Below, one piece after another: positions 1 to 64,000 of a stretch of 64,000 nucleotides of DNA; the stretch's first letter is position 1; each line of letters begins with the position of its first letter. The position numbers were made by a program, and so were the translations under genes. The stretch comes from a virus (taxonomy: Duplodnaviria; Heunggongvirae; Uroviricota; Caudoviricetes), in IMG/VR virus record IMGVR_UViG_3300017971_000191. One strand, 5' to 3'. The notes beneath the pieces are model-generated. The model was not told where the DNA came from and searched no databases. It saw only the letters and a list, made by a program, of their open reading frames with translations.

Positions 1-164
1 GAGGAACAGCAGGAAGACGACCGTGGCGACGACCGTGGCGCCGACCGACTTCCCGTCGTTCTCGGCACAGAGGATGAAAATCAGCGTGAAGACGAGGAAC
101 AGCACCCAGAACGCAAACGTGCCCAGCAAAAACCACTCGAAGATCATGACTTCTCTCCTTGTGT

Positions 165-1022
165 CTAGGCCTCCAGTGCGGCGACCTGTTGGGGAATTTC
201 GATCCCATACACTATGTCGGAGAAGGGCGCCGGACGCAACTCCACATTCGCCACCAGGGGTACGCCGCGGATCTCGGCCGCGTGCTGGATCTGGTGGACG
301 TAGTAGCGGTCATCCGTCTTGGCGTTGACCCAGACGTCCAGCTCGTCGATCAGGGGGATCATCAACATGCGAGCCGGCACGGTGACATCGTTGACCGTTC
401 CCCGGGCTCCGCGGTCATCGACATGCTTCCGCTTGGTGCGGGGAGCCAGGTCGGCCCAGACGCAGCCCATCGGGTAGAAGTAGCCGCACTGGAACCCCGT
501 GCCCCAACACTCCTCGCAGTCGGGATTGCGGACCTCGTCGGTCTGGAAGTCGGTGCACTGGGTACACCTGGCCCCGGAGATCCGCCGCTTCAAGAGGTAG
601 CCGTTGTTGGTGGCCAGCTTGTTGCGGAGCCGCTCCTTGCGGACGATCTCGCGGGCGATCCGCCAGTCCCGTTTCTCCAGGATGCCCAGGCCGCCCACGG
701 GGTCGGAGTAGTAGGTCCCGTCCGTGGTCTCCAGCTTGACGCGGTAGTGGGTGAAGTTCGTCTTCCCCCAGACCCGCTGCTCGCCGTCGATGGCGTAGAA
801 GGTGTTCTCCACGGAGATGCCGACGTCTTCCCAGTCCCCGGCCATGGGGTTGGCCGACTTGCCCACCTGGAGCGTGAACTCCCACGGCAGCGGATCGGCG
901 AACTCCGGGAGCAGGTCCCAGACGACACGGGTGCCACCGCGGATCAGGTAGCTGACGTGGACCCGGTCGAAGACGCTAGGGCAGTCTTGCGGGCACGGGT
1001 CGCAACAGGTTGGCTGAGTCAT
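165..1022 (-). CDS. hypothetical Cys-rich protein (N-terminal CCDPCPQDC motif plus an internal CxxC...CxxC zinc-ribbon-like cluster)
   Basis: 285-aa ORF with ATG at 1020-1022. Same strand and codon bias as neighbours. No family recognised. Confidence 0.5.
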   Translation of the reverse strand: MTQPTCCDPCPQDCPSVFDRVHVSYLIRGGTRVVWDLLPEFADPLPWEFTLQVGKSANPMAGDWEDVGISVENTFYAIDGEQRVWGKTNFTHYRVKLETTDGTYYSDPVGGLGILEKRDWRIAREIVRKERLRNKLATNNGYLLKRRISGARCTQCTDFQTDEVRNPDCEECWGTGFQCGYFYPMGCVWADLAPRTKRKHVDDRGARGTVNDVTVPARMLMIPLIDELDVWVNAKTDDRYYVHQIQHAAEIRGVPLVANVELRPAPFSDIVYGIEIPQQVAALEA

Positions 1023-1037
1023 CCTTGACTCCTATCG

Positions 1038-1400
1038 TCAGAGACTAGGCACTTGCCACTGCCGCAGCTCGTCAACGTCCTTGGTAAACCGCGGGGTTGC
1101 GATATGGCCGAAGCAGACCCGGTACTTGGGGCCACGGATGTACGTGTTCACGGGCAGGCACGCGAACGGAATCGTGTAGGCGGCATACCCCTCTTCGTCG
1201 ATGAAGTCGGGCTCCCGCACCTCGTCGGGTTTTAGCTGGTCCTTGATAGGATGGGCCGCCAGGATCTCGCGGATGTCCGGCAGCTCTTTCCAGGGCAATC
1301 CCTTCCGTTTAGGCGCGGGGCTCGGCGTGGCAGGCACCAGTGGTGCCATCACGGCCGCCGCCCCGGCAGCTAATGCTTTGAGGAAATCCCGCCGCCTCAT
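1038..1400 (-). CDS. exported (Tat signal RRRDFLKALAAGAAAVMA) protein whose C-terminal part is homologous to residues ~85-130 of the capsid-like protein 6070..7011
   Basis: ATG at 1398-1400 is preceded by AGGAGGAG and overlaps the upstream stop as ATGA. The motif TIPFACLPVNTYIRGPKYRVCFGHIATPRFTKDVDELR matches SIPFATLPVNLYIRGPRYRVMFDRIVTPRFTKDVDELR in 6070..7011. Confidence 0.55.
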   Translation of the reverse strand: MRRRDFLKALAAGAAAVMAPLVPATPSPAPKRKGLPWKELPDIREILAAHPIKDQLKPDEVREPDFIDEEGYAAYTIPFACLPVNTYIRGPKYRVCFGHIATPRFTKDVDELRQWQVPSL

Positions 1401-2050
1401 GTCTTCTCCTCCTGGACCTCGTCCACGGCAACTTCGGTGCATTTCATGCCGCGGAGCACGGAAACGTCGTCGTACGCCTGCCACTTCGGATCAATGTGGC
1501 GTCTGACGGGAAAGCCGGAGTTGGCGATTGGCGGATGATAACGAAGGAGGGCCGCCTGGATGCGCTCGTAGTCGTCCTTCTTGAGGGTCTTCCGCCGGGC
1601 ATCTCTGGTATAGGAACACGCCCGCCGAAGTTTCTGTCGGAACTCCTCGACGAGTTCCTCCTCGGTGCCCACCGAGACCTCAAACGCGATGGCCGCTTCC
1701 TTGGCACGCTGGAACTCACCGGTAGGCGGCTGGAGGCCGAAGTATTCGATCCAGTACCTCGGGTCCCGTGGCGCGGACGGCACAGTGGATTTGGGCCGGA
1801 TGAGATCCGGCCGAGGACAATCGAAGGCCAGCATGACGCCGCCCATCACGGCGACGAACAGCTCGTCGTCTTTCTTCGTCGCGGGGACCCGGTAGGTCGG
1901 AGTGCGGACGACGGCGTTTTCGGGGAGCAGGCTCTTGTGGAACTCCCCGAAGATCTCGGTCGTCTCCTCGGCAGTTGTCTGGCGCCGCGGGAAACCGCAC
2001 CAGGCCAGGACCGCACCGGCAGCGGCAGCAAAGAATCCACGCCTCTTCAT
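1397..2050 (-). CDS. secreted hypothetical protein (signal peptide MKRRGFFAAAAGAVLAWC)
   Basis: ATG at 2048-2050 with a GGAGA ribosome-binding site. The long N-terminal extension of ORF 1397..2524 in the track is rejected. Confidence 0.55.
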   Translation of the reverse strand: MKRRGFFAAAAGAVLAWCGFPRRQTTAEETTEIFGEFHKSLLPENAVVRTPTYRVPATKKDDELFVAVMGGVMLAFDCPRPDLIRPKSTVPSAPRDPRYWIEYFGLQPPTGEFQRAKEAAIAFEVSVGTEEELVEEFRQKLRRACSYTRDARRKTLKKDDYERIQAALLRYHPPIANSGFPVRRHIDPKWQAYDDVSVLRGMKCTEVAVDEVQEEKT

Positions 2051-2063
2051 CGTTCTCTCCTTC

Positions 2064-2978
2064 TCAGAAAAACACGCCTCCGTACGAGGAGCTGACGCTC
2101 CCGATACAGAGCTGCTGGTTGATCTCCAACTTCTTGTAGTCGACGAACTGCCTCCACTCATCCAGCAACATGGCGCCGACACGGAGGTACGGTTCCTCCT
2201 TCTTCTTGTCGTCGACGGCCACGCCGCCGGCGTTGTAGGGCAAGTGGTTCCGCCGGTAATTGGCGGCGGCGATCTCGTAGAGATGCCCGCAGATGGCCCG
2301 CAGCCAGTTCTCGCGGAAGGGGAAGTTCCGCGTGTCGATCTGCGGCCGGATCGGAGGCGGCCGACTGTTCCAGAACTGAAGAGGCCGGCCGATCGCCGTT
2401 GCGAGCACGTCGTCCCCGAACTCGATGTCGTCCAGCAGCAGGTTGTCGACGCCGCCCGTGTCGAGCACCGCCTGGCGAAGCTCCAGCACGGTCGGCGGGC
2501 CCAGGTTATGGGTCTCATCGTCACTGCCGAAGAGGCTCCGCTCGACCCAGAGCAGGCCCGCGTTGACGACCTTGATCTCGTTCTCTGCGTCGACCACGGC
2601 GAAGCTGAGCTGGTAGATCCCCGAGTTCCGCACCATCGTCGCCAGGGTGGGGAAGCGGGCGGTTCCTCCTGCGGCCGAGATTACCGTACCCTGCGTGCTG
2701 AGCAGGGGATTGGTGGAGCTGTTGACCGGGGCCACCAACTCCTTGGTTCGCAGCCAGACGGCCCCCTCGTCGGCCTGGGACTCCGAGACAGAATCGTTCC
2801 CACCAGCAGCGCCGGGGAACAACTCGCTGAGGTCGATAGGGTTGCCGGCGGCATCCCGGAAGGTATGCTCCAGGGTGGGTTTGATCCCAAGCTGGGTGAC
2901 GAAGATCTTCATCCGCGTCAACGCGGGGCAGTCCTCGACGTTAGGGATACTCGCCGTGATGGTCCCGAGTGTCGGCAT
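2064..2978 (-). CDS. hypothetical protein (possibly structural)
   Basis: ATG at 2976-2978 with an AGGAGA ribosome-binding site. Translation MPTLGTITASIPNVEDC... No family recognised. Confidence 0.45.
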   Translation of the reverse strand: MPTLGTITASIPNVEDCPALTRMKIFVTQLGIKPTLEHTFRDAAGNPIDLSELFPGAAGGNDSVSESQADEGAVWLRTKELVAPVNSSTNPLLSTQGTVISAAGGTARFPTLATMVRNSGIYQLSFAVVDAENEIKVVNAGLLWVERSLFGSDDETHNLGPPTVLELRQAVLDTGGVDNLLLDDIEFGDDVLATAIGRPLQFWNSRPPPIRPQIDTRNFPFRENWLRAICGHLYEIAAANYRRNHLPYNAGGVAVDDKKKEEPYLRVGAMLLDEWRQFVDYKKLEINQQLCIGSVSSSYGGVFF

Positions 2979-2988
2979 CGTGCCTCTC

Positions 2989-4206
2989 CTAAATCTGCTG
3001 CTTGCCGGGGTGACGCTGCCCCTTGAGTGCGACCAACTGGATTGTAGCATACCGCAGGTTGTGCTGGCGATGGAATTTGCTGGGGTAGCGCTCGATGCCC
3101 TGGACAAGCTGGTAGCGGCATTTCCGCCGCGGATTCCGGCAGAGATCCTTGTTGCAGTAGGGGAAGAAGCTGGCCGTCGTATGGTAGGACTTCGCGCCGT
3201 GGTACAGGAAGGCAGCCTGGGTGGTGGCGCTGGGGACGCTAATCTCCAGGTAGCCGCCGGGAACGAGCTTCTTGTAGGCCTCGTCCATGAACCGGGGGAC
3301 CTGGTCCCCGGGGAGGAACTGAAGAATGTCGTTGCAGACGATCAGCCCCACCGGGTCGTTGTAGGCCGTGGCGTACCATTTCAGCCAGTCGCTTGCCGTG
3401 GCCCCGAGCCGCTGTAGCTCCAAGGCCAGGTCAAGGATCATGTAGCCCTCGCGGCGGCACCACTCCCGCATCAACGGCCCGGCGTACTTGGTACGGTTCT
3501 TTTCCACCTGCTTCCAGAGATCGTTGCTGCGAGCCCGGTAGGTGTTGTTCTGGTGGAGCCGGTAGAGGTAGTTGCAGCCGCCGGTGTGGACGAACTTGTG
3601 CTTCCCCAGGTAGGTCCGGCAGATCAGGTCGTGGTCGTCACCCACGGACATGTCCTTGTCGTGGCCGCCCACGTTGTAGTAGGCATCCCGGCTCCACACG
3701 CGGACATGGTCCGGGGCGTAGTAGACCTCGCAGAGACAGCGCGGCGTCAACGGGAAGCACCGGTGGGCATTGAGCTGGCGGCCGTAGACCCGGATTGGGT
3801 AGTTGATCCAGTCGTGGGCCTCCCCGAGCTTGTGGGCCCCAAATCCGGGATGCCTGAAGTAGGCGGCGTCGGAGTAGACGAACCCGGCCCCATCGGCGAT
3901 GTGCTTGGCAATCGTCGAGAGCGTCGAGCCCGGCATGAGAGCATCGTCATGGTCCAACTCGATGAAGGCGTCCCCGTTGGACGAGTCACAAGCGTATCGT
4001 TTGATCGCCCCGATGTTGTGCAGGCTGTAGGCTCCTTCGCACACCCGGACCCGGGGGTCCTCCATAATGTGCCGGGGGATGGAGGAGTCGATCCCGTTGG
4101 GAGCTAGGACCCATTCCCAACTGTCGAAGTCCTGGTAGAGGAGCGACCGGTACGCTTCGTCGAGCCACGTCGGGTGGTGGGTCGGCGTGATGACCGAGAG
4201 GAGCAC
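2989..4206 (-). CDS. family-2 glycosyltransferase fused to a class I SAM-methyltransferase-like C-terminal domain
   Basis: The N-terminus LSVITPTHHPTW...DHDD is the GT-A/GT2 signature. The C-terminal part (LIVCNDILQFLPGD...LVPGGYLEISVP) resembles an AdoMet-methyltransferase motif. Confidence 0.55.
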   Translation of the reverse strand: MLLSVITPTHHPTWLDEAYRSLLYQDFDSWEWVLAPNGIDSSIPRHIMEDPRVRVCEGAYSLHNIGAIKRYACDSSNGDAFIELDHDDALMPGSTLSTIAKHIADGAGFVYSDAAYFRHPGFGAHKLGEAHDWINYPIRVYGRQLNAHRCFPLTPRCLCEVYYAPDHVRVWSRDAYYNVGGHDKDMSVGDDHDLICRTYLGKHKFVHTGGCNYLYRLHQNNTYRARSNDLWKQVEKNRTKYAGPLMREWCRREGYMILDLALELQRLGATASDWLKWYATAYNDPVGLIVCNDILQFLPGDQVPRFMDEAYKKLVPGGYLEISVPSATTQAAFLYHGAKSYHTTASFFPYCNKDLCRNPRRKCRYQLVQGIERYPSKFHRQHNLRYATIQLVALKGQRHPGKQQI

Positions 4207-4496
4207 TTCTTCGTTCCCTTCTTCTTGGTCCGGGTGAGCCGTTTCAGTGAGACGCCGCAGAACGGGCAGTAGTTGAGGATGATCCCTTTCGACCGGAACT
4301 CGCCGGAGTGCAGTACGGGGATGGGCCGCATATCGCCGTTCTCTGCGTCGAACAGGAAACGGCTAACAAGGCCTTGGCGACGTTGGCCGTCCTCGTAGGC
4401 CGTGGAAATGACGTCGCAGGGCTGCCATTCTCCCTTCTTGCTGAACGTGCAACGGGTCTTCTTGCACTTGGGTAGGGGCGTGTCTTTTTTAGCCAT
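4104..4496 (-). CDS. small zinc-ribbon protein (CxxC...CPFC)
   Basis: Translation MAKKDTPLPKCKKTRC...NYCPFCGVSLKRL. Its 3' part overlaps the GT2 gene start by about 100 nt in another frame, so the true stop is uncertain. Confidence 0.4.
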   Translation of the reverse strand: MAKKDTPLPKCKKTRCTFSKKGEWQPCDVISTAYEDGQRRQGLVSRFLFDAENGDMRPIPVLHSGEFRSKGIILNYCPFCGVSLKRLTRTKKKGTKKCSSRSSRRPTTRRGSTKRTGRSSTRTSTVGNGS

Positions 4497-4620
4497 TGGG
4501 GCCTCCGGGTTGAGATGCAAGTAGTCTACCCGGAGATCCCGAGGCCGGTCGAGACAGTTTCCAGAAAGCCGTCAGTTTCCTGGGCGAGAAAACGAGCCCA
4601 AACAGGAATACGTCGGCGCG

Positions 4621-4655
4621 CAAAAGGAGGGCAGGGCCACGTGACCCCGCCCTCC
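4621..4655 (-). terminator. GC-rich hairpin (GGAGGGCAGGG...CCCCGCCCTCC, loop CCACGTGA) followed on the minus strand by CUUUUGCGC
   Basis: An inverted repeat with a U-run lies just downstream of the stop of gene 4696..5040. Confidence 0.4.
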
Positions 4656-4695
4656 AAGGGGCAAGAGCAGGTTTTGTCGAAACGCTTGTTCCCGG

Positions 4696-5040
4696 CTACT
4701 CGGAGACCGAGTTGAGCCAGCAGGGATCGGTCGTGCCGAGCGTCCCGCCGTCGAGCTGGAGCATCTTCGACTCGTTGGTCGTAGCGTCCAGGAGGATCGG
4801 CGACGGAGTGTTGAGGATCTGGATGTCCCCGCGAGCCATCGCGGCCTCGAAGGCCACAATGTGACGCCGGCAGCCGACCCGCTCGTCCTTGATCACCGCC
4901 TCGCGCACGTCACCGTACACCGTGAACTCTTCGTCCGCGGCCAGCTCGCGCCCGTGGGGCGGCAGGAACCCGAATCGCTTTCGGACTCCGCTCGTATTCT
5001 TCACCGAAGAATACAAGCAGGTGGTATCGTAAGTGGGCAT
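4696..5040 (-). CDS. hypothetical protein, probably highly expressed
   Basis: Start context CAAGGAGGGTAACCCATG is nearly identical to that of gene 7092..7622. Confidence 0.5.
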   Translation of the reverse strand: MPTYDTTCLYSSVKNTSGVRKRFGFLPPHGRELAADEEFTVYGDVREAVIKDERVGCRRHIVAFEAAMARGDIQILNTPSPILLDATTNESKMLQLDGGTLGTTDPCWLNSVSE

Positions 5041-5095
5041 GGGTTACCCTCCTTGGTTTTCAGAGGTCGTCCGCCGTCGTAGGTCGTCGTGGATG

Positions 5096-5554
5096 CTAGG
5101 CACCCGCGGCGGCCGGCTCCGGCTCCTTCTGTTGACCTTGTCCAAGGGCCATCGACGCCTCATGGGCCTTCAGAGAGAGGACGGAGTTGTAGATCGTCGG
5201 ATCGGCCATCGCCTGGGCGGCAGCCTCCTTGATCGCCAGCTCCTCTTCCTCCTCCTGGGCCTGCTTGAGGAAGCCTTCCTGACCCATCGCGGCGTCCAAG
5301 TCGGACAGGGCTTCACCGAAGCGGCTGTCCCCGGCGGACTTCGCGAGATCGACGTGCCGCAGCCTTCCGGCCAGGAGCAACAGATCCTGTGCTTCCTTCT
5401 CGGTCTGCGGCTGGATGCCGTGGGACGCGAGCTTGCCGAAGAAGACTTGCTGATGCACGCCGTCGAACAAGTTCTGGTACGCGACGTCGGGGCTCGGAAG
5501 CTGAGGCTTCTGATCCTTGGCGTCGGCGCCTTCCTTGGTCTGCTGTTCGCTCAT
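5096..5554 (-). CDS. hypothetical acidic protein
   Basis: 152-aa ORF with a coiled-coil-like, Glu-rich middle region. Confidence 0.5.
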   Translation of the reverse strand: MSEQQTKEGADAKDQKPQLPSPDVAYQNLFDGVHQQVFFGKLASHGIQPQTEKEAQDLLLLAGRLRHVDLAKSAGDSRFGEALSDLDAAMGQEGFLKQAQEEEEELAIKEAAAQAMADPTIYNSVLSLKAHEASMALGQGQQKEPEPAAAGA

Positions 5555-5609
5555 GGCGTGTCCTCGCAGTTCCTTATGATTGCGGACTCGGTCGCGACCA
5601 GGGTCGCTA

Positions 5610-5943
5610 CTAGCCCTGGTTCTGCATGAAATCCTGCCCGATCATGCCGTCGTTGCGGTAAGGATCGCGGCTCCGGGCGATACCGTCGCCGTCTTCCTCG
5701 ACCGCCATCTTGTTCGGCGCGTGGGGCGGGGTCGTGGCACCCTGATCGCCAGGAGAATGGTTCGTCCCGTCGACCTCGTAGACCTCGTTGTCCCCGAGCT
5801 TGTCGACGTCCGAAAACGGATCGACGGCCTCGGAAACCTGGTCATCGGGAGTGCCGTCCAGGGTGATTTCGGCGTCAACGCAGGCGCCCATGAACTCACC
5901 TTCGTTGGGATCGGGGTTGGTGCCCCGCATGTTGATTCCCATG
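5610..5943 (-). CDS. hypothetical acidic protein
   Basis: ATG (MGINMRG...) is preceded by AGGAG. The palindromic 20-mer lies immediately upstream. Confidence 0.5.
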
Positions 5944-5959
5944 ATGGTACTCCTGGTTC

Positions 5960-5979
5960 TCAAAAGCGGTTTTGAGGAT
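5960..5979. repeat. palindromic motif CTCAAAAGCGGTTTTGAGGA, copy 1 (intergenic, 5' of gene 5610..5943)
   Basis: Exact 20-mer shared with copies at 17386 and 43047. Confidence 0.6.
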
Positions 5980-6069
5980 CAGCCCACCCGAGCCCCCGAA
6001 GGGGCCCGGGATAGGCTGGTGCTTTCCGGTAGCGGTGCATGAGCACCTGGGGGCTTACGCCCCTGACGA

Positions 6070-7011
6070 CTACTGGAAGTCGACGCGAGCCAGACCGCTG
6101 GTGTGACCGATGGTCCCACCCATAGTCTCGTACGCGAAGAACTCCAGCATGTAGGCCTCACGACGAATGTACATCGTCGTATCTTCCAAAACGAAACTTT
6201 TGCCGATGAACTTGGGATCGGCAAAGTGGTACATCGTGTTGGTCGGCACGAGGCCCTTTTTGATCGTGATGATCCACTTGTAGCCCATGAACTCCTGGAG
6301 GGTCCACCCGTTCCGCATGATGTCTGCGGAAATGTCCCCACCCATTTCGTTCCGGGTCTGCTTGCAGACCTCCTTGATCGTGATGTTGTTCAGGAGGATG
6401 CAGTGCACCTCCAGGTTGCTGGGCGTGTTGGGCATCACCTTCACCGAGTCCCAGAGGGTGTCTCGGGTGATCCCACCAGCGATGACCTCGTGCTGGACCA
6501 CGCCCGACGTGGGCACGGTCAGACCGGGGCCGACCAGCGCGGTGTTGACGGCACGGATGAACTTGCCGTCCTCTTCCGCCAACATGTCCTTGATGGCGTT
6601 GTCCGACAAAACCTGCCGGATGTCCATCACCCAGGTGCGCAGTTCGTCGACGTCCTTGGTGAACCGAGGAGTGACGATGCGGTCGAACATCACGCGGTAG
6701 CGAGGACCGCGGATGTACAGGTTGACGGGCAAGGTCGCGAAAGGAATCGAGATTGCCGCGGGGCTCTCCGGCTCCTTGTCGATGACCTTGACGGGCTTGT
6801 CCGTGTCCACCTGCCGGTCCAACTCATCGTTGCCGATGGGGATGGGCGGCATGATGCGACGGAAGAAGCCATCTTCCCTCATCTTGACCCGGGTGAAGTC
6901 GTTGACGGCATCCACCGCCTGCTTCTCCAGCACGGGGTCACGAGAGGACAGCTTCTCGAAGATCGCCTCGTTGAGGAGTTTGGACTCCTCCATCGTCATC
7001 TGGGCACTCAT
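6070..7011 (-). CDS. putative major capsid / structural protein, about 313 aa
   Basis: It sits downstream of scaffold-like acidic proteins and a putative portal. It has no signal peptide and no recognisable enzymatic motif. The capsid call is positional and low-confidence. Confidence 0.4.
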   Translation of the reverse strand: MSAQMTMEESKLLNEAIFEKLSSRDPVLEKQAVDAVNDFTRVKMREDGFFRRIMPPIPIGNDELDRQVDTDKPVKVIDKEPESPAAISIPFATLPVNLYIRGPRYRVMFDRIVTPRFTKDVDELRTWVMDIRQVLSDNAIKDMLAEEDGKFIRAVNTALVGPGLTVPTSGVVQHEVIAGGITRDTLWDSVKVMPNTPSNLEVHCILLNNITIKEVCKQTRNEMGGDISADIMRNGWTLQEFMGYKWIITIKKGLVPTNTMYHFADPKFIGKSFVLEDTTMYIRREAYMLEFFAYETMGGTIGHTSGLARVDFQ

Positions 7012-7091
7012 CGAGTATTACCTCCGTGTGCTGGGTTGTTGGTTCGTCCGTGAAGACTGGAACCGTCAACCGTCAGCCGAAGCAAAAGCGC

Positions 7092-7622
7092 TTACGGCGT
7101 CGGGAAAACGGGGAACGGCCAGAAGGCCAGGGCCAGGTGGCCGTAACCGTTGTCGACGACACCGCGAGAGACGATGCCGACGATCATGTCGGTGTACAGC
7201 GTGCCCGCGACCAACTTGCCGGCGTTGGCACCGGTTTTCGCGGCCGTGAGCGGGTCGTTCGGCGAGTAGTCGGCATCGACGTACGCCGTGGAGACCAACT
7301 CGTAGGCGCCGACGGCCACGAGAGCCATCGCCTGCCCGGTCGGGTTGATCGCCACCCAGACGCCCTTCTCCGTGGCGGGATCTCCGCCCTCGTTGATCAC
7401 GTCGGGGTCGTCCGAGTTGTTGAAGGTGAACAGGGGCATGACGGCATCGGTGCCGACGCCCAGTTCGTACTTGCCGGAACTGTTGATGCGAACCACCGTG
7501 CCCGCAAGAACGACCGAAGTGATCGAGCTGGCGAACTCCGTGTGGAAATCGACAGCAGCGGGCTGCGGCCACCCCTTGAGGGCGTTGAGCGTGTTCGCCG
7601 TCATCTGGCGAGGAGCTGCCAT
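7092..7622 (-). CDS. putative head decoration / minor capsid protein
   Basis: 176 aa and Gly/Val-rich, immediately upstream of the capsid-like gene. It shares the strong start context CAAGGAGGATAACCCATG. Confidence 0.35.
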   Translation of the reverse strand: MAAPRQMTANTLNALKGWPQPAAVDFHTEFASSITSVVLAGTVVRINSSGKYELGVGTDAVMPLFTFNNSDDPDVINEGGDPATEKGVWVAINPTGQAMALVAVGAYELVSTAYVDADYSPNDPLTAAKTGANAGKLVAGTLYTDMIVGIVSRGVVDNGYGHLALAFWPFPVFPTP

Positions 7623-7698
7623 GGGGTTATCCTCCTTGACACTAGGTCGTGGGTTTCTGCGGACCTACGAAGTCCGTTCCATGCGGGTTGAAGAAGGG

Positions 7699-8148
7699 TC
7701 AGTGTCCGGGAGGTGCGTCGAGCACCTTCAGGATGGCCTCGTCAGAGGCCTTCTTCTGGCTCGTCTTCTTACCGACGTAGCCATCTTCGAGGCTGTTGTA
7801 ATCCCCGGCGGCCTTGTCGCCACCGAGGGAGGCCTCGTCCTCATCCGCCGGCTGACCCAGCTCGGCGGCTTGCTTCTCGATCTTGGCCTTCATGCCGGCC
7901 ATCTTCTCGATGGCCGACCGGAGCAAGCCCAGCGTCTCCGCGTGGCTGCCCAACATCGCGTCGGCGGCCTGCTTCTGCTCTTCGGAGACCGCGCCGGTCT
8001 CGATCATGAGCTGCAACAGGTCGGGTCGAAGCGCTGCGGCCTTGGTCTGGGAATCACGGTGAACTCCCAACTCGTCGAGGGCCTTCTTCGTCATCGCCGA
8101 AGAGACCGCGACGTAGTTGAGCGCCGCCGTGGCAATCTTGGTGTTCAT
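7699..8148 (-). CDS. scaffold-like helical charged protein
   Basis: The sequence MNTKIATAAL... contains helix-forming Lys/Glu/Ala repeats, and the start is preceded by GGAGGAG. Confidence 0.4.
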   Translation of the reverse strand: MNTKIATAALNYVAVSSAMTKKALDELGVHRDSQTKAAALRPDLLQLMIETGAVSEEQKQAADAMLGSHAETLGLLRSAIEKMAGMKAKIEKQAAELGQPADEDEASLGGDKAAGDYNSLEDGYVGKKTSQKKASDEAILKVLDAPPGH

Positions 8149-8218
8149 AGAACTCTCCTCCGTGAGTCGAGCTTGTCGTGTGGAAGAACGAGCAAGCAAA
8201 GCCTGGTCTCTGCCGAGG

Positions 8219-9526
8219 CTACTTCCGCTGCCGGTTACGGCTGCGGCCGATGACCTCCTTCACGTAGTCCCTGGCTTCCTTGCGAATGGCCTCCTTGTGG
8301 GCCTTTTTGTCCGCGGCGGCGACTTCCATACCGGGCGCGCCTCCGCCCTCCATGCCGCCCATTTCGCCGGGCATTTCGCCGGGCATGCCTCCACCTTCCG
8401 GAGGAGCGCCTTCACCGGCACCCTCGGCCAGCGCGGCTTCGAGTTCCTCGGGCGTCACGCCCAGCTCTTCGAGGATCTGGGCCAGTTCGAGGGCCTGAGG
8501 ATCGGCTCCGAGTTCCCCGCCACCACCGGCCATCGGATCGGCCGGAGCCTCACCGCCACCGAGGGCGTCGAGCATCTCTTCACCGCCTCCGCCGCCTCCG
8601 CCCATGGGCATCCCACCGCCCGGGCTACCCATAGCTGCGGCAGGGTCCGCGGCGGGGTCTCCTCCACCTTCGGCCTGCTTCTCGGAGGACTCGCCGCCCT
8701 TGTCTTCCTCCCCGGCCTGCTTCTCGGCCGCGTAGGTTTCGAGGTAATGGGCAACGCGATCAGCGTCGTCCGCGGCGACCTTGATGGTCTCTTCGAGGGT
8801 GGACCGGACCAGCTCGTCGGCGGCCTTCTTATCGAAGTTGCCGCTGGCCAATCCTGCCAGCTCCCAGCCGGCCTGGTGGGCCAGGTCGGCCTCGGCGTCC
8901 TCGCCCTCCTTCTGCTGCTCGCCTTCCTTGGCCTGCTCGCCGGCCGTCTTGGTCGGCTGGGGGCTTTCGGCGGCAATCAGCTCGCAGAGGTTGTCCCCGG
9001 CCGTCTTGCAGAGCTGGGCCAGGTCTTCGAGGCTCATCCCGTCGAGCTTGTCGGCGGAATACTTGTGGCCGTCCAGCTCCTCGTTGTCGGTGCGGGCCGG
9101 GTGGCTCGAACCGGGGTCCTCCTTGCCGGCCTTGGCCGAGGAGGTTTCGACGGAGCTGTCTTCACCGGTGGGCTGGGTGTTGGTGCCGATCTGGAGATGG
9201 TCGTCGGAGGCCGAGCCGGGGGACTGAACCGCTCCCCCCTCGCTCTTGCCGTCCGCAGCGGCCTTGGCATTGGGCGTGCCGTCGACACCGGGCTTGCCCT
9301 GATCTTCCTTGACGTCGGCCTCGTTCTCACTGGAACGCTCGCCTTCCTTGGCCGTCTCGCAACGGTCGTCGACATCCTTGACGGGGTGGGAAGTTTCACC
9401 GCCCTGGCTGCCAGGCTCGGTGTGCGCCTCGGCGCTCTTGTCAGCAGCCTGCTTTTCGGCGGCTCCCACCTGCTGAATGAAGGCGTCGATGGTGCCCATC
9501 GACTCCTGTGCAGACAGGGTAGTCAT
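8219..9526 (-). CDS. acidic low-complexity protein with Gly/Met/Pro-rich repeats (GGGMPGEMPGEMGGMEGGG); internal/scaffold-like
   Basis: It shares a C-proximal motif (ADPMAGGGG ... L.L..IL..G..P.EL) with gene 25518..26255. Confidence 0.5.
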   Translation of the reverse strand: MTTLSAQESMGTIDAFIQQVGAAEKQAADKSAEAHTEPGSQGGETSHPVKDVDDRCETAKEGERSSENEADVKEDQGKPGVDGTPNAKAAADGKSEGGAVQSPGSASDDHLQIGTNTQPTGEDSSVETSSAKAGKEDPGSSHPARTDNEELDGHKYSADKLDGMSLEDLAQLCKTAGDNLCELIAAESPQPTKTAGEQAKEGEQQKEGEDAEADLAHQAGWELAGLASGNFDKKAADELVRSTLEETIKVAADDADRVAHYLETYAAEKQAGEEDKGGESSEKQAEGGGDPAADPAAAMGSPGGGMPMGGGGGGGEEMLDALGGGEAPADPMAGGGGELGADPQALELAQILEELGVTPEELEAALAEGAGEGAPPEGGGMPGEMPGEMGGMEGGGAPGMEVAAADKKAHKEAIRKEARDYVKEVIGRSRNRQRK

Positions 9527-9581
9527 GCTGTTGCACTCCTTTGCTTGGTTTGTCGGTTTCCGTGCCGGCAGCACCACGTTC

Positions 9582-11081
9582 CTAAAGTGTAATGTGATTT
9601 TGCCGCGCACTCAACCGAGCTGTCAATGGGAAATCCGAATCGGAACACGCAATTCGCTGGAGTGCAGCCAGCTTGTAGATCGCATAGTCCCGAGCGAGTT
9701 CCTCGGCCTCGGGTTCGTCCGCAGCCGATTTCTCAAAACTACTCCGCACGTCCGGGGCCTTTTGGCCGCGGATTGACGCCAACATCGCCCGTTCCCGGAC
9801 GGCGTCCACGTCCAACGAATACTCCCTGGCCCCAAGGTTGGCCGCCGTACGAACCGCCGCAGAGGCCAGCTTCTCGGCCAGGGGGTACTTGTTTTGCTCG
9901 ATTCGACGCTCGATGGAGTCGTCGTCGATCATCCGCTGGTAGATCCCGGGCAGGTGCTCGGAGGCGGCCTTCACCAGGCCCTCTCCGTGCCCGAGCCAGC
10001 GGCCGAAGTCTCGAATGTGAAGGATGATCTTCCGGTCGGCCAAGGCCCCGAGATCCGCCGCACCCTTCTCCGAGCCGGGCTTTTCCAGCACGTCGACGTC
10101 GAAGGGGGACTGGGGCTCCAGGCCACAATAGGCCTCCGCCGAGCGCTGGGCCTCGATCGCCTCGCAGGAGGCCATTCCGTAGCCGAGCTTGATTTGGGCG
10201 GCGATCTTGGTGCTCCACTCCCCGGGCAGCCCGTCCTGGTACATGATGACCTGGATCGGAGCGGTATCCTGGGAGGCCAGCTCCGCAGCAGCCTTGAAGT
10301 CGAACACGCCGCCATCTGCCGCAGCCTTCTCGAAGTAGTTGGCCTTGGCCCCGGAGGCGATCCGGTCTGCCTGGCGGAAAACCCGGCTCATGTCGAACCA
10401 GGTGGGGAAGAGGTTCTTCACGCCCAGGTGGTGCATGTCTCCGGCGACCTTCACCACGCGGGTCAGATTGTCCTTGCAGCCGCCGGCCTTGCACATGCCG
10501 GGGGTGCAGTAGTCGTCGCGGCTCTTGGCCTGGTTGCCACAGAAGGTGCAGACATCGAAGGGGACACGGCAGGCCATCGACACCGGGAGATCGCCGTCGC
10601 GGGCGAGCTTCTCCAGCTCGATGTCGGCCACGAAGCCCCCGTTGCGATCGCAGGCGCTCTTCTCGGCGTTGAGCACGGCCAGCAGCTCCACCCGCTGCAT
10701 CTGCGGGTTCCAGGCCGAGGCCTTGATGATGCCGAAGTGGGGATGCCCCTTCTCGGGCTTGTTCTTGTGGTTGCGGAAGAACCGGGCGAACTTCACGAAG
10801 GTGGGATGGTACTTCTCGCAGGCACTCTTGGGGAAGCCGTCCCCGTTGCGGTTGATCCCGTACGCCTCCATGGCGCCCAGGGCGATGATGTGCAGGGGGA
10901 CCTCGTCCTTGGCGACCTTGATATTGTCCAGCACGTCAAGGAAGACGTGGGCGGCGCCGGCCGACTTGACGAAGTCAGCGCGGTCCGTCCCGATCAGCCC
11001 GCGGCTGGAACACTTCACGGGAACGACCACCGGTCGATCCCAGTCCCAACCTGCCGGTGAGACGTACTTGATCATGGACAT
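9582..11081 (-). CDS. hypothetical morphogenesis-module protein (499 aa) with a Cys cluster (CTFCGNQ...CTPGMCKAGGC); prohead protease candidate by position only
   Basis: It lies between the putative portal and the scaffold/capsid genes. No catalytic motif was assigned. Confidence 0.45.
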   Translation of the reverse strand: MSMIKYVSPAGWDWDRPVVVPVKCSSRGLIGTDRADFVKSAGAAHVFLDVLDNIKVAKDEVPLHIIALGAMEAYGINRNGDGFPKSACEKYHPTFVKFARFFRNHKNKPEKGHPHFGIIKASAWNPQMQRVELLAVLNAEKSACDRNGGFVADIELEKLARDGDLPVSMACRVPFDVCTFCGNQAKSRDDYCTPGMCKAGGCKDNLTRVVKVAGDMHHLGVKNLFPTWFDMSRVFRQADRIASGAKANYFEKAAADGGVFDFKAAAELASQDTAPIQVIMYQDGLPGEWSTKIAAQIKLGYGMASCEAIEAQRSAEAYCGLEPQSPFDVDVLEKPGSEKGAADLGALADRKIILHIRDFGRWLGHGEGLVKAASEHLPGIYQRMIDDDSIERRIEQNKYPLAEKLASAAVRTAANLGAREYSLDVDAVRERAMLASIRGQKAPDVRSSFEKSAADEPEAEELARDYAIYKLAALQRIACSDSDFPLTARLSARQNHITL

Positions 11082-11099
11082 CCTTGTCTAGCCTCCCTG

Positions 11100-12383
11100 C
11101 TACTGAGCCGGCACGGGCTTCGCGAACTGTGAAAGCTGTTTGGTCAGCTCGTCTTGAGCCTGGCCCGCCGTCCCCTTCTGTTTACCATAGCCGTAAATGG
11201 CACCGGCGAGCAACAGCGGTAGGGCATACTTCCCCGCCAAGCGGGCTTTACCGAGCCTGGTGTGCATGGCCACGGTCTTGGGAAACGGGTTCCGTTTACC
11301 AAGCCCGCTGAACAGTTTGTGCATCCGCGATTCCCGAAACGCGGGCGTTACGCTCTTCTCCGCCAGGCCCTTGGCCAAGGACGACTCGGCGCCGTGGGCA
11401 GCCAACTGGCTGATCAGCGACGGTTCGACCTTGAAGATCTGAGCGAGGCGTTCGTGCTGCCCGGACTGGAAAAGCTGCCGCATCTTGGGACCGATCGTCT
11501 TGTGGCGCAGATAACGCTGGAGCCGGGCCAATCGAGCCTGCTGCTGTGCCGAGCGGACATGGATACCGCTCTTGCTGGTCCAGGGCTTGAACTTCACCTC
11601 TCGGTTGGTTGCGAAACCCGTCCTCGGGTCGTACTTCGTGGTGACGGAGCGATCACCGCCGCCGATGCCGGAGAAGAGATCCTTCAACCCCCTCTCCAGA
11701 TGCTTGGCCTTGCTGGTCCCCACGTCTTCGCCAAACCGAGTAGGCGTTGTGGCCGTGTTGAGCCACCCCGGCATCTTCTGGCGGAGACTGTCCGGGATCG
11801 CATGTCTTCCGGCTACTGCCGCCGTGGCACCGATCCCGGCTGCCCCGGTTGGCGAGGTGGCGAAGTCGGCGGTACCTTTTCCGGCGGCATTGACGGTCTT
11901 CCGCCACCAACCGGAGTTGGCCTCGTTGCGGAGGTTCTCAATGATCGCCGCTTGCTCCGGCGTGGGCGTGACGCCGGGGCGGAGCTTCCACCACTTGCCG
12001 CCATGCTGGAAGTCGCCCGGTGAAGGCGTGCCGCCACCTGTACCGCCCTTCCTACCGGAGGTCAGCGCAGCCGCTCCGGCGCCCACAGCACCGCCAGCGA
12101 GAGCGCCGGTGAGAGTGCTTTGCAGGGGGTTCCGCTCTTCCTTGTCCCGCAGCATCGAGCTGCCCAGACCGAGGGCGCCGCCGGCTCCCACACCCATTAG
12201 CATCTTCTGATGCGCAGGGTTGAGGCCGCCCCACCAGGTCTTGGCCCGCTGGAGCAGGTCGGATGCAGCCAACGCCTCCTTGGTCATCCTCGGGGCTCCG
12301 TGCTGGAGAGCAACGGAGCGGAGGGCCAAAGCGTTGATGGCCGTATCCAGGTCGGCGCTAACTAAAGACGGGCTTGGGTCCAT
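11100..12383 (-). CDS. hypothetical Gly/Ala-rich protein
   Basis: 427-aa ORF. Confidence 0.45.
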   Translation of the reverse strand: MDPSPSLVSADLDTAINALALRSVALQHGAPRMTKEALAASDLLQRAKTWWGGLNPAHQKMLMGVGAGGALGLGSSMLRDKEERNPLQSTLTGALAGGAVGAGAAALTSGRKGGTGGGTPSPGDFQHGGKWWKLRPGVTPTPEQAAIIENLRNEANSGWWRKTVNAAGKGTADFATSPTGAAGIGATAAVAGRHAIPDSLRQKMPGWLNTATTPTRFGEDVGTSKAKHLERGLKDLFSGIGGGDRSVTTKYDPRTGFATNREVKFKPWTSKSGIHVRSAQQQARLARLQRYLRHKTIGPKMRQLFQSGQHERLAQIFKVEPSLISQLAAHGAESSLAKGLAEKSVTPAFRESRMHKLFSGLGKRNPFPKTVAMHTRLGKARLAGKYALPLLLAGAIYGYGKQKGTAGQAQDELTKQLSQFAKPVPAQ

Positions 12384-13773
12384 TGGGCATCAGGTTCGTA
12401 TTGAATGAGGGAGGCTGCCGACTTTCTTTGACAGCCTTCTCGGTGTCGGCGATTTCCTTGACCTCGAAAGGCTCGACGTTGCCCGCCAGGTGCTTCGCCA
12501 GCAAGGGCTGGACGGCCACCTGTTGCTCGGCCAGTCGCGGGGCCAGGCGGGCGATTTCGTTGTAGGCGTTGAGGACCTCCTCCGGGTCGTGCCCGGAGAC
12601 GGGGTTCTCGGGGTCGCTCATCATGCTGTTGAGCATGGCCTGGACCCGGATCTTCCGCAGCTCGTTCTCGTGCTCCGGGTCCTCCAGTTCCAGTTGGGCA
12701 TCCTCGATGGCCTTGTTCTTGCCGCCCGAGCCGAGGGCCGAATCCAGCAAGTGACGGGTGCCGGTGGCCACGGCCGAGCCGGCCGCGAACATGCCCATGC
12801 CGCCTTCTTTAGTCAGCGGCTTCCCCGAGATCAAACAGGTTGATTCCGGGGGCGGCGGGTTCGCACTCGACCCGCCTCGAACAAAAGGGCGCAAGTCCTC
12901 CCCGGCCTTATCCAGGGCCTCCTGTGCTGTATCCAGGGCCTCCTTGGTCTGGTTCACCGCGCGGGCCGCCTGGATGGCACCGGAGATGAACGTGAACGGC
13001 GGGCACTCCATGCAGACAGGCTTCTCGTGGAAGATCCGCATGTCGGCAGCCCGTTTCTCGTTGGGGAACTTGGACGCGAGATGATCAAAGAGGGCGCGTC
13101 CCTGCGCCCCAAAGTAGGTCCCCGCCACATCGTCTGCGACGTGGAAGGGCACGCGGTCCATCGCGAGTTTCTTGAAGTAGTTCTCCAGCAAACGGATGCG
13201 GACGTTCAAAACGTCGTTCGCCTGCGAGTGCTGGGCCCGAGCTTCGTCGAAGGCCCGCTTGGTCATGATGTGGGCGTGGTACGTCTTCCGCGCTTCCTTG
13301 TCGGCGGCGTGCTTGTGGATCATGGATTCGATTTCATGATCCACAACGGTATCTTGTCGCTCACCGGTGAGCGTCAACAGATCCATCCCGGCGAGTTTCT
13401 CCTGCTGGGGACGACGGAGCCACAGCTCCGGTCCCTGGCCGTACTCGGGGTGGACCTCGTTGGGGATCGCGTAGGCGTCCTGGGCCTCCTTGACGGAGCC
13501 TCCCCAGATCTCGTCGTGGATCTTCTCGTAGTCGGCCAGCTCGAACGAGGCCAGCTTGTCCAGCAGGTTCTGACTGTCGTTCCACTGGGCGACCTGGCGG
13601 CCGTTGTTGTAGGCGTTGACGATCGAGCGGACCGCCCCGGGGAGGAGAGCTTCCTCGCGGGCCACCTTGATGATGGCCTCGTCGGGCGTCATGCCGTCGT
13701 TGTCAACGTAGTCGACCGCGGTCTTGGTGGCTTCGACCAAGACCTTCTCTTCGGTGGGGCTCAGCGTGTCCAT
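12358..13773 (-). CDS. hypothetical protein (about 471 aa)
   Basis: ATG at 13771-13773 (MDTLSPTEEK) with an AAGGAGG ribosome-binding site. The N-terminal extension in the track is rejected. Confidence 0.5.
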   Translation of the reverse strand: MDTLSPTEEKVLVEATKTAVDYVDNDGMTPDEAIIKVAREEALLPGAVRSIVNAYNNGRQVAQWNDSQNLLDKLASFELADYEKIHDEIWGGSVKEAQDAYAIPNEVHPEYGQGPELWLRRPQQEKLAGMDLLTLTGERQDTVVDHEIESMIHKHAADKEARKTYHAHIMTKRAFDEARAQHSQANDVLNVRIRLLENYFKKLAMDRVPFHVADDVAGTYFGAQGRALFDHLASKFPNEKRAADMRIFHEKPVCMECPPFTFISGAIQAARAVNQTKEALDTAQEALDKAGEDLRPFVRGGSSANPPPPESTCLISGKPLTKEGGMGMFAAGSAVATGTRHLLDSALGSGGKNKAIEDAQLELEDPEHENELRKIRVQAMLNSMMSDPENPVSGHDPEEVLNAYNEIARLAPRLAEQQVAVQPLLAKHLAGNVEPFEVKEIADTEKAVKESRQPPSFNTNLMPNGPKPVFS

Positions 13774-13775
13774 GC

Positions 13776-14834
13776 CTATTTGGCCTCCTTTCCCTTGGGA
13801 AATTCGATGTCCGGGAGCGAGTCGGTGAAGTTCGGCATCTCGCCGGCCGCCACGAGCTGCAACTCGTCGTCGCGAAGCTCGGCGGCCATCTCGTCGAACT
13901 GTCCGACCGCGGTGCCCTCGAACAATTCCCTGGCTTCCTTGCCGACCGTCCAGGGAAGTTCCGCCAACATGGCGTGAATGTGCTTCTCGATGGGCGTCTG
14001 CTTGCCTCCGTCTGCTTCGGCCCCTCTGGCGATCTCGATTATACGCAGATGCGCCTGGAAAAGCTCCATCACATTGTACTTGTTGACGTCGAACTTCAGC
14101 GCGGCCTGCAACGAGCGGCGGCGGACGATCATCTGCATCGTCTCGTTGAGCCACTCGTCGATGTCGTCCTGGCTGCGGCACGGCCGCCCGGGGATGAACC
14201 CCCGGAACAGCAGATCGCAGAGATGCTCGCCACCGTAGTAGGCCATCGACTTGCAGGTGAAGTCGTACTCGGCCTTCACGACCGGGGGCACCTCGAATCT
14301 CGACTTGCCGTCTTCCTTCTCGTCGTTACCGCTGCTCTTGTCGAGCTTGTGGGCCCGCTCCGCCTGGACCAGGTGGTCTGCCGAGGAGTTGAGCACCATT
14401 TCGCCGATCCAGTCGACGGCGTCCAGCCAGGGCGTGACGTTGAAGAAGACTTTCTCGTACCAGTGGATGACGTCCACGTTGGTCCGCAGCCCGAAGGCGA
14501 TACGATCGTATGCCTGGCGGGCCAGGAGGCGGGCCTCCAGCATGAACCGGGTGTTGGGGTGAAGGCCGCCGTCCCCATCGTAGATCTTCCAGGCGTAGTA
14601 CAGGCCGGGCATCTTCTGCTCCAGCTTGTCCCGCTCCCGGCGCATCTTGTCTTCCGACTCCTCGCTGAACTTCCCGTGGAACTTCAGGAAGAAGTTACGA
14701 GTGTCCTTGATGTACTTGTCGTCCATCCGGTTGGGCTTGCCCGGCTCCGGAGTCTGAGAAGTCATCTCCAAAACCCGCTCGAACCGCCAGTCGGGGCGGA
14801 GATACGGGTCGTAGTCCATTCGATGAATCAGCAT
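13776..14834 (-). CDS. hypothetical protein
   Basis: 352-aa ORF. Confidence 0.5.
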   Translation of the reverse strand: MLIHRMDYDPYLRPDWRFERVLEMTSQTPEPGKPNRMDDKYIKDTRNFFLKFHGKFSEESEDKMRRERDKLEQKMPGLYYAWKIYDGDGGLHPNTRFMLEARLLARQAYDRIAFGLRTNVDVIHWYEKVFFNVTPWLDAVDWIGEMVLNSSADHLVQAERAHKLDKSSGNDEKEDGKSRFEVPPVVKAEYDFTCKSMAYYGGEHLCDLLFRGFIPGRPCRSQDDIDEWLNETMQMIVRRRSLQAALKFDVNKYNVMELFQAHLRIIEIARGAEADGGKQTPIEKHIHAMLAELPWTVGKEARELFEGTAVGQFDEMAAELRDDELQLVAAGEMPNFTDSLPDIEFPKGKEAK

Positions 14835-14846
14835 CCTTGCTCACCT

Positions 14847-15479
14847 TCAGTCGTCGTACTTGACGCTGTAGCTGACGACGATAACGCCCTTGTGGCTGGG
14901 ATTGCACTCCAAGTAGAGAGCGGAGTGGCGGCGTCGTGCCGTCAGGCTCTGGTTGTCGCGATTGCAATACTCCCGGTCCATGTTGTGCTGGGCATCGGGC
15001 AACGAAGAGGTCGAGTAGACCACGTAGGCCGCCGCCGGGAGGAGCGCGAAGCTCTCGATCTCGGGCTCCGTCTGCCAGTAGCCGCTGGCCACGGCCACGT
15101 GGTCGAGGTCCAGGTCGACGATGTCCGTGTCGGGCACGGCGGTGACGGTGCCCACCTCCAGGTCCAACGCCGTTCCCGTGTCTTTCAGGAGGAGCGTGTC
15201 CCCGATCCGCAGCTCGTGATCGGCATCGGTGGTCAAGCGGACCTTGCCGCTGCCATTGTCGGCCACGGCGCTGATGCCGCCGCCCGAGCAGTGCCGGTCG
15301 ATGCCGCCGAAGCAGGCACCCAACCGGTTGTAGAGGGTGGCTTCCAACGTGGTGATTGCGCCCGAGACCTTGGTGATCGTAAACCGATCCAGGATGCCCT
15401 GCATGGGAAACGGAAGTTCCTCGTACGCGAACGCCCCGCTGGGGAGCGTGATTTGTACTTCTCTGCTATAGACGCTCAT
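14847..15479 (-). CDS. hypothetical protein (about 210 aa)
   Basis: ATG (MSVYSREVQ) with an AAGGA ribosome-binding site. Confidence 0.45.
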   Translation of the reverse strand: MSVYSREVQITLPSGAFAYEELPFPMQGILDRFTITKVSGAITTLEATLYNRLGACFGGIDRHCSGGGISAVADNGSGKVRLTTDADHELRIGDTLLLKDTGTALDLEVGTVTAVPDTDIVDLDLDHVAVASGYWQTEPEIESFALLPAAAYVVYSTSSLPDAQHNMDREYCNRDNQSLTARRRHSALYLECNPSHKGVIVVSYSVKYDD

Positions 15480-15489
15480 GCTTGAGTCC

Positions 15490-18141
15490 TTAGTTCCGGG
15501 CCGTTTCGTCCAAGTCGAGATCACCCATCTCGCCGGCGATCGGCTCGACCGTCTTTTCCTTGAGGAACAAGGCCACGTCGCCCAGGGCCTCGAAGGCATT
15601 GCGGAGCGAGTCCTCCAGCTCCGGCAAGTCGGCCTTGCCGTAGCGGTCCTCGAACTCCTCCTGGTGCCAGTAGAAGAGGAACAAGATGCGGCCGAGCTTG
15701 TCCAGGGCCGTCATCAGGTCGCCCAGGTAGCGATCGACCAGGCTGTCCTGCCGGACGCTCTTCAGCAGGCCACCGATGACCGAGGTGTCGAAGACCTCCT
15801 TCTGCCCCGAGGCCGCGGCCTGCTGGGCCTGGCCCATGACGTTCTGGAAGTCCTCGGCCTGGTAGTTCTGCCAGTTATCCCAGACCTGCGGGTCGGTCAT
15901 GCCGGCGGACATCTCGTCGACCGGCATGTGCTCTTCCTGCGGCATGATCGAGCGCACGGCGTGCCGTCCGCCCATCGTCTCGATGCCCATTTCCGGGGGC
16001 ATCATCGCGGGGGCGTTCGGTCCGGGGCCGAGGGCCTCCTTGACCATGTCCTGCTTGTCCCCGAAGCCAGGCGCATAGACCATGCGAAACCGCCGGCCAC
16101 CCTTTGCCGCGGCCTGCTTGAGCATCTCCCGGGAAGCCTGCTCGGTGAGGCCGTGGTCGCGAACCAAATGGATCAGGGCCGCCCGCTTCGTGAGACGATG
16201 ATTGCCCAGGCACGAGCCGATCTGCACCTCGGAGCCGTCGTCCCAGATCTTCAGCGCGGCGGTCTTCTCGGTGAAGAGCATCTGGATGTCGTCCAACTTG
16301 CCCGGGTGAATCGGCTTGACCTCGGAGCCCGATTCACTATCCGGCTCGGCCTCGCAAGGCATCAAGTTGCACTCGTCCTTCGGCTTCTTGGGCTTGGGAG
16401 GATTCTTCAGCGTGAGAATCTTGAAGTCGCCAGGCACCCGCAGCTCGCCCTGGATCGAGCGGAGCTTCGTGCCACGATTCTCTTCGGCGTCGACGTAGAG
16501 CTTGGCTCCGTAGGGGCTGACGTAGTGCCCCGAACCCGATTCCTCAACTCTTCCAAACGTCGGGGCGTCACGGTCCCGTTCGTAAGCGTAGTCACAGTGC
16601 GACTTGAAATCGACCTTGTACGCGCCATCTCCGTAGACCTCCCGGACGACGAAGGGAACCGTCCCGTTGCCGCTTGCGCCAATGGCCAGGTACGTGCCTC
16701 CCTTCTTCAGGCTGTCCCGGTCGCCCAGATCCTCGAACCACTTGTCGAAATCCTCGCGGAGTTCGACCTTGTCGGCCCACAGGTTGGAGCGGTGAGCGTT
16801 TAGCCAGGCCTTCGAGCCGGAATCGCCGATCCGGACGACCGTGCAGAAGTCTCGCTGTCCCTCGTTGGACTGCGGGTTGGAGATAACCAGCATGCGGCTG
16901 AAGTCACCCGGCTTCTCCAGGACCTCGTAGAGCCCCGTCTCGTGCGGGTTGAGCAGCTTCTGCTCGACCTGGGTGTTGTAGGCCTTGGAGGCCTCGGAAC
17001 CGTGGGGGTCCCGCTTGTCCTTGATGAGGACGGTGTCCTTCAGCAGCTTCTCGCGATCGTCGTCGTCCAGCTCGGGGACGTTACGAGCGATGGCCACCTC
17101 TTCGTAGACGTGGATCGTCAGGGCGCCAGACTTGACGGGGTGATCCGGCTTGTCCTCTTCAGGGATCAAGCGGCACGAATCCGTCTGCATGCGACGACCG
17201 CCGCCAGGCCGTCCCTGGCCCCGTACTGATCCATCCATGGCAGGACGGTCGGCGGCGGTCTTGGGCATGATATTCGTCATGTCGGCGAGCGTGCCGCTAC
17301 GCAGCTCGCGAGCCCACCGGCTGAAACAGTCGGTGCCGTAGAAGCGATCGAACCCCTTCTTGATGAGGGGATACGCCCGCGAGATCTCAAAAGCGGTTTT
17401 GAGGAGTCCGAAGTGTTTGGGGAGGACGTTGTTGAGGTCCAGCCGGTTGGCGACCTCGGCCAGGGCCGCCTTCTGCGGGGCGGCACCGATCGCGTCCATG
17501 GCCAGTTTCGTGCCCGGTTCGGCGGTCCGGAAGAGGGCACGAGCAGCCCGATTCTTGGCGGCGGCCACCAGCGGCAGCATGCCCAGGCTCCACTCGTCGA
17601 AGCCGTGCTTGCCGAAGCTGGGGATGGAGGACATGCCTTGCATGTCGGGCATGAGCCCGCCGAGCTGGAAGGTATCCTGATCCGAGGGCTCGCCCAGGAC
17701 GTGGGGCTTCTTGGCCATCAGGTCGTTGACCCAGTTCTCCTTCATGGGCACGAAGGTGTCCTGGTTCTTGATGTACAACAGCTCGTGACCTTTGAGGTCG
17801 CCGTTGAGGAAGAACACCGGGGCGTAGAGCCACTGGTTGCCCACGCGGAAGCCGAAGATCCCCATCGCCTTGGTGGAGTCCTCGTTGCGGTCGACCAACT
17901 GGAAGCCGACCATGAAGTCGATCAGCCGGGGCGCCTTGTCCTTGAGGTAGGCGAACGCCAGCGAGCTGAACGCCTGCTCGAAGCCTTCCTCGGTGGAGCC
18001 GCCCAGGTTGGCGGTCTTGAAGAACGGTCCCCGCGTCCACTCGCGAAGCTGGTGCCGCAGAACCGCGTAGGGCTCCGACGACCGCCAGTACGTTCCGAGG
18101 TCGGTGGAGATCTTATCGAACTTGATCAGTTGTGTAAGCAT
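15490..18141 (-). CDS. large virion protein (883 aa), putative portal
   Basis: Its size and its position at the head of the morphogenesis block suggest a portal. It has no Walker A motif, so it is not a terminase. It contains an in-frame copy of the palindromic 20-mer. Confidence 0.35.
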   Translation of the reverse strand: MLTQLIKFDKISTDLGTYWRSSEPYAVLRHQLREWTRGPFFKTANLGGSTEEGFEQAFSSLAFAYLKDKAPRLIDFMVGFQLVDRNEDSTKAMGIFGFRVGNQWLYAPVFFLNGDLKGHELLYIKNQDTFVPMKENWVNDLMAKKPHVLGEPSDQDTFQLGGLMPDMQGMSSIPSFGKHGFDEWSLGMLPLVAAAKNRAARALFRTAEPGTKLAMDAIGAAPQKAALAEVANRLDLNNVLPKHFGLLKTAFEISRAYPLIKKGFDRFYGTDCFSRWARELRSGTLADMTNIMPKTAADRPAMDGSVRGQGRPGGGRRMQTDSCRLIPEEDKPDHPVKSGALTIHVYEEVAIARNVPELDDDDREKLLKDTVLIKDKRDPHGSEASKAYNTQVEQKLLNPHETGLYEVLEKPGDFSRMLVISNPQSNEGQRDFCTVVRIGDSGSKAWLNAHRSNLWADKVELREDFDKWFEDLGDRDSLKKGGTYLAIGASGNGTVPFVVREVYGDGAYKVDFKSHCDYAYERDRDAPTFGRVEESGSGHYVSPYGAKLYVDAEENRGTKLRSIQGELRVPGDFKILTLKNPPKPKKPKDECNLMPCEAEPDSESGSEVKPIHPGKLDDIQMLFTEKTAALKIWDDGSEVQIGSCLGNHRLTKRAALIHLVRDHGLTEQASREMLKQAAAKGGRRFRMVYAPGFGDKQDMVKEALGPGPNAPAMMPPEMGIETMGGRHAVRSIMPQEEHMPVDEMSAGMTDPQVWDNWQNYQAEDFQNVMGQAQQAAASGQKEVFDTSVIGGLLKSVRQDSLVDRYLGDLMTALDKLGRILFLFYWHQEEFEDRYGKADLPELEDSLRNAFEALGDVALFLKEKTVEPIAGEMGDLDLDETARN
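17386..17405. repeat. palindromic motif CTCAAAAGCGGTTTTGAGGAGT, copy 2, inside the CDS and translated LLKTAFEI
   Basis: The exact 22-mer is shared with the copy at 43047. Confidence 0.6.
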
Positions 18142-18168
18142 GCTTCGCTCCGTCCATGGAATCGAAGG

Positions 18169-19086
18169 TCACCGCAGGGATGCCAACGAGTACCGCCGAA
18201 ACGACGGATCTCCCAAAGGTCGTGTGGCGATGCCGGGGAACTGGGCCCGCTGCATCGGTTGCGGCGCCTGCGAGCGGAGCAAGCCGATGCTCCGCAGGTA
18301 TTCACGCTGGGCATCCAACTCCGCCTGCATCGCGGCAGCGTTGTTGCTGCCCCAGCCTCCGCCGTATTCACCAGACGCGAGCTGCTGCTGCAACTGGTCG
18401 AGCTTCGTTTTATGGGCGGCCTGGCGTTCGGCCACCGAGCCGCCGAACCAACCTCCGCCGTAGTTGCCCGACTCCAAGGCCTTCTGTGCGGCCGTGACTT
18501 TGGCTTCTTGTGCAGCTCTCGCGGCATCGTGTCTTTTCTTCAGCGCTTGATACTGTTCCAGCTTGTACTGATCGGCCGGCGAGTAGATCTTGCTGCGCTG
18601 AAACTGCTGGATCTCCTTGCCTGTCTCCGGGTCGATAGTCTTCTCGCCAGCCGACTCCCAGCCTCCCTGGACCGAAGTCGGTCCCTGCTGCGAGGAGAAC
18701 AGGGAATACAGCGATTTACCGGGCCGCGCGGCCCAGGCCTGGGCCATGTTGCCCATGCCGGCCTGGCCGGTGGCACGCTGCCGATGCCAGCCGATGTTTC
18801 CTTGACCCTTCCAGGAACCCCCGGTCCCAGGAAGAAAGTCCTTGGCCGCCATCGCAGCCGGGGCAGCCACGGCCGCCGTGCCCAAAGCACGACCTGGCGA
18901 AAACTTCCGCCTGAAACCTCCGGTGCTGAGAGGACGAGAGACGGAACGCCAGAGCTGTTTCCCGCCCCAACGTCCCGCGTCATCGGCCAATCCACCGAGC
19001 ATCTTCCCGAGCCCGAGACCGGCCTCTTTGCTCATCGACGAAGAGTTAGCGGCGGCCTTCCTGGCCAGATCTGCGATCACGTCCAT
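18169..19086 (-). CDS. hypothetical protein with GGGW/YGGGW repeats
   Basis: 305-aa ORF. Confidence 0.45.
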   Translation of the reverse strand: MDVIADLARKAAANSSSMSKEAGLGLGKMLGGLADDAGRWGGKQLWRSVSRPLSTGGFRRKFSPGRALGTAAVAAPAAMAAKDFLPGTGGSWKGQGNIGWHRQRATGQAGMGNMAQAWAARPGKSLYSLFSSQQGPTSVQGGWESAGEKTIDPETGKEIQQFQRSKIYSPADQYKLEQYQALKKRHDAARAAQEAKVTAAQKALESGNYGGGWFGGSVAERQAAHKTKLDQLQQQLASGEYGGGWGSNNAAAMQAELDAQREYLRSIGLLRSQAPQPMQRAQFPGIATRPLGDPSFRRYSLASLR

Positions 19087-19107
19087 GCTCTACTCCTCAG
19101 GTAGACT

Positions 19108-22100
19108 CTAGGCCGATTCTAGCCCATTTTGCGCGGCCTCGCCAATAGCAAAAGGCTCCTCCTCGAAGAGGATGGGAAATCCGCCGACCAGCGGCGCCCC
19201 GCCCATCTCGTCGAGACCTCGCTTGAAGAAGGGGTTGAAGGAGACCTCACCACGCCAGATTTCCGCCGGCGTGGCAAAGCGTTTGAGGCCCCAGCCGGCT
19301 CCGGGGAGGTGGATCGGCTCCACACCTGGGACACCCGGACGCTTCAGGTGAACATCCTCCATAATCCGTTCACCAGCCCCCATACCCTCGTGGGACAGCT
19401 CGTAGCCGGACATCTCCTGTCGCTGGCGGAGCTTTTCCAAAGACTGCTTCTGCCCGGGCGTCAGACCGCCGGCAGCCTCGATCTTCTCCAACTCGCGGAT
19501 CTGCTCGGGGAGGGCTGCTTTCTGGCTCTGAGCGGTCTCGGCCCGCTCCTGCAAGATCGGCTGGGCCTTGCCCTTCAGCGAGCTATACTCCTGGAGGGCT
19601 TCCATTCCAGCCTCGGCCGGCTCCTTGATGACGTCCTGGATGTCCATCATGCCCTGGGCGATCCCGGCGTACGGAAGGACCATCCCTTTGGCCTTATCCC
19701 AGAGCGTGCCGTCTTTCCCGTAACCGTGGCGTTCCTTGACCCGGCTCCACACCCGCGACAGCGGATCGAGGATCGACTTGTCGTTGTGCAACTGGTAGTC
19801 CCGCTGGTTGATCGGGTTGCTGGGATCGAGGCCCTCGGCCGAGCGGCGCTGATAGAGTTCCTGTTGCTGCGAACCCAAACCGTAACTCCGGCCGGCTTCC
19901 TGGGCACCGCGGATCGTCGCCTCGGTGGTACCCGCGACAGTCTCTGCGCCCGCAGCCCCCGTACTGAAGGGGCTGAAAAACTCTCCAGCGAAACCCACAG
20001 CGTCCAGGGGATTCCCTGCGGCGGCTCCTTCGATCTGCGACTGCCGACGCTGGTTGACTTGCTCGCCAGCGCTACCGTGGCCGGTAAGACCATGCTGAAC
20101 AACATTCCTGCCGGTACCAATCGCGTCCAGGGCGATCGCCAGATGGCCCAGCGGCCCTACGCCCGGCTTGGCACCCTTGGCGGCGCCCCACAGCTTGCTG
20201 GCCCCGGGGATGCGATTCATCAGTCGGGTAAGCATCCCCGGTCCGCCCTTGGGAGACATGAACTTCATGTTCCGCAGCCACTCACCGGCCCGCGTGTTGC
20301 GGAGCCACGGCAAGTAGCCAGTCCCCTTCACTGGAGCCCGCCAGAGCGTGCTCAGTCCGCGACCGATCGGGGCCAGGCCCTGACGGATCATGGCCGCCTG
20401 GCCCAGCTCCCGCGACGGGTTGGCCGGGTTGGGCATGAAACGGAGGAACATGTCCTCGGCCCAGTCAGGCGTGTAGTTCCTCACACTCTCGGGCAAGGCA
20501 TCTCGCAGGTTCGTGGGGGCTTCGTCACTGAAGACACCCGTGCCGGGCTTGGTTCCAAGGATCGTATCGAAGGCGTTGTCAACGCCCTGCTCGATCCGCT
20601 GGTCCATGGCCGCCTGGGGGTCCGCGGCAGGAGCAGCCGGCTGCTGGACTTCAGGGGCAGCTTCGGGGGTCGGCTGTTGCTGGTCAATCTGGTAGCCGGC
20701 TGGCGGGATGCCGCTGCCGCCTGCTCCCTGCCAGCCGCCGGTACCGGAGAGTGGGGAGTATCGTTGGCCGCTGGTCAAGACCCGCATGGACTGCGGCGAC
20801 ATCAGCGTTCCCATGGTCATCACGCCACCCACGCCGGGAAGCATCTTGTTGACCTGTTGAATCAGCGGCACAGCCAGCGGGCTGCCCATCATCCCCGGGC
20901 TTGCGTAGGAACCCCACTGCGGCCGAGCCGCCGGCATGGAGCCGACTTGCTCAACACCGCCAGCACCTCCCGCAGCGGCTGCTCCTGCGGCATACGGATT
21001 TCCGCCTGTACCCGCCGAAGGTACAGTTGTACCCATCTGCGCAGAGGGACTCGGACCGACCCCCTGCGCAGAACGCTCGGCGGCTCCCTGGACTCCGCCC
21101 GAGGTGCCGGGGGGAGTCGAAGTCGGTTTCTTGTACGGAGCAGGAAGCGAGGCGATTTTCTCCAGCTCGGCGTCCGAGGAGAGTTTGAACCGGCCACCGA
21201 ACCAGCTCTTGCGTACCGGCTTCGGCTTACGCTGCTCGGTCTGCTCACTGGCCAGGCTCGGCCGGGGTGGCTCGAATCCGGGGCCAGGCTTGCGGACGAC
21301 GCTGTTCGGCGTGCGGCCGAAATTGGTCGAGCGGGCCAGGGCGGGGACAAAGGAGCTGCCCCGCTCCTCGCTGGTGCCGCCTCGCTGGGCCGCGCTGAGC
21401 AAGCTCTTCTTCAAGCCGGAGCCGTAATGCCGGACCAGCCAGTCGGGGTCGTGCTGCATGGAGTACATGCCACGAATCATCTCCGGCTCGAAAGGCGGCG
21501 GGTTCTTGTGTACACTGAGCGTGTTCACTCCGAATCGCTCGAACTCCCGGAGCATCGAGGGCCGGACCTTCGTGCCGATCGTATAATGGAGGACAGGGCG
21601 TTCAAGGTACTGGCCAACCGCCCTCCGAGGTTCGACATCCTCGTAGTCCTCACGAGGCGTGTACCGGTGTTCGAGCGTTGAATACGGAATGACGTCACCC
21701 GGAACTCCGTCTTCGTATTCCTCGGTGAGTCTGACATGGTTGATAAGCCCCCTACTGAGCAGCTCGGTGTTTCTCCGGTGAGCCTTGAGCCCTGCATCCT
21801 GCAAAGCCTGGCGGAAAGCCCACGTGAAGTAACGACGTCCCTCGCCAACGCCTTTATGTCGAACGATCTGACCCGGATTCGGGAGACCCTCCGAAAGCAC
21901 GTCCCCGGCTTCGACCGTATCACCCTTCTTGACTTTCAAGTCGAAGCCCTGGCCCACATAGTGCTGCTCGCCGTCGATGGTGACGTAGTTACCACCCGCG
22001 GGAGCTTTCTCGATGCGACCCACGGTCCCATCGACCTGGGCATGTGCCGCGCCGCCTTTCATTACCCGTGGCGTCTGGACTAGCTGGTTGATCCGCTCGA

Positions 22101-23148
22101 ACCCCGAGACAGCCTTGTCCTCCCCGGCCACGCCTCCGCCGTGCTTGGCCGAGATCTGCGCTTGGGTCAGAGGCTCGGAGAGAGCCTGGGCGGCTGTGAG
22201 TCCAACCATCTCACCAAGTCCCGGAAGGTTACCGCGTTCACGTACACCCACGTCTCGCGAGTAAACGCCGCCTTCGGGCGAACCTCCGATAATCGGAGAC
22301 CTGACCAGGATTCGATCATGTCCCATTCGTTGGAGGTGCTTGAGGATCTTGGGGGTGAGATGGGTGTTTCGTTTGTAGGGTCCTGCGTCATAGGCCAGCA
22401 GCGCTCCTTCGTTATCCATGTCGTTGGTGTCGACGGGCATGCCGCGGAGGACCTTGGGTGCCTCCTCCTCGTCCTCGTCGACGACGACCAGCCGGTGAGC
22501 CACCTGGTTGAGCTGCTTGCTGAGGAAGCCGGCGTCCCGGGTGGCGGACTTCAAGGCGATGACGCCGTGGCGGGCACCGTAGGTGCCGGCCCAGTATTCT
22601 TCCGGCGACAAGCCTTCACTGTAGCTGCGAAGGATGGGGATGGGAAGCGGCCGTCCCCGGTGGTCCACGTAAAGCATGTCGGAGCCGCGGAGGCTTGCCA
22701 GGTTCATCTTGTTGCCGCGCGAACCGGACAGAACCTGAAGGGCCAGCGGGTTGCCCTCCTCCAGCGACTCCTTGAGGATTGCCTCTTGTTGGGGTTCTAT
22801 CTCCCGGCCGATGGCCCGCACGATCAGCTCTTCCCGTCTCCTGTCGTCCAGGTCATCGCGGTCAAGGATCTTCGCCAGGGCGTTGGTGAGCTTCTGGCGA
22901 GTCTTGACGGCGGCACGGGCTTTGCCCAGGTGTTTGACGCCGAAGGCCATGCCCCCGGACTCCTGGGACGCGCGGCTGCCAATCTCCAACAGCTTGTGGG
23001 AGATCTCCCGATACTTGTCGGGATGCTTCTCGGCGACCTCGCGCAACAGACTGGAGAGCCCCTTCTTGTCGAGGACCCGGTCGTAGTCGCGCATATCGTC
23101 GGGCAGCGTCTCGTTGACGAGATGCTGCCCCAGAGTTGCCGTTCGCAT
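19108..23148 (-). CDS. RNA polymerase beta-prime C-terminal half (regions F, G, H) plus a roughly 800-aa Gly/Pro/Gln-rich C-terminal extension
   Basis: SGSRGN...GARHG...LVV matches beta-prime region F. SEPLTQAQISAKHGGGVAG matches region G (GEPGTQLTMRTFHIGG). Confidence 0.7.
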   Translation of the reverse strand: MRTATLGQHLVNETLPDDMRDYDRVLDKKGLSSLLREVAEKHPDKYREISHKLLEIGSRASQESGGMAFGVKHLGKARAAVKTRQKLTNALAKILDRDDLDDRRREELIVRAIGREIEPQQEAILKESLEEGNPLALQVLSGSRGNKMNLASLRGSDMLYVDHRGRPLPIPILRSYSEGLSPEEYWAGTYGARHGVIALKSATRDAGFLSKQLNQVAHRLVVVDEDEEEAPKVLRGMPVDTNDMDNEGALLAYDAGPYKRNTHLTPKILKHLQRMGHDRILVRSPIIGGSPEGGVYSRDVGVRERGNLPGLGEMVGLTAAQALSEPLTQAQISAKHGGGVAGEDKAVSGFERINQLVQTPRVMKGGAAHAQVDGTVGRIEKAPAGGNYVTIDGEQHYVGQGFDLKVKKGDTVEAGDVLSEGLPNPGQIVRHKGVGEGRRYFTWAFRQALQDAGLKAHRRNTELLSRGLINHVRLTEEYEDGVPGDVIPYSTLEHRYTPREDYEDVEPRRAVGQYLERPVLHYTIGTKVRPSMLREFERFGVNTLSVHKNPPPFEPEMIRGMYSMQHDPDWLVRHYGSGLKKSLLSAAQRGGTSEERGSSFVPALARSTNFGRTPNSVVRKPGPGFEPPRPSLASEQTEQRKPKPVRKSWFGGRFKLSSDAELEKIASLPAPYKKPTSTPPGTSGGVQGAAERSAQGVGPSPSAQMGTTVPSAGTGGNPYAAGAAAAGGAGGVEQVGSMPAARPQWGSYASPGMMGSPLAVPLIQQVNKMLPGVGGVMTMGTLMSPQSMRVLTSGQRYSPLSGTGGWQGAGGSGIPPAGYQIDQQQPTPEAAPEVQQPAAPAADPQAAMDQRIEQGVDNAFDTILGTKPGTGVFSDEAPTNLRDALPESVRNYTPDWAEDMFLRFMPNPANPSRELGQAAMIRQGLAPIGRGLSTLWRAPVKGTGYLPWLRNTRAGEWLRNMKFMSPKGGPGMLTRLMNRIPGASKLWGAAKGAKPGVGPLGHLAIALDAIGTGRNVVQHGLTGHGSAGEQVNQRRQSQIEGAAAGNPLDAVGFAGEFFSPFSTGAAGAETVAGTTEATIRGAQEAGRSYGLGSQQQELYQRRSAEGLDPSNPINQRDYQLHNDKSILDPLSRVWSRVKERHGYGKDGTLWDKAKGMVLPYAGIAQGMMDIQDVIKEPAEAGMEALQEYSSLKGKAQPILQERAETAQSQKAALPEQIRELEKIEAAGGLTPGQKQSLEKLRQRQEMSGYELSHEGMGAGERIMEDVHLKRPGVPGVEPIHLPGAGWGLKRFATPAEIWRGEVSFNPFFKRGLDEMGGAPLVGGFPILFEEEPFAIGEAAQNGLESA

Positions 23149-23165
23149 CCTTGCCTCCAGGCGGC

Positions 23166-23492
23166 TTACGCCACCTTCAGTTTGCCGAGATCCTTGCTCG
23201 GCCGGGCTCCCTGCCAGGTAGTGCTGCCGGGGATGTAGGGGTCATCGTGCGGGGGCTTGGGAGCGTTGGTCTGGTCGATCTCAACGCCCACGCACTGCAC
23301 GCCCTTCACCTCGTACGCATATCCCCAACGGTCGTACGCGATCTTCATGCCGCCCTGACGGGCCGCCTTCGCGTACAAACGCTGAAGTTCGGGCTGGGGG
23401 TCATCGTGTTTGCGGGGCCACAAACGGCCTCGCAGAGCACGATATGGCCAAGTAAGGAGGCGCATAAGCTGCCAAAACTTTCGTCTCGACAT
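23166..23492 (-). CDS. small hypothetical protein
   Basis: 108 aa. The TGTCCGG repeat cluster lies in its 5' region. Confidence 0.45.
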   Translation of the reverse strand: MSRRKFWQLMRLLTWPYRALRGRLWPRKHDDPQPELQRLYAKAARQGGMKIAYDRWGYAYEVKGVQCVGVEIDQTNAPKPPHDDPYIPGSTTWQGARPSKDLGKLKVA

Positions 23493-23510
23493 CGAAGTCC
23501 TCCCTCATCG

Positions 23511-23605
23511 GTCTGCCGGAAGATGTCCGGATCGTGGCCGGATTCTCCCGTGGGAACTACAAAAACCGGACATTCTACCCGGGCAACGTGTCCGGAAATG
23601 TCCGG
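23511..23605. promoter_or_regulatory. cluster of four to five (A/G)TGTCCGG repeats in direct and inverted orientation; putative operator
   Basis: The copies are GTCTGCCGGA, GATGTCCGG, CCGGACATTC, GTGTCCGG and AATGTCCGG, all within a 113-bp intergenic region. Confidence 0.4.
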
Positions 23606-23896
23606 TTACTCGTAACGAACGCGATCAAGATGATAGCGCCGCAGATAACCCGTGTTGGTCAGCGCCAACAATCCCGTGATGATCCGGTCGCAAATCAGAC
23701 TTGCATCGCCGGAGATGTCGCCCTGGCCCGGCACGTTGATCCGAACGTGCAGGCCGAGCCGCAACTTCTTGGCGATGGACTGGACGAGCCGGCCCAAATG
23801 AGTGTCGTTGGTCACGTGGAACCGGGCAATCGGCCGCGTGCGCCGGCGGCGTCCAGTGCCGTCCGGCTTGTAGTTTGAACTAAATGGCAGTGCCAT
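23606..23896 (-). CDS. small hypothetical protein
   Basis: 96-aa ORF. Confidence 0.4.
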   Translation of the reverse strand: MALPFSSNYKPDGTGRRRRTRPIARFHVTNDTHLGRLVQSIAKKLRLGLHVRINVPGQGDISGDASLICDRIITGLLALTNTGYLRRYHLDRVRYE

Positions 23897-24347
23897 CGTT
23901 AGAGGCTCCGGCTACAGGGGGTCCTATCGGGAAGTGTTTCCCATTGGCGGTCAGAATCTCCTTCTTCGTGTCCGCGATCCAGACTTCGATGTCGATCTGG
24001 TGGCAAACCGTCAAGGCCCGGTAGACGTATTTCGATTCCTTACCCATGTCCTCAACGAGGAGCAAGACGACGGGTTCTAGCTGCACCATCGTCGAGTACC
24101 AGAGGCACTGGCCGATGGCTTCGGCCCACTTCGGGGCCCAGTCGATTTCCACCGCCGCCGTCTCGGTGAGCAAGTCGATTCGTGTTCCATCCCACAGGCG
24201 ATGCTCGTACTCCGCCTTCAACGCAAAGGCGATCCTCCGAGCCCAGGCCAGCTCGTTAAGCTGGTGCGCCCCCATGACGACGGGTTCCTCAGAGAACTTC
24301 CGCGCCAACTCTGTTTCAACGTGCTCCAGCTCCAGTTTCGGGATCAT
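23880..24347 (-). CDS. hypothetical protein
   Basis: 155-aa ORF. Confidence 0.45.
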   Translation of the reverse strand: MIPKLELEHVETELARKFSEEPVVMGAHQLNELAWARRIAFALKAEYEHRLWDGTRIDLLTETAAVEIDWAPKWAEAIGQCLWYSTMVQLEPVVLLLVEDMGKESKYVYRALTVCHQIDIEVWIADTKKEILTANGKHFPIGPPVAGASNDGTAI

Positions 24348-25236
24348 TTTCTTCCTCTTCGCTCATGAAATCGTCGAGTTCCTCCTCCTCGTCTTCTTCT
24401 TCGTCGTCGACCACGAACTGCTCGGGGTCGTCCAGGGGATCACCCGGCTCGTCGTCGGCTACGACCTCTTCCGGTTCCTCGTCTTCTTCGATCTCTTCCT
24501 CCTCGTCTTCATCACCACCGAAGACGAAGGCGGCAGGATCGCCCAGGTCGGCGCCGCTGGGGTCGATCTCCCCGGCTTCCGGCACCTCGGCAAGCTCCTC
24601 CGTGGACGGCGGGCCGGTGAGATCCTCAGCGAGCTTCTCTCCCCCGCCAAGCTCCACGCCGCGGACGGCGTCCTCGACCTCCGTGTAGCCGGCCGCCTCC
24701 GGGGTCAAGCCAAGCTGAATGTCGCGGCCCTGATCCTCGCTGATCGTCTCGCGAGTGACGGCGAACTCGATCTTCTGGCGGATATGCGGGATCAACCCCT
24801 TGTTGCCGATGGCGACTCGCACGGGGGAGTAGCCGGCCGCCACCATCTCGACGGCTCGCGACATGACATTGTCGATGTCAGCGGCCCGCGAGATGACCAA
24901 AGGGCCGACGCCGTGGGCCGCCGATTCGGGCGCCTCGGCCGTCTGCCGCGCCACGGTGACCGTCTGCGCCGGGGCTTCGTGACTCTTGTAATACTTGTCG
25001 GCCGAGATGATCGTGTTGCCTTCGTGGCCGCCGCCACCCGGAGCAACAGCCGGGGGTGTGGGGATCGGCTTGAGCTGGTGAGGCTTCTTCAGGGTGGAGT
25101 CGGCGATCGTACGGGGGATCACCGAGGACTGGCCCGAAGCGTAGTAGCGCTTGTCGGCGGAGCGGATGGTGTTGGGGTCGGTGACCTCGTTGATCTTAAC
25201 GGGTTGCCTCCTGGTCGGTCGCTTCTTCTTTGCCAC
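24316..25236 (-). CDS. hypothetical protein with a basic N-terminus and an extremely acidic C-terminal tail (DEDEEEEIEEDEEPEE...)
   Basis: 306 aa, located between the two RNA polymerase genes. It may be a polymerase-associated factor. Confidence 0.45.
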   Translation of the reverse strand: MAKKKRPTRRQPVKINEVTDPNTIRSADKRYYASGQSSVIPRTIADSTLKKPHQLKPIPTPPAVAPGGGGHEGNTIISADKYYKSHEAPAQTVTVARQTAEAPESAAHGVGPLVISRAADIDNVMSRAVEMVAAGYSPVRVAIGNKGLIPHIRQKIEFAVTRETISEDQGRDIQLGLTPEAAGYTEVEDAVRGVELGGGEKLAEDLTGPPSTEELAEVPEAGEIDPSGADLGDPAAFVFGGDEDEEEEIEEDEEPEEVVADDEPGDPLDDPEQFVVDDEEEDEEEELDDFMSEEEENDPETGAGAR

Positions 25237-25248
25237 GGGACTTCTCCT

Positions 25249-25521
25249 TCACTGAGGGCTGCGAGGATCACGGATCAACCGGGCACCGGGAGGCGGAGGC
25301 GGCAGACGAACGGTGTCGCAGAAGACCACCATGTCCACGCCCAGCTTCCTCAGTGTCTCGTTGAAGTCCTCGTCCTTCGCATGTGATGCTCGAATCGTTC
25401 CTTCGGGTCCATAGTGTCCTGCCACCATGACGGGCGTCCCAGCGGCGTTCTCGCAGATGACCATGGCGGCGTCGATCACCAACGGAGGTTCGCCAACTTG
25501 GGAGATGATTTTCAGTTTCAT
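25249..25521 (-). CDS. small hypothetical protein
   Basis: 90-aa ORF. Confidence 0.4.
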   Translation of the reverse strand: MKLKIISQVGEPPLVIDAAMVICENAAGTPVMVAGHYGPEGTIRASHAKDEDFNETLRKLGVDMVVFCDTVRLPPPPPGARLIRDPRSPQ

Positions 25522-26255
25522 GCAGCTTCCGCTCGCCGGCCGAGAACCGCCGCGATGGCGGTGGCCTTGTTTGCCATGCTGCCGAAATCAGGCAAGATGC
25601 CCTTGTCGGCAGCCACACCCTGGTCGTGGGCCGGCTTCTCCGGACCCTGGGCCGCGGGGATCGGCTCGATGGGACTGATGCCGCCACCACCGCCGGCCGG
25701 GGCACCTCCGCCAGCCGCAGCCGGATCATCCGACTGCATGGCCGCGTAACCGGGGCCGCCCTGGGCCATCTGCTGGAGATCCTCCGGCGTGACGACCATG
25801 TCGCTGGCCGGGATGTTGATCCCCATCGCGTCGGCGATCTTGGCCAGAATCTTGAGGACCTGAAGCATGACCACGTTCTGGTCGATCTTCGGCTTCAAGT
25901 CGCCTTGGGGATTCCCGCCCGGACCTCCCGCACCGCCGCCCATACCCTGGATTGCGGCCTGGACCTGCTGCTGGATCATGGTGTTCATGTCCGGCATGGC
26001 GCCGCCGCCGCCCGCCATCGGATCAGCCGGGGGCGCGCCACCGGGAGGCATCCCACCCGCAGCCATCGGATCGCCGCCGGGAGGCATCCCACCCGCAGCC
26101 ATCGGATCGCCACCGGGAGGCATGCCGCCACCCATGGCCTCTTCCCCGCCGGGGATCATCCCCTGCTTTTCCTGACCTTCCGGCTTGGCGAACGCCGCGA
26201 CACGCTCGCGGGCCAGACCGAGCAATTCCGGGTTCACGCTTCCGTACTTGAACAT
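25518..26255 (-). CDS. Gly/Met/Pro-rich repeat protein; paralog of the C-terminal part of 8219..9526
   Basis: It has three DPMAAGGMPPGG repeats, and the motif LQVLKILAKIADAMGINIP matches LELAQILEELGVTPEEL in 8219..9526. Confidence 0.5.
   Translation of the reverse strand: MFKYGSVNPELLGLARERVAAFAKPEGQEKQGMIPGGEEAMGGGMPPGGDPMAAGGMPPGGDPMAAGGMPPGGAPPADPMAGGGGAMPDMNTMIQQQVQAAIQGMGGGAGGPGGNPQGDLKPKIDQNVVMLQVLKILAKIADAMGINIPASDMVVTPEDLQQMAQGGPGYAAMQSDDPAAAGGGAPAGGGGGISPIEPIPAAQGPEKPAHDQGVAADKGILPDFGSMANKATAIAAVLGRRAEAA
26017..26136. repeat. about three tandem copies of a 36-bp unit (CATCGGATCGCCGCCGGGAGGCATCCCACCCGCAGC)
   Basis: The repeat is visible directly in the sequence. It is coding, giving the PMAAGGMPPGGD repeats. 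Confidence 0.6.
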
Positions 26256-26321
26256 AGTCGAACTCCCTTTCAAGGTCTTCTCAGTGTATCCGAGGCCCGT
26301 GCCGTGCGGAATACCGAATGG

Positions 26322-29300
26322 CTACTGATCCAAAATCTGTACCTGGTCGTCCAGGGACAGCTTGCCGGCTGCGTAGGCCGCCCTGGCGTCGGCCAAAGTG
26401 TGAAACTTCCGCACCGATTGTTTGCTTCGTGACTTGGTGGCGTGGTAGAGACCGCCGACGAACTCCTGCCCGGGAGCATGCACCGGGGACTTGAAATCGG
26501 CCGGGCTGAGCAGGTTGGCCGAAGGCAGCATCCGCTCGTAGGCCTCCTTGACGGCCGCCGCGTCCGTGGGGACGTGGAAGTTCATCTGGTCGCCGTCGAA
26601 GTCGGCGTTGAACCCCTTGACAATCAGGGGGCTCACTTGCATCGTGCTCCCCTTCACCAGCTTGGGGCGGAAGGCGAGGATGCCAAACTTGTGCAGCACG
26701 GGGGCGCGGTTGATGAACACCGGCCGCTCGTCCATTTCCTCGACGAGCGTTTCCCGGGCCAGGGGGGTACGATCCTTGATCTGCTGGAGGGCCCGGGTCA
26801 GAGGAACCCCCTGTCGACGCATACGCCTGGCGATGAATTTTCCGTAAATATCGAAGGCCGCATCCTCGGGCAGGCCCACCGTGTCCATGTCGAAATCGGG
26901 GTTGGGGGTGATCACGGACCGGCCGACGTTGTCCACTGTCGTGGAGATCAGCTTACGCTGCACGGTGCCGAACTTGGGAGAGCTTCCAAAAACGCTTTTG
27001 AGGATTCCCCGCACGTTCTTCTCGCGGCTCTTCTGGCTGATCGGATCTCCCAGGCCGGTGACTGCCTTGAAGGCGTGGTAGACGGCCAGCCGCTCCGGGC
27101 CAGCACCCTCGTCCCCCAGCTCCTTCTTCATGGCCGCCAGGTTATCGTTGGCCTCCATCAGCTCCTTGTAGAGGTAGTTGGCGTCGGAGATCATCGGCAG
27201 GTCGTTGTCCATCATCGAGACCGGGCGGAACGCCGGCGGCAGCACCGGGGCCCGCTTCAACACCCAGTCGCCAGGATGGATACCGAGCTTCTTGGCCCGC
27301 TTGAGATAGTCGAGCTTGCGGACAGCTTGGTCCCTCTCCGTCTTGCTGCCTTGCGAGACTTGGGCCCTTGCCATGGACAACTCTTTGTCCAAGTTGAGGG
27401 CTTGCAAGGCTTTACCGATGGCCTGGGCGCCGGTGCCGAACTTGGGCAGCTCATGGTCCCCGGAGATGACGGCCTCGAACTTGGCCTTGGTCAGCCCGAG
27501 CACGCGACGGATCGGCTCCTCCATCACCGGATTGGGCATCGGCTCGGTCAGGCGGATCGCAGACCATCGCCGACCGGAGTGGCCGCCGGTGAGCTTCTTG
27601 TCGAACAGACCGCCCCGGATGGGACGCAGGCCCCGGCCCCAATCGACGCCGTCGTTCTTCATCAGGTTGCGATCCCCGGCCAGCTCGTCGACGTCCTTGT
27701 CGGTCAGCGCCATGATGTTCGTCTGCGTGCCCTCGCGGACGACGTTGATCCCCGAGGCCCGGAGTTGCTCGACGAATTTATGGTAGGCCATCGGCACCCG
27801 AGGCATCGGCGGGTTGTGCCCCATCATGAACTGGAGCCAGTAGTCCTCGTTCCGCTGACCACGAATGGCGCCCACGTCTTCCAGGTTGTGGACCGCTCCA
27901 TGGCTAAGCAGGGCGTTGGTGTCCAGCAGGGCGACTCGCTTGGAACCTTGCTTGCCGCCCTTGGCCGGGGCGTCCTCGGCCGTGTAGGCGCCGCCGCCTC
28001 GTCCCTGCTCCTTGGCTTCTGCTTGATGGTGGAGCTTCATGAAGAAGCGATTACCGGTAGGGATGCCGCGGATCTTGGAGTCGTTGCTAGGGTCGATGAT
28101 GTCCTCGGTGTCCGACAATCCGGCCTTGCGGAGCTGCTCGCGGGCCCAATCCACGTAATCGCGGCTGTCGTCCCAATCCTCGACCCGAATCGGCTTGCCC
28201 TGCTTGGCAGCCAACTTGCCCAACCACAGCTCGATCTTTTGCGACGGATTGGTCCGGCCGATAATCCCCAGCGGATTCAGCAGCACCTCGAAAGGCTTCC
28301 CGTCCTGCCCCTGCGGCATCTGCGCGTCGGGGATGATCGCGGAAATGACGCCCTTGTCTCCGTATCGTCCTGAGAGCTTGTCTCCCTTTTGCATGGGAGA
28401 CGTACTCTTGACGAGGACCACCGGCCCTTTCTTGCCGTCAACAACGTCGGTAACGATTCCGGGATCGTTATGATCCCAGACAATACTATGATCTGCATGG
28501 GACGCCTGCTTCCTCTTGTGGACCTTGTTGTGCGACAGCTCCCGCTGGCGTGCCGCCAAGATCAACGGATGCCCCTTCTCGACCTCGGTTCCCGGTTTGA
28601 CGACTCCGCGGTCGTCCAGCGTCTCCAGGATCTTGCGCTCGTATCGGGACGGAAACAGGCTGACATAGGTCTTCTTACCGATCTTCGTTCTGTCGTCGAC
28701 CTCCAGCTCATTCTGGTACATGTGCTCCGAGGCCAGCTTCTTGGCAAAACCCTCGGAGATCACGATGGCGTCTTCGTGGTTTTTCCCCTGCCAGGAGACG
28801 TAGGCCACCCGGGCGTTGCGGCCCAGGGCCGTGGCGCCGCGCTCGTCGGTGTAGTTCGAGCGGGCCAGCAAGGCACCAGGAGCAAACCTCTGGCCGGGCC
28901 GGACCAGGGGTGTCTGGTGCAGGTATGTCTTCCGGTTGAAAGGGAAATGGTGGTACAGCTCGATGCTGTCCTCGCTGCCGTCGTCGTAGCGGACCTTCAT
29001 GCCGTCGTCGTCGATACCCAGCACCCGGCCGCCGCGTTTGGCGTGAACCGCCCCCATCTGCTTGGCGTACTCCTCCTCGTAGCTTCGGCCGCCACGGGTC
29101 CCGGGCATCGCCGACTGGACCCAGGGGGACTCAGGCTCGACCAGGGGCAGCGCCTGGGTGAGCATCCGCGAGGCCATGGCCATCCGCTGCCCCTTGACGG
29201 CGCCCTTCATGGGGACCAGGTTGCCCAGCGGGGAGAAGGCGTCCTCGAAATTGGGCATCACCAGGTTGACGTCCCGCTTCTTGGCCCAGATCATCTTGCT

Positions 29301-30764
29301 GCCCTTCATGGCGATCACCCGCTTTCCGGGGCGGGCCAGCGCTCTGGGGAAGGTGATCACCGAGTCGGCAACATCCTGCGGAGAAAGCCACTTCAGCTTG
29401 CCGCTACGGGGGTCCTTGAACTGCGTGTAGATCCGGCCGTTCTTCCCCTTGCGGGCGTTGCGGGTCATGTAGACGTCCACGCCCACACGAAAGCTCTCCG
29501 GCGTGCGTAGCGGGTCCACGAACCCGAAGTGGCTGGGTTGCACGCTACGGGCCTCCGCGGGCACGGCATCTAGCGAGGGGATACCTCCTTCTCCGAGCCG
29601 GCTGATGGAGTATTGCTTGTCGAAGATCTCGGCGGGGTTGATTTCCTCCAGGGGCTGTCCGAGACCTGAGTGCAAGATTGCAGACTCGACCTGTGGCCGT
29701 AGGGCTGAAGAAGGCATGCCCGAGAGGTTACCCTTGCGGGCGGCCTTCCAGAGAAGCTGGCGGCGGAGCCGACCGTGGTCCTTGGCAATCCTCTCCGCCA
29801 GAAGATCCTCCGGGCCCAGGAAATGCTGGTACGCCAGAGAATCACGGTCATCCACATCAGCCTCGTCGCGAGAAATAGCAAGTAGCTTTCGAGTCGTGTC
29901 AAGGATGGCCTCCTTGCTCATGCGATCGTACGGTTTTCCCAGGGTACGCCCGGTGACCTCGGGGTCCAGCTCCATCGAGGTCCAACGATCGACGAGCTTC
30001 TGCGCCGTCGTCCGCTCCTCGTCCTCCTGGTCGGCGCGGGTCAGCACGTGTCCCGCGTACTTCTTGATGGCGGCACCTTCATCCTTCGGATAGTTGGCCG
30101 CATACAGGTCGTCGCCCCAGATCTCGCGAAGCTCCGCGGGAGTCGCTCCCATCGCTTTAAGAAGCGGCATGAGGGGGAGCTTGGCGTTGTGGAGCCGAAC
30201 GTAGAAAACGCCCTTCTCAGGATCAAGAAAGTAGCGATGAGACACCCCTTTTCCAGGAAGGATGTTCGCATGGGCTTCGATCTCTCCATTTTCACGGACA
30301 CGAGTGAAGACACCGCCCCGCAGCCGCTGCTGGTTGCGAAGCGTATTCTCGTTGCCCCTATGGACGAACGTCCCCCGGGGCGTCAGATGCGGGACCGTGG
30401 CCACGACCTGGCGACGGCGATCCAGCACGCCGCCGGTCTCGTTGTCGACGAGTTCCCAGGTACCACGCAATCGCCGGCCGAGAGTTCGGCCGCCGAGGAT
30501 GGCTTCCTTCTGTTGGCGCAGGGTGAAGGTGTCCGGGTCCTGCCAGTCCACCTTGCTGAGCCGCAGGGTGTGGGTCTGATTTGAGACCGGCTCGATCCCC
30601 TGGGCCGCTACCAGCACCTGATCATAGATGTTGCGGCGCGTGGCGTCAGTGTCTCCGAACTCCCGTGTCTCCTCGTCAGTGGGAGGTGGAGCGGCAACAG
30701 GTGCAGGTGCCCCCGACAGCAGATTGGACGGCGTCGGCGGCATCAGGTTCAGATCGAGCGGCAT
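26322..30764 (-). CDS. fused RNA polymerase subunit: a compact beta subunit joined to the N-terminal half of beta-prime
   Basis: Beta-subunit motifs: RGTFVHRGNENTLRNQQRLRGGVF and GDKLSGRYGDKGVISAIIPDAQMP...LLNPLG. Beta-prime motifs: VLPPAFRP and RAPVLHKFGILAFRP...NADFDGDQMNFHVP. Confidence 0.8.
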   Translation of the reverse strand: MPLDLNLMPPTPSNLLSGAPAPVAAPPPTDEETREFGDTDATRRNIYDQVLVAAQGIEPVSNQTHTLRLSKVDWQDPDTFTLRQQKEAILGGRTLGRRLRGTWELVDNETGGVLDRRRQVVATVPHLTPRGTFVHRGNENTLRNQQRLRGGVFTRVRENGEIEAHANILPGKGVSHRYFLDPEKGVFYVRLHNAKLPLMPLLKAMGATPAELREIWGDDLYAANYPKDEGAAIKKYAGHVLTRADQEDEERTTAQKLVDRWTSMELDPEVTGRTLGKPYDRMSKEAILDTTRKLLAISRDEADVDDRDSLAYQHFLGPEDLLAERIAKDHGRLRRQLLWKAARKGNLSGMPSSALRPQVESAILHSGLGQPLEEINPAEIFDKQYSISRLGEGGIPSLDAVPAEARSVQPSHFGFVDPLRTPESFRVGVDVYMTRNARKGKNGRIYTQFKDPRSGKLKWLSPQDVADSVITFPRALARPGKRVIAMKGSKMIWAKKRDVNLVMPNFEDAFSPLGNLVPMKGAVKGQRMAMASRMLTQALPLVEPESPWVQSAMPGTRGGRSYEEEYAKQMGAVHAKRGGRVLGIDDDGMKVRYDDGSEDSIELYHHFPFNRKTYLHQTPLVRPGQRFAPGALLARSNYTDERGATALGRNARVAYVSWQGKNHEDAIVISEGFAKKLASEHMYQNELEVDDRTKIGKKTYVSLFPSRYERKILETLDDRGVVKPGTEVEKGHPLILAARQRELSHNKVHKRKQASHADHSIVWDHNDPGIVTDVVDGKKGPVVLVKSTSPMQKGDKLSGRYGDKGVISAIIPDAQMPQGQDGKPFEVLLNPLGIIGRTNPSQKIELWLGKLAAKQGKPIRVEDWDDSRDYVDWAREQLRKAGLSDTEDIIDPSNDSKIRGIPTGNRFFMKLHHQAEAKEQGRGGGAYTAEDAPAKGGKQGSKRVALLDTNALLSHGAVHNLEDVGAIRGQRNEDYWLQFMMGHNPPMPRVPMAYHKFVEQLRASGINVVREGTQTNIMALTDKDVDELAGDRNLMKNDGVDWGRGLRPIRGGLFDKKLTGGHSGRRWSAIRLTEPMPNPVMEEPIRRVLGLTKAKFEAVISGDHELPKFGTGAQAIGKALQALNLDKELSMARAQVSQGSKTERDQAVRKLDYLKRAKKLGIHPGDWVLKRAPVLPPAFRPVSMMDNDLPMISDANYLYKELMEANDNLAAMKKELGDEGAGPERLAVYHAFKAVTGLGDPISQKSREKNVRGILKSVFGSSPKFGTVQRKLISTTVDNVGRSVITPNPDFDMDTVGLPEDAAFDIYGKFIARRMRRQGVPLTRALQQIKDRTPLARETLVEEMDERPVFINRAPVLHKFGILAFRPKLVKGSTMQVSPLIVKGFNADFDGDQMNFHVPTDAAAVKEAYERMLPSANLLSPADFKSPVHAPGQEFVGGLYHATKSRSKQSVRKFHTLADARAAYAAGKLSLDDQVQILDQ
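26986..27004. repeat. degenerate copy of the palindromic motif (CCAAAAACGCTTTTGAGGA), in the CDS and translated ILKSVFG
   Basis: Imperfect match; weak. Confidence 0.25.
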
Positions 30765-30775
30765 GCTGTCTCACC

Positions 30776-31618
30776 TCAAGCGGCCTCTTCTTCGACGTCC
30801 ACCGGTACCGGGACGGCGTGGATTTCCGCAGGCTGCGTGGCGTACGCCCGACGACGGCGGCGTTCAAGAGCCTTCTTGAGGACGTTCTTCCGCTGTCGCT
30901 TGCGCGCTGCGCTGTAGGCAAACCAGCCGGCCATCAAGCTGGCCGGCACGGCGTAGTACCCGTAGGTTCCCAGAGTGGCCCCTGCCGTGTCCGGGTTGAA
31001 GAGCGCTTGCTTCTCCATGCAGAGATCGTAGAGGGCGTCCAGGTCGGCAGCCAGCTTCTCCATCGGCTCGTCGCTGCTGATCTTGACCGGCTCGTCGTAC
31101 TGGCCCACCAGGGCCCCACGGAAGCGCTCCCGCTCCCGTTCCACCTGGGAGTCGACCTCTTCCTTGCGGCGCTTGTCGAGGATCTTGTCGACCAGGTGCC
31201 AGCCGAGACCTCCAGCCGCCAGTCCGCCGACCATCGCCGCCGGCTGGTACCAGGGGATGCCGATCGGCGTGGTGGCTTTGTTGCCCTTGAAGAAGTCGCC
31301 AAGCCAGCCAGCGGCCTTCGCCAGCTCGGGCTCTTCCTCCTCGTCTTCCTTGGCGGGGACGGGCAGCGGCAGAGGTGAGACGGCCGGGTAAGTCGGCTTT
31401 CGCGTGCGGACGTTTCGCCGGACAAGGTTGAGCAGCCCGTAGATACCGCGGGCTCCCGCACCGGCTCCGGCCGAGATGACGGCGATGCGGCCCAGGTCCT
31501 TCAACGCCTGGGTCTTGAGGTTCCGGGTGGCCGCTTCCTGAAGGACGGCGACCGGGTCCGTGGCCTCCTTTTCCTGGCGCACCTCGTCAATGATGCGCTG
31601 GGATACTTTGCTGTCCAT
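30776..31618 (-). CDS. hypothetical protein
   Basis: 280-aa ORF. Confidence 0.45.
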   Translation of the reverse strand: MDSKVSQRIIDEVRQEKEATDPVAVLQEAATRNLKTQALKDLGRIAVISAGAGAGARGIYGLLNLVRRNVRTRKPTYPAVSPLPLPVPAKEDEEEEPELAKAAGWLGDFFKGNKATTPIGIPWYQPAAMVGGLAAGGLGWHLVDKILDKRRKEEVDSQVERERERFRGALVGQYDEPVKISSDEPMEKLAADLDALYDLCMEKQALFNPDTAGATLGTYGYYAVPASLMAGWFAYSAARKRQRKNVLKKALERRRRRAYATQPAEIHAVPVPVDVEEEAA

Positions 31619-32000
31619 AGCTGATTGTCCCTCCTGGACCTATCGCAGCCTGTGCGGGCTGACCGTCTTCGAGGAAGTATTCCGCCCACTCGATGTAGAC
31701 GACATGCTGCCCCCGCTTCTTCGACCTCCAACGCTCGACGAAGAGCAACTGTGCCCAGTTGTTGAGGATCTTGTCGAGCACGTCGAGGTAAGCCTTGTTC
31801 TCCTCCTTGATCCACGTACGAAACGTACCATTCTGCGGATCGGCCACCCGGACGACCCGCGAGTCGAACTCCGCCTCCGTGAAGAACGGGGGGCTGGCGC
31901 CGCGGAAAGGCAGACCGTCGACGTCGGCCCGACCCCAGTACAGCTTTCCGCGCCCATTCCCTTCCGTCCTCGCTGCAAACTTAACCAGGCTGTTTGCCAT
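31587..32000 (-). CDS. hypothetical protein
   Basis: 137-aa ORF. Confidence 0.45.
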   Translation of the reverse strand: MANSLVKFAARTEGNGRGKLYWGRADVDGLPFRGASPPFFTEAEFDSRVVRVADPQNGTFRTWIKEENKAYLDVLDKILNNWAQLLFVERWRSKKRGQHVVYIEWAEYFLEDGQPAQAAIGPGGTISYGQQSIPAHH

Positions 32001-32009
32001 AAGTTCACG

Positions 32010-32420
32010 CTACAGGAACACTCGTCCTGTTTGCTTGCGACGAGCCCGGTACTCCCGCATGGCTCGCTGCCTCAGCAAACGTGCCGTTTGGCGTCGGTAC
32101 TCGTCGGCGACCTCCTGTTTCTTTACTTCCTCGGGGTCCTGGTCATCGACATCCGTGGCTTTGGCCAGGCCGTAGCCGGCGACTCCGCCGAGGATTGGCG
32201 GGGCCGCGATGGCGAGAGGCAACCCGTAGCTCAGCAACGGTGCGGCGACCGCCTTGCCGGCTTCCAGGGCCTTGACGGGGATACTGGTGATGTCCCCGAC
32301 GATCCCGCCCATCTTGTCCATGGCTTCCTTGACGCGCTCGTGGGCCTCTTCGAGAGTCAGACCCTCTTCCACGCAACGGCTGAGGAAACCAACCTTGAAC
32401 GCATCTCGTGAGCTGAGCAT
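32010..32420 (-). CDS. hypothetical protein
   Basis: ATG (MLSSRDAFKV) chosen; the upstream Arg-rich extension is rejected. Confidence 0.4.
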   Translation of the reverse strand: MLSSRDAFKVGFLSRCVEEGLTLEEAHERVKEAMDKMGGIVGDITSIPVKALEAGKAVAAPLLSYGLPLAIAAPPILGGVAGYGLAKATDVDDQDPEEVKKQEVADEYRRQTARLLRQRAMREYRARRKQTGRVFL

Positions 32421-32430
32421 CCTTGCCTCG

Positions 32431-32817
32431 CTACAACTGGTATTGGGAGCCGGAGCCGGGCATGACCACCGTCTTCTTACGCCGGCGGAGCCTGTCCTTG
32501 ACGGCATCCTTGTCGGTGGGCATCCCCTGTTCCCGTGCCTTCTGGGCCAGGGCGACTCCCTCCTCGATAAACTTCTGCTGCCGATCGACGTCGATGCCGA
32601 TCTGCTTGCCGACCTGACGATCGCCCCTGATCATCTGGTTGATGGCGTTGAGCCGCTCCAGAAACTCGCGGACCGACAGCGACTCGTACTCTCCAGTGTC
32701 CCGGTCTTCGTGGTGGACCAGGCCGTTCTCGGCCCAGTACCGGTCGCGTTTCTGATTGTCGCGGGGCCCAAAGTAGATGACCTTGTGCTGGCCGCCGAGC
32801 AAGGGGACCTTCGCCAT
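32431..32817 (-). CDS. hypothetical protein
   Basis: 128-aa ORF. Confidence 0.45.
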   Translation of the reverse strand: MAKVPLLGGQHKVIYFGPRDNQKRDRYWAENGLVHHEDRDTGEYESLSVREFLERLNAINQMIRGDRQVGKQIGIDVDRQQKFIEEGVALAQKAREQGMPTDKDAVKDRLRRRKKTVVMPGSGSQYQL

Positions 32818-32835
32818 CCCTGGCTCCTTCCATGG

Positions 32836-33300
32836 TTAGAACTGGTAGATGAAGAAATTCCCTTTCTTCGCTTGGTGGGGAATCGGAAGCCGGTGCATAT
32901 AGCTGATGACCTTCACCCCGCGACATCGTTGGAGTTTTGGGGTGAGTTCACGCACCAGCGGCATCGGCAGGTACATATAGTAGACCGTGGCCGGCAGCTT
33001 CTCGAAGTCCACCTCGCGGAGATCCTTGCGATAGACCGCGACGAGGCTACCCAGTTTGTTGAACCTGACGTTCTCCTGAGCGTGCCGGACCTTATCGACG
33101 TCGTAGTCGATTCCGACTGCCTTGCACCCGTACCGCTTGGCTGCAAACACGCACAGCCGGCCGTCCCCGCAACCCAGGTCGTAGAAGACGTCCTTCTCGT
33201 CCAGGTCCGCCAGGGCGAGCGCCGTGTAGCACTCATTCACCGGCGTCGGGGCATCGGGTTGTGCGCCGAGTACGGCACAGAGGACAAGGGCCAGGTACAT
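32836..33300 (-). CDS. secreted class I SAM-dependent methyltransferase (signal peptide MYLALVLCAVLGAQP)
   Basis: LGCGDGRL is a glycine-rich AdoMet motif I. The start overlaps the upstream stop as ATGA. Confidence 0.5.
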   Translation of the reverse strand: MYLALVLCAVLGAQPDAPTPVNECYTALALADLDEKDVFYDLGCGDGRLCVFAAKRYGCKAVGIDYDVDKVRHAQENVRFNKLGSLVAVYRKDLREVDFEKLPATVYYMYLPMPLVRELTPKLQRCRGVKVISYMHRLPIPHQAKKGNFFIYQF

Positions 33301-34157
33301 CAGTAGCAACCTCCTCCGTAACACATGGCGCAGGCCGCGTTGCCGCAACCGCCGCCGGACATCATCATCCCGCCGCCGTAGTAGCCGCCGTAGGATTGAG
33401 ACGGCATCGCGTAGCTCTGACTCGGATACGACGACTGCAACGGCATCCCGCCATAGTAGGTGCCGCCGGATGCGACGGCACTGGATTGCGGGCACATCCC
33501 CGTGCCCTGATACGGGCAGGAGGCACAGTTGCCGTCGCACTGGATGCCGGAGCCGTTGCCCAAGCGGTAGGACCCGTCCGCCGTCACGTACATCGGCGTA
33601 GTCGAGTAGGCCAGGCCGCTTGCCTTCAGCGCAGTCTGCTTTACCCCGAGTTTCACGGCGATCCACCTGAACTGGGACTGCTCCATATTACCGCAGCCCG
33701 TCCAGCGACAGATCTCGTTCCCCTCGGAGTGCAAGATGAGGGTGGGGACCAATTCGATCTTCCAGTCCCTGGCCAGCTCGGCATGCGCGGGGTTAGCCGT
33801 GTTGCCGAACTGGACATCGTAGCCTTCGGCCGCAAGCCGTTTCAGCATGGGCTTGACTTTTTCGCAAGGCGGGCAACCCTCACCGCACCACAGCAACATC
33901 GTAGGCGGCGAATCTGCGGCCTCGATCTTGGCGAAAATCGTGTCCCAGCTTGTTTTGGCACGCTGCTCGGTAGTCCTGGTCTGTTCCTGGACGATTTGAG
34001 CGCTCCTCTGCGGCGAGAAGAGGCCCCAGTTGTCGCTGGCCATCGCCAGCATGGAGGGGACCTCAGCTCGGCTTGCCGGACTGATGAGGAACCCCAAGAG
34101 CAGAATCGTAGAAACTACCGTAGCGATACATAGACCGACATTCTTTGGAGAGGACAT
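33300..34157 (-). CDS. secreted thioredoxin-like protein (WCGEGCPPC) with a C-terminal Gly/Tyr/Cys/Met-rich tail
   Basis: N-terminal signal/transmembrane segment, CxxC active-site motif, and a tail ending GGGCGNAACAMCYGGGCY. Confidence 0.5.
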   Translation of the reverse strand: MSSPKNVGLCIATVVSTILLLGFLISPASRAEVPSMLAMASDNWGLFSPQRSAQIVQEQTRTTEQRAKTSWDTIFAKIEAADSPPTMLLWCGEGCPPCEKVKPMLKRLAAEGYDVQFGNTANPAHAELARDWKIELVPTLILHSEGNEICRWTGCGNMEQSQFRWIAVKLGVKQTALKASGLAYSTTPMYVTADGSYRLGNGSGIQCDGNCASCPYQGTGMCPQSSAVASGGTYYGGMPLQSSYPSQSYAMPSQSYGGYYGGGMMMSGGGCGNAACAMCYGGGCY

Positions 34158-34755
34158 GGCGAACCTCCTTTTCCGTGATCAGCACATCCTGCGCATACCA
34201 GCGCCGATGAGCCTCGTGGGCGTCCCAGGTACTACATGCTGGGATCTTTCGGTGCCACTCAATATACAGCGCATCACGGGCCTGGAGGAAGTCCGAAACG
34301 TCCGGTGGGCCGAGGAGCCCCGGGGCCCCACGACGGAGGGCCGCTTCCCTGTCGGCTAAAAGAAAGAACTCATAATCCTCGTCGGCCAGCCGCTGACGAA
34401 GATCCCGGTTGATCCGGACCCTCTGGAGGATCAGACTCGGCGTGATCGCCATGACGGCTCGGAGGTAGCGGAGACAGTCGTGGATCTCCTTCCGCATGGC
34501 GGGCTCGTAGAGCCAGATTTTCTCGCCCTGCTTGACCGGAGGGAGAAGGAGGATCTCGAAGGCAATCCCACAGGCCTCCCGGGCCATCAGCTCCTCCTCG
34601 GTCGGGGCCAGCACGTCCGCCAGGGAGATGCGCTCAAACGACCGGGGCGGCGCGGCGACGGAGCTTTCCGATTTTTCGGTTGCGGCTCGCAAGGCTGTTG
34701 CAGGCCATGCTAACAGGGAGAGAATCCCTGCCTTCAAGCAGTCTCGTCGCTTCAT
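34063..34755 (-). CDS. Tat-signal (MKRRDCLKAGILSLLAWPATALRA) exported hypothetical protein
   Basis: Twin-arginine motif followed by a hydrophobic segment and an AxA cleavage-like site. Confidence 0.45.
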   Translation of the reverse strand: MKRRDCLKAGILSLLAWPATALRAATEKSESSVAAPPRSFERISLADVLAPTEEELMAREACGIAFEILLLPPVKQGEKIWLYEPAMRKEIHDCLRYLRAVMAITPSLILQRVRINRDLRQRLADEDYEFFLLADREAALRRGAPGLLGPPDVSDFLQARDALYIEWHRKIPACSTWDAHEAHRRWYAQDVLITEKEVRHVLSKECRSMYRYGSFYDSALGVPHQSGKPS

Positions 34756-35335
34756 TCTTCTGCTCCTCGTCGACAATGAACTCGATACGGTTGCCATCCA
34801 CAGCGGTCACGACGGCGGAAAAGTCCCCGACCGACGCGCCGAAGTCGATACCGGCGCTGAAATTGATCTTGTCGCCCGGTTTCACGCCGCCCGCCAGCAA
34901 GGGCTCCGACGTGATGATCGGCGGCAGGATGGTCGACTTGCTCACGTAGACCTTGTTCGGGTGGGCCACCTGGTCCAGCTCGTCGTTGGAGATGGGAACT
35001 GGCGGGAGAATCCGGCGGAAGAAACCATCTTCTCGCATTTTTACCCTCGTGAAGTCGTTGACGGCATCCATGGCCTCCTTTTCCATCACAGGATCGCGAG
35101 AGCAGAGCTTCTCGAAGATCGCCTCGTTGAGGAGCTGCGTGTCGCTCGGCGACATCGTCACCGGTTTCTTCTCGGGCAACCACAGCGCAGGAGGTACCGC
35201 CACGGAGACGCCGATCGCTCCGATGGCCTTGAGGAAGCCCCGCCGCTGCATCAGGAACAGCTCCTGCTCGCTGTCGGAGAGCTTCTCGCGGCCGAAGCCG
35301 AAGAACTGCTTGATAAGACCCCAGTTGACGTTCAT
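34634..35335 (-). CDS. Tat-signal exported chimeric protein whose N-terminal region duplicates residues ~11-66 of the capsid-like protein 6070..7011
   Basis: The signal RRGFLKAIGAIGVSVA is followed by LLNEAIFEKLCSRDPVMEKEAMDAVNDFTRVKMREDGFFRRILPP, about 87% identical to the 6070..7011 region. Shared 20-27-nt DNA identities show a recent duplication. Confidence 0.55.
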   Translation of the reverse strand: MNVNWGLIKQFFGFGREKLSDSEQELFLMQRRGFLKAIGAIGVSVAVPPALWLPEKKPVTMSPSDTQLLNEAIFEKLCSRDPVMEKEAMDAVNDFTRVKMREDGFFRRILPPVPISNDELDQVAHPNKVYVSKSTILPPIITSEPLLAGGVKPGDKINFSAGIDFGASVGDFSAVVTAVDGNRIEFIVDEEQKNEATRLLEGRDSLPVSMACNSLASRNRKIGKLRRRAAPVV

Positions 35336-35417
35336 TGATCCTGCCTCTGCGCCCGGGGGGCGCCGGGTTGCTGCTGGACCCGACGCCCCCTTCCGAGAAC
35401 CGCCGCCGCAAATGTCG

Positions 35418-35858
35418 CTAGTCGTCCTCAGGCATCTTGCAGAGCATCAGGATCTGCCCGTCGTCGATGTTCGGCTGGGGAACAGGCACCGGCAGCGGAC
35501 CGAACTCTCCCAGCTTGTCGAGGATGTCCACCAGGGCGTCGACGGCACCGCGGGCGATCTCCATGATGACCGTCTTGAGGCCGCGATCGACGACCGGCTC
35601 CAGCCAGTTGGGCACCGGCTTGAGGTCGATCGGCGTGATCACGTCGTCGATGAGGGTCTCCACGGCGGCGAGGATCGCTTCCTTCCGCTCGGCGGCCGAG
35701 TAGCCGCTGATCTGGGCCACCAGGTCGATGCACTTCTTGACGAACAGCATCACCAGGGCCACGACCTCGCTGAACGTCAGCTTCTGATCGGCGTAGGCCT
35801 CTTTGTAGGCCGCCACCATCGCCGCAACCGCCTCGTTGATCCGGTCGTACAGACTCAT
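35418..35858 (-). CDS. hypothetical protein
   Basis: ATG (MSLYDRINEA). Confidence 0.45.
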   Translation of the reverse strand: MSLYDRINEAVAAMVAAYKEAYADQKLTFSEVVALVMLFVKKCIDLVAQISGYSAAERKEAILAAVETLIDDVITPIDLKPVPNWLEPVVDRGLKTVIMEIARGAVDALVDILDKLGEFGPLPVPVPQPNIDDGQILMLCKMPEDD

Positions 35859-35885
35859 GGTGCAGAACTCCTTCTGCAAAAGGTG

Positions 35886-37085
35886 TCAGCGGAACAGGCG
35901 AGGCACCACCGCATTGATGACGCCGAGGATCGCGCCGCTCCGTTTGAGAGTATTCTGCGTTCCAGCGGGCATCCCCGTCAATAGACCTAGCGCTTTTCCA
36001 ACGGCCCAGCCGGCCGCATAGCCCTGGACGCCCCCGCCGGCCGCCCCCATCATCGTCCCCAGGAGCCCCGTCTGGTGCGGCGTGACCTGCCCAGGCTGCG
36101 AGTTGGAGTCGGGCATCTGCTGGGCCGCGTAGAGGGCTCCCATCGTCGTAGCGGCCGTCTGCGGGCTCGCTCCGACCTCCCAGAGGGTCTGGCCCATCTT
36201 GTTCGTGTTGACCGTCAGAGGACCAGGGGGGATGCGGGTGTAGGAGGGACGAGAGAAGGTGCCCAGGGAGGCGAACTTCTCGGTCGCCTGGGTGTAACGC
36301 TGGCCCAGCTCCACGCCGGCCAGGACGTCGCAGGCCTCCTTCAGCGGCTCGTACTCCCCGATGCCGTAGTCCGCCGGAGTGTAGTCCTCGCTGGCCATGA
36401 TCCGTCGCCACAGGGGAGCGGGCTTGTCGGCCCAGGTGGGGACGGGGATTGCCGGCGTCTCGTTGACGGGCTTGTCCCCGGGCTTGCCGGCCAGGTCGGA
36501 GCCATCCGTGAGGGAGCGACCCCTGGAGAGAGCCGAAAGGGTCCACATGGCCCCGGGCGTGCTGCCTGTCAGGCCGCCGATGAGGGCCAGGGTGCGGCGG
36601 AGTCGACCACGCCGCCAGCTCGACGGCAACAGCTTCTCGCCCAGCCAGCCGGCTCCATAACCGAGGCCAGCGCCGACCAGGCCGCCTGTCAGGGTGGCCG
36701 CCAACGGACTCGGGGCGTTCGGGATTCCGCCGGGGTACTTACCAGGGAAGAAGTTGAGCAGCTCGCCGGCGCGTCGCAGCGTGGGCGAGTAGGCAACCTT
36801 CACGAAGTGCCCAGACGATACCTCCGGGAACGTCAACGGCTCGGGCAGAACCTGGTCAGCGCCGACCGCTCGGGTTAGGGCTGCCGTGCACAGTGCAAGG
36901 TCCTGGGCCGTGGCTTCCCTGCCATGCAGCCCACCGATCTCTTTGTCCGGGTTCCAATAGTACCCCACGTCCCCGCGGGTGAACACTCGCGACGTCCCCC
37001 GGCGGATGGCCTCGGCCGGGGAAGCAATCTTCAGGAGCCACTCGTCAACGACGTCAGGCACTTCGTCCCAGAACACCGCTACCAT
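35886..37085 (-). CDS. hypothetical Gly-rich protein
   Basis: 399-aa ORF. Confidence 0.45.
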   Translation of the reverse strand: MVAVFWDEVPDVVDEWLLKIASPAEAIRRGTSRVFTRGDVGYYWNPDKEIGGLHGREATAQDLALCTAALTRAVGADQVLPEPLTFPEVSSGHFVKVAYSPTLRRAGELLNFFPGKYPGGIPNAPSPLAATLTGGLVGAGLGYGAGWLGEKLLPSSWRRGRLRRTLALIGGLTGSTPGAMWTLSALSRGRSLTDGSDLAGKPGDKPVNETPAIPVPTWADKPAPLWRRIMASEDYTPADYGIGEYEPLKEACDVLAGVELGQRYTQATEKFASLGTFSRPSYTRIPPGPLTVNTNKMGQTLWEVGASPQTAATTMGALYAAQQMPDSNSQPGQVTPHQTGLLGTMMGAAGGGVQGYAAGWAVGKALGLLTGMPAGTQNTLKRSGAILGVINAVVPRLFR

Positions 37086-37095
37086 CCTTGGTCTC

Positions 37096-37380
37096 CTAGT
37101 CGGACTCGCGCATCATCTCGCGAAACACATTCACGCTGGAAACACGGGCGGTGACCATCACGCCGTGGATGAAACTGAGCCACCGCATGGCCTTCCCCGG
37201 CTTGCCGGCCTCCACGAATTTCGGAATCTCTTCCAACATCCAGAAGAGGTGGCCAACCGTGACGCCCCTGTTGGCGCTCAGGTACTCCTCGCCATCCTGC
37301 TTCGGGTCCACTTTAGGGTGGCGCATCTTGAGCAGGTTCTTGGTGAGGACGGTCGCGTGGATCAGATGCTCGCGTTCCAT
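37096..37380 (-). CDS. small all-alpha protein, possibly a MazG-like NTP pyrophosphohydrolase
   Basis: LFWMLEEIPKFVEAGK is a weak EExxE-type motif. Confidence 0.3.
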   Translation of the reverse strand: MEREHLIHATVLTKNLLKMRHPKVDPKQDGEEYLSANRGVTVGHLFWMLEEIPKFVEAGKPGKAMRWLSFIHGVMVTARVSSVNVFREMMRESD

Positions 37381-37422
37381 GCAAACAGTGTACCAGAAGC
37401 CGCCGAGGCCTGACCACCCGGT

Positions 37423-38046
37423 TCACGCCGCCCGCCGGTACAATCGACGCTTGCGGACTGCCTCGTAACGGCCACTCGGCTCGACCAGGAGACGGACGAT
37501 TTGGGCCACGTGGGCCGTTTTGAGCTGCTCCCGGGTGTACCACTCCGCCATGGCCGGAAATCTGCGGGGTCCCATTGTGGGCGACTTGGAGAGCCTCCAA
37601 TGATAGTCGTCCAGCTCCAGATAGCTCCCCTTCCGCATCAGGAGGTCGACCAGGAAGAAGGCCAGCCCGTCCACGTCGTAGGTGTGGGCGCCGTCGAGGA
37701 AGACGTAGTCGAATACCGGCGGCTCCGGCTCCTCCAGCAACCGCAGCAGCGACCAGTTGTAGGAGTCTTTCAGCCGGCGAGAGTTCCCGTGGAAATGCCA
37801 GCGATGCTTGTCCTCCAGGCCTGCCCGCTGAACCCTCTCCTTGGCCCGATCGAGCATGTCCTCGAAATCGAACAGGTGGAAGTCGCCACCCGGTTCCATC
37901 GCTTCAGCGACGGCACAAGCCGAACTACCGTAGAGCACCCCGAGTTCTGCGTAGGTGCGGATCTCGGGGTGCTCCCGGACAATCTTCGGGCCGCAGATTC
38001 GCGGGTTGCGAGCATCCCGCGGCGGCTTGAAGGACTGCTCGTCCAT
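37423..38046 (-). CDS. class I SAM-dependent O-methyltransferase (macrocin-O-methyltransferase / CmcI-like fold)
   Basis: The motif FDYVFLDGAHTYDVDG is typical of this family. Confidence 0.5.
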   Translation of the reverse strand: MDEQSFKPPRDARNPRICGPKIVREHPEIRTYAELGVLYGSSACAVAEAMEPGGDFHLFDFEDMLDRAKERVQRAGLEDKHRWHFHGNSRRLKDSYNWSLLRLLEEPEPPVFDYVFLDGAHTYDVDGLAFFLVDLLMRKGSYLELDDYHWRLSKSPTMGPRRFPAMAEWYTREQLKTAHVAQIVRLLVEPSGRYEAVRKRRLYRRAA

Positions 38047-38049
38047 CGG

Positions 38050-40380
38050 CTAAACTTCGCATGCGCCTCCAACGCAAGCACACTGCTGCGCCAGGTCGGT
38101 GTAATCCGAATCCTCGTAGCGGATCAGTTTCCACCACTCGATCTCGGGCATCGCCTTGGCCCGCCGCTCGTACTCGTCCTCGTCGATGGTCTCGTACGGG
38201 GCCAGCGGGTAGATGCCGCCGTCAAACGGCTGGAAGGCCAACCCACCGACGATGTCCCAATTCCCGTAGACCCAGTTGCCGACCTCGAACCACTCGTGGT
38301 CCTTGACGTAGATCGTCACGCTGGGATTATGCTCACACCAGTGGAGCTTGTACTTCTTCCAGTGCTCAAGCTGCTCGATGGCCGTCATCTGGCCCAGCAG
38401 CAACGCCCCTTCCGGCGCCCGGCAGGGGAACTCCAGCACCAGCAGCCCGGCATTGTCGTAGTCGACGTGGCAGGGCACACCCTGGGCGGCGAGCATCTTG
38501 GCCACGGGGTTCGTGTTGTTGGCCCGCACGCGACGGATGTAGAACTGGCCGTGCCAGGCCTTGAAGCCGGGGGCACAGTCGAAGAACACGCTGCTGTCCC
38601 CGGAGGGCTTGCCACAGGTCACGGCGACCGACTCGTTGACACCCAGCCGCTGGGCCCAGGTGCGGTTCGTGTCGATGGCATGCTGCTTCAACTCAGAGAG
38701 CCGCTGAGCCAGATCCGTGGCTCCGGGACGGAGCATCGAATGGTCCAGGTGGCCGAGCATGTCCACGCCCAGCAAGGCCTCTTCCTCGCAGTTCTTCTTC
38801 CACAGCGGATCGACGTAGGAGAAGTCCGTCATCGACGACTGGATGGTGCCCCAAAGGGTGGCCAGCTCGACGCGGCGGAAGATCTCCCGTTCGGAGATGT
38901 CGCCGCGGACGACGGCGATGGAGAGGTTGCAGAACTGCTTGTGACGAAGGTTGATCTCGCCGCAGGGGTTGGTGCCGAAGATCTGACCCTTCATGCTGCG
39001 GCGCTTGGGAAACTGCTTCCTGAGCGCGCCCCGGTTGAAAATGCCTCGCTCCCCGGAACCGCTCTTGGCCAGGGACATCCACTCCTCCATGAACGTCAGG
39101 GCGTCGGGACGCTCGTCGTACACGGCGGAGTTGTTGGCCTGGTTCCGCTGCGGGTTGTGGTTCCAGAACTCCCCGGCCTTGCAGTCGCGCATCAGGTCGT
39201 CGTCCAGGTCGGAGAGGCTGATCCCCGAGGCCCGGCGGACGCCGCCCATCTGCACGATACGGTGGGCGTAGCAGTTGATGTCGTGCAGGTCCAGCGACGA
39301 GAGCCGCTTGCCTTGCACCGAGAGGATGCGGCTGCGGGCGAAAGTCAGCAGGTCCCTTAACGGCTGAGGGCCGCTGGCGCGGCCTCCCTTGGTCTTGAGG
39401 ATCGAGCCTTCGGGCCTGATCTGCGAGAAGTCGTAGACCACGTCGTGGCCGGACAGCCAGTGCTCCAGACCCGTCTTGTAGGCATCGCACCAGCCTTCGG
39501 TCGTATCGGGGATCGCGAACCTCGTCGGCTGGCCCCGCTTCTGCTTACGAACCCGGGGCCAGCGATCCGTAGCGTGAGCCGACTCGACGGAGAAACCCAC
39601 GCCACAACCCTGCATCAGCAGGTAGAGTTCCTCGGCCATGTCCTGCGGATTCTGCAAGAACTGGAACGAGCAGTTGAACACGCCGGTCTGGCAACGCTCC
39701 AGCGCCGGTCCGGCCATCTGCACCAAGCGCATCGCCGGCGAGGCTTCCTGCTTCAACAGGGCGTCCCGCAAGTCGAGCCAGGTGCTGTCGTCGACGGCGT
39801 CCGGTCCGCACCGTCGATGAACATGGTTACGGCTGTAGCAGAGCACCCGGTCGACCGACTCGGGCCACGTCTCCCTCCGCCCCTTCTCCCAATCGAAGCG
39901 GGCGAACTTGTCGAAGGCCTGGAAGACACGAACAGCCTGGTTGGGTCCAGTGAAGTGGGAACACCCCTCCTGGAACGCTTCTTGAATCTTGGGGTCCACG
40001 GGTCGCTCCTCCCTGAGCCGACGATGTTCCTCACGGTAGAGAATGTACTCCTTCGCTTCCTGGTGGTGACCCCTCGCCATGAGCTGCTGCTCGACGAGGT
40101 CCTGGATTGCTTCGACCGTGACGCTCCCGTCCTGGAAGAGCAGGAGCTGTTCCACCTGCTCGGCGACACGATCGGCTTCGTGGTCGGTGTGATCGTTCTG
40201 CGGCCAGTTGCAGGAATTGACCAAACACCGGTAGATCGCCCTGAAGACCTTGTGGCGATCGTAACCCACGACAGACCCATCACGCTTGGTGACGGTTGAG
40301 GGATGGTGCCCGTTGCCTCGGGCGAGAGAGCGGCGCCCATGAGGGACGCGCGCAGACGACGCAGCAACAGCATGTTGCAT
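38050..40380 (-). CDS. ribonucleotide reductase catalytic subunit, probably class II (B12-dependent, monomeric) with an N-terminal ATP-cone
   Basis: NPCGEI active-site motif; an ATP-cone-like VTKRDGSVVGYDRHKVFRAI; no nrdB-like neighbour. The true start is probably an alternative codon downstream of 40380. Confidence 0.6.
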   Translation of the reverse strand: MQHAVAASSARVPHGRRSLARGNGHHPSTVTKRDGSVVGYDRHKVFRAIYRCLVNSCNWPQNDHTDHEADRVAEQVEQLLLFQDGSVTVEAIQDLVEQQLMARGHHQEAKEYILYREEHRRLREERPVDPKIQEAFQEGCSHFTGPNQAVRVFQAFDKFARFDWEKGRRETWPESVDRVLCYSRNHVHRRCGPDAVDDSTWLDLRDALLKQEASPAMRLVQMAGPALERCQTGVFNCSFQFLQNPQDMAEELYLLMQGCGVGFSVESAHATDRWPRVRKQKRGQPTRFAIPDTTEGWCDAYKTGLEHWLSGHDVVYDFSQIRPEGSILKTKGGRASGPQPLRDLLTFARSRILSVQGKRLSSLDLHDINCYAHRIVQMGGVRRASGISLSDLDDDLMRDCKAGEFWNHNPQRNQANNSAVYDERPDALTFMEEWMSLAKSGSGERGIFNRGALRKQFPKRRSMKGQIFGTNPCGEINLRHKQFCNLSIAVVRGDISEREIFRRVELATLWGTIQSSMTDFSYVDPLWKKNCEEEALLGVDMLGHLDHSMLRPGATDLAQRLSELKQHAIDTNRTWAQRLGVNESVAVTCGKPSGDSSVFFDCAPGFKAWHGQFYIRRVRANNTNPVAKMLAAQGVPCHVDYDNAGLLVLEFPCRAPEGALLLGQMTAIEQLEHWKKYKLHWCEHNPSVTIYVKDHEWFEVGNWVYGNWDIVGGLAFQPFDGGIYPLAPYETIDEDEYERRAKAMPEIEWWKLIRYEDSDYTDLAQQCACVGGACEV

Positions 40381-40411
40381 CTTCCGACTCCTGTTCTAGT
40401 TGCACACCGGT

Positions 40412-40882
40412 TTAGCCCGAGACGGACCGGCTCTTCTCACGAATCTCGCCGCTGGCAGGATCGACGAGCAGGGACGCTTCTTCGTCGCCCGGTGGCCAGT
40501 GGAAAATCCTCAACCACAACGGAACGCCGGTGAAAGTCCCCTGGATGGAGAGATTCGGCCCGTCCAAGTCCCCAGTATAATGCACGGGGTTATTCCACAC
40601 AACCCCCTCCACTGAGGAAAATGTAGCCAACATTGTGTCGATGTCCAGGGCGAAACCGGGAAACAGAAAAGAACCGTCCTGTTCCCCGCCGACAACCTCG
40701 TTAGCGGTGGGATACACGGCGATCTGCCAACCCTCGAACTCGTTCTCGGGATGCTCTGGTTCGAGGAACCGATAGCCCAGCGGGCCCATGATGTTGAGCG
40801 GCTCCATGCACTCGATGACGACCTCCATTAAAGCCTTCATCCACTGGGGGTGCTCAACGGTCGCGACTTCGACATCCATGAA
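40412..40882 (-). CDS. hypothetical protein
   Basis: ATG (MDVEVATVEH); the longer N-terminal extension is rejected. Confidence 0.4.
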   Translation of the reverse strand, partial: FMDVEVATVEHPQWMKALMEVVIECMEPLNIMGPLGYRFLEPEHPENEFEGWQIAVYPTANEVVGGEQDGSFLFPGFALDIDTMLATFSSVEGVVWNNPVHYTGDLDGPNLSIQGTFTGVPLWLRIFHWPPGDEEASLLVDPASGEIREKSRSVSG

Positions 40883-40887
40883 ATCTC

Positions 40888-41487
40888 CTAGCTCTCCTTC
40901 AGATAGTACATCACTTCCAAGGCGCCGGGCAACGGCGGTTCCAGATCGGCTGGGATCTGCTTGCGGCCCTTCAACGGTTTGAGGTTTGCACAGTTGCGAA
41001 CGGCCCAGCGTTTGATGACTTTCTTCGCCTCGATCCGAGTCTGAAAATGTTTTGCTACCTCGTCCACGTGCTTCAACTGCACGTGCGCCCGGTGGCATTT
41101 CCAGTCGACCCACTTGAAGGTGTAGCCGAACTTTGCCAGCCGCTTCAAGGCAGCTTCCTCGAAGCTCGGCAGTAAGAGCCACACGCACTGCCGCGAGAAA
41201 GCGAACATCTTCGTCAGCACCTTCTGGGCGGCCTCGATGCTGTTGAGATGCTCAAGGAAGTTCCAGGCCAGATAGACGTCGGCCCGCTCCCAAGAGAAAC
41301 CCATCTGCACGTCGGCGCTGACAAACTGGAAGCCCCGCTTCTCGACCGGCCGACGATACGCCGCCACACGCTCCACCGCCATACACTCTTCAGGCTTGGC
41401 CCGAGGAAGCCCGCGGCTCGGTCCCCGTTTTATCGCCGCCGCCAAGGCACCTGCGTTCTTGGCGCCCAAGTCCACGTACTTGATCAT
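40888..41487 (-). CDS. putative methyltransferase-like protein (FkbM/class I-like)
   Basis: N-terminal IKYVDLGAKNAGALA nucleotide-binding-like motif; weak. Confidence 0.35.
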   Translation of the reverse strand: MIKYVDLGAKNAGALAAAIKRGPSRGLPRAKPEECMAVERVAAYRRPVEKRGFQFVSADVQMGFSWERADVYLAWNFLEHLNSIEAAQKVLTKMFAFSRQCVWLLLPSFEEAALKRLAKFGYTFKWVDWKCHRAHVQLKHVDEVAKHFQTRIEAKKVIKRWAVRNCANLKPLKGRKQIPADLEPPLPGALEVMYYLKES

Positions 41488-42119
41488 TCGTCGGTCTTTC
41501 CTGCCGTCGCACTGGCTTGAATCGAGAGCCCTACGTGGTGCATCGCCGTTGTGGGACAGACGCTCACCAACACTTCTTCCACGTAGAAGCCGTACTTCTG
41601 CATACGATCTCGTACACCGTTGGTCACGTCTTCGTCAACAGTAGCTTCGACAAGATAGTCTCCCAGCTCCGCCAGCGTGTTCTGATTGACCATGTAGCGC
41701 AGCTCGGGGATGGCCTGCGTCTGGACCATCTCGTCCAGGTCGTGGCACTTCAACGAGGCCCGCAACGGAGCCCGGACGTAGCCTACCACGGTGGCGTCGA
41801 CGGTGACGGCCTGGCCGTCCTTGGTCATGGCCGGCTTCTCGACGATGTCCAGCGGGTAGGGCACGACCATCCAGGAGTGAATGTCCGTGAGCTGCGGGAC
41901 GTACCAGTAGAAACCCGCCTTGAACGCCTGCGGTTTGGGGACGGGACCCCGCAGCCAGTAGAACCGACTCCACCACTCTTTCCGCCAGAACATGAAGAAC
42001 GACGTCGTCCTCAGCTTCACGACGCGCTCGATAGGGGTGACCTTGATCGGATGAGGAAACCACTTGGCCAGGTAACGAAGCAGCTCCGACAGCCAACTGA
42101 ACGCGCCTTCAATGGTCAT
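41484..42119 (-). CDS. hypothetical protein
   Basis: 211-aa ORF whose start overlaps the upstream stop. Confidence 0.45.
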   Translation of the reverse strand: MTIEGAFSWLSELLRYLAKWFPHPIKVTPIERVVKLRTTSFFMFWRKEWWSRFYWLRGPVPKPQAFKAGFYWYVPQLTDIHSWMVVPYPLDIVEKPAMTKDGQAVTVDATVVGYVRAPLRASLKCHDLDEMVQTQAIPELRYMVNQNTLAELGDYLVEATVDEDVTNGVRDRMQKYGFYVEEVLVSVCPTTAMHHVGLSIQASATAGKTDE

Positions 42120-42652
42120 CGCTGCGGCCTCCTTTTGTTGAATCTACGCTGCACGCTCTGGATCAACATCTCCCCCGCCTTCGTCAGGCCCTTGCACCTC
42201 TTCCGCTCGTTGCCAAACAACCTTAGGGCATGATACTCACAATGCCACTCACCTTCCGGACGCTTGATCCACACCACGTCACCGTCTTCGTAGATGATTT
42301 CGTCGTCGTCGGGCAGAACGCGATCCGGATCGTAGTAATCCTCGACCGGGTAGGAGTTCATGAACTTGCCGACGCGGACCGTACCGATCATCTGAAAACC
42401 AGGTCCCGTGCGACGATAGACGACATACCACTGGTAGTCGCACAGGGGCTCGATCCTTCCGCCCTCGATCTCCCTGACGAAGTCCCCCTCGGTCCAGGCC
42501 ATGTCGTACTCGAACTCAATCTGGACCATGGGCCGCGCTGCCGGCCGCGGCGGTGCCAGGTGGGGCGTGGGCGCCGGCTTCGGTGCCTTATGCAAAGGCA
42601 TCGGAACGACAGACAACAACATCGCGGCAATCCAGGTGACGTCCATGTTCAC
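42116..42652 (-). CDS. secreted hypothetical protein (signal peptide)
   Basis: MNMDVTWIAAMLLSVVPMPLHKA, followed by a Pro-rich region. Confidence 0.45.
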   Translation of the reverse strand: MNMDVTWIAAMLLSVVPMPLHKAPKPAPTPHLAPPRPAARPMVQIEFEYDMAWTEGDFVREIEGGRIEPLCDYQWYVVYRRTGPGFQMIGTVRVGKFMNSYPVEDYYDPDRVLPDDDEIIYEDGDVVWIKRPEGEWHCEYHALRLFGNERKRCKGLTKAGEMLIQSVQRRFNKRRPQR

Positions 42653-42656
42653 CTCC

Positions 42657-44138
42657 TCACGCCGCCGCTGCCTCCAACTCTTCGACCACGGTCGGAGCCG
42701 AATCCGCCAGGCGACCGGCGGCGTTCACGCCGCGATCGTCCCAGTAGACGTCGGCCAACACCTTGTCGGAAGCATCGTCCGGTTGGTCGGGGTTGTGGTT
42801 GACGAAGTCATACGGGATCTCGTTCTCCTTGAGCCACTTCTTCACCATCCCCGTGTCGCCGCGGACGGTGAAGACGATGACCCGGGCACCGATGCTCTTG
42901 AACTTCGTCAGCCACTTCTTGGCGCCGGGGCGAGGAGGGCCGATCGACTTGGGATCGAAAGGCTCCTCTTTCACCGCAATCGTGCCGTCCAGGTCGACGG
43001 CCACGGTGGGAATGTGTTCGTCGTCGGCCGCGAGCTTCTGGAGAACCTCAAAAGCGGTTTTGAGGAGTTCCTCGTCCGGCGTCTCTGCCGCCTGCCGCTC
43101 CTTCTCCGCCGCGTCGTCCTCCCCCGCCCGCCGCAGCACTTCACTGACCTCGTCGTCGGAGAGGACCTGGCGGATCTTCATGCCGCCGCCGATAAGCCAC
43201 TCACCGCCCTGCATCCTCGGGGCCTTCTTCCGGTAGTGCCCACCCTCCGGCACCTGGTCGCGGACATCGCCGGTCGGGCTCGCATCGGCGACTGCTTGCC
43301 AGTCGACATCGTCGGGCAGCTCGACCTCGGCCCATACCCGGCCGGGCTGAATCCGATCCCGCTTCGACCGCAGATGCGGAGCGGACGGCAGCGCTCCCGC
43401 GTGCCAGCCGGGCCTCGGGGCAAAGCCCTCGGTGGGGATGTTCTCCGCCTCGACCCACTCCTCCCGGGGCACCGGGTTCGTCTTGTCGATGAACAGCGGG
43501 AACAGCTCCCCGGGCCGCGTCGGTAGGGTGCGGAAGAGCTTGTAGGCCTGGACCGTGTCTTCCGCCGCCTTGGCGAAGGCGCCGTCCTCGATGGCCTTTT
43601 TGGTGTTGCCGTACTCCAGCCACCACTTGAGCTGGGGCACGGTTAGCGGGAAGATGCTCCCCAGGCCCTTCCAGCCACGCTCGTAGTTGGCCAGGTAGAC
43701 CTTGCGAGCCTGGGCCTCGGTAGTTGTCCCCAGGACCACCTTGTGCTCGTCGAACTTGCCGCTGCCGGGGTCGACCTGGTTGACGACGAAGACCAGCTCA
43801 CTGTGGCGATCGGGGCCGAGAAAGACGTCCACCTGGTCGCCGTCCTTGCCCTCGCTACGGGAGAAGTACCCGTAGTCGTGCTGCATCTCGATCTCCCAGC
43901 CGTCGCCGGATCGGATGGAGCCCTTGGGGTTCTCGATGACGATGGTGAGCCCCTGCCAGGAATACTTCCCCTTGCGGTAGTTGCCGGCCTCGGCTTGGGC
44001 CTCAGAGGGATTGGTGTCAGTCGCCTGCCTGGCCTCGGTTAGGGTGGCCGCCAGCTTGGTAAGCCCGGCAAACTCTCCCCCCAGCTCCGCCAGAGTCAGG
44101 CCCTTCGGGAGCAACAAATCGGCGACTTTCTCGTTCAT
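42657..44138 (-). CDS. two-domain protein with a C-terminal HAD-superfamily phosphatase domain (VDLDGT motif)
   Basis: ATG (MNEKVADLL) chosen because csrA occupies the opposite strand over the track's N-terminal extension. The DxDGT motif plus downstream Lys and Asp fit HAD motifs I-III. It contains an in-frame palindromic 20-mer. Confidence 0.5.
   Translation of the reverse strand: MNEKVADLLLPKGLTLAELGGEFAGLTKLAATLTEARQATDTNPSEAQAEAGNYRKGKYSWQGLTIVIENPKGSIRSGDGWEIEMQHDYGYFSRSEGKDGDQVDVFLGPDRHSELVFVVNQVDPGSGKFDEHKVVLGTTTEAQARKVYLANYERGWKGLGSIFPLTVPQLKWWLEYGNTKKAIEDGAFAKAAEDTVQAYKLFRTLPTRPGELFPLFIDKTNPVPREEWVEAENIPTEGFAPRPGWHAGALPSAPHLRSKRDRIQPGRVWAEVELPDDVDWQAVADASPTGDVRDQVPEGGHYRKKAPRMQGGEWLIGGGMKIRQVLSDDEVSEVLRRAGEDDAAEKERQAAETPDEELLKTAFEVLQKLAADDEHIPTVAVDLDGTIAVKEEPFDPKSIGPPRPGAKKWLTKFKSIGARVIVFTVRGDTGMVKKWLKENEIPYDFVNHNPDQPDDASDKVLADVYWDDRGVNAAGRLADSAPTVVEELEAAAA
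43047..43066. repeat. palindromic motif CTCAAAAGCGGTTTTGAGGAGT, copy 3, inside the CDS and translated LLKTAFEV
   Basis: The exact 22-mer is shared with the copy at 17386. Confidence 0.6.
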
Positions 44139-44228
44139 TTTCCACCCTTGACGATGTCCCCCATGAGGGATATACTTCTTAGATCGGATGCGGTCGTGAC
44201 CGGAGGCTACTGTAGGAAGGAGTCCATG

Positions 44229-44408
44229 ATGTTGGTTCTTTCGAGGAAGAAGAACGAGAGCATCGTTATCAACGACGACATCACCGTGGTCGTTGTTGAG
44301 ATCCGAGGCGACAAAGTACGCCTTGGCATCGAGGCACCAAAGGAGGTGCCTGTCCACCGACGTGAGGTCTTCGATGCGATCAAGCGCAACGAAGACGTGA
44401 CTACCTAG
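44229..44408 (+). CDS. csrA: carbon storage regulator CsrA/RsmA homolog
   Basis: MLVLSRKKNESIVINDDITVVVVEIRGDKVRLGIEAPKEVPVHRREVF aligns along its length with canonical CsrA ([48 protein letters not shown]). An AAGGAG ribosome-binding site precedes the ATG. It is the only convincing plus-strand gene. Confidence 0.8.
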   Translation: MLVLSRKKNESIVINDDITVVVVEIRGDKVRLGIEAPKEVPVHRREVFDAIKRNEDVTT

Positions 44409-44971
44409 CTCGTCTCTCCCTTGTGACTTTCGTTCCGTCCGAGGACACTTTTCCTCCGTACCGCGACCGTGATATGGAAATCGAATTGGCCGTCCTTGGG
44501 CAACGACGTGAGTCCGTACGAGCGACGAAGCCGTTGGAGATCTGGGGAGTGCACCCTCAGCATCCAACACTTCGACATTTCGGGCCAACCATGAGGCGTG
44601 ACCTCGACCAAACCGCCGAGCCGATAACGGAACCGCTTGCCGCGCTCTGAGATTCGGTCAGGTCCGCCAATCCGGGCAAGCTCCTCCGGTCGCATGACCG
44701 AGATGTGAGCTTCGAGCTGCTCCCCAGGGCCCGAGGGGGGCAGCTCCACGCCCGCTTCGTCCATCGCCGCGAAGACGCCGCGGACCAGGGCATTGGGGAC
44801 ACCGAGCATGATCCAGTCCCCGTTCTCTCCCTGCTTGTGGAAGAGCATGCCGCTGAGCACGTACGCCGGCCTCGGTGGATCTGCCGCCTGCTTGGTGAGC
44901 AGCCGGTAACCCAGCTCGTAGAACCAGCGGACGGCCGGAGACGGCACGTCGGTGACGGAGATCAAGGTCAC
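44405..44971 (-). CDS. 2H phosphoesterase superfamily protein (LigT / 2',3'-cyclic phosphodiesterase-like)
   Basis: Two H-x-T/S-x motifs (AHISVM and FHITVA). A GTG start at 44971 overlaps the upstream stop as GTGA; an ATG at 45073 is the alternative. Confidence 0.55.
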   Translation of the reverse strand: MTLISVTDVPSPAVRWFYELGYRLLTKQAADPPRPAYVLSGMLFHKQGENGDWIMLGVPNALVRGVFAAMDEAGVELPPSGPGEQLEAHISVMRPEELARIGGPDRISERGKRFRYRLGGLVEVTPHGWPEMSKCWMLRVHSPDLQRLRRSYGLTSLPKDGQFDFHITVAVRRKSVLGRNESHKGETS

Positions 44972-45447
44972 GGCGTTACTCCCGACTGGGCCATCGTGTA
45001 GATCAACCAGAAGACCAGGAAGCCGACCCAGGTCAGCAGCACCGGCAGAGCCTGGATGAGGACCTCCCGCCATCCGCGCCTGCCTTCCCCGGCGGCCTCG
45101 TTAAGTGTTCGCAGTTCGTTCTCCGCCACCGTCATCCGCGTGGCAAAGCCCGTGTGGCCGTTGCCCTCGATGACGCGACACAGCCGCTTCACCGTCTCGG
45201 TCAGGGCATCGACCTTCGTGCCCACCAGGCTCCGCTCCGACTCGGCAAGCTGCGTGAGCTTGGTGATAGAGATGTCATGCTGCTGGACAAGCGTCCGCAG
45301 TCCTTCGCAGGTGGCATGAAACGAGTTGCGGTGGCCTTTGCAGTTTTCCGCGATGTAGTCCTTCATTTCATCGCGGAGCTTCACAACGGCGTGCTCGATC
45401 AGCTCTTGAACCTCTGCCTTAGTCACCTCCGGCATCGCAGCCTCCAT
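44968..45447 (-). CDS. coiled-coil protein with a C-terminal transmembrane helix (holin/spanin-like candidate)
   Basis: C-terminal ALPVLLTWVGFLVFWLIYTMA. Confidence 0.4.
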   Translation of the reverse strand: MEAAMPEVTKAEVQELIEHAVVKLRDEMKDYIAENCKGHRNSFHATCEGLRTLVQQHDISITKLTQLAESERSLVGTKVDALTETVKRLCRVIEGNGHTGFATRMTVAENELRTLNEAAGEGRRGWREVLIQALPVLLTWVGFLVFWLIYTMAQSGVTP

Positions 45448-45754
45448 TCTTTTCGGCACCCATTCTAAGCCAGAGCCCCACCAGGCCACTGCACATCAAC
45501 AAGGAGATCATCAGCGCGATGAACTCGGCGGTAGGATCGCCGGTGTGCTGGTGAACCACGCAGTGAACCAGAGTGACCGTTCGACGAATCGCCATCAAGA
45601 AGAAGGCCGTGCTCATCGGCCACCAGCACCAGATCCAGGCGCGGTAGTTGCAGTACCTGGCCAACGAGCGGCGGACGCAGAGGCCCAAGGAGATGATGGC
45701 ATTGGCCCACTGGAGCGTAGTAGACAGGACCAGTGCGAGCAATCCGACATCCAT
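45419..45754 (-). CDS. small multi-pass membrane protein
   Basis: ATG (MDVGLLALVL) with a CAAGGAG ribosome-binding site. Hydrophobic segments. Confidence 0.45.
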   Translation of the reverse strand: MDVGLLALVLSTTLQWANAIISLGLCVRRSLARYCNYRAWIWCWWPMSTAFFLMAIRRTVTLVHCVVHQHTGDPTAEFIALMISLLMCSGLVGLWLRMGAEKNGGCDAGGD

Positions 45755-45989
45755 GTCTCGGACTCCTTGGAGGAGTGACTTCCCGAGATCCCCTACCTCG
45801 GGTCCTCGGTTCCGACTTGCGGCCGGAACAACACGACAGCCGAGCGGGTGTGCTGCCGTCCCGCCTGTCACTCGGCCTTTCCGCCATGTGACGTACCAGG
45901 CCCGACGAAACATCCTAGTTACGCCGGGACACCTAACCTGCCGACACCCGCGGCAAAGTCACTGCATCAAGGATACCGGATACGGAGGC

Positions 45990-46259
45990 TCAACGTCGAG
46001 AGGATTTCGCGACTCTGGCGCCGGTGAACTCCTGGGCCCGATGGAAACGGGCCGGGCAGTCACAACGGGCCGTCAGCTCGGCCAGGGCTTTGCGGACCGA
46101 TTCGTCTGCATGCCCCCAGATCGGGCCCACCTGCCCACCGGACAACTGGCACTCGGCGTACACACATCGTTGCCGCCTGCCGGCGGAGTTCTTCGCCGAG
46201 GTGAAATGGATCGTCGCCTCCGCGGTCTTTCGTTTGCTGGTTCGCTTGCGTCCACGCAT
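45990..46259 (-). CDS. small basic hypothetical protein
   Basis: 89-aa ORF. Confidence 0.35.
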   Translation of the reverse strand: MRGRKRTSKRKTAEATIHFTSAKNSAGRRQRCVYAECQLSGGQVGPIWGHADESVRKALAELTARCDCPARFHRAQEFTGARVAKSSRR

Positions 46260-46403
46260 GGCTGGTCCATGAAAAAAGGCTGGACGAGCGTCCGAACTCG
46301 ACCAGCCCCCGGTGCGCCTCCAACAGGAGACTCTCTTATTGTAAGTGGCATTTGGCGGTAAAGCCAGCCACTCACACGGGTTATCGGCCGGTCCACCGGC
46401 CGG

Positions 46404-48239
46404 CTAGTCGTCCTCTCTTTGCTTCAACTTCGACATACGCCTGGGTTTACGAGCAGCCAGGCTGTCGAGAAATTGCTCCTTCTTCTTTTTGTCGGGTTCC
46501 TTCGGCGGTTTAGACGTCAACGGGATTGGCTTGGTGGAGGGGTCCACCGGGGTCAGGGCCAGCGACTGGCCGGTACTCTGCTCGAAAGCCGCCAGGAACT
46601 GCTTGGCCTCCGCGGAGAGCGGGGCGCCGACCGAGTGGTAGGCCACCAGCTCGGCCTGGATCTTCTTGGCCAGGGCGGCCAGGGAATCCGGGTGCATCTT
46701 CCCGAGCGGAGTCTGAAGCTCCTGGGCGCCGGCAGCGACCATGCCGGTAACCGGCGGGATCGCCGCACCAGGCTCAGACCAAGCGGGCGTCGGCGACAAG
46801 TTCACCGTTGGAGCCGGTCCCGGCACCGGGGTCGTCGGCCCCGGATTGGGATGCTCGTGCGGCACCTTCTGGGGCTTGACGTGCTTGGGAACCTTCTTGG
46901 CGATCACAGACGGGTTGACCGGCTTGGAGATGTAGCCGGCTTTCTGGGCCTGGGCCTCAGTGGTCGGCGCGGCCGCGCAGGCCTCGGTGAGATGCTCCGG
47001 CCTAATCCCTAACTTGTGTAACGCCTGGGCCGTTTCCCACAGTGCGTTGGCTACCTTTTCGTTGTTGGGCGAGATGTTGTGGTCGTCCGCTAGCTTCTGG
47101 AGGAAGAGGCTCTTGGTCAACTCCGTGATCGAGTGAACGGCACCGGCCAACATCGCCATCGTCTCCTCTCCGAACTTGTCCAAGCCGTTATTGACCGCAG
47201 ACATTGCCATCGCGCAGTCCTTGGAGGGAGCAGCGATGATCTCCTTGCTTTTGAAGGGCAGTTTCATTTTGGGAGTCTCGAACTTGCCCATCAGCTCTTG
47301 GTGGAGCTTCTCCTGCTCGGCGAGGTAGGCAGCCTCCTGCTGTATCAGCTTCATCTCGTCCTCGAAGTTGAGCCCGGCCGACTCCGCCGCGGCCGTAGCC
47401 GAGACGATGCCGCCGGCCTTGAGGATTTCCAGGATGGCGTCCGTCCCGGGGATCACGCCGCCCGGCTTGGGCGGCAAGGCCAGTTGGTTCTTCGAGGCCC
47501 AGCCCAGCGTCGACTGGGAGAGGTTCGTCTGGGGCAAACGGTTGTGCTCTCCGGGGCAGAGCCGCATGAACTGGTCGACCTTGACCACCAGCTCCTTTTC
47601 GAGCTTGGGGATCTCTGCCGCGGAGAACATGTCCCCCGCAGCCTTCCGCTGCTCGATGAGCTTGTAGATGTTGCCTATCGACTTCAGCAGGGATTTCTTC
47701 CGCCCTTCCTTCTGCGAGGCCGTCATCTCCACGACCTCCTTGGGCTCCTTGCCCTGGCGGCGGCGAAGGACTTCGGCCGCGTAGGCTCCGGCCCACTCCT
47801 GGGAGACCTGGCAACCGCAGGGATTCATCCGGTAGACAAGACGCAGCGCCTGCGTCTGCTGGCCGGGAACCGGAGGCGTGACGGGGTCCTGGTTGAACTT
47901 GGGCTTCTTCTGCCCCACGGCCGTCACGGTCGGCGAGCCCAGCGGCACCTTCTCCTGACCCTCGCGCAATCCATTGACCACCGACTGGCAGTTGGGGCAG
48001 CGGATCTGCGGCTCCTTCCAGGTGTGCATCGCATCGTTGACGTCCTGACTGGGAGGATTCTCGATGTTCGAGGGCACGTTAATCGGTGGTTGGTTCGTGT
48101 CCATGATTGCCGGCTGCTGGACGTACGCGATTGGTCCCGATTTTCCCAGCTCATAAAGCGGCACCGGGGGCGGCAATAGTTGAGCATTGAATCCCATGCT
48201 CGGCCCGAGCCAGCCTTTGAGCTTATCCAGTGTTGCCAT
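46404..48239 (-). CDS. large hypothetical protein (611 aa, Pro-rich C-terminus)
   Basis: Long ORF. Confidence 0.5.
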   Translation of the reverse strand: MATLDKLKGWLGPSMGFNAQLLPPPVPLYELGKSGPIAYVQQPAIMDTNQPPINVPSNIENPPSQDVNDAMHTWKEPQIRCPNCQSVVNGLREGQEKVPLGSPTVTAVGQKKPKFNQDPVTPPVPGQQTQALRLVYRMNPCGCQVSQEWAGAYAAEVLRRRQGKEPKEVVEMTASQKEGRKKSLLKSIGNIYKLIEQRKAAGDMFSAAEIPKLEKELVVKVDQFMRLCPGEHNRLPQTNLSQSTLGWASKNQLALPPKPGGVIPGTDAILEILKAGGIVSATAAAESAGLNFEDEMKLIQQEAAYLAEQEKLHQELMGKFETPKMKLPFKSKEIIAAPSKDCAMAMSAVNNGLDKFGEETMAMLAGAVHSITELTKSLFLQKLADDHNISPNNEKVANALWETAQALHKLGIRPEHLTEACAAAPTTEAQAQKAGYISKPVNPSVIAKKVPKHVKPQKVPHEHPNPGPTTPVPGPAPTVNLSPTPAWSEPGAAIPPVTGMVAAGAQELQTPLGKMHPDSLAALAKKIQAELVAYHSVGAPLSAEAKQFLAAFEQSTGQSLALTPVDPSTKPIPLTSKPPKEPDKKKKEQFLDSLAARKPRRMSKLKQREDD

Positions 48240-48738
48240 CCGGTCGTTCCTTGGGGAAGAGCTGCTTGAGCACCGTGCCCTCCGACAGGTCGGCCTTCAA
48301 CTTCGTCTTGTCGTCCGCGTGGTACTGGTCGACGCGGGCCAGACAGCGTGTCAACGCCGCCTCGAACCGCTCGCGGCTGGTCACCGACATGCTCTCCAAC
48401 TCCTCGACAACCGCCATGAGCATCGCCGCCGTGTGCTTGTTGAAGTCCTCCTGCGTAGGACCTCCTTGGACCTCGACCGACTGGGCTGCCATGCCGGTAC
48501 CGGCCAGCACCTGGCTAGCCTGGGCCGCTTCGACAAGCGACAAGGCCTCGTGGGGGTAGACGTAGCAGCTCAGGAATCTCCGCTCGTCGCTGAGCATCCG
48601 CGTGGCGACGAGGCAGGGAAACTGACGCGGCCCACTACCCCACTCGACCATGTTGGGGTGGACGTTGTGCTGCTGGGCCATGCTGAGCTGGTACGTCTGC
48701 CAGTCAGCCGGCGTCTTTACGAGTGCCATACCCGGCAT
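48223..48738 (-). CDS. hypothetical protein
   Basis: ATG (MPGMALVKT). Confidence 0.45.
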   Translation of the reverse strand: MPGMALVKTPADWQTYQLSMAQQHNVHPNMVEWGSGPRQFPCLVATRMLSDERRFLSCYVYPHEALSLVEAAQASQVLAGTGMAAQSVEVQGGPTQEDFNKHTAAMLMAVVEELESMSVTSRERFEAALTRCLARVDQYHADDKTKLKADLSEGTVLKQLFPKERPDGNTG

Positions 48739-48934
48739 GAAGCCTCCTCCCATTCTTCATCCCCCAGATCGCAATCGCGGTCCGGGAGTTGACGCCGAGC
48801 TTCTTGCGAAGCCGTTTCGCGTACGTCTTGATCGTCTCGTAGGTCAAGCCGAGACCCTCAGCGATCTCACGGTACGTCATTCCTTCGACGACACCGCAAA
48901 CGATCTGGCGTTCGCGCTGGGACAGCTCGACCAT
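48704..48934 (-). CDS. LuxR/GerE-family helix-turn-helix transcription regulator (helix-turn-helix domain only)
   Basis: LSQRERQIVCGVVEGMTYREIAEGLGLTYETIKTYAKRLRKKLGV is the canonical LuxR C-terminal helix-turn-helix. Confidence 0.6.
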   Translation of the reverse strand: MVELSQRERQIVCGVVEGMTYREIAEGLGLTYETIKTYAKRLRKKLGVNSRTAIAIWGMKNGRRLHAGYGTRKDAG

Positions 48935-48941
48935 TCCGTCC

Positions 48942-49904
48942 TCATTTCTTCTCGGCCGCCGCAGCTTCCTGGCGGAGCTTCTTTTCGTGAGCCGCGGCCA
49001 GCTTGGCGGCCGTCTTCTGCCGAGAACTGGGCAGCCACAGCTTGTAATCCTCAGGATACGCCGTCGTTGCCAACCAGTCCGGCCACATCCGCTGCTGTTC
49101 CGCCCGGAAAGCCTGGAGATCCTTGCCGCAGACATCGACCGCGGTGCTGGGGAACCTGTAGAAGGAAAGCCAGCCCTCGACCTCCTCGGCCTTACTCTCC
49201 TGGCACAACTGCGCCCGGGTCAGCGTCCCCGGCAGCTTGCTCCCCAGGCGGCGATGCAGCTCCTCTCCACGATAATTGTCACCGTTGGAGCCGGCAAGGA
49301 AATACCCCGCACAATCGCCGATCAAGTCGTACTCCATGCCCATCTTCGTGAGCACCTGGATCGACCAGGGACCGCCAGCCCTCACGTCGAGCACCGGCAA
49401 GGCCGCCCGGGGAAACAGCAGCGAGCCCAGAGCACACCGCTCGTGAGGCTGGCCGGCCGGCTGGGCGTAGTCGGTCACGAACAGCTCGTCGCTGTCGTAG
49501 AAGTAGTACAGCGACTGCGCCAGCAAGCAGGGGCCATGGGGGCCGGCACGGTTAAGCTGGAAGTTGAAACGATCGGGGTGGGACAGGTTGTCGTCGTCCC
49601 AACATGCAATCCAGTCGCACCAGGCCCAACCGAGAGCCAGGACGAAAGCCTCGGTCGGCGTCTGGAAATCGACCAGCCTGACCTCGACGAACTCCGAGGG
49701 CACGACCTCGACGCTGTTGAGAAGCCGGCGGTCGTTGAGGAACGTGCGGATCTGCTCCGCGTAGCCGGGTTCCTTGACGACGATCCACAACCGCCGCTCG
49801 GAATACTCCTGCTCCAGGAAATTGACGATCGCCCGCTGGAGCAGGCCCCAGCGGGACGAGTGCGATACGCAGATCGCACCGATGGTAACGGGTTCGTTCA
49901 ACAC
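48942..49904 (-). CDS. GT-A fold glycosyltransferase (GT2-like)
   Basis: TIGAICVSHSS and WDDDN motifs. Confidence 0.4.
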   Translation of the reverse strand: MLNEPVTIGAICVSHSSRWGLLQRAIVNFLEQEYSERRLWIVVKEPGYAEQIRTFLNDRRLLNSVEVVPSEFVEVRLVDFQTPTEAFVLALGWAWCDWIACWDDDNLSHPDRFNFQLNRAGPHGPCLLAQSLYYFYDSDELFVTDYAQPAGQPHERCALGSLLFPRAALPVLDVRAGGPWSIQVLTKMGMEYDLIGDCAGYFLAGSNGDNYRGEELHRRLGSKLPGTLTRAQLCQESKAEEVEGWLSFYRFPSTAVDVCGKDLQAFRAEQQRMWPDWLATTAYPEDYKLWLPSSRQKTAAKLAAAHEKKLRQEAAAAEKK

Positions 49905-49916
49905 TCTGCCTCCTGT

Positions 49917-50561
49917 CTAGGAGCCGAAGGCCGCCAGGGTGAAAGCCATTTCCCACCCGCGAGCGTCTCGCAAGTTGATAGCCTCCAACTGATTGATGCT
50001 AACCAGGCCAACCGTATGACCCAAACGAAGATCTTTACCGTCCGCCAGCCCCCCAGCCTGCGACTCCCATAAACCGTGCGTCACAGCCAGGCAGGCATCG
50101 TAGACCGAGCAGCCGCGGATGAGACGGGCACCGTCCGCCTGGGCCTGGACGATGTACTTGCCGCTCACGGTGACTGCGGCCGGGTGACCCTCCGGATGGA
50201 CAGCGTACAGCACCTTGGCGATCGTGTCACGATCAAGGAACGGGAAAGCGGGATTCACGAGCAAATAGTGGCTCGCGTGGCCGTCGTCGCTGGCCCGCAA
50301 GTAGGCCGCGATCTCGTCGGCCAGCGGGGCGTGCTCATCGCGAGCGATAGGAAAGTAGACACGCACCCGGTCGTCCACGGCGACGGCGTCTCGGAGAGCC
50401 GGGGTCTCGTCGGGATGGCTGACTTCCTTGTCCACCAGCACGGCAATTCGGTCGATCTCGCGGAAGTCTTCGAGCTTCCGCACGGCCAGCTCCAAGGAGG
50501 AGCTGTCACCCAGCCAATCAAGGATCGGCGGGTCTGCTGGGACAATAGCCACTATATCCAT
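49917..50561 (-). CDS. nucleotidyltransferase, cytidylyltransferase-like (CMP-sugar synthetase / IspD-like)
   Basis: N-terminal MDIVAIVPA...LVNPAFPFLD pattern; weak. Confidence 0.35.
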   Translation of the reverse strand: MDIVAIVPADPPILDWLGDSSSLELAVRKLEDFREIDRIAVLVDKEVSHPDETPALRDAVAVDDRVRVYFPIARDEHAPLADEIAAYLRASDDGHASHYLLVNPAFPFLDRDTIAKVLYAVHPEGHPAAVTVSGKYIVQAQADGARLIRGCSVYDACLAVTHGLWESQAGGLADGKDLRLGHTVGLVSINQLEAINLRDARGWEMAFTLAAFGS

Positions 50562-50562
50562 T

Positions 50563-51350
50563 TCAGAACAAATCCTCCGCGTCAAGGTACACTCGGACGT
50601 CGTCCGGCAACTCAAGCCGAACAGTGTGGAAGTTGGCGATTCGTTGCCGCATGCTCCGGTTCTTCAACCGCCGGCAGCTCGGCGTCACAGCGGCATAGGG
50701 AGGCAGTTCGAGATACTCGAACACCTGACCCATGACCTCGTGATAGTTGAGGAACAACTCGCGGTAGTGAATCTCCAGCCGATCATCACAATACTGCCGA
50801 ACCCGCTCCTCGAAGGCCACGTGCCAACGCACGAACGGCACGAGCTTGGAGGGTTCGAGATCGACCGGCAGCGGAGAGTTCAATGGTTGCCGGTCGTCGA
50901 TGTCCTGCTGGAAGACCCCGGTCTGGAGTGCTTGCTTCCAAGAGACGTAGCAAGCCACGGGGTTGCGCAGGACCAAGATGGTACAGAAGTCCCCCTCCAG
51001 GCTACGCTCATGCAGGAACTCCCACAGATCGTTGGCCTTCAGGTGGGGGAACAGAACTTTGACGCCGATTGCCTCCTCGCCGTTCAGCGGGCTGTCGAAG
51101 ACTCGGGCGCTTAGGTATTGCTCGGGGTTGACCTCGCCGGGGATGCAGTGCTCCGGCATGGCCGCCTTAAAAGGCGCCCCGAAATACTCCTCATGGGTCT
51201 CGCGGCGGACATCCTCCTCGTGATGTAGCAAGTCTCCATGGCATGTCGCCTTAGGGTGAGATCGTACGGACGTCTGGATGACGCTCGCTCCGCATCGTAC
51301 TTGACCTGTTACCACGAAGTTGAGGATGTCCTTGCTTCTCTGGGAAGACA
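50563..51350 (-). CDS. sulfotransferase-family protein
   Basis: NFVVTGQVRCGASVIQ is a PAPS 5'-phosphate-binding-like loop. ILVLRNPVACYVS is an RNP 3'-PB-like motif. Confidence 0.45.
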
Positions 51351-51386
51351 TGGACAGTTCCTCGTCACACACGTCTTTTGTCGAGT

Positions 51387-52250
51387 TCAACGTAGGGTCA
51401 CAGACCCTACCACATCCTCTTCCGGAGGACGTTCCAGCGTGCGGACGTTGAAGTGCCCGACCGCCACCTTCACGTACTCCAGCACGTCGTCCGTAACATT
51501 CGGGCAACGCGCCCCGTGAAACACGGGGCCAGCATACTCGCCCAGGAACTCCTCTCGACTCTTGACGTTGAGGCCGTGGTAAATGGCCACATGGAGACAG
51601 GGCCCGGGAAACCAGTCCGGGCCGTTATCAAGGATGACGCGCCGCTCGCCGAACTGCTCGACGAACTGCTTGTCTTCGCCAGGCGCTCCGTTCTCCGGAA
51701 AGAACGGAGAGTCCGCGGCGGACCACAACACCGTACTGGCGTGGCCCAGGCTTTCCACCGGAACGCAGATCACCGTGTTCCGGATGTCGACACGAACCTG
51801 GTGGGAGAGCAACACACAGCAACCCTCGACACGGTGGGCCATCTGGAAGGCCACGCGATGAGGATGGCTATGATCATCGTCGTCGATCGACAGCAGCCAA
51901 TCGCCCTTCGCCTCCCGGATAGCACGATTCCGTAGACCACCGATGGTCGGGTAGTCGTCCCGGGGGACGAGGAACTCGCGTACCAGAGGATGATCGTGGG
52001 TCGTCACACGACGGCCCGACGAGTTGACGATGACGATTTCTTTGCGGCTGTAGGTCTGGCGAACAAACTGGTTCACCGTGGTTCGTGCAATCACGAGCCT
52101 TCGCGGATCGGCTAGTACCAAAAGACCGGTGACCAAAGGACAAGGCTGCCCGCGGTGGGTAGTCGCCTCGGCGTTGGTCTCCTGGTTCTCATCCGACTGA
52201 CCGGGCTTGTCCCCAACATCGTCTAAGGTCGGAGGGACCAGGGTAGGCAT
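51387..52250 (-). CDS. family-2 glycosyltransferase
   Basis: LLVLADPRRLVIARTTVNQFVRQTY...IVIVNSSG...LLSIDDDD. Confidence 0.5.
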   Translation of the reverse strand: MPTLVPPTLDDVGDKPGQSDENQETNAEATTHRGQPCPLVTGLLVLADPRRLVIARTTVNQFVRQTYSRKEIVIVNSSGRRVTTHDHPLVREFLVPRDDYPTIGGLRNRAIREAKGDWLLSIDDDDHSHPHRVAFQMAHRVEGCCVLLSHQVRVDIRNTVICVPVESLGHASTVLWSAADSPFFPENGAPGEDKQFVEQFGERRVILDNGPDWFPGPCLHVAIYHGLNVKSREEFLGEYAGPVFHGARCPNVTDDVLEYVKVAVGHFNVRTLERPPEEDVVGSVTLR

Positions 52251-52302
52251 CAGACAGTTTACTCCTGGGGTCGTTGTTCGAGTTTAGTCGACTGACCGGC
52301 CT

Positions 52303-53304
52303 TTACAGGCTGGACAGCAGCGAGGCAAAGGAAACGCTGAAGGCCTCCGCGAAGGGAGACGGCTTCGGCTCCACCTGTGCCACCGGTCGCTTGCCTACCT
52401 CCATGCCCAGCCATTGCGGCCGGTTGCTGACGTCGAGATCACCCGGGCCCAACGGCCACGGAGGCGCCGCATGCGCAGCACGAGACGGCTTCCAGTGCGG
52501 ATCAGGCTCACTGAAGACCAGATGGCTGCTAGTGGGCGTCATGTAGAGCTTCTCGATGTCGAGGACATCCTTGTACTCAATACGCTCTCGCTCCCTGTGG
52601 CGACACCGCGGACAGACGTCCGTCGAAGTGTCGACCTTCTCGTGCAGCACCCAGTTTCTGGTGAAACCCATCGGCTCGCCCGCCTCGTGGGTCAGGCAGC
52701 GATGGTAGAAGCCGCACTTCTTGCAACGCATGAAGGCGATCTTCAATTCCTCCAGCGACCGGGTGAACTTCACGGGCAAGAGCCCTCCCATGAAGATGCG
52801 GTCGACCTGGAGCCGGCGGTCGCGCTGGCAAGCCATCAACTGGAGCGGGAACCGCCTTCCCTGGGCGTCGAACAACGCGGGAAAGGCATCGCAGTTGCGA
52901 TTCTCCTCGTAGCGCAGCTCGGGGAGAAAACCCTTTGGGGAGCACACGCACACTGACTGGGCGAACGCCTGGCGATCGTGAGGGATAAGGAACTGCGCAC
53001 CGACCCACGGCTGCGACCGCAAGGGCCGGTAGACGAGCAGCTCATCAACCAGGGACACCTGCCCGTCGTCCTGGTGAAGGACCGAGGTGCCCGGGGGAGT
53101 AAAGTCGGTCTCGACAGTGAGTCGAGATGTACCCTTGCCAAAGCTCTTCTCCGTATCGGGGGACGGAGAAAACGGCAAGGCCTTCTTCTCTGTTGCAGCG
53201 GCGTCGACTGCCACCGCAGAAGCACCCAGGCCCAGCGGGATCGCCAGGCCGCCAAGGCACTTCGTAAGGAAACCACGTCGGGAGTCTCCCATCAGTACCT
53301 CCAT
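52303..53304 (-). CDS. Tat-signal exported Cys-rich protein (CKKCGFYHRC...CPRCRHRE)
   Basis: SRRGFLTKCLGGLAIPLGLGASAVA twin-arginine signal. Confidence 0.5.
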   Translation of the reverse strand: MEVLMGDSRRGFLTKCLGGLAIPLGLGASAVAVDAAATEKKALPFSPSPDTEKSFGKGTSRLTVETDFTPPGTSVLHQDDGQVSLVDELLVYRPLRSQPWVGAQFLIPHDRQAFAQSVCVCSPKGFLPELRYEENRNCDAFPALFDAQGRRFPLQLMACQRDRRLQVDRIFMGGLLPVKFTRSLEELKIAFMRCKKCGFYHRCLTHEAGEPMGFTRNWVLHEKVDTSTDVCPRCRHRERERIEYKDVLDIEKLYMTPTSSHLVFSEPDPHWKPSRAAHAAPPWPLGPGDLDVSNRPQWLGMEVGKRPVAQVEPKPSPFAEAFSVSFASLLSSL

Positions 53305-53444
53305 TCGAGAAAGGCGTACACCGGGGAAGGCAACCTAAAGCTACCTACCTGCTGGAGAATCTAACACAGGAGGGGATCAATTACAAGCCGAGCTGACAAG
53401 CTAGGCAGATTTTCCCATCCCCAGTGCTAGCATGATATTAAGCT

Positions 53445-53486
53445 GCGCAAAAGACAAGGCCAGGGCTGGGCGACCCTGGCCTTGTC
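53445..53486 (-). terminator. perfect 13-bp inverted repeat (GACAAGGCCAGGG / CCCTGGCCTTGTC, loop CTGGGCGA) followed on the minus strand by CUUUUGCGC
   Basis: Seen directly in the sequence. It lies downstream (minus-strand sense) of the tRNA-like element. The flanking GCGCAAAAG context matches the 4621 hairpin. Confidence 0.5.
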
Positions 53487-53549
53487 TACCGTCCGAGTGG
53501 AAGCGGGAAAGTGACCGGCTCTCCCCGATACCACCATTGCACGAATAGG

Positions 53550-53624
53550 GGCCGGCGGAGGGAATCGAACCCCCAACCTTCTCCGCCCGTAGGCTGAGAC
53601 GCTCTGTCACTGAGCTACGCCGGC
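53550..53624 (-). tRNA. tRNA-like element with a non-canonical anticodon arm (possible pseudo-tRNA, attachment-site core, or unusual tRNA)
   Basis: Reverse complement reads GCCGGCG-TA-GCTC-AGTGACA-GAGC-G-[TCTCAGCCTACGGGCGGAGA]-AGGTT-GGGGG-TTCGATT-CCCTC-CGCCGGC-C. The acceptor stem, D-arm and T-arm (GGTTCGATTCC) are canonical. The anticodon arm is 20 nt instead of 17. Confidence 0.4.
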
Positions 53625-53847
53625 GCGACACCGACCCCTTGAAAAGCCGCGGGGCGGTTCGATCCCGCCCATTTCCGCCCTGGTTGTCTCCGGCGAGCAG
53701 GAGGGCAACGGCCCAGTGCTGCGTCGGACGCTAAGAGCGACGTCCTCGCTTAGACGACGCGGCTCGGCCACCGGCCGGTAGGACCTCCGGTCGGCGTCCA
53801 GTGCATCTGACAATCAACCCTGATTGTAGCGGTAGACTTGTTGCAAG

Positions 53848-54957
53848 TCAAGCGCCGGCCAGCTTCTTCCGCTGCACCGTCCACTCGGGATGCTGGAGAG
53901 TCCACTCGATGACCCGAGAGAGGGTCTGCTCGAAGGTGAACGGGGGCGTCCAGCCGAGACTGGCCAGCTTGGAGCCGTCCAGGGCATAGCGGCGATCGTA
54001 ACCAGGACGGACCTGGTCCCCCCTCACATGCCTGGTATAGAGAGGCTTGCCCATCTGATCGGCCACCTTGCCAGCCAGGTCGAGGACGTTCAGCTCCGTC
54101 TCCCCCACGATGTTGAAGCGGCCGGGACACGAAGCTCCCTCGCCCTGCCGGTACATCGGGGGATCGACCTCCTCCAGGATGAACCGCAGGGCGTCGGCCA
54201 TGTTCTTGGCGTCCAACCAGACCCGCTTGGCAATCCGTTCCGGCGAGTCGCCGTGGATCTCTACCGTCTCGCCGTGGAGGATCTTCTGGATCACCTTGGG
54301 CAGGAACTTCTCGGGGTCCTGGCGCTCACCGATCACGTTCATGGTGTTGGTGATCATGATCGGCATGTCGTAGGTCCGCCAGTAGGCGATGCACAACGCT
54401 TCCTGGGCCGCCTTGGAGGCCGAGTAGGGGTTGCTGGGCATGATCGTGGCCCACTCGGGATGCCCGGGACCGTCCCAGCCGGCATCGCCGTAGACCTCGT
54501 CGGTGGAGATGTGGAGGAACTTGAACGGCAGCATGTTCGGCAAGCTGTAGTTCGGCCCCCTGAACAACTCCAGCATGTTGAGGATGAGCTGCGTGTTGTT
54601 CAGCCAACATCGAGCCGGGTCGGTGATCGAACGGGTCACGTGGGAGTCGCTGGCCAGGTTGAGGACGTAATCGAACTGATCGACCAGGGCACGCTCCTCC
54701 ACAACTTCGTAGAGCAGGTTGCCCCACACGTCGGAGAACGGCACCGTCATATCAGCCTTGTGCAGCTTCAGGCGACCCTTCGCCTCGTAGGCTTGCAGCT
54801 CGGGACTGATCCGCGTGCGGTCTCCCTTGTGGAGAGGATGCCAGGAGTCGACCCCCACGACGATCCAATCCGTTCGATCGAGAATCCACTGGGCCACGTG
54901 GTGGCCGATAAACCCACCGATACCGGTGAGCAAGAGTCGAGGAGTTCGGGTGTTCAT
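53848..54957 (-). CDS. NAD-dependent sugar-nucleotide 4,6-dehydratase / epimerase (extended short-chain dehydrogenase/reductase family)
   Basis: Rossmann motif TGIGGFIGHH, plus YSASKAA (YxxxK) and ASDSHVTRS. Confidence 0.6.
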   Translation of the reverse strand: MNTRTPRLLLTGIGGFIGHHVAQWILDRTDWIVVGVDSWHPLHKGDRTRISPELQAYEAKGRLKLHKADMTVPFSDVWGNLLYEVVEERALVDQFDYVLNLASDSHVTRSITDPARCWLNNTQLILNMLELFRGPNYSLPNMLPFKFLHISTDEVYGDAGWDGPGHPEWATIMPSNPYSASKAAQEALCIAYWRTYDMPIMITNTMNVIGERQDPEKFLPKVIQKILHGETVEIHGDSPERIAKRVWLDAKNMADALRFILEEVDPPMYRQGEGASCPGRFNIVGETELNVLDLAGKVADQMGKPLYTRHVRGDQVRPGYDRRYALDGSKLASLGWTPPFTFEQTLSRVIEWTLQHPEWTVQRKKLAGA

Positions 54958-54977
54958 CTCAAAACCGCTTTTGAAGT
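54958..54977. repeat. palindromic motif (opposite loop orientation: CTCAAAACCGCTTTTGAAG) filling the entire spacer between the GT-D stop and the dehydratase ATG
   Basis: The motif abuts the ATG with no Shine-Dalgarno sequence in between. Confidence 0.5.
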
Positions 54978-55673
54978 TTAGGCATCGGGAATAACGGGCG
55001 CCGGGGTGCCGGCTTGCATGTACTTCCGGCTCTTGACGCCCACGTACTGGTCCCACAAGGAACCAAAGTCGATCAGCGTGTGACGCTGGCCCGCCTTGGC
55101 GTACAGCTCGTGCAGGATGATCTCGGCCGGCATCGAGGCCGACACGGAGACCACGGCGGGTTCGTCGATGGAGTCGAGGGCAGCCAGGGTCTCCCGCACG
55201 ATCTTCCGCCTGGCCAGGAAAGCGTTCTTCGGGGGAACGTCAACGAACTGGGCGTAGGGGACCAGCTTGTTGATACGCTTGAGATGGTCCGGCCCCACGA
55301 TCACCACCTTCCGCTCTTGCAGAGCCTGGATCAGGCGGCCGAGCTTACCGTTGCCAGCCGCCTTGTGGAAGACGTCCGCGTTGATCCAGTTGAAGGTCAG
55401 CTTGTTGGAGGCCAGCCACTTTTCGATCCGCTGCCCAAGCAGCCGCGTGGCGAATGGCTGCATCCCCATCAGGTAGGAAGGCTGCGAGCGGAGCACGGCC
55501 TGCAACTCCTCTCCCATCTCGGGAAAGAAAGCATGCCCGTCGCAGTTGGCACCCCGCACCGTACCCAGCACTGCCCGCCACTCGCCGTCTCCCCAGCGGG
55601 AAAAGGTGAAGGGCTTCCCCTCTCGAATATCCTTCGAGAGCTGTCTAAGGCTGAAATCTCTGGGTCGGATCAC
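54978..55673 (-). CDS. GT-D type glycosyltransferase (DUF1792-like)
   Basis: FSRWGDGEW motif. Confidence 0.45.
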   Translation of the reverse strand: MIRPRDFSLRQLSKDIREGKPFTFSRWGDGEWRAVLGTVRGANCDGHAFFPEMGEELQAVLRSQPSYLMGMQPFATRLLGQRIEKWLASNKLTFNWINADVFHKAAGNGKLGRLIQALQERKVVIVGPDHLKRINKLVPYAQFVDVPPKNAFLARRKIVRETLAALDSIDEPAVVSVSASMPAEIILHELYAKAGQRHTLIDFGSLWDQYVGVKSRKYMQAGTPAPVIPDA

Positions 55674-55826
55674 GAGGCTCTTCCTTGGGCATCAGATCGA
55701 GCTTGAAGAGATCCTGGCCGGGCAGGATCTTGGGTTCCGTACCGGTAGCTCTCCGCTTCTGCTTGCAGACGTCGCAGTCGCAGATTCGCCAGTCGTGGCC
55801 GTCGTTGGGGTAGCGGATGCGCTGGC

Positions 55827-56216
55827 TCACCACAGGTTCATTTGAATGACCGGGGGAATAAACGTAAGGGCCAGGTAGTTGACTCCAAGCTGGAGCACCT
55901 GGCTGACGATCAGCACCCACCAGAACCGAACGTACTCCGGCGGAGGCGTCCACCGGGTGTAGTACGGCTCGTTGGGCGGAGGATGCCCGATGCCCACCAG
56001 CTCGCAGTACCGGCTCGCGATAGCCAGCCGGCCGAAGAGGAAGTGGTAAAGGGCGATCACGAGAATCGCCACCCAGTTCCCCGTCAGCAACCAGAAGAAC
56101 GCCTGGTAGATGATCGTGTGGAGCAAGGCGGCGAACCAACTGTTCGTCTTGTTCAGACGCATCCAGTCGTTCTGAAGCAAGAACTCAGGGACGAGATGGC
56201 AAAGTAGTTGACCCAT
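55827..56216 (-). CDS. small polytopic membrane protein
   Basis: Three to four hydrophobic helices. Confidence 0.45.
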   Translation of the reverse strand: MGQLLCHLVPEFLLQNDWMRLNKTNSWFAALLHTIIYQAFFWLLTGNWVAILVIALYHFLFGRLAIASRYCELVGIGHPPPNEPYYTRWTPPPEYVRFWWVLIVSQVLQLGVNYLALTFIPPVIQMNLW

Positions 56217-56569
56217 TATAGGCCTCCGTTCCTACGAGTAGTCCAGCCGCCGTCGTTGCTAGGGTCGCCTTTCCGCCGACCCGTTTTGCGGCCAGGACGG
56301 TTTGTGTACTCCGTCGTCAGGTTGCTCCGCTGGCAGTTCAATGGGTTGCCATCTCTGAAGTAGATGTGAGTGCCGGGGCGGGTGCCCAGGACCTCGCGAT
56401 GCAGGCGGAGAACAACCCAGCGGAAACCGCTGTCCTCCTCACTCCAGATTCTCTCCTTACAGACAACGTAGCCTTGGGACCAGCGCCATGACCTCGCGGC
56501 CAAATAGGCATCCTCCTTGGAAACCAGCGCCTCCCTACCATCAGGAAGCGGTATCCGTACCGCCGCCAT
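56216..56569 (-). CDS. HNH homing-endonuclease-like protein
   Basis: VLRLHREVLGTRPGTHIYFRDGNPLNCQRSNL fits the H-N-N pattern. Confidence 0.45.
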   Translation of the reverse strand: MAAVRIPLPDGREALVSKEDAYLAARSWRWSQGYVVCKERIWSEEDSGFRWVVLRLHREVLGTRPGTHIYFRDGNPLNCQRSNLTTEYTNRPGRKTGRRKGDPSNDGGWTTRRNGGL

Positions 56570-56750
56570 CGCTCTTGATCCTGTCCACAAGAAAGCCGAA
56601 CACCAGCGCCACGGCGACGATGATTCCCAAACTGCGGCCGTCGATCCACCACTTCCCCGTGACCAGCCACAGGGCCAGCAGGTCCTCGACGAGCCCGGCC
56701 AGGACCATCACACCGACGATCTTGGCGTACTTCCATGCGCGCCGCACCAT
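56541..56750 (-). CDS. small two-transmembrane-helix membrane protein
   Basis: 69 aa; hydrophobic. Confidence 0.35.
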   Translation of the reverse strand: MVRRAWKYAKIVGVMVLAGLVEDLLALWLVTGKWWIDGRSLGIIVAVALVFGFLVDRIKSDGGGTDTAS

Positions 56751-56807
56751 TGGCCTGCTCTCTGTTCATGGGATTCCGTTCCTGGTGAGGCTGTATTGTC
56801 CGCCAAA

Positions 56808-57026
56808 TCAGCCGGCGAGGCAACGCCGATCGACCTCCGCTTTGGTCTTGGCTAGTGCGTCCTCTGGAGTTCTGCCCTCCTTGTTGAAGCCAACGATCTT
56901 GCTGTCTTTCTCCTGCTTCGCCCAGCCGCACCACGGCGTTGGATAGGCGGGCGAGCAGGCCATGCGGAAGACGTGGACCTTCCAGCCACGATACTCAATC
57001 TTCTGGGAGTTCGGCAGCGAGTTCAA
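56808..57026 (-). CDS. small hypothetical protein
   Basis: 72-aa ORF. Confidence 0.35.
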   Translation of the reverse strand: MNSLPNSQKIEYRGWKVHVFRMACSPAYPTPWCGWAKQEKDSKIVGFNKEGRTPEDALAKTKAEVDRRCLAG

Positions 57027-57297
57027 AAATCTTCTCCTTCAGATTCTTCAACTTCCGGGGGACGATCTCCGCCATGGGGGCGCCGATGTCGAGATGACCC
57101 TGAAAAGCCGTCTCCAACTGGGCTTCGCCGAGGAAGATCCACTTGTGGAGCGTACCCTCGCAGTTCGGCTTGGGGACGACTCCCTGCTGACAAGCCTCCA
57201 GGTACTTCAGGGTTAGCTTGAAAAGTTCGGAGCAGGCCTTAGCCCGCCTGTCTCTTCTTGCCACGACCTCCTCCGGCGGAAGGTGACGTTCGTCCAC
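56995..57297 (-). CDS. small hypothetical protein
   Basis: 100-aa ORF. Confidence 0.35.
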   Translation of the reverse strand: MDERHLPPEEVVARRDRRAKACSELFKLTLKYLEACQQGVVPKPNCEGTLHKWIFLGEAQLETAFQGHLDIGAPMAEIVPRKLKNLKEKIFELAAELPED

Positions 57298-57472
57298 GCT
57301 TCTTCTCCCTCTGAAGGGCTCGGATGAGCCAGTCGAGATCCTCGAACTTGAACAGCAGCATGTGAACTCGCTCCCGAGAGAGCGGCTTCAACGCCGTGTC
57401 GTACCGCGAGGTCGGAGCAGCGACGAAGACATCCCCGCTACTCTTTTCCCTCCCCACTTCCAGGCCCGCCAT
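57239..57472 (-). CDS. small hypothetical protein
   Basis: 77-aa ORF. Confidence 0.3.
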   Translation of the reverse strand: MAGLEVGREKSSGDVFVAAPTSRYDTALKPLSRERVHMLLFKFEDLDWLIRALQREKKRGRTSPSAGGGRGKKRQAG

Positions 57473-58370
57473 CGACGATACTCCTTTTGATCTTGTCGCT
57501 CAGGTCATCCGTGACCGGTAACGTCCGGTCAGTAGTCTTGCTGTTCGACCGTTGCAGGTCGTCAGCGTCAAAGTCGCAGCGTGCCAGGGCCGCCGTGTGC
57601 CCGATACACTGCCCGGCCGTCCGCTTGGCCGGTGTCTCCTTGCCCGCCTGCATATCACGGCGGATCTCATTGAGGTCGGCACCGCTGCCATAGAGGACCG
57701 GGATCTCCTGCTCGATGAAGTCGACCTTGTCGTCCTTGTCGAGGAAGATGGTGATCCGGCCCGTCATGGCGTCACAGCAGACCTCGCCGTGGCTGATGCG
57801 GATCGCCGAAGGGTTGAAGCCCCAGCAGTAGCCCAGAATGAGGTTGCTGTACGGCGTGCCCTTCAGCTCGGGGAGGATCTTCGTCACCGTGTAGCCGCTG
57901 CTATGGGCCTGGCGGCTCTTGGGCCGCTCGAAGTGGGCGCCGTTGTGCTGGTTGCGGTAGTGGTCGATGTCCCCGGTGGCCTTGCAGTGGGCGATCATCT
58001 CGGAGAGGTCGATCTCCGCGCCCGGGGGGATCTCGTAGGCGTAGAACTCGACCAGGGAGTCCGGGGGCTTGGCCTGGACATTCTCCACAGGATGCTTGCC
58101 GAGGAACTTCGACGGGTCGAACGGCGTAGACCGTCTATGGCCGTAGACCTGCTTCTCAACTTCCGGGGGCATCCGGCAACCGTTCTCGGCGGTCACCTGT
58201 TGCCCTAGATCATGGGCGGCGGCGTGGGCCATCGACGTCGACTCGCCGGCATGGGTCTGCTCGCGAACGATCAGGCCGCCGGGGGTCTTGGTTTCCTCGG
58301 GCCGCACGATCAGGCCGCCCTGCCTCTTGGCCAGTTCCTCCGCTCGCTTCAGTTTCTTAGGGTCCATTTC
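57438..58370 (-). CDS. hypothetical protein with duplicated GGLIVRPEETKTPGGLIVREQ motif
   Basis: ATG (MDPKKLKRAEEL) chosen; the N-terminal extension in the track is rejected. Confidence 0.45.
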   Translation of the reverse strand, partial: EMDPKKLKRAEELAKRQGGLIVRPEETKTPGGLIVREQTHAGESTSMAHAAAHDLGQQVTAENGCRMPPEVEKQVYGHRRSTPFDPSKFLGKHPVENVQAKPPDSLVEFYAYEIPPGAEIDLSEMIAHCKATGDIDHYRNQHNGAHFERPKSRQAHSSGYTVTKILPELKGTPYSNLILGYCWGFNPSAIRISHGEVCCDAMTGRITIFLDKDDKVDFIEQEIPVLYGSGADLNEIRRDMQAGKETPAKRTAGQCIGHTAALARCDFDADDLQRSNSKTTDRTLPVTDDLSDKIKRSIVDGGPGSGEGKE

Positions 58371-58381
58371 CACGCTCCTGG

Positions 58382-59347
58382 TTAGAGCTGCTTGTAGACT
58401 CGGCTCGTAGCTATCCGCTTGACGAACGCTTCCACGCTCAGATGGTCGGTGTCCATCTCCCGCAGGTACTGGTGGGCCGCCTTGATGGCCCCCGGGTCCT
58501 TGACCAGGCTGCTGGCCTGATCCAGGTCGTCCCAGAAGAAGGGATAGGACGCGCCAAGGTAATCCATGGTAGCCGGCAATCGGTTTACCAAACAGGGCGT
58601 CCAGGAACCGATGCAGTCCCCGATGGTCGTGGAGGCGGCCACGTGACGGAAGGAGAGGAACACGATATTGCGGGTGATCATGGCGTCCCACTCCTCGGGT
58701 GAGAGCCTCCGCACGCACGGCGTCGTGCAGCCCAGAGCCCGCAGCCGCCTGGATGTCTGGGGCACGCCGATGACGAACCGCTTTGTCAACCACTCGGGCA
58801 CCTGGAGCCGGTCGAGATGCTGGAACCGCCGCAGCCAGTTGCCCAGCATGACGACCTTCCGCTCCTCGTGCTCCTCGAAGGCCTCCCAGCTCCACTTGGG
58901 AGCCCCGAGGCGGGCCGGTAGCCACGCGCGGCTGACCATGAAGTGAGGGTCCAGACGCCTCTGCTGCTCGTCGCTGAGCACGAACAAGCCGCGGTTGCCG
59001 GGGAGAAACTCCATCTTCCGCCGGATCAGCTCCTCCAAGGCGGACGGCGCCTCCGTGCCGGGCGGCGTGTTGTTGGGCCAGTAGGTCCCCGGAGGCTGGT
59101 GAACGAAGCCGACCCACGGCTCCGGGGGCGTCTTCTTCCAGGGCACGTCGGTCTCCGCTTTCCGCCGGAAGACGACATAGTCGTCCAACGAAGTGAGCAG
59201 CGTTACTCCGTCCTTGTTGTGAAGCTGCTCAACCGTCGCCGTAATAGCCTGGGGCCAACCGTACCGGTGGTGAGGCCAGACGATCGGATCGGCGATGCGT
59301 ACGCGGCGTGGATACATGTCAGAGTGCTCGGGCGGGGTTGCCGACAA
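58382..59347 (-). CDS. hypothetical protein (glycan-cluster member, unknown fold)
   Basis: 321-aa ORF. Confidence 0.45.
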   Translation of the reverse strand: MSATPPEHSDMYPRRVRIADPIVWPHHRYGWPQAITATVEQLHNKDGVTLLTSLDDYVVFRRKAETDVPWKKTPPEPWVGFVHQPPGTYWPNNTPPGTEAPSALEELIRRKMEFLPGNRGLFVLSDEQQRRLDPHFMVSRAWLPARLGAPKWSWEAFEEHEERKVVMLGNWLRRFQHLDRLQVPEWLTKRFVIGVPQTSRRLRALGCTTPCVRRLSPEEWDAMITRNIVFLSFRHVAASTTIGDCIGSWTPCLVNRLPATMDYLGASYPFFWDDLDQASSLVKDPGAIKAAHQYLREMDTDHLSVEAFVKRIATSRVYKQL

Positions 59348-59972
59348 CGACCTGACGATACTCGGTGCTCTTGAGGACGACGGCGCCCATGCCGACGACG
59401 GAGTAGCGGCCGAGGCGGACGTACTCCTTGGTGGCGGCGTTGGTGCCCACGAAGACGCCCTCGCCGACGTCGTTGTTGGCGCCGATGGCGGCGTTGTTGG
59501 CCAGGGTCACGTAGTCGTGGACGATCGTGTCGTGGCCGACGAAGGCGTGGCCCAGGACATGGACGCACTTGCCGATGGTCACATCGGGGCCGAGCTGGGC
59601 GTGGGGGCCGATCAGACAGCCGCGACCGAGACCCACCGCCCCTTGCGGAATGGAGGCCGTCCTGTCGACGCAGCCCACCAGGCGATCGTCGGGGATCTCC
59701 AGCGACTTGATGAAGTCGACCTGCTTCTTGCGGTCGGGGATGCCCACGTAGGCCACGAAGAAGTATGTCTCCCGGTCCCGCTTCAGATGCTCCCGGACGT
59801 CTTCGCTGCGGCCGAGCACGGGGACCTTGAACTGGTGCTTGCCGATCCAGGTGCCCGGCTTCTCGTTGTCATTGAGGAAGCCGAGGAGTTCGTCACCCAC
59901 CTCGGCCTGCTGCTTGAAGATGTAGGCGGCGATCATTCCGATCCCACTACCGCCCAGAATCAGCACTTTCAT
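59319..59972 (-). CDS. sugar N-acetyltransferase, NeuD/PglD-like (left-handed beta-helix with an N-terminal Rossmann-like domain)
   Basis: MKVLILGGSGIG N-terminus, followed by hexapeptide repeats (IGKCVHVLGHAFVGHDTIVHDYVTLANNAAIGANNDVGEG...). Confidence 0.55.
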   Translation of the reverse strand: MKVLILGGSGIGMIAAYIFKQQAEVGDELLGFLNDNEKPGTWIGKHQFKVPVLGRSEDVREHLKRDRETYFFVAYVGIPDRKKQVDFIKSLEIPDDRLVGCVDRTASIPQGAVGLGRGCLIGPHAQLGPDVTIGKCVHVLGHAFVGHDTIVHDYVTLANNAAIGANNDVGEGVFVGTNAATKEYVRLGRYSVVGMGAVVLKSTEYRQVVVGNPARAL

Positions 59973-60441
59973 CGGGAACTCCACGTTTGGGAATGAGAAC
60001 CTCGCGAACGAACTCCAGCACCTGCGTTTCATCCTGGTTGTGGGTCACCGTCTTCACGACAATGATCCCCCGGTCCGGCTTCTTGCAGTCGCGCACGCCG
60101 CGGATGATGCTCGCCGAGCGTAGCGTGTCGCCGATGAACACCGGGGCCTGATGGCTAATGTGGTCGAAGCACAGGTTGGCAATCGCCGTGAGGGAGATGT
60201 CGCGGACCGACTGCCCCACGGCCAGGCTCAAGACCAGCGTGCCGGGCACGAGGATCTTGCCGTGCTGGGACGCCTCGGCAAAGGTGGCGTCGATGTGCAA
60301 TGGATGATGGTTCATCGTGATCAACGAGAACAGATGACACTCCGCCTCGGTGATCGTCTTGCCGGGGAAGTGCCGGTAGATGTGGCCCACCTTGAAGTCT
60401 TCGAGGTAGTTGCCCTCGGGCCGGCGCTTGTCGCTGCGCAT
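59947..60441 (-). CDS. MaoC-like (R)-specific hydratase/dehydratase, hot-dog fold
   Basis: ATG (MRSDKRRPEGNYLEDFKVG...MNHHPLHID). The extension in the track is rejected. Confidence 0.5.
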   Translation of the reverse strand: MRSDKRRPEGNYLEDFKVGHIYRHFPGKTITEAECHLFSLITMNHHPLHIDATFAEASQHGKILVPGTLVLSLAVGQSVRDISLTAIANLCFDHISHQAPVFIGDTLRSASIIRGVRDCKKPDRGIIVVKTVTHNQDETQVLEFVREVLIPKRGVPDESADSGR

Positions 60442-61382
60442 CACTCTCCCTCCTCGTATGGCCAGTTGGGCATCGTCTCGATGTCCCTGCCTTCGCGCTT
60501 GAGGATCTTCTTGTACAGCTCGACCGTTTGACGAGCACGGATCAACGTGGGCGGGGCCACGAAGCGGCCGTCCTCGAAGCTGATACTCCGGTCCGGGTCC
60601 GCCCGGCCGGCACCCTCGACAATCTCCCGGGCCTCGGCCACCTCCTCCTGGGTCGGAGAGAAGGCATGGTTGGCCACGCCGATCTGCCGGGGGTGGAGGA
60701 CCAGCATGCCGGAGAAGCCGATCTCGTAGCTCTGCCTGGCGCGTCGGTAGAGTCCTTCCAGGTTGGTCAGGTCCAAGTAGGGCGTGTCGATCGCCAGGCC
60801 CTTGACGGCCCGACTCGACATGGCCACCAAGGCCCTGGGGACGAACAGTGCCCTTTCGTCCAATGTGCGAGGCGCTTGCAGATCGGCCAGGAAATCCTCG
60901 TGGCCGAAGACCAGCCCAGCCACCCGATGGGAGGAGAGCACGAGGCCGCCGGTGACCATAACTGCTTCGCAGGACTCGACTAAGGGAAACACGCAGAAAG
61001 GCTCCTCGGGAAAACCCGAGGTACACTCCACGTGCTCCATCGACGCATTGAGGTAGCGGACGTCGCGGGCCTCGCGGACCTTGGGCAGGACCAGGCCCGT
61101 CAACTCCCGGCGGATGGACATGGAGACGTCTCCCTCCAGCCGGCCGCTCTCGGCGTCGTTGATGCGGACGAAGACCGGGAAGCCGGCCTCGGCGGCTGCC
61201 GACAGCTTGTCGGGCAGGCTGTCGCGGGCGGCATCCTTCTTCTTCGGCGGTACCGAGTCCTCCAGGTCAAGGACTAAGGCATCTGCCTTGCTCCGCAGAG
61301 CACTCTGGAAGTACCGGTCCACATGGCCCGGTACGAACAGGAGACTACGCAGAAGCAGGTTCTTCGCTTCCTTGGCTTGCAT
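60441..61382 (-). CDS. HpcH/HpaI aldolase / citrate-lyase beta-subunit-like (CitE family) lyase
   Basis: LLFVPGHVDRYFQSALRSKADALVLDLEDSV is the CitE signature region. Confidence 0.5.
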   Translation of the reverse strand: MQAKEAKNLLLRSLLFVPGHVDRYFQSALRSKADALVLDLEDSVPPKKKDAARDSLPDKLSAAAEAGFPVFVRINDAESGRLEGDVSMSIRRELTGLVLPKVREARDVRYLNASMEHVECTSGFPEEPFCVFPLVESCEAVMVTGGLVLSSHRVAGLVFGHEDFLADLQAPRTLDERALFVPRALVAMSSRAVKGLAIDTPYLDLTNLEGLYRRARQSYEIGFSGMLVLHPRQIGVANHAFSPTQEEVAEAREIVEGAGRADPDRSISFEDGRFVAPPTLIRARQTVELYKKILKREGRDIETMPNWPYEEGE

Positions 61383-62457
61383 CGGCTTCTTCCTGGTCGT
61401 GAATGGGTTCGAGGTGCCAGACGAAGGCACTGGGGATCTCCACGCTTATGGGATGCTTCCCGCAGACCATGACGTCGAATTTGGTCTCGTCGACGACTCG
61501 GTAGGGAATCTGCTCCTTGACTCTCTCCCACTCCAGCCAGTCGAGCACGCCCTGGTGGGAGGCATCGTGGAAGAGGAGGAACTCGGGCATCGCGCTGCCG
61601 TGGCGATGCTCGGCAAGAACCTGCGGCGGCACGGCGACGATCTCCCCGATGATCAGGTGGGCGCCGTTGAAGCGGTAGCGGAGATGCTTGAGGAACTCGA
61701 CGACGTTTTCTGCCTTCTTGGCGGCGATCTCGTGGATGAGGAACCACATGGAGATCACGCCGACACCCTCGCCGATCGAAGACAGGTGCCCCTGGAAATG
61801 CTCGGCCCAACCGGCCACGGAGCGAGCATCCGAGGCCACCATGGTGACGTCCCGCCAGGGAAATCTCTTACGGAGACGCTCCCGGGCTCCCTCCAGTGCC
61901 TCGCTCGACAGATCCACGGCGCCGGCCTTGATGCCGGGGTAGCGCTCGATCATCTGGGCAAGGAACGTCCCGTCGCCGCAAGCGATGTCGATAACCCCGT
62001 AAGGCGGCTTCTCCAGCTTGTCGAGCATCTCCATGGCGGCCGGGAAGAACCGCCGGCTGTTGGTCAAGCCACTACCTACGACATTTTCCCAGCGGTTGCA
62101 ACGGGCCCGATCCAGGTCCTGGGTGAGCATCCGGTCCAGGTCCACAGCGAACGAACGGTAGGAGTTAAGCAGTACGAAGGAGCCGAAGCGGCTGAGGACC
62201 TTCCTGCCCAGCTCGGTCACCTCGCAGTCGATGCGCCCGGGATGAGGCTTGTCGACCTTAACCAGCCCCAACGCGACCAGGTAGCGGAAGACAGCCTCCA
62301 GCAGGTCAGGATCGCTGACCTTGAACTCTTCAATCTGGAACGGTCCCTGGAGCATCCGCTTGATCATGCCATGCTTGCCCAGCGTGGCGATTACGGGGCA
62401 GGCAAACAGACCCCGCATCAAAGAGATCAACTCCTCCCTGGGATTCAGCTCCGCCAT
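61345..62457 (-). CDS. SAM-dependent O-methyltransferase (family-2-like, with an N-terminal dimerisation domain)
   Basis: VIDIACGDGTFL is motif I. Confidence 0.5.
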   Translation of the reverse strand: MAELNPREELISLMRGLFACPVIATLGKHGMIKRMLQGPFQIEEFKVSDPDLLEAVFRYLVALGLVKVDKPHPGRIDCEVTELGRKVLSRFGSFVLLNSYRSFAVDLDRMLTQDLDRARCNRWENVVGSGLTNSRRFFPAAMEMLDKLEKPPYGVIDIACGDGTFLAQMIERYPGIKAGAVDLSSEALEGARERLRKRFPWRDVTMVASDARSVAGWAEHFQGHLSSIGEGVGVISMWFLIHEIAAKKAENVVEFLKHLRYRFNGAHLIIGEIVAVPPQVLAEHRHGSAMPEFLLFHDASHQGVLDWLEWERVKEQIPYRVVDETKFDVMVCGKHPISVEIPSAFVWHLEPIHDQEEADASQGSEEPASA

Positions 62458-62460
62458 GAC

Positions 62461-63579
62461 TCATTCCTTCATTGTGCGGAACGCGGCGATGAGATAGCAG
62501 ATCTCCAGCACCTCGTCCCTCGTAAGCGATGTAAACATCGGCAGCACCAGGATGCGCTGGGCAACGGACGTGGCCAACGGGACGTCGGGTCTCGGGAGCG
62601 ATCTGTAGCACGAGTAGTCGCTGACCAGCGGGTAAAAGTACCGCCGCGAGGCAATTCCCCGTTTCTTGAGGAAGTTCATCAACGCCGTCCTGTCGTGGCC
62701 GTAGTCTTCCGGGTCCACCAGGATCGGCATGTAAGCGTAGTTGTACTGGATATTCCCCGACAGGGGAGCAGCAAAACTGATCCCGGGGACCTCGGAGAGC
62801 GCCTGCCGATAGAGGTTGTAGAGGGTCTGGCGATGCGAGATGTCGGCCATCAGCCGGCCCAGGTTGCACACACCCATGAGGGCTTCCAGCTCGTTCATCT
62901 TGGCGTTCGTGCCGGGGACGACGACATCCAGGTCGCCCTCGAAGCCGAAGTAGCGGAGCTTCCGTAGCAGATGACCGACAGCTTCCTCGCGATACACCAC
63001 CAGGCCGCCCTCGCCCGCCTGCAAGACTTTGGTACCGTGGAGACTGAAGACGCTGGCATCGCCGAAGCGCCCGATCGGCTTGCCGTCGACGCGGACGCCG
63101 AAAGCCTGGGCTGCATCATAGATCACCTTCAGGTTGTGCTGCTCGGCGATGATCTCCAAGGCTTTCATGTCGCAGGGATGACCGAAAAGGTGGACCGGCA
63201 GGATCGCGCTGGTGAAGGGGGTGATGGCCGCTTCGACGGCCGCCGGATCGAGGTTGAAGTACCCGCCCTCGATGTCGACGAAGACGGGGCGGAGCCCGGC
63301 CGCATGGCAGGCATGCGTGGTGGCCGCGAAGGTGAAGGGCGTGGTGATCACCTCGCCACGCAGATCCATGGCCCGGAGCGTGAGCTGGAGGGCCAGCGTG
63401 CCGTTGGCCAGCAGGCAGAGCTTGTCGGTGTCCAGGTAGGCGGCTAGTGCCGTCTCGAACGACTTCAGCACGGGGCCGTCGTTGGTCACCTGGCCGCGGC
63501 TCCAGATCATCCGGAGCCCGTCGACGTACATCTCGAAGTCCGGCATCGCGGAACGATTGATGGGGATACGTTCAGCCAT
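62461..63579 (-). CDS. DegT/DnrJ/EryC1/StrS-family PLP-dependent sugar aminotransferase
   Basis: FSLHGTKVLQAGEGG is the PLP-lysine region, and the overall length fits. Confidence 0.6.
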   Translation of the reverse strand: MAERIPINRSAMPDFEMYVDGLRMIWSRGQVTNDGPVLKSFETALAAYLDTDKLCLLANGTLALQLTLRAMDLRGEVITTPFTFAATTHACHAAGLRPVFVDIEGGYFNLDPAAVEAAITPFTSAILPVHLFGHPCDMKALEIIAEQHNLKVIYDAAQAFGVRVDGKPIGRFGDASVFSLHGTKVLQAGEGGLVVYREEAVGHLLRKLRYFGFEGDLDVVVPGTNAKMNELEALMGVCNLGRLMADISHRQTLYNLYRQALSEVPGISFAAPLSGNIQYNYAYMPILVDPEDYGHDRTALMNFLKKRGIASRRYFYPLVSDYSCYRSLPRPDVPLATSVAQRILVLPMFTSLTRDEVLEICYLIAAFRTMKE

Positions 63580-64000
63580 GATATTCCAACGGGTAGTCGT
63601 AGTTTCCGAAGTCCTCCCGGGCCCACACGCGGACAAGCCGTTGTGCCTCCGGATTCTTCAGTGGATCGGGCAGGAAATGCTTCACCTGCTGCCCCCAGTT
63701 GGTCTGCCGTAGAGGATGGTTCTCCGTGAGAATGGGGTTGCGATTGCGGAAGGGGATGCTGATCTTCTCCCAGTCCAGCATCGGCAACGCTGCCTGCAAA
63801 TCTGCATGCAAATTCTCGAATTGCAGCACCTGGTCGACCTCCACCCAGCGAGTCCACTCGGTGAGTGTCCGCCAGAAGAAGTCATCCAGTTCCTGTTCGC
63901 GCACCTCGTCCATGAACGTGAGGAAGGTGTACTTGGTCGGGTCGACCTGCAAGGTCTCGGGGTGATACCATTCCTCCCCTTCGACCTGCAACTCCCCGAG
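63572..64000 (-). CDS. hypothetical protein, 5'-truncated by the window edge
   Basis: The ORF continues beyond the window. Confidence 0.35.
   Translation of the reverse strand, partial: LGELQVEGEEWYHPETLQVDPTKYTFLTFMDEVREQELDDFFWRTLTEWTRWVEVDQVLQFENLHADLQAALPMLDWEKISIPFRNRNPILTENHPLRQTNWGQQVKHFLPDPLKNPEAQRLVRVWAREDFGNYDYPLEYHG

What the first reader, a model, noticed from the sequence alone, without database searches (positions are those of the whole stretch)
44229..44408. A virus-encoded CsrA on the opposite strand, the only plus-strand gene in 64 kb
The 59-aa product aligns along its whole length with CsrA/RsmA, including the GxxAPxEVxVHRxE RNA-binding core, and the start has a good ribosome-binding site. 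It is divergent to the HAD gene and convergent with the 2H gene, with overlapping stops. A phage-borne global post-transcriptional regulator would redirect host carbon, motility or biofilm programmes. Its opposite orientation suggests separate, possibly early, transcription.
Basis: partly seen in the sequence, partly recalled or inferred. Interest (0 to 1): 0.6.

Follow-up and report, generated by a model that had tools for sequence, protein, structure and literature searches.

The report
Jumbo-phage CsrA in antisense cassette
A giant virus of Planctomycetota bacteria carries its own, almost host-identical copy of the RNA-binding regulator CsrA, as a small self-promoted gene pointing against all its neighbours; phage CsrA genes are already known, but this conserved layout is a clear case to test.

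Summary
Window 44229..44408 (+) encodes a 59-aa protein that matches Pfam CsrA end to end (93 bits, E 1e-26). It has a strong ribosome-binding site, its stop codon overlaps that of the convergent 2H-SAK gene, and it is the only credible plus-strand gene in 64 kb.

The window belongs to a jumbo phage of at least 236 kb, with fused RNA-polymerase beta/beta' genes, a ribonucleotide reductase and mostly unknown genes. Its CsrA core differs by one residue (I20V) from the invariant core of Planctomycetota chromosomal CsrA and lacks their variable C-terminal tail. Synonymous sites are saturated, so the similarity reflects selection, not recent capture.

Fifteen related phage loci carry the same arrangement: csrA antisense, directly after the 2H-SAK gene. 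Eleven of these cassettes were aligned, and they share a sigma70-like promoter (TTGnCn-N17/18-TAnnnT, about 50 nt before the ATG) and a GAAAGGAGTC ribosome site. In other relatives 2H-SAK and InPase form one fused gene.

Best reading: a self-transcribed, probably early, GGA-binding translational regulator that acts on host and/or phage mRNAs. Read-through from the surrounding operon would oppose its expression.

Phage-encoded CsrA is already documented, so this is a new member of a known kind. Targets and timing are inferred, not shown.

The parts
44148..44176 (+). sigma70-like promoter TTGACG-N17-TATACT for csrA; the -35 box overlaps the ribosome site of the divergent InPase gene on the other strand
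   Evidence: It matches 10 of 12 consensus positions and is the best site in the 10-kb scan. It is one of 3 sites at 10/12 or better in 64 kb, both strands, against 0.6 expected. TTGnCn-N17/18-TAnnnT recurs at the same distance from the ATG in related phages.
44177..44228 (+). predicted 5' leader (about 45 nt from the inferred start site) with four GGA motifs, including the ribosome site AGGAAGGAGTC at 44214-44224
   Evidence: Sequence. The 4 GGA motifs put it in the top 8% of leaders in the window. The GAAAGGAGTC block is conserved in 11 phages. The leader fold is not better than shuffles, z = 0.28.
44229..44408 (+). csrA coding sequence, 59 aa, core-only CsrA
   Evidence: Pfam PF02599 at 93 bits and PHROG 9500. 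It is 88-98% identical to Planctomycetota CsrA. Against the L191 phage copy pN is 0.054 and pS 0.70.
44405..44971 (-). convergent 2H-SAK phosphoesterase gene (188 aa); its stop codon overlaps the csrA stop by 4 nt
   Evidence: PF22547, E 3e-11. The same gene call appears in L001-L003. Relatives are aligned.
42657..44141 (-). divergent InPase gene (493-494 aa) with a weakly HAD-like C-terminus; it must be transcribed through the antisense strand of csrA unless it has its own promoter
   Evidence: PF18823, E 1e-49. HAD-type families match only below threshold. The gene is fused to 2H-SAK in relatives.
46266..46306 (-). intrinsic terminator (9-of-10-bp stem with one U-U mismatch, then CUUUUUU) marking the upstream boundary of the minus-strand transcription unit that encloses csrA
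   Evidence: Sequence; the hairpin is present in the fold. No terminator-like site lies between the 2H-SAK and InPase genes except a weak hairpin inside csrA at 44342-44321.

Best explanation
This is a functional, phage-encoded member of the CsrA/RsmA family, carried by a jumbo phage (at least 236 kb) that most likely infects Planctomycetota of the order Pirellulales.

Shown here: the protein is a complete CsrA core with the canonical RNA-binding residues. It is nearly identical to the host-type core and is under strong purifying selection. It sits in a compact cassette (promoter, leader of about 45 nt, 59-codon ORF) on the strand opposite to every other gene. The cassette lies between the 2H-SAK and InPase genes, and this layout is conserved in a clade of about 200-kb phages.

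Inferred: a housekeeping-sigma RNA polymerase, probably the host's, fires the TTGACG-N17-TATACT promoter soon after infection. The protein dimerises with itself or with host CsrA and binds GGA motifs in mRNA leaders. This raises the cell's CsrA activity and re-sets translation of host mRNAs (metabolism, surface or motility functions, possibly defence systems) and perhaps phage mRNAs and its own GGA-rich leader. Transcription of the enclosing minus-strand operon (2H-SAK through csrA-antisense to InPase) then collides with and pairs against the csrA message, which would limit its expression to a time window.
For: Identity:
- Pfam, PHROG and solved-structure matches cover the full length.
- Residues L2, L4, R6, K7, V40, V42, R44 and V47 are present.

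Viral context:
- The exact protein and its neighbours are on 7 contigs from JGI, Logan and ENA, the longest 236 kb.
- The window has phage-type fused RNA-polymerase genes and a ribonucleotide reductase.

Host type:
- The best 120 protein hits and the 80 kept genome loci are overwhelmingly Pirellulales/Planctomycetota, at 81-98% identity.
- In those genomes csrA is a stand-alone chromosomal gene.

Selection rather than recent capture:
- Best nucleotide identity to any sampled cellular gene is 86%, and third-position identity is 42-67%.
- Codon usage fits the phage at +0.35 bits per codon.
- pN is 0.054 against pS 0.70 versus the L191 copy.
- In the collinear phage L110, CsrA (78% identical) is the best-conserved shared protein, against 57% for the RNA polymerase and 41% for the reductase.

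Conserved cassette:
- 15 related loci have csrA antisense directly after 2H-SAK, most with overlapping stops.
- The promoter is conserved in sequence and position: mean best score 8.1/12 against 6.55 in controls, and 5 of 14 cassettes reach 9/12 or more against 1.8% of controls.
- Only 3 sites in 64 kb reach 10/12.

Precedent: knockdown of the csrA homologue of E. coli phage PTXU04 reduces plaque size (PMC11879866).
Against: There is no transcript, binding or phenotype data.
- The leader is not significantly structured.
- GGA counts in the leader are high but not exceptional; 6 of 71 other genes equal it.
- GGA-in-loop sites upstream of phage genes are only mildly enriched, 75 against 55 +/- 7, and ribosome sites confound the count.
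- The conserved CCCCTTG block may partly reflect the ribosome site of the InPase gene on the other strand.
- The phage's own polymerase promoters are unknown, so use of the host polymerase is not proven.
- The host assignment rests mainly on CsrA similarity and G+C content.
- Only 64 kb of at least 236 kb was examined for antagonists.
Confidence: 0.7

Rival explanations
1. The phage CsrA mainly controls the phage's own mRNAs. It would act as a temporal translational switch, for example repressing early or structural messages through their GGA-rich ribosome sites, rather than reprogramming the host.
For: Most phage genes have GGAG-type ribosome sites (47 of 71). GGA-in-loop sites are mildly enriched upstream of phage genes. 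The gene is under phage-like codon usage and long-term vertical inheritance.
Against: The RNA-binding core has stayed within one residue of the host core. That fits best with acting on the RNA repertoire, or partners, that the host protein already recognises. No distinctive phage-specific motif was found. The enrichment is weak and confounded by ribosome sites.
Confidence: 0.2
2. The protein works as a decoy or dominant partner. It would soak up host antagonists of CsrA (FliW or unknown sponge RNAs), or form mixed dimers with host CsrA, so that host CsrA activity changes indirectly. The missing tail would make it insensitive to host control.
For: Cellular homologues carry a variable, net-acidic tail and have a median length of 73 aa. 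IMG/VR viral homologues have a median of 64 aa (Mann-Whitney p = 1e-8), and this protein, at 59 aa, is among the shortest. A sister phage has a covalent tandem CsrA-CsrA in the same slot, which would prevent mixed dimers. Planctomycetes are listed among FliW-bearing phyla (PMC4682653). I51 is present; I/V51 is a FliW-contact residue in other species (PMC7829508).
Against: Within the syntenic phage clade the tail is not consistently absent (59-82 aa). The asparagine is at position 54, not 55. FliW is not adjacent to host csrA. In C. jejuni a 60-residue truncation still binds FliW (PMC7829508), so escape cannot be inferred from length alone.
Confidence: 0.1
3. The selected element is the antisense transcription itself, which would throttle 2H-SAK and InPase expression. 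The CsrA reading frame would be a passenger.
For: The stop codons overlap and no terminator separates the convergent genes. Orientation is conserved across the clade.
Against: Purifying selection on the protein is strong (pN 0.054 against pS 0.70), and the CsrA domain is kept in all 15 cassettes, including a tandem duplication. In the relative L108, csrA is co-directional and elsewhere yet still retained.
Confidence: 0.04
4. The gene is cellular: a mis-assembled or mis-binned host fragment, or a host gene next to a prophage.
For: Amino-acid identity to Planctomycetota CsrA is very high. G+C of the gene is 53% against 63% for the window.
Against: The same junctions appear in seven contigs from three assembly pipelines. 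No neighbour is shared with any of 80 cellular loci, apart from one weak 30%-identity match that is unrelated to the cassette. Host csrA genes have the same low G+C, for amino-acid reasons. The synteny is conserved in 15 related phage loci.
Confidence: 0.02

Closest known systems
Phage- and plasmid-borne CsrA/RsmA homologues (Sobrero & Valverde 2020, PMC7366521; Campa et al. 2021, PMC8450108; PTXU04 gp28 in Adler et al. 2025, PMC11879866; annotated csrA of Vibrio crassostreae phages such as MW824385)
   Same: A short CsrA-family protein encoded by a virus whose host has its own CsrA, and highly similar to the host protein. It is proposed to manipulate host post-transcriptional control, including defence systems. 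In PTXU04 the gene lies three genes from a polyvalent-protein gene, and its knockdown gives small plaques. In Vibrio phage 219E41.2 it lies in a block of small genes next to a divergent promoter region.
   Different: Here the carrier is a jumbo phage of at least 236 kb, apparently of Planctomycetota, with its own multisubunit RNA polymerase. The gene is a self-promoted antisense cassette in an otherwise one-directional genome, at the junction of two polyvalent-protein-type domains, and is conserved as such across a clade. GenBank phage copies are only 45-67% identical.
Chromosomal CsrA of Planctomycetota (Pirellulales, Thermoguttaceae, Planctomycetaceae)
   Same: Residues 1-55 are identical except I20V in the 16 cellular proteins aligned, and 81-98% identical across the wider hit lists. 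All RNA-binding positions are the same.
   Different: It lacks the 10-20-residue variable, net-acidic tail (59 aa against a median of 73). The genomic context and codon usage differ. Synonymous sites have diverged, with at most 86% nucleotide identity.
E. coli CsrA / Pseudomonas RsmE (solved structures 1Y00, 2JPP)
   Same: Full-length alignment at E about 1e-14, with the same length class and conserved L2, L4, R6, V40, V42, R44 and the GxxAPxxVxVHR motif. E. coli csrA is known to repress its own translation through GGA sites at its ribosome site (own knowledge); the leader here has four GGA motifs.
   Different: About 50-55% identity. No CsrB/RsmZ-type sponge RNA was found in the window. The regulators of activity are unknown.
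Excludon-type or convergent antisense gene arrangements (own knowledge: Listeria excludons)
   Same: A gene on the opposite strand whose transcript must overlap that of its neighbours, which allows mutually exclusive expression.
   Different: Only the DNA layout is shown here. No transcripts are known, and the embedded gene is a trans-acting RNA-binding regulator rather than a divergent operon.
Polyvalent proteins of phages and conjugative elements (domain families InPase PF18823 and 2H-SAK PF22547)
   Same: The two flanking genes carry these domains. In many relatives the two domains sit in one protein, for example L108, L261, L212 and more than 20 database proteins.
   Different: In this clade the two domains are separate genes with the csrA cassette exactly between them. 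Whether csrA inserted into a fused gene or the fusion is secondary was not resolved.

Membership tests
CsrA/RsmA family (Pfam PF02599) | Profile match above the curated threshold covering the whole domain | tested here: met
   93.2 bits against a cut-off of 27, E 9.6e-27, residues 1-52 on profile positions 1-52 of 53. PHROG 9500 matches at E 5.6e-21.
CsrA/RsmA family (Pfam PF02599) | Small protein (about 55-75 aa) that aligns end to end with structurally solved members | tested here: met
   59 aa. phmmer gives E 1e-14 to 2.5e-13 against 1VPZ, 7YR6, 2BTI, 1Y00, 2JPP, 5DMB and 1T3O over residues 1-56. The fold itself was not predicted.
CsrA/RsmA family (Pfam PF02599) | Conserved RNA-binding residues in strands beta1 and beta5 (L2, L4, R6, R/K7; V40, V42, R44, I/V47 in E. 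coli numbering; their importance is from own knowledge of alanine-scanning and RsmE-RNA structures) | tested here: met
   M1-L-V-L-S-R-K-K and V40-P-V-H-R44-R-E-V47 are all present.
CsrA/RsmA family (Pfam PF02599) | Homodimer that binds GGA motifs in RNA and changes translation or stability | not testable with these tools
   Needs biochemistry. The only indirect data are four GGA motifs in its own leader and a mild GGA-loop enrichment upstream of phage genes.
CsrA/RsmA family (Pfam PF02599) | A dedicated antagonist (CsrB/RsmZ-type sponge RNA or FliW) | tested here: inconclusive
   No Rfam family other than a tRNA was found. No GGA-dense non-coding region was found. No FliW appeared among the window proteins scanned in Pfam. 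Only 64 kb of at least 236 kb was available.
FliW-controlled CsrA subgroup | I/V51 and N55 on the C-terminal helix plus a C-terminal extension (PMC7829508) | tested here: inconclusive
   I51 is present. The asparagine is at position 54, as in all the host homologues aligned. The extension is reduced to 4-5 residues. fliW is not next to host csrA.
Phage-encoded CsrA (known class) | Encoded on a bona fide virus genome rather than on cellular DNA | tested here: met
   The same block is on contigs of up to 236 kb. Phage-type fused RNA-polymerase PHROGs match, with 29-31% identity to the Salmonella phage Arash and Vibrio phage D181 polymerase. There is a weak major-head hit. Collinear IMG/VR relatives of 200-226 kb exist. 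No terminase or portal gene lies in this window.
Phage-encoded CsrA (known class) | The host lineage has its own CsrA, the correlation reported in PMC8450108 | tested here: met
   The closest cellular homologues are chromosomal csrA genes of Pirellulales and other Planctomycetota. The host assignment itself is inferred.
Antisense / excludon-like regulatory arrangement | Overlapping transcripts from opposite strands with reciprocal effects on expression | not testable with these tools
   The DNA layout fits: stops overlap, no terminator separates the genes, csrA has its own promoter, and the enclosing unit starts after the terminator at about 46.3 kb. No transcript data exist.

The most novel reading that the evidence does not exclude
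The csrA cassette is a conserved 'timer' module of a clade of Planctomycetota jumbo phages. A host-polymerase promoter would express a host-mimicking, tail-less CsrA immediately after DNA entry to take over the host Csr regulon, possibly including defence systems. The phage's own read-through transcription of the polyvalent-type 2H-SAK/InPase operon would then silence it by collision and antisense pairing. The cassette would have arisen by insertion at the domain junction of a fused polyvalent-protein gene, and in a sister lineage it would have evolved into a single-chain tandem CsrA that cannot mix with host subunits.
Probability: 0.25. Interest if true: 0.6.

Novelty: new member of a known kind. 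Interest (0 to 1): 0.4.

Why it matters
CsrA is a master post-transcriptional regulator, and what phage copies of it do is almost untested; a single knockdown phenotype has been reported. Almost nothing is known about CsrA control in Planctomycetota.

This locus offers a well-defined system. The protein differs from the host core by one residue and lacks the tail. It has a recognisable promoter and a conserved antisense placement inside an operon of putative host-takeover enzymes. Fifteen natural variants exist, including a tandem fusion.

It makes several questions directly testable: when such genes are expressed, whether they act on host or phage mRNAs, and whether antisense embedding is used as a timing device in one-directional jumbo-phage genomes.

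Tried and rejected
1. Recent capture from the host. Rejected: nucleotide identity is at most 86% and third positions are near saturation. The low G+C of the gene (53%) comes from its amino-acid composition, and host genes share it.

2. A CsrB/RsmZ-like sponge RNA in the window. Rfam found none, and no GGA-dense non-coding stretch exists; the densest windows lie in coding DNA.

3. A structured leader that presents GGA in loops. The leader fold is no better than shuffles, z = 0.28.

4. Genome-wide GGA-hairpin enrichment. It is mild (75 against 55 +/- 7; 58 +/- 8 in coding controls) and confounded by ribosome sites, so it is not decisive.

5. Synteny through the InPase protein, or through CsrA itself, in IMG/VR. 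No locus shared further neighbours. Synteny was recovered only with a 2H-SAK alignment.

6. Escape from FliW through loss of the tail. This could not be settled: the residue register differs, tail length varies within the clade, and a 60-residue C. jejuni truncation still binds FliW (PMC7829508).

7. The longer ORF from TTG 44148 and the ATG at 44226. Both rejected.

8. 'HAD gene' as the main identity of the neighbour. Only sub-threshold HAD hits were found; InPase is the significant domain.

9. Comparisons of dN/dS that involve L253 are invalid because of an indel and were ignored.

10. Structure prediction was not run. CsrA is an intertwined dimer, and the sequence match to solved structures already covers the whole protein.

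Full report
**Observation**

Window 44229..44408 (+) is an intact 59-codon ORF. Its product matches Pfam CsrA (PF02599) over the whole domain with 93.2 bits, E 9.6e-27, against a curated cut-off of 27 bits. It also matches PHROG 9500 'CsrA-like regulator' at E 5.6e-21, and every solved CsrA/RsmE sequence at E about 1e-14 over residues 1-56.

The canonical beta1 and beta5 residues are present: L2, L4, R6, K7, V40, V42, R44 and V47. Their role is from my own knowledge of CsrA mutagenesis and RsmE-RNA structures.

The ribosome site AGGAAGGAG(TC) ends 4 nt before the ATG at 44229. Three results support this start. The exact 59-aa product is recorded from JGI, Logan and ENA gene calls, whereas the 60-aa product from the ATG at 44226 is not. 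Every homologue begins MLVLSRK. The Pfam match starts at residue 28 of the longer TTG-initiated ORF.

The plus-strand TAG (44406-44408) and the minus-strand stop CTA (44405-44407) of the next gene overlap. The divergent gene starts at 44141, 87 nt from the csrA start.

**Strand claim**

A codon-usage model trained on twelve long genes of the window places 72 genes (the list), covering 93% of the sequence, on the minus strand. csrA scores +0.35 bits per codon, within the range of the phage's own genes. All other plus-strand ORFs of at least 25 aa outside those genes score negative or trivially. Independent annotations of the same DNA over 20 kb show csrA as the sole plus-strand gene.

One correction applies. 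The 'HAD gene' is primarily an InPase-domain gene (PF18823, E 1e-49). It has only a sub-threshold HAD-like C-terminus (DLDGT; PF00702 E 0.007). The '2H gene' is a 2H-SAK phosphoesterase (PF22547, E 3e-11).

**Is it a virus?**

The exact CsrA and its neighbours occur on seven contigs, and the flanking InPase protein occurs on a contig of 236,137 bp.

The window encodes two very large fused RNA-polymerase beta/beta' proteins (26322..30764 and 19108..23148). These hit phage RNA-polymerase PHROGs and are 29-31% identical, over 96% of their length, to the polymerase of Salmonella phage Arash and Vibrio phage D181.

The window also encodes:
- a class II-type ribonucleotide reductase;
- a tRNA;
- a weak major-head match at 6070..7011, the gene with one of the best codon scores;
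- sugar-nucleotide and methyltransferase genes;
- many genes without any family.

Collinear relatives are catalogued as viral contigs of 200-226 kb. No terminase or portal gene lies in this window, so the viral call rests on these features together.

**Origin of the protein**

The 120 best database hits are 88-98% identical. Where they are named, they are Pirellulaceae, Planctomycetia or Planctomycetota, apart from two rows labelled only 'bacterium' and 'Candidatus Peribacter sp.'. A scan of one genome per species returns mostly Pirellulales, Thermoguttaceae and Planctomycetaceae.

In two such genomes csrA is a stand-alone chromosomal gene, with long intergenic regions and no fliW beside it.

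Aligned with 16 cellular proteins, the phage protein differs from the invariant core (residues 1-55) only by I20V. It ends after four more residues, where the cellular proteins carry 10-20 variable, net-acidic residues.

The DNA tells a different story from the protein. The best nucleotide identity to any sampled cellular gene is 86%, and third-position identity is 42-67%. The gene's G+C of 53% is shared by host csrA genes. Its GC3 (0.72) and codon score fit the phage. The similarity therefore reflects long-term purifying selection on a host-like protein, not recent transfer.

**Comparative anatomy**

The InPase protein led to two related jumbo phages.

L110 is collinear with the window: RNA polymerase 57%, reductase 41% and 2H-SAK 57% identical. 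It has the same arrangement, with 2H-SAK, antisense csrA, then InPase. Its CsrA (78% identical) is the best-conserved shared protein.

L108 (polymerase 59% identical) has 2H-SAK, InPase and NUDIX fused in one 573-aa protein, and a co-directional, more divergent csrA 8 kb away.

A three-sequence 2H-SAK alignment was used to scan the metagenome and IMG/VR collections and gave 142 loci. In thirteen of them, plus L197 and L110, csrA lies directly downstream of 2H-SAK on the opposite strand. The stops usually overlap by 4-20 nt, and InPase follows where the contig extends far enough. These are the loci whose 2H-SAK is closest to the window's. More distant loci lack csrA within 3 kb, and three have 2H-SAK fused in frame to InPase.

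More than twenty database proteins also combine the two domains. The cassette therefore occupies what is elsewhere a domain junction of a polyvalent-type protein. The direction of the change (insertion or later fusion) was not resolved.

Between the window and L191, pN is 0.054 and pS 0.70. Other pairs give dN/dS of about 0.1-0.5, with dS near saturation.

**Expression signals**

TTGACG-N17-TATACT at 44148-44176 (+) matches the sigma70 consensus at 10 of 12 positions. Only three sites in the whole window, on either strand, reach that score, against 0.6 expected. All three lie upstream of a gene or gap in the right orientation.

An alignment of eleven cassettes shows two conserved blocks. The first is CCCCTTGnCnTGTCCCCCGAAnGGGnGTA, which reads as TTGnCn-N17/18-TAnnnT with a C-run/G-run palindrome in the spacer. 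The second is the ribosome site GAAAGGAGTC.

The best promoter score in the 100 nt upstream averages 8.1/12 in 14 cassettes, against 6.55 +/- 0.9 in random windows of the same loci. Five of 14 cassettes reach 9 or more, against 1.8% of controls. In ten cassettes the -10 box ends 52-60 nt before the ATG. Part of the first block may also serve as the ribosome site of the InPase gene on the other strand.

No plus-strand terminator follows csrA. No convincing minus-strand terminator lies between 2H-SAK and InPase; the only candidate is a weak hairpin inside csrA. A strong minus-strand intrinsic terminator at about 46306-46266 marks where the enclosing transcription unit must restart.

The layout therefore forces the csrA message and the 2H-SAK-to-InPase message to overlap in antisense. 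This is shown at the DNA level only.

**Mechanism**

The best-supported account is as follows. The cassette is transcribed on its own from a housekeeping-type promoter, most simply by host polymerase soon after infection. The protein forms a CsrA dimer and binds GGA sites in mRNA leaders, adding CsrA activity to the infected cell. Read-through from the enclosing operon opposes its expression later.

The steps have different standing:
- Shown: identity, integrity, selection, conserved cassette, conserved promoter-like element, and the antisense geometry.
- Inferred: which polymerase acts, the timing, the RNA targets, and autoregulation.

Autoregulation is suggested by four GGA motifs in the leader. 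That count is matched by 6 of 71 other genes, and the leader has no significant structure.

This is suggestive but confounded by GGAG ribosome sites.

No sponge RNA or FliW was found in the window.

**Tail length**

Among homologues retrieved with the same query, viral-contig proteins are shorter than cellular ones: median 64 against 73 aa, Mann-Whitney p = 1.2e-8. Their tails are also less acidic, with mean net charge -0.5 against -2.0.

This suggests that viral copies may shed a host control element. Within the syntenic clade, however, the tail varies from 59 to 82 aa. The FliW-contact residues known from other species are only partly matched: I51 is present, but the asparagine is at 54 rather than 55 (PMC7829508). 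I therefore keep this as a rival or auxiliary idea.

One sister phage (L256 = L200, 224 kb) has a 163-aa tandem CsrA-CsrA in the same slot.

**Comparison with what is known**

CsrA genes in phages were reported for 30 of 2517 phage genomes (PMC7366521). They were surveyed in GenBank and IMG/VR, with the proposal that they suppress host defences such as CRISPR-Cas (PMC8450108). In E. coli phage PTXU04, knockdown of the csrA homologue, which lies three genes from a polyvalent-protein gene, reduces plaque size (PMC11879866).

GenBank phages with annotated csrA (Vibrio phages of about 50 kb) are 45-49% identical to this protein. In one of them, csrA sits in a block of small genes beside a divergent promoter region. 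A scan of IMG/VR found 269 viral stretches encoding relatives.

The finding is thus a new member of a known kind. Four things are new here: the carrier (a Planctomycetota-type jumbo phage with its own polymerase), the near-identity to the host core, the conserved self-promoted antisense cassette at a polyvalent-domain junction, and the tandem variant in a relative.

**Verdict**

Interest is moderate at 0.4: the gene class is known, but the conserved architecture gives a concrete, testable regulatory design.

Noticed in passing
L256 3555-4046 (-) = L200 (224-kb contig): In the same antisense slot after 2H-SAK, a sister phage encodes a 163-aa protein with two CsrA domains in tandem (Pfam: 2 stretches, 120 bits). 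This is a single-chain 'dimer' that could not mix with host subunits.
   Followed up: partly
L108 10001-11722; L261; L212; database proteins: 2H-SAK and InPase domains are fused in one protein in relatives, whereas in the window's clade they are separate genes with the csrA cassette exactly at the junction. The direction of the change is unresolved.
   Followed up: partly
window 44154-44170 and the equivalent spacer in L110, L191, L195, L196, L198, L199, L201, L246, L256: The spacer of the csrA promoter carries a conserved C-run/G-run palindrome (consensus GTCCCCCGAAAGGGGGT). It could be an operator or an RNA hairpin in the InPase leader on the other strand. It remains unexplained.
   Followed up: no
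window 45755-46403 (-): A 650-nt stretch without a credible gene. It contains a strong intrinsic terminator (about 46306-46266, stem then CUUUUUU) and folds somewhat better than shuffles (z = -2.6). It has no Rfam match, and no sigma70-like promoter was found for the downstream operon.
   Followed up: partly
window 53548-53624 (-) and 53823-53851 (-): A tRNA gene (Rfam 50.8 bits) to which ARAGORN could not assign an anticodon, suggesting an unusual anticodon loop. One of the three best sigma70-like sites of the window (TTGACT-N17-TACAAT) lies about 200 nt upstream of it.
   Followed up: no
window 26322-30764 (-) and 19108-23148 (-): Two giant genes (1480 and 1346 aa) encode fused RNA-polymerase beta/beta' modules. 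They are 57-59% identical in the related phages L110 and L108, and about 30% identical to Salmonella phage Arash and Vibrio phage D181.
   Followed up: partly
window 48704-48934 (-); L110 5710-5925: A 76-aa protein consisting only of a GerE/LuxR-type helix-turn-helix that also matches sigma70 region 4 (E 1.8e-14). It is conserved in the relative L110 and is a candidate transcription factor or sigma-region mimic.
   Followed up: no
window about 48000-64000 (-): A cluster of sugar-nucleotide and modification genes: DegT-type aminotransferase (E 6e-93), GDP-mannose dehydratase/epimerase, a hexapeptide transferase, glycosyltransferases, several methyltransferases, HpcH aldolase and MaoC dehydratase. 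It may serve DNA or virion glycosylation.
   Followed up: no
L115, L140, L141, L150, L167, L185, L188 (genome contigs): Contigs binned as Patescibacteria or Peregrinibacteria carry CsrA 83-95% identical to the Planctomycetota/phage type; L141 encodes a 59-aa tail-less form. This may reflect mis-binning, phage contigs or real transfer.
   Followed up: no
IMG/VR loci L004-L083 versus genome loci L111-L190: Virus-contig CsrA homologues are systematically shorter than cellular ones (median 64 against 73 aa, p = 1e-8) and have less acidic tails.
   Followed up: partly
window 41484-42119 (-): An SPFH/Band-7 domain protein (E 8e-13) is encoded three genes downstream of the cassette, an unusual membrane-scaffold-type gene for a phage.
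   Followed up: no

Follow-up and report, generated by a model that had tools for sequence, protein, structure and literature searches.

A jumbo phage gene island predicted to build an acylated amino sugar into a methylated, sulfated glycan

Results

The window analysed here is a 64,000-nucleotide stretch of a Caudoviricetes genome (IMG/VR record IMGVR_UViG_3300017971_000191), for which GC3-based gene calling places all real genes on the minus strand. A glycan island occupies ~15 kb of it (48942-64000). Every enzyme family that the initial annotation had listed for this region is found there on the minus strand, several with Pfam scores below cut-off; since all real genes of the window share this strand, the co-directionality is true yet not specific to the island. 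A near-identical genome, represented by a contig of 236,137 bp that differs from the window at 5 positions over 11.5 kb, carries the island ~5.8 kb further, to a total of ~21 kb. Beyond the window lie the missing part of a second sulfotransferase gene, two genes of unassigned function, and one each for a methyltransferase, a GT2, a GT1, a twin-arginine ORF and, just outside the window, an RmlC-type epimerase (match at 3e-33). The window end cuts both the island and the second sulfotransferase (212 aa in full; weak Sulfotransfer_2 match on the near-identical contig), leaving the C-terminal part at 63572-64000; PKTAST and RNPFTRATS are present in the N-terminus outside.

Among the products of the window are a major capsid protein (6070-7011), which matches the annotated capsid protein of Salmonella phage Arash along the full length with 30% identity (E 1e-39), and a prohead-protease-like protein. 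The window also codes for a phage-type multisubunit RNA polymerase with fused subunits, an InPase protein and a class II ribonucleotide reductase, all counted as signs of phage identity. The ~236-kb contig is circular-mapping and both its ends map inside the window, the distance from the DegT gene to the capsid gene being 56,568 nt in the window versus 56,552 nt across the contig ends. The window region is phage and not host, in line with the initial placing of the pathway inside a virus-like genome, and the owner of the island is a circular-mapping jumbo phage of ~236 kb with its own RNA polymerase. The capsid gene and the matching circular-mapping contig exclude a host O-antigen locus beside a prophage, the alternative raised at the outset.

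Part of the island is shared with other phages. Related jumbo phages have a core of GT-D, GT2, sulfotransferase, IspD-fold protein and GT2 and lack the amino-sugar acyl cassette; the order GT-D...GT2-sulfotransferase-IspD-fold-GT2 is syntenic among phages diverged to 30-60% protein identity. Three core members score below the Pfam cut-offs and are kept at 31-68% identity in related phages. These are a GT2-like glycosyltransferase (48942-49904, 320 aa; Glycos_transf_2 E 0.0085, 16.5 bits) with a DDD motif at 49590-49598 and homologues 31-50% identical at the same position in contigs L089, L090, L091 and L097; a GT-D-fold-like glycosyltransferase (54978-55673, 231 aa; GT-D-like 4e-5, 23.4 bits), with 57% identity to the L091 homologue and 38% to that of L097; and a sulfotransferase (50563-51351, 262 aa; Sulfotransfer_1 0.0025, 17.7 bits, and Sulfotransfer_3 0.0096; counterparts at 45-68% identity in four contigs of related phages), whose RCGAS and RNPVACYVS motifs are similar to PAPS-binding loops. 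The other GT2 (51387-52250, 287 aa, DDDD motif) is above cut-off (Glycos_transf_2 1.4e-6, 28.7 bits) and also has homologues in related phages. Synteny extends to the downstream neighbours (46404-48934), a GerE-type HTH protein (48704-48934; GerE Pfam match obtained on the L091 homologue), a 176-aa protein (48223-48753) and a Pro-rich 611-aa protein (46404-48239), whose homologues directly follow the core in L091, L092 and L097.

The fifth core protein (49917-50561, 214 aa) gave no Pfam or PDB sequence match as a single sequence. It has 16 remote homologues, and the 17-member family profile matches TarI 6xhp at 1.4e-4 (TarI/IspD) and, with hhalign, CTP_transf_3 at 76% probability; the best Foldseek matches of its AlphaFold model (pLDDT 91) are IspD, TarI and NeuA/CMP-sugar synthetases (TM ~0.73). 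The fold bears out the initial label of a cytidylyltransferase-like protein, whereas the canonical Arg/Lys P-loop is absent from the family alignment. Also inside the core lies a Cys-rich protein (52303-53304), function unassigned and without match in Pfam and PHROG searches, with a twin-arginine-type N-terminus (SRRGFLTKCLGGLA); its L091 homologue, 30% identical, retains SRRGFLSQCLGGLA. Two more ORFs nearby carry twin-arginine-like N-terminal signals, which makes three in or near the island.

All island enzyme assignments score under the NCBIfam equivalog cut-offs. The 369-aa protein at 53848-54957 is a dTDP-glucose 4,6-dehydratase of RmlB type by Pfam (GDP_Man_Dehyd 5e-43, Epimerase 2e-37), motifs (GxGGFxG, TDEVYG, YSASK), NCBIfam (TIGR01181 194 bits, 2e-57, versus 61 bits, 9e-17, for LegB) and PDB matches to RmlB structures (8du1 at 1e-38). 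A DesI-type PLP sugar 4-aminotransferase (62461-63579, 372 aa; Pfam DegT 7e-93) has the Schiff-base lysine motif SLHGTKVLQAGEGG and matches TIGR04427 (PLP_DesI) with 287 bits (2e-85) versus 201 bits for PseC, and DesI 2po3 at 1e-65. The 217-aa left-handed beta-helix N-acyltransferase of the NeuD/PglB/VioB family (59319-59972; Pfam Hexapep and PglD_N; TIGR03570 1e-39) is nearest to VioB (7txp, 4e-19). As the initial annotation had stated for the window, no NeuB domain occurs in the scanned window ORFs, and the flanking search it proposed found none in 9.6 kb beyond; NeuB/PseI is absent from these ~74 kb, where RmlA and RmlD were not found either. Judged by homology, the island pathway is a dTDP-4-amino-4,6-dideoxyhexose route and not a sialic-acid-like one. 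Profile searches thus confirmed the enzyme families of a multi-enzyme glycan pathway, and the dehydratase/aminotransferase/acyltransferase logic stands as one of the "other dideoxy-amino sugar routes" mentioned initially; the comparison with pseudaminic and legionaminic acid does not, the enzymes being of RmlB, DesI and VioB type with no NeuB.

Between the acyltransferase and aminotransferase genes lies an acyl module. The MaoC-type (R)-specific enoyl-CoA hydratase (59947-60441, 164 aa; Pfam MaoC 1e-18, MC_hydratase 9e-13; PDB 4e3e, 8hgn) has RipB/Ich, itaconyl-CoA hydratase, as best match (RipB_Ich 4e-37). The CitE/RipC-like acyl-CoA C-C lyase (60441-61382, 313 aa; Pfam HpcH_HpaI 2e-35; NCBIfam citE 4e-41, RipC_Ccl 3e-40) matches citrate lyase beta, CLYBL and malyl-CoA lyase in the PDB and has Arg, Glu and Asp residues that do not vary across 20 aligned sequences. 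The winged-helix and class I SAM methyltransferase at 61345-62457 (370 aa; Pfam Methyltransf_25, Methyltransf_36, WH_AprA), initially called an O-methyltransferase, resembles 2-keto-acid C-methyltransferases (MppJ 8e-7 and 2-ketoarginine methyltransferase 3e-4 in the PDB; ketoArg_3Met 4e-18), so that the O-type label is at most putative.

The aminotransferase-hydratase-lyase-acyltransferase cassette is met again in bacteria, in loci for Wzx-type polysaccharides and in NeuB loci. Of 80 bacterial species-representative loci with the same CitE subtype, 66 have the hydratase no more than 300 nt away, 27 have a PglD-like acyltransferase at the same maximal distance and 36 have a DegT within 6 kb; some (e.g. 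L060, L062, L069) hold a contiguous DegT-MaoC-CitE-LbH set 43-50% identical to the phage proteins. Our literature search found no paper on this cassette; N-malyl amino sugars are known from Pseudoalteromonas O-antigens (PMC3210612).

The remaining island genes are seven small ORFs without assigned function (55645-57472, 61-129 aa; gene calls on the near-identical contig), one of them a DUF3307-like membrane protein (55827-56216; weak Pfam DUF3307, hydropathy), and two proteins of unassigned function without Pfam, PHROGs or NCBIfam match: one of 309 aa (57438-58367), with no homologues in the related phages or bacterial loci compared, and one of 311 aa (58382-59317), with no relative found in IMG/VR. 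The GT2-methyltransferase fusion reported initially (2989-4206, 405 aa) is indeed present (Glycos_transf_2 24.5 bits, above cut-off, and Methyltransf_23); it lies outside the island, in the head module, ~1.9 kb downstream of the major capsid gene.

Discussion

The best explanation of these data is that the island would start from dTDP-glucose to make an unusual acylated amino sugar, which would then become part of a methylated, sulfated glycan. From homology and motifs, the RmlB-type enzyme would turn dTDP-glucose, which presumably comes from the host since RmlA was not found, into dTDP-4-keto-6-deoxyglucose, the DesI-type enzyme would yield a viosamine-type dTDP-4-amino-4,6-dideoxyhexose, and the VioB-family enzyme would N-acylate it; the sugar may be of D-gluco configuration or of the L-series, the sequence fitting either. 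The initial annotation had taken the MaoC, CitE, methyltransferase and sulfotransferase genes to suggest an unusual N-acyl, methyl or sulfate decoration; the products of the first three most likely supply an unusual N-acyl group. The RipC/CitE-like lyase, working in the condensing direction, would make the acyl-CoA donor in situ from acetyl-CoA and either pyruvate or glyoxylate as the 2-keto acid. The RipB/MaoC-like hydratase would interconvert the resulting CoA ester, of citramalyl or malyl type, with an itaconyl- or mesaconyl-type enoyl-CoA, and the 2-keto-acid-type methyltransferase would modify the keto-acid partner or the acyl group. Note that we infer the direction of the lyase and hydratase reactions, their best-scoring named relatives being catabolic (itaconate degradation). 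The RmlC-type epimerase would open an L-series (rhamnose-type) branch from the shared 4-keto intermediate, at least five glycosyltransferases (two GT2 and the GT-D in the window, GT1 and GT2 beyond) would assemble an oligosaccharide, and the two sulfotransferases and further methyltransferases would decorate it.

The whole machinery is soluble. In our view its most likely substrates are proteins encoded by the phage itself, probably those of the virion, which it would glycosylate in the cytoplasm. We give phage or virion proteins about an even chance of being the target and favour them over the host surface; the whole explanation, pathway and target together, we likewise put at roughly even. 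The core synteny across diverged phages and the extra GT2-methyltransferase in the head module were counted in favour of a phage-intrinsic target, and the island has no multi-pass membrane proteins of the Wzx, Wzy, ABC or phosphoglycosyl-transferase kinds, whereas the bacterial cassette adjoins Wzx. Twin-arginine-like signals on three ORFs, however, point to the periplasm and count against a cytoplasmic target, and no glycosylation-site-rich structural protein, as had been proposed for a search, stood out. Giant viruses build glycans in much the same manner: Mimivirus glycosylates its own fibrils, and some mycobacteriophages glycosylate capsid and tail. For the branch logic, too, there is a precedent in Mimivirus (PMC4691112).

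With lower probability, the product of the same chemistry may instead alter the envelope of the infected host cell (LPS O-antigen, capsule or another surface glycan) so as to block superinfection or change adsorption, with the host providing lipid carrier, flippase and polymerase. Published work reads the 15-gene "LPS" clusters of jumbo cyanophages, P-SSM2 among them, as host-surface modification (PMC7824862), and the twin-arginine ORFs, the clear derivation of the acyl cassette from bacterial Wzx-type surface-polysaccharide loci and its presence in this phage and not in its relatives, as expected of a host-specific, fast-changing trait, agree with such a role. Against it, no initiating phosphoglycosyl transferase, flippase, polymerase, ligase or GtrA/B-type gene was found in 25 kb and the remaining window, no integrase or lysogeny genes were seen in the window, and even deeply diverged phages keep the glycosyltransferase/sulfotransferase core in syntenic order, unlike the sporadic pattern described for the cyanophage clusters.

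It is unlikely that the island, instead of decorating virions or the envelope, yields a soluble small molecule carrying sugars or a glycoprotein secreted by Tat export. The conserved twin-arginine, Cys-rich ORF within the core, with two more nearby, and the sugar-derived secondary-metabolite clusters of jumbo cyanophages (PMC7824862) would fit, but the window and 9.6 kb beyond hold no aglycone-forming enzymes (PKS, NRPS, terpene) and no exporter, and the number of glycosyltransferases indicates an oligosaccharide, not a single glycosylation.

Hypermodification of phage DNA with a complex glycan, which would evade restriction and CRISPR, appears very unlikely. We know of no report of N-acylated amino sugars or sulfation on DNA. 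The island enzymes are all soluble and phage glycosyltransferases do build varied glycans on 5-hydroxymethylcytosine and 5-hydroxycytosine in DNA (bioRxiv 10.1101/2023.12.21.572611, PMC13326640), but base-modifying genes flank the transferases in those systems, and neither a cytosine C5-methyltransferase, a TET/JBP-type oxygenase, a dCMP/dUMP hydroxymethylase nor a known DNA glycosyltransferase was found in the window ORFs, many of which have no family match, or in the 9.6 kb beyond.

Finally, a nonulosonic-acid pathway of pseudaminic or legionaminic type, with its synthase elsewhere in the genome and the 214-aa protein activating the nine-carbon sugar, is scarcely credible: that protein shares the CMP-sugar synthetase fold and relatives of the acyl cassette at times lie within NeuB, CTP_transf_3 and Maf-type loci (NeuB in 9 of the 80), but the dehydratase, aminotransferase and acyltransferase score best as dTDP-hexose enzymes, an RmlC-type epimerase is present, ~74 kb hold no NeuB, and the cytidylyltransferase-fold family, without its canonical P-loop, is nearer to IspD/TarI than to CMP-nonulosonate synthetases.

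The island is split by a tRNA-like gene with an oversized anticodon loop (53550-53624, minus strand; Rfam tRNA 50.8 bits versus a gathering score of 29), reported by ARAGORN as tRNA-???, with a sigma-70-like promoter on one side (53851-53823) and a T-run hairpin on the other (53478-53455).

Genome context and extent of the glycan island

The G+C content is 60-66% along the entire window and third-position GC analysis places all convincing genes on the minus strand; the co-directionality that the initial annotation had noted at 48942-64000 is therefore borne out, yet it is not particular to this region. A protein 99% identical to the window DegT aminotransferase (P0001) was found on three contigs, the longest of which (236,137 bp; ENA ERZ27256798 k141_2288034) differs from the window at 5 positions across an 11.5-kb overlap. 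The starts of the DegT and capsid genes on this contig (198,554 and 18,969) are 56,552 nt apart when counted round its ends, and the corresponding distance in the window is 56,568 nt. The genome therefore maps as a ~236-kb circle, with the window spanning the contig's ends. Together with the uniform G+C and strand and the flanking phage genes, this circular map rules out that the region is an O-antigen locus of the host flanking a prophage. No match was returned when the island was compared by megablast with 50,697 phage records.

The 313-aa major capsid protein (6070-7011) aligns over its full length with its annotated counterpart in Salmonella phage Arash (30% identity, E 1e-39), and another window protein is akin to an Arash 'structural protein' and to a Gordonia phage capsid maturation protease. 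The phage encodes a class II ribonucleotide reductase and, on the minus strand at 26322-30764 and 19108-23148, a pair of RNA polymerase proteins: a fused beta/beta'-N protein of 1480 aa (beta domains, then N-terminal beta' domains) and a beta'-C protein of 1346 aa (beta' domain 5). This split is unusual, the nearest cultured relatives being phage Arash and Vibrio phages D69, D148 and D181 at ~30% identity. Accessory genes, all on the minus strand, include a thioredoxin-domain protein (33300-34157), a Methyltransf_24 methyltransferase adjoining the ribonucleotide reductase gene (37423-38046) and an SPFH/Band-7 protein (41484-42119). A 643-aa InPase-domain polyvalent protein (42657-44588, minus strand; Pfam InPase 1.6e-49), whose C-terminal part gave a match (3e-23) to a phosphoheptose isomerase PHROG, may be a further link to sugar metabolism outside the island. 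Most of the remaining window ORFs matched no Pfam or PHROG family.

Apart from the cytidylyltransferase-like protein, the enzyme families initially listed at 48942-64000 are present by Pfam, three of them under threshold. In transcription order, from high to low coordinates and all on the minus strand, the in-window island comprises a sulfotransferase cut short by the end of the window (63572-64000) and the DegT aminotransferase (62461-63579; Pfam 7e-93), then a SAM methyltransferase whose winged helix is of the AprA type (61345-62457), an HpcH/CitE lyase (60441-61382; 2e-35), a MaoC hydratase (59947-60441; 1e-18) and a hexapeptide/PglD_N acyltransferase (59319-59972), followed by two ~310-aa proteins and seven small ORFs matching no family. 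Then come a GT-D-like protein (54978-55673), a 4,6-dehydratase (53848-54957; 5e-43), a tRNA-like gene (53550-53624), an ORF rich in Cys that starts with a twin-arginine signal (52303-53304), a GT2 (51387-52250), a sulfotransferase with loops resembling PAPS-binding motifs (50563-51351), a 214-aa protein (49917-50561) and a second GT2-like protein (48942-49904). The second GT2, the GT-D-like protein and the latter sulfotransferase score below the Pfam gathering thresholds, yet are conserved at 31-68% identity in related phages. The GT2-methyltransferase fusion noted at 2989-4206 is also real. Ten proteins of the island whose functions are unknown or only weakly assigned had no PHROG match, and the sulfotransferase, the GT-D-like protein and the two 310-aa unknowns had none in NCBIfam. 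IMG/VR yielded no relative when scanned singly with the 311-aa unknown and the lyase.

Past the window end, the same transcription unit runs on upstream in the 236,137-bp contig. There it completes the second sulfotransferase and encodes two unknowns (284 and 356 aa), a methyltransferase, one GT2 and one GT1 enzyme, another twin-arginine ORF and a PF00908 protein that matches RmlC structures (3e-33). From RmlC to the last GT2 the island covers ~21 kb, or 9% of the genome.

The enzymes point to a dTDP-amino-sugar route

The initial annotation had proposed a pathway of the pseudaminic or legionaminic acid type. This reading fails because neither of its two defining enzymes, a PseB/PglF/LegB-type dehydratase and a NeuB/PseI/LegI synthase, is found in the ~74 kb of window and flank. 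The best PDB matches of the dehydratase are dTDP-glucose 4,6-dehydratases (8du1, 1e-38); it scores 194 bits against the RmlB-type family TIGR01181 vs 61 bits against LegB, has no Pfam Polysacc_synt_2 match, and carries the motifs GxGGFxG, TDEVYG and YSASK, including both the TDE and YxxxK catalytic residues. No synthase (PF03102) was detected among the scanned window ORFs, as initially noted, nor in the 9.6 kb past the window, i.e. in ~74 kb altogether.

The aminotransferase and acyltransferase point to the same kind of sugar. In the PDB, the aminotransferase is closest to DesI (2po3, 1e-65), followed by perosamine synthases (~1e-43), and in NCBIfam PLP_DesI (TIGR04427, 2e-85) scores 287 bits, ahead of PseC (201) and LegC (178); the Schiff-base lysine motif SLHGTK is present. 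The acyltransferase belongs to the NeuD/PglB/VioB family (TIGR03570, 1e-39; 136 bits vs a cut-off of 161), and its nearest PDB structure is VioB, the dTDP-viosamine N-acetyltransferase (7txp, 4e-19). These enzymes would convert dTDP-glucose to an N-acylated dTDP-4-amino-4,6-dideoxyhexose of the viosamine type; all NCBIfam scores lie under the equivalog cut-offs, and we therefore infer the exact substrates and stereochemistry. With RmlC directly upstream, a second, L-series branch off the same 4-keto intermediate is probable. The 74 kb of window and flank yielded neither RmlA nor RmlD, and no NTP_transferase (RmlA-type) match either; the dTDP-glucose presumably comes from a host RmlA enzyme.

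A putative N-acyl module shared with bacterial glycan loci

The MaoC and CitE assignments stand, whereas the methyltransferase is not recognizable as an O-methyltransferase: its best named relatives are 2-keto-acid C-methyltransferases, namely 2-ketoarginine methyltransferase (NCBIfam, 4e-18) and MppJ (PDB, 8e-7). For the lyase, NCBIfam gives a near tie between CitE (4e-41) and RipC/Ccl, the citramalyl-CoA lyase of itaconate degradation (3e-40), with malyl-CoA lyases lower. The best family of the hydratase is RipB/Ich, itaconyl-CoA hydratase (4e-37), mesaconyl-CoA hydratases coming next. The itaconate pair thus provides top named families for two adjoining phage genes, with scores far under the equivalog cut-offs (128 vs 340 for RipB/Ich and 139 vs 375 for RipC/Ccl). 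Unlike in itaconate degradation, no RipA/Ict CoA-transferase is encoded here, and the genes of the pair lie between those of a sugar aminotransferase and of a sugar N-acyltransferase, as they do in dozens of bacterial glycan loci.

The same cassette occurs on bacterial metagenome contigs, where lyase homologues with 43-49% identity lie beside a methyltransferase, a hydratase and an N-acyltransferase, in the neighborhood of DegT, Wzx flippases, NeuB, CTP_transf_3 and Maf-like genes. When one genome per bacterial species was scanned, 80 loci with this lyase subtype were recovered, the majority from Bacteroidota and Cloacimonadota MAGs; cultured carriers include Psychroserpens sp. S379A, Profundicola chukchiensis KMM 9724 and Anoxynatronum buryatiense Su22. 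The hydratase gene lies within 300 nt of the lyase gene in 66 of the 80 loci and a PglD-like acyltransferase gene in 27, while DegT is found within 6 kb in 36; NeuB occurs in 9, an RmlB-like gene in 14 and the methyltransferase in 3. Several loci have a contiguous DegT-MaoC-CitE-acyltransferase array whose DegT and acyltransferase are 43-50% identical to those of the phage; among them, L060 is a conventional polysaccharide locus of the Wzx type. The MaoC-CitE(-LbH) cassette (L004-L088) is spread over Bacteroidota, Cloacimonadota and other phyla, and is joined to varied amino-sugar scaffolds: NeuB loci, WbpB/WbpE-like diamino-uronic-acid loci and RmlB/DegT loci.

We infer a portable 'N-acyl group' module in this cassette, along with the direction of its reactions and the identity of the acyl group. 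The lyase would join acetyl-CoA to a 2-keto acid, the hydratase would interconvert the hydroxyacyl-CoA and enoyl-CoA forms, the optional methyltransferase would alter the keto acid or the acyl group, and the acyltransferase would transfer the resulting acyl onto the amino sugar. Malyl-CoA from such a lyase has its thioester on the carbon that would yield exactly a 4-malyl amide. N-(4-malyl) amino sugars occur in Pseudoalteromonas O-antigens (PMC3210612). Our literature search found no paper tying CitE/MaoC-type enzymes to glycan N-acylation or describing the cassette. Its recurrence in bacterial polysaccharide and nonulosonic-acid loci offers a testable hypothesis for the origin of malyl- or citramalyl-type N-acyl groups on bacterial amino sugars.

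A divergent family with a cytidylyltransferase fold

The 214-aa protein had been called cytidylyltransferase-like. By itself it matched no family or PDB entry, and a word-indexed search of 5.8 billion clustered proteins returned no relative; an exhaustive HMMER search recovered 16 remote relatives. The resulting family profile matches TarI and IspD (1.4e-4 and 7e-4) and aligns by hhalign with CTP_transf_3 proteins over 191 columns (probability 76%), a suggestive result obtained solely with the profile, the single sequence being negative in the same comparison. An AlphaFold model built from the 17-sequence alignment (pLDDT 91; the single-sequence model, at pLDDT 43, was not used) superposes on IspD, TarI, human ISPD and CMP-Kdn/NeuAc synthetases (TM ~0.73, E down to 3e-11). 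Since both profile and model match cytidylyltransferases, the earlier call was right at the level of the fold. The canonical nucleotide loop does not follow: the PARGGSKR-type Arg/Lys loop, invariant in six reference CTP_transf_3 sequences, is replaced by a conserved VPxxxxxxWLG in a family whose alignment is too variable for a pattern scan. The protein thus has a predicted cytidylyltransferase fold, and its enzymatic activity is uncertain.

A core conserved across a jumbo-phage clade

Related phage contigs were traced from the relatives of the 214-aa protein, and a 234,886-bp IMG/VR genome from the alignment of the sulfotransferase. These relatives share a common order of GT2, sulfotransferase, IspD-fold protein, GT2, GerE-type HTH, 176-aa protein and a Pro-rich protein of ~600 aa, with GT-D upstream. 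In the window, the GerE/LuxR-type HTH, 176-aa and 611-aa Pro-rich proteins, which always follow the glycan core in related phages, occupy 46404-48934 on the minus strand; the 611-aa protein is a candidate acceptor of the glycan. A related 26-kb contig additionally has the GT1, the second sulfotransferase, RmlB (62% identity) and the twin-arginine ORF with a nearly unaltered signal, and is devoid of DegT, methyltransferase, lyase, hydratase, acyltransferase and both 310-aa unknowns. The IMG/VR phage, in addition, has no RmlB at that position. RmlB, DegT and the acyl cassette thus vary among relatives while the GT-D/GT2/sulfotransferase/IspD-fold/GT2 core is kept, and the conserved order and variable genes identify the island as a clade-wide core with lineage-specific additions. 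The amino-sugar acyl cassette was acquired from bacteria.

On one related contig (L092:10053-11234), an IS605 OrfB/TnpB (Cas12f-like) gene lies on the opposite strand directly after the conserved neighbors of the core. A 'moraphage' jumbo lineage with four core glycosyltransferases was considered as a relative and set aside as unrelated, since it has no RNA polymerase.

Probable targets of the glycan

The island proteins have at most two hydrophobic segments each, and no flippase, polymerase, ABC transporter or initiating phosphoglycosyl transferase was found in the island. The bacterial cassettes, unlike the phage island, adjoin Wzx. The GT2-methyltransferase lies near the capsid gene, in the head module. 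We favor, with about even confidence, a machinery that would glycosylate phage, probably virion, proteins in the cytoplasm, on account of its soluble enzymes, the deep conservation of its core, the GT2-methyltransferase in the head module and the Mimivirus precedent. The suggested search for glycosylation-site-rich virion proteins came out negative in the head module: no obvious glycosylation tail emerged when its proteins were scanned for Ser/Thr/Pro density. As the leading alternative, the island might remodel the envelope of the host, an activity put forward for the clusters of jumbo cyanophages (PMC7824862). That the cassette is of bacterial origin and varies among relatives fits this alternative, as do the twin-arginine ORFs, and we regard it as possible but doubtful. 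Hypermodification of the phage DNA by the island is unlikely, because the base-modifying enzymes that accompany DNA glycosyltransferases were not found by Pfam in window and flank, neither a C5-methyltransferase with 5mYOX/TET nor a hydroxymethylase.

Extending the cytoplasmic, phage-protein reading, we tentatively propose that an RNA-polymerase-encoding jumbo-phage clade might autonomously build a sulfated, methylated oligosaccharide on its virion proteins, and that this member may have taken up a widespread bacterial cassette adding a dicarboxylic N-acyl group of the citramalyl, itaconyl or malyl type to amino sugars. This cassette would consist of a DesI-type aminotransferase, a RipB-like hydratase, a RipC-like lyase and a VioB-like acyltransferase, joined at some loci by a keto-acid methyltransferase. 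If true, this would be a bacteriophage counterpart to giant-virus fibril glycosylation.

Comparison with known glycan machineries

Among bacterial systems, the VioA/VioB-type route is alike in passing the RmlB product to a C4 aminotransferase and then to a left-handed beta-helix N-acyltransferase. Pseudomonas syringae flagellin carries a 'modified viosamine', and the Bacillus anthracis anthrose operon AntA-D makes an N-acyl-viosamine-type, methylated sugar, a dedicated enoyl-CoA hydratase producing the hydroxyacyl-CoA donor. In the phage, the donor would instead stem from the CitE/RipC lyase, the MaoC/RipB hydratase and the 2-keto-acid-type methyltransferase, whereas anthrose relies on a crotonase acting on methylcrotonyl-CoA; AntD was not among the PDB sequence matches of the phage acyltransferase.

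The Mimivirus nine-gene fibril-glycosylation cluster comprises the R141 dehydratase, L136 aminotransferase, L142 N-acetyltransferase and L780 epimerase/reductase, the single dehydratase feeding rhamnose and N-acetyl-viosamine branches for methylated fibril glycans (PMC4691112). The likeness lies in a virus-encoded hexose 4,6-dehydratase serving both a 3,5-epimerase (rhamnose) branch and a PLP 4-aminotransferase/N-acyltransferase (viosamine) branch, clustered with glycosyltransferases and methyltransferases, the Mimivirus sugar being O-methylated. Mimivirus differs in its UDP-sugars, eukaryote-derived dehydratase, plain acetyl group and experimentally established virion-fibril target, whereas the phage has bacterial dTDP-type enzymes, an acyl-CoA-making module, two sulfotransferases and a bacterial host.

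Jumbo cyanophages such as P-SSM2 have sporadic, polymorphic 'LPS/capsular polysaccharide' clusters with sugar kinases and HIGH-type nucleotidyltransferases (PMC7824862). Both are jumbo-phage blocks (here in ~236 kb) with an NAD-dependent epimerase/dehydratase, a cupin sugar isomerase and several glycosyltransferase families, and both owe their assigned function to sequence. The present island has neither the sugar kinases nor the HIGH-type nucleotidyltransferases, and adds an aminotransferase, the acyl cassette, sulfotransferases and the IspD-fold protein to a core conserved across the clade. In mycobacteriophage virion O-glycosylation, phage-encoded glycosyltransferases modify subunits of capsid and tail within the cytoplasm, according to Freeman et al (2023) as cited in PMC12619734. 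By comparison, the capsid protein of this phage has no evident glycosylated C-terminal tail. To our knowledge, such mycobacteriophages encode just a few glycosyltransferases and no nucleotide-sugar pathway.

Jumbo-phage glycan gene blocks and autonomous giant-virus glycosylation are thus already known. New here are a predicted dTDP-amino-sugar route with a built-in acyl-CoA module, two sulfotransferases and a divergent IspD-fold family, the conservation of a core over a previously undescribed RNA-polymerase-encoding jumbo-phage clade, and the recognition of a putative acyl cassette spread through bacterial glycan loci. Our literature search on phage viosamine and jumbo-phage sulfotransferases returned nothing relevant. 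Comparably complete viral glycan machinery is documented in eukaryotic giant viruses, and in phages has mostly been deduced from cyanophage 'LPS' clusters. With ~9% of its genome given to a predicted N-acylated, methylated and sulfated glycan, and a clade-conserved core, this phage would therefore be a good system for asking how phages use self-made glycans, be it for virion shielding, receptor mimicry or superinfection exclusion.

Additional features of the island

Twin-arginine-like N-termini are present on three ORFs in or beside the island (52303-53304, and L002:296-799 and L002:4333-4962 on sequence L002), the signals being, in order, SRRGFLTKCLGG, KRRDFLTQGVT and NRRQLLGNTIMAG. The first of these ORFs is Cys-rich with CxxC pairs, and its signal is nearly identical in a phage where the protein has 30% identity. 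The tRNA-like gene lies in a 540-nt gap inside the island (53450-53855 region) and scores 50.8 bits in Rfam; its anticodon-loop region has 12 nt vs 9 in the model, and ARAGORN could not name the anticodon. The gene is missing from the related contig L091; in the window it is served by a separate sigma-70-like promoter (TTGACT-17-TACAAT) and accompanied by a strong hairpin bearing a T-run.
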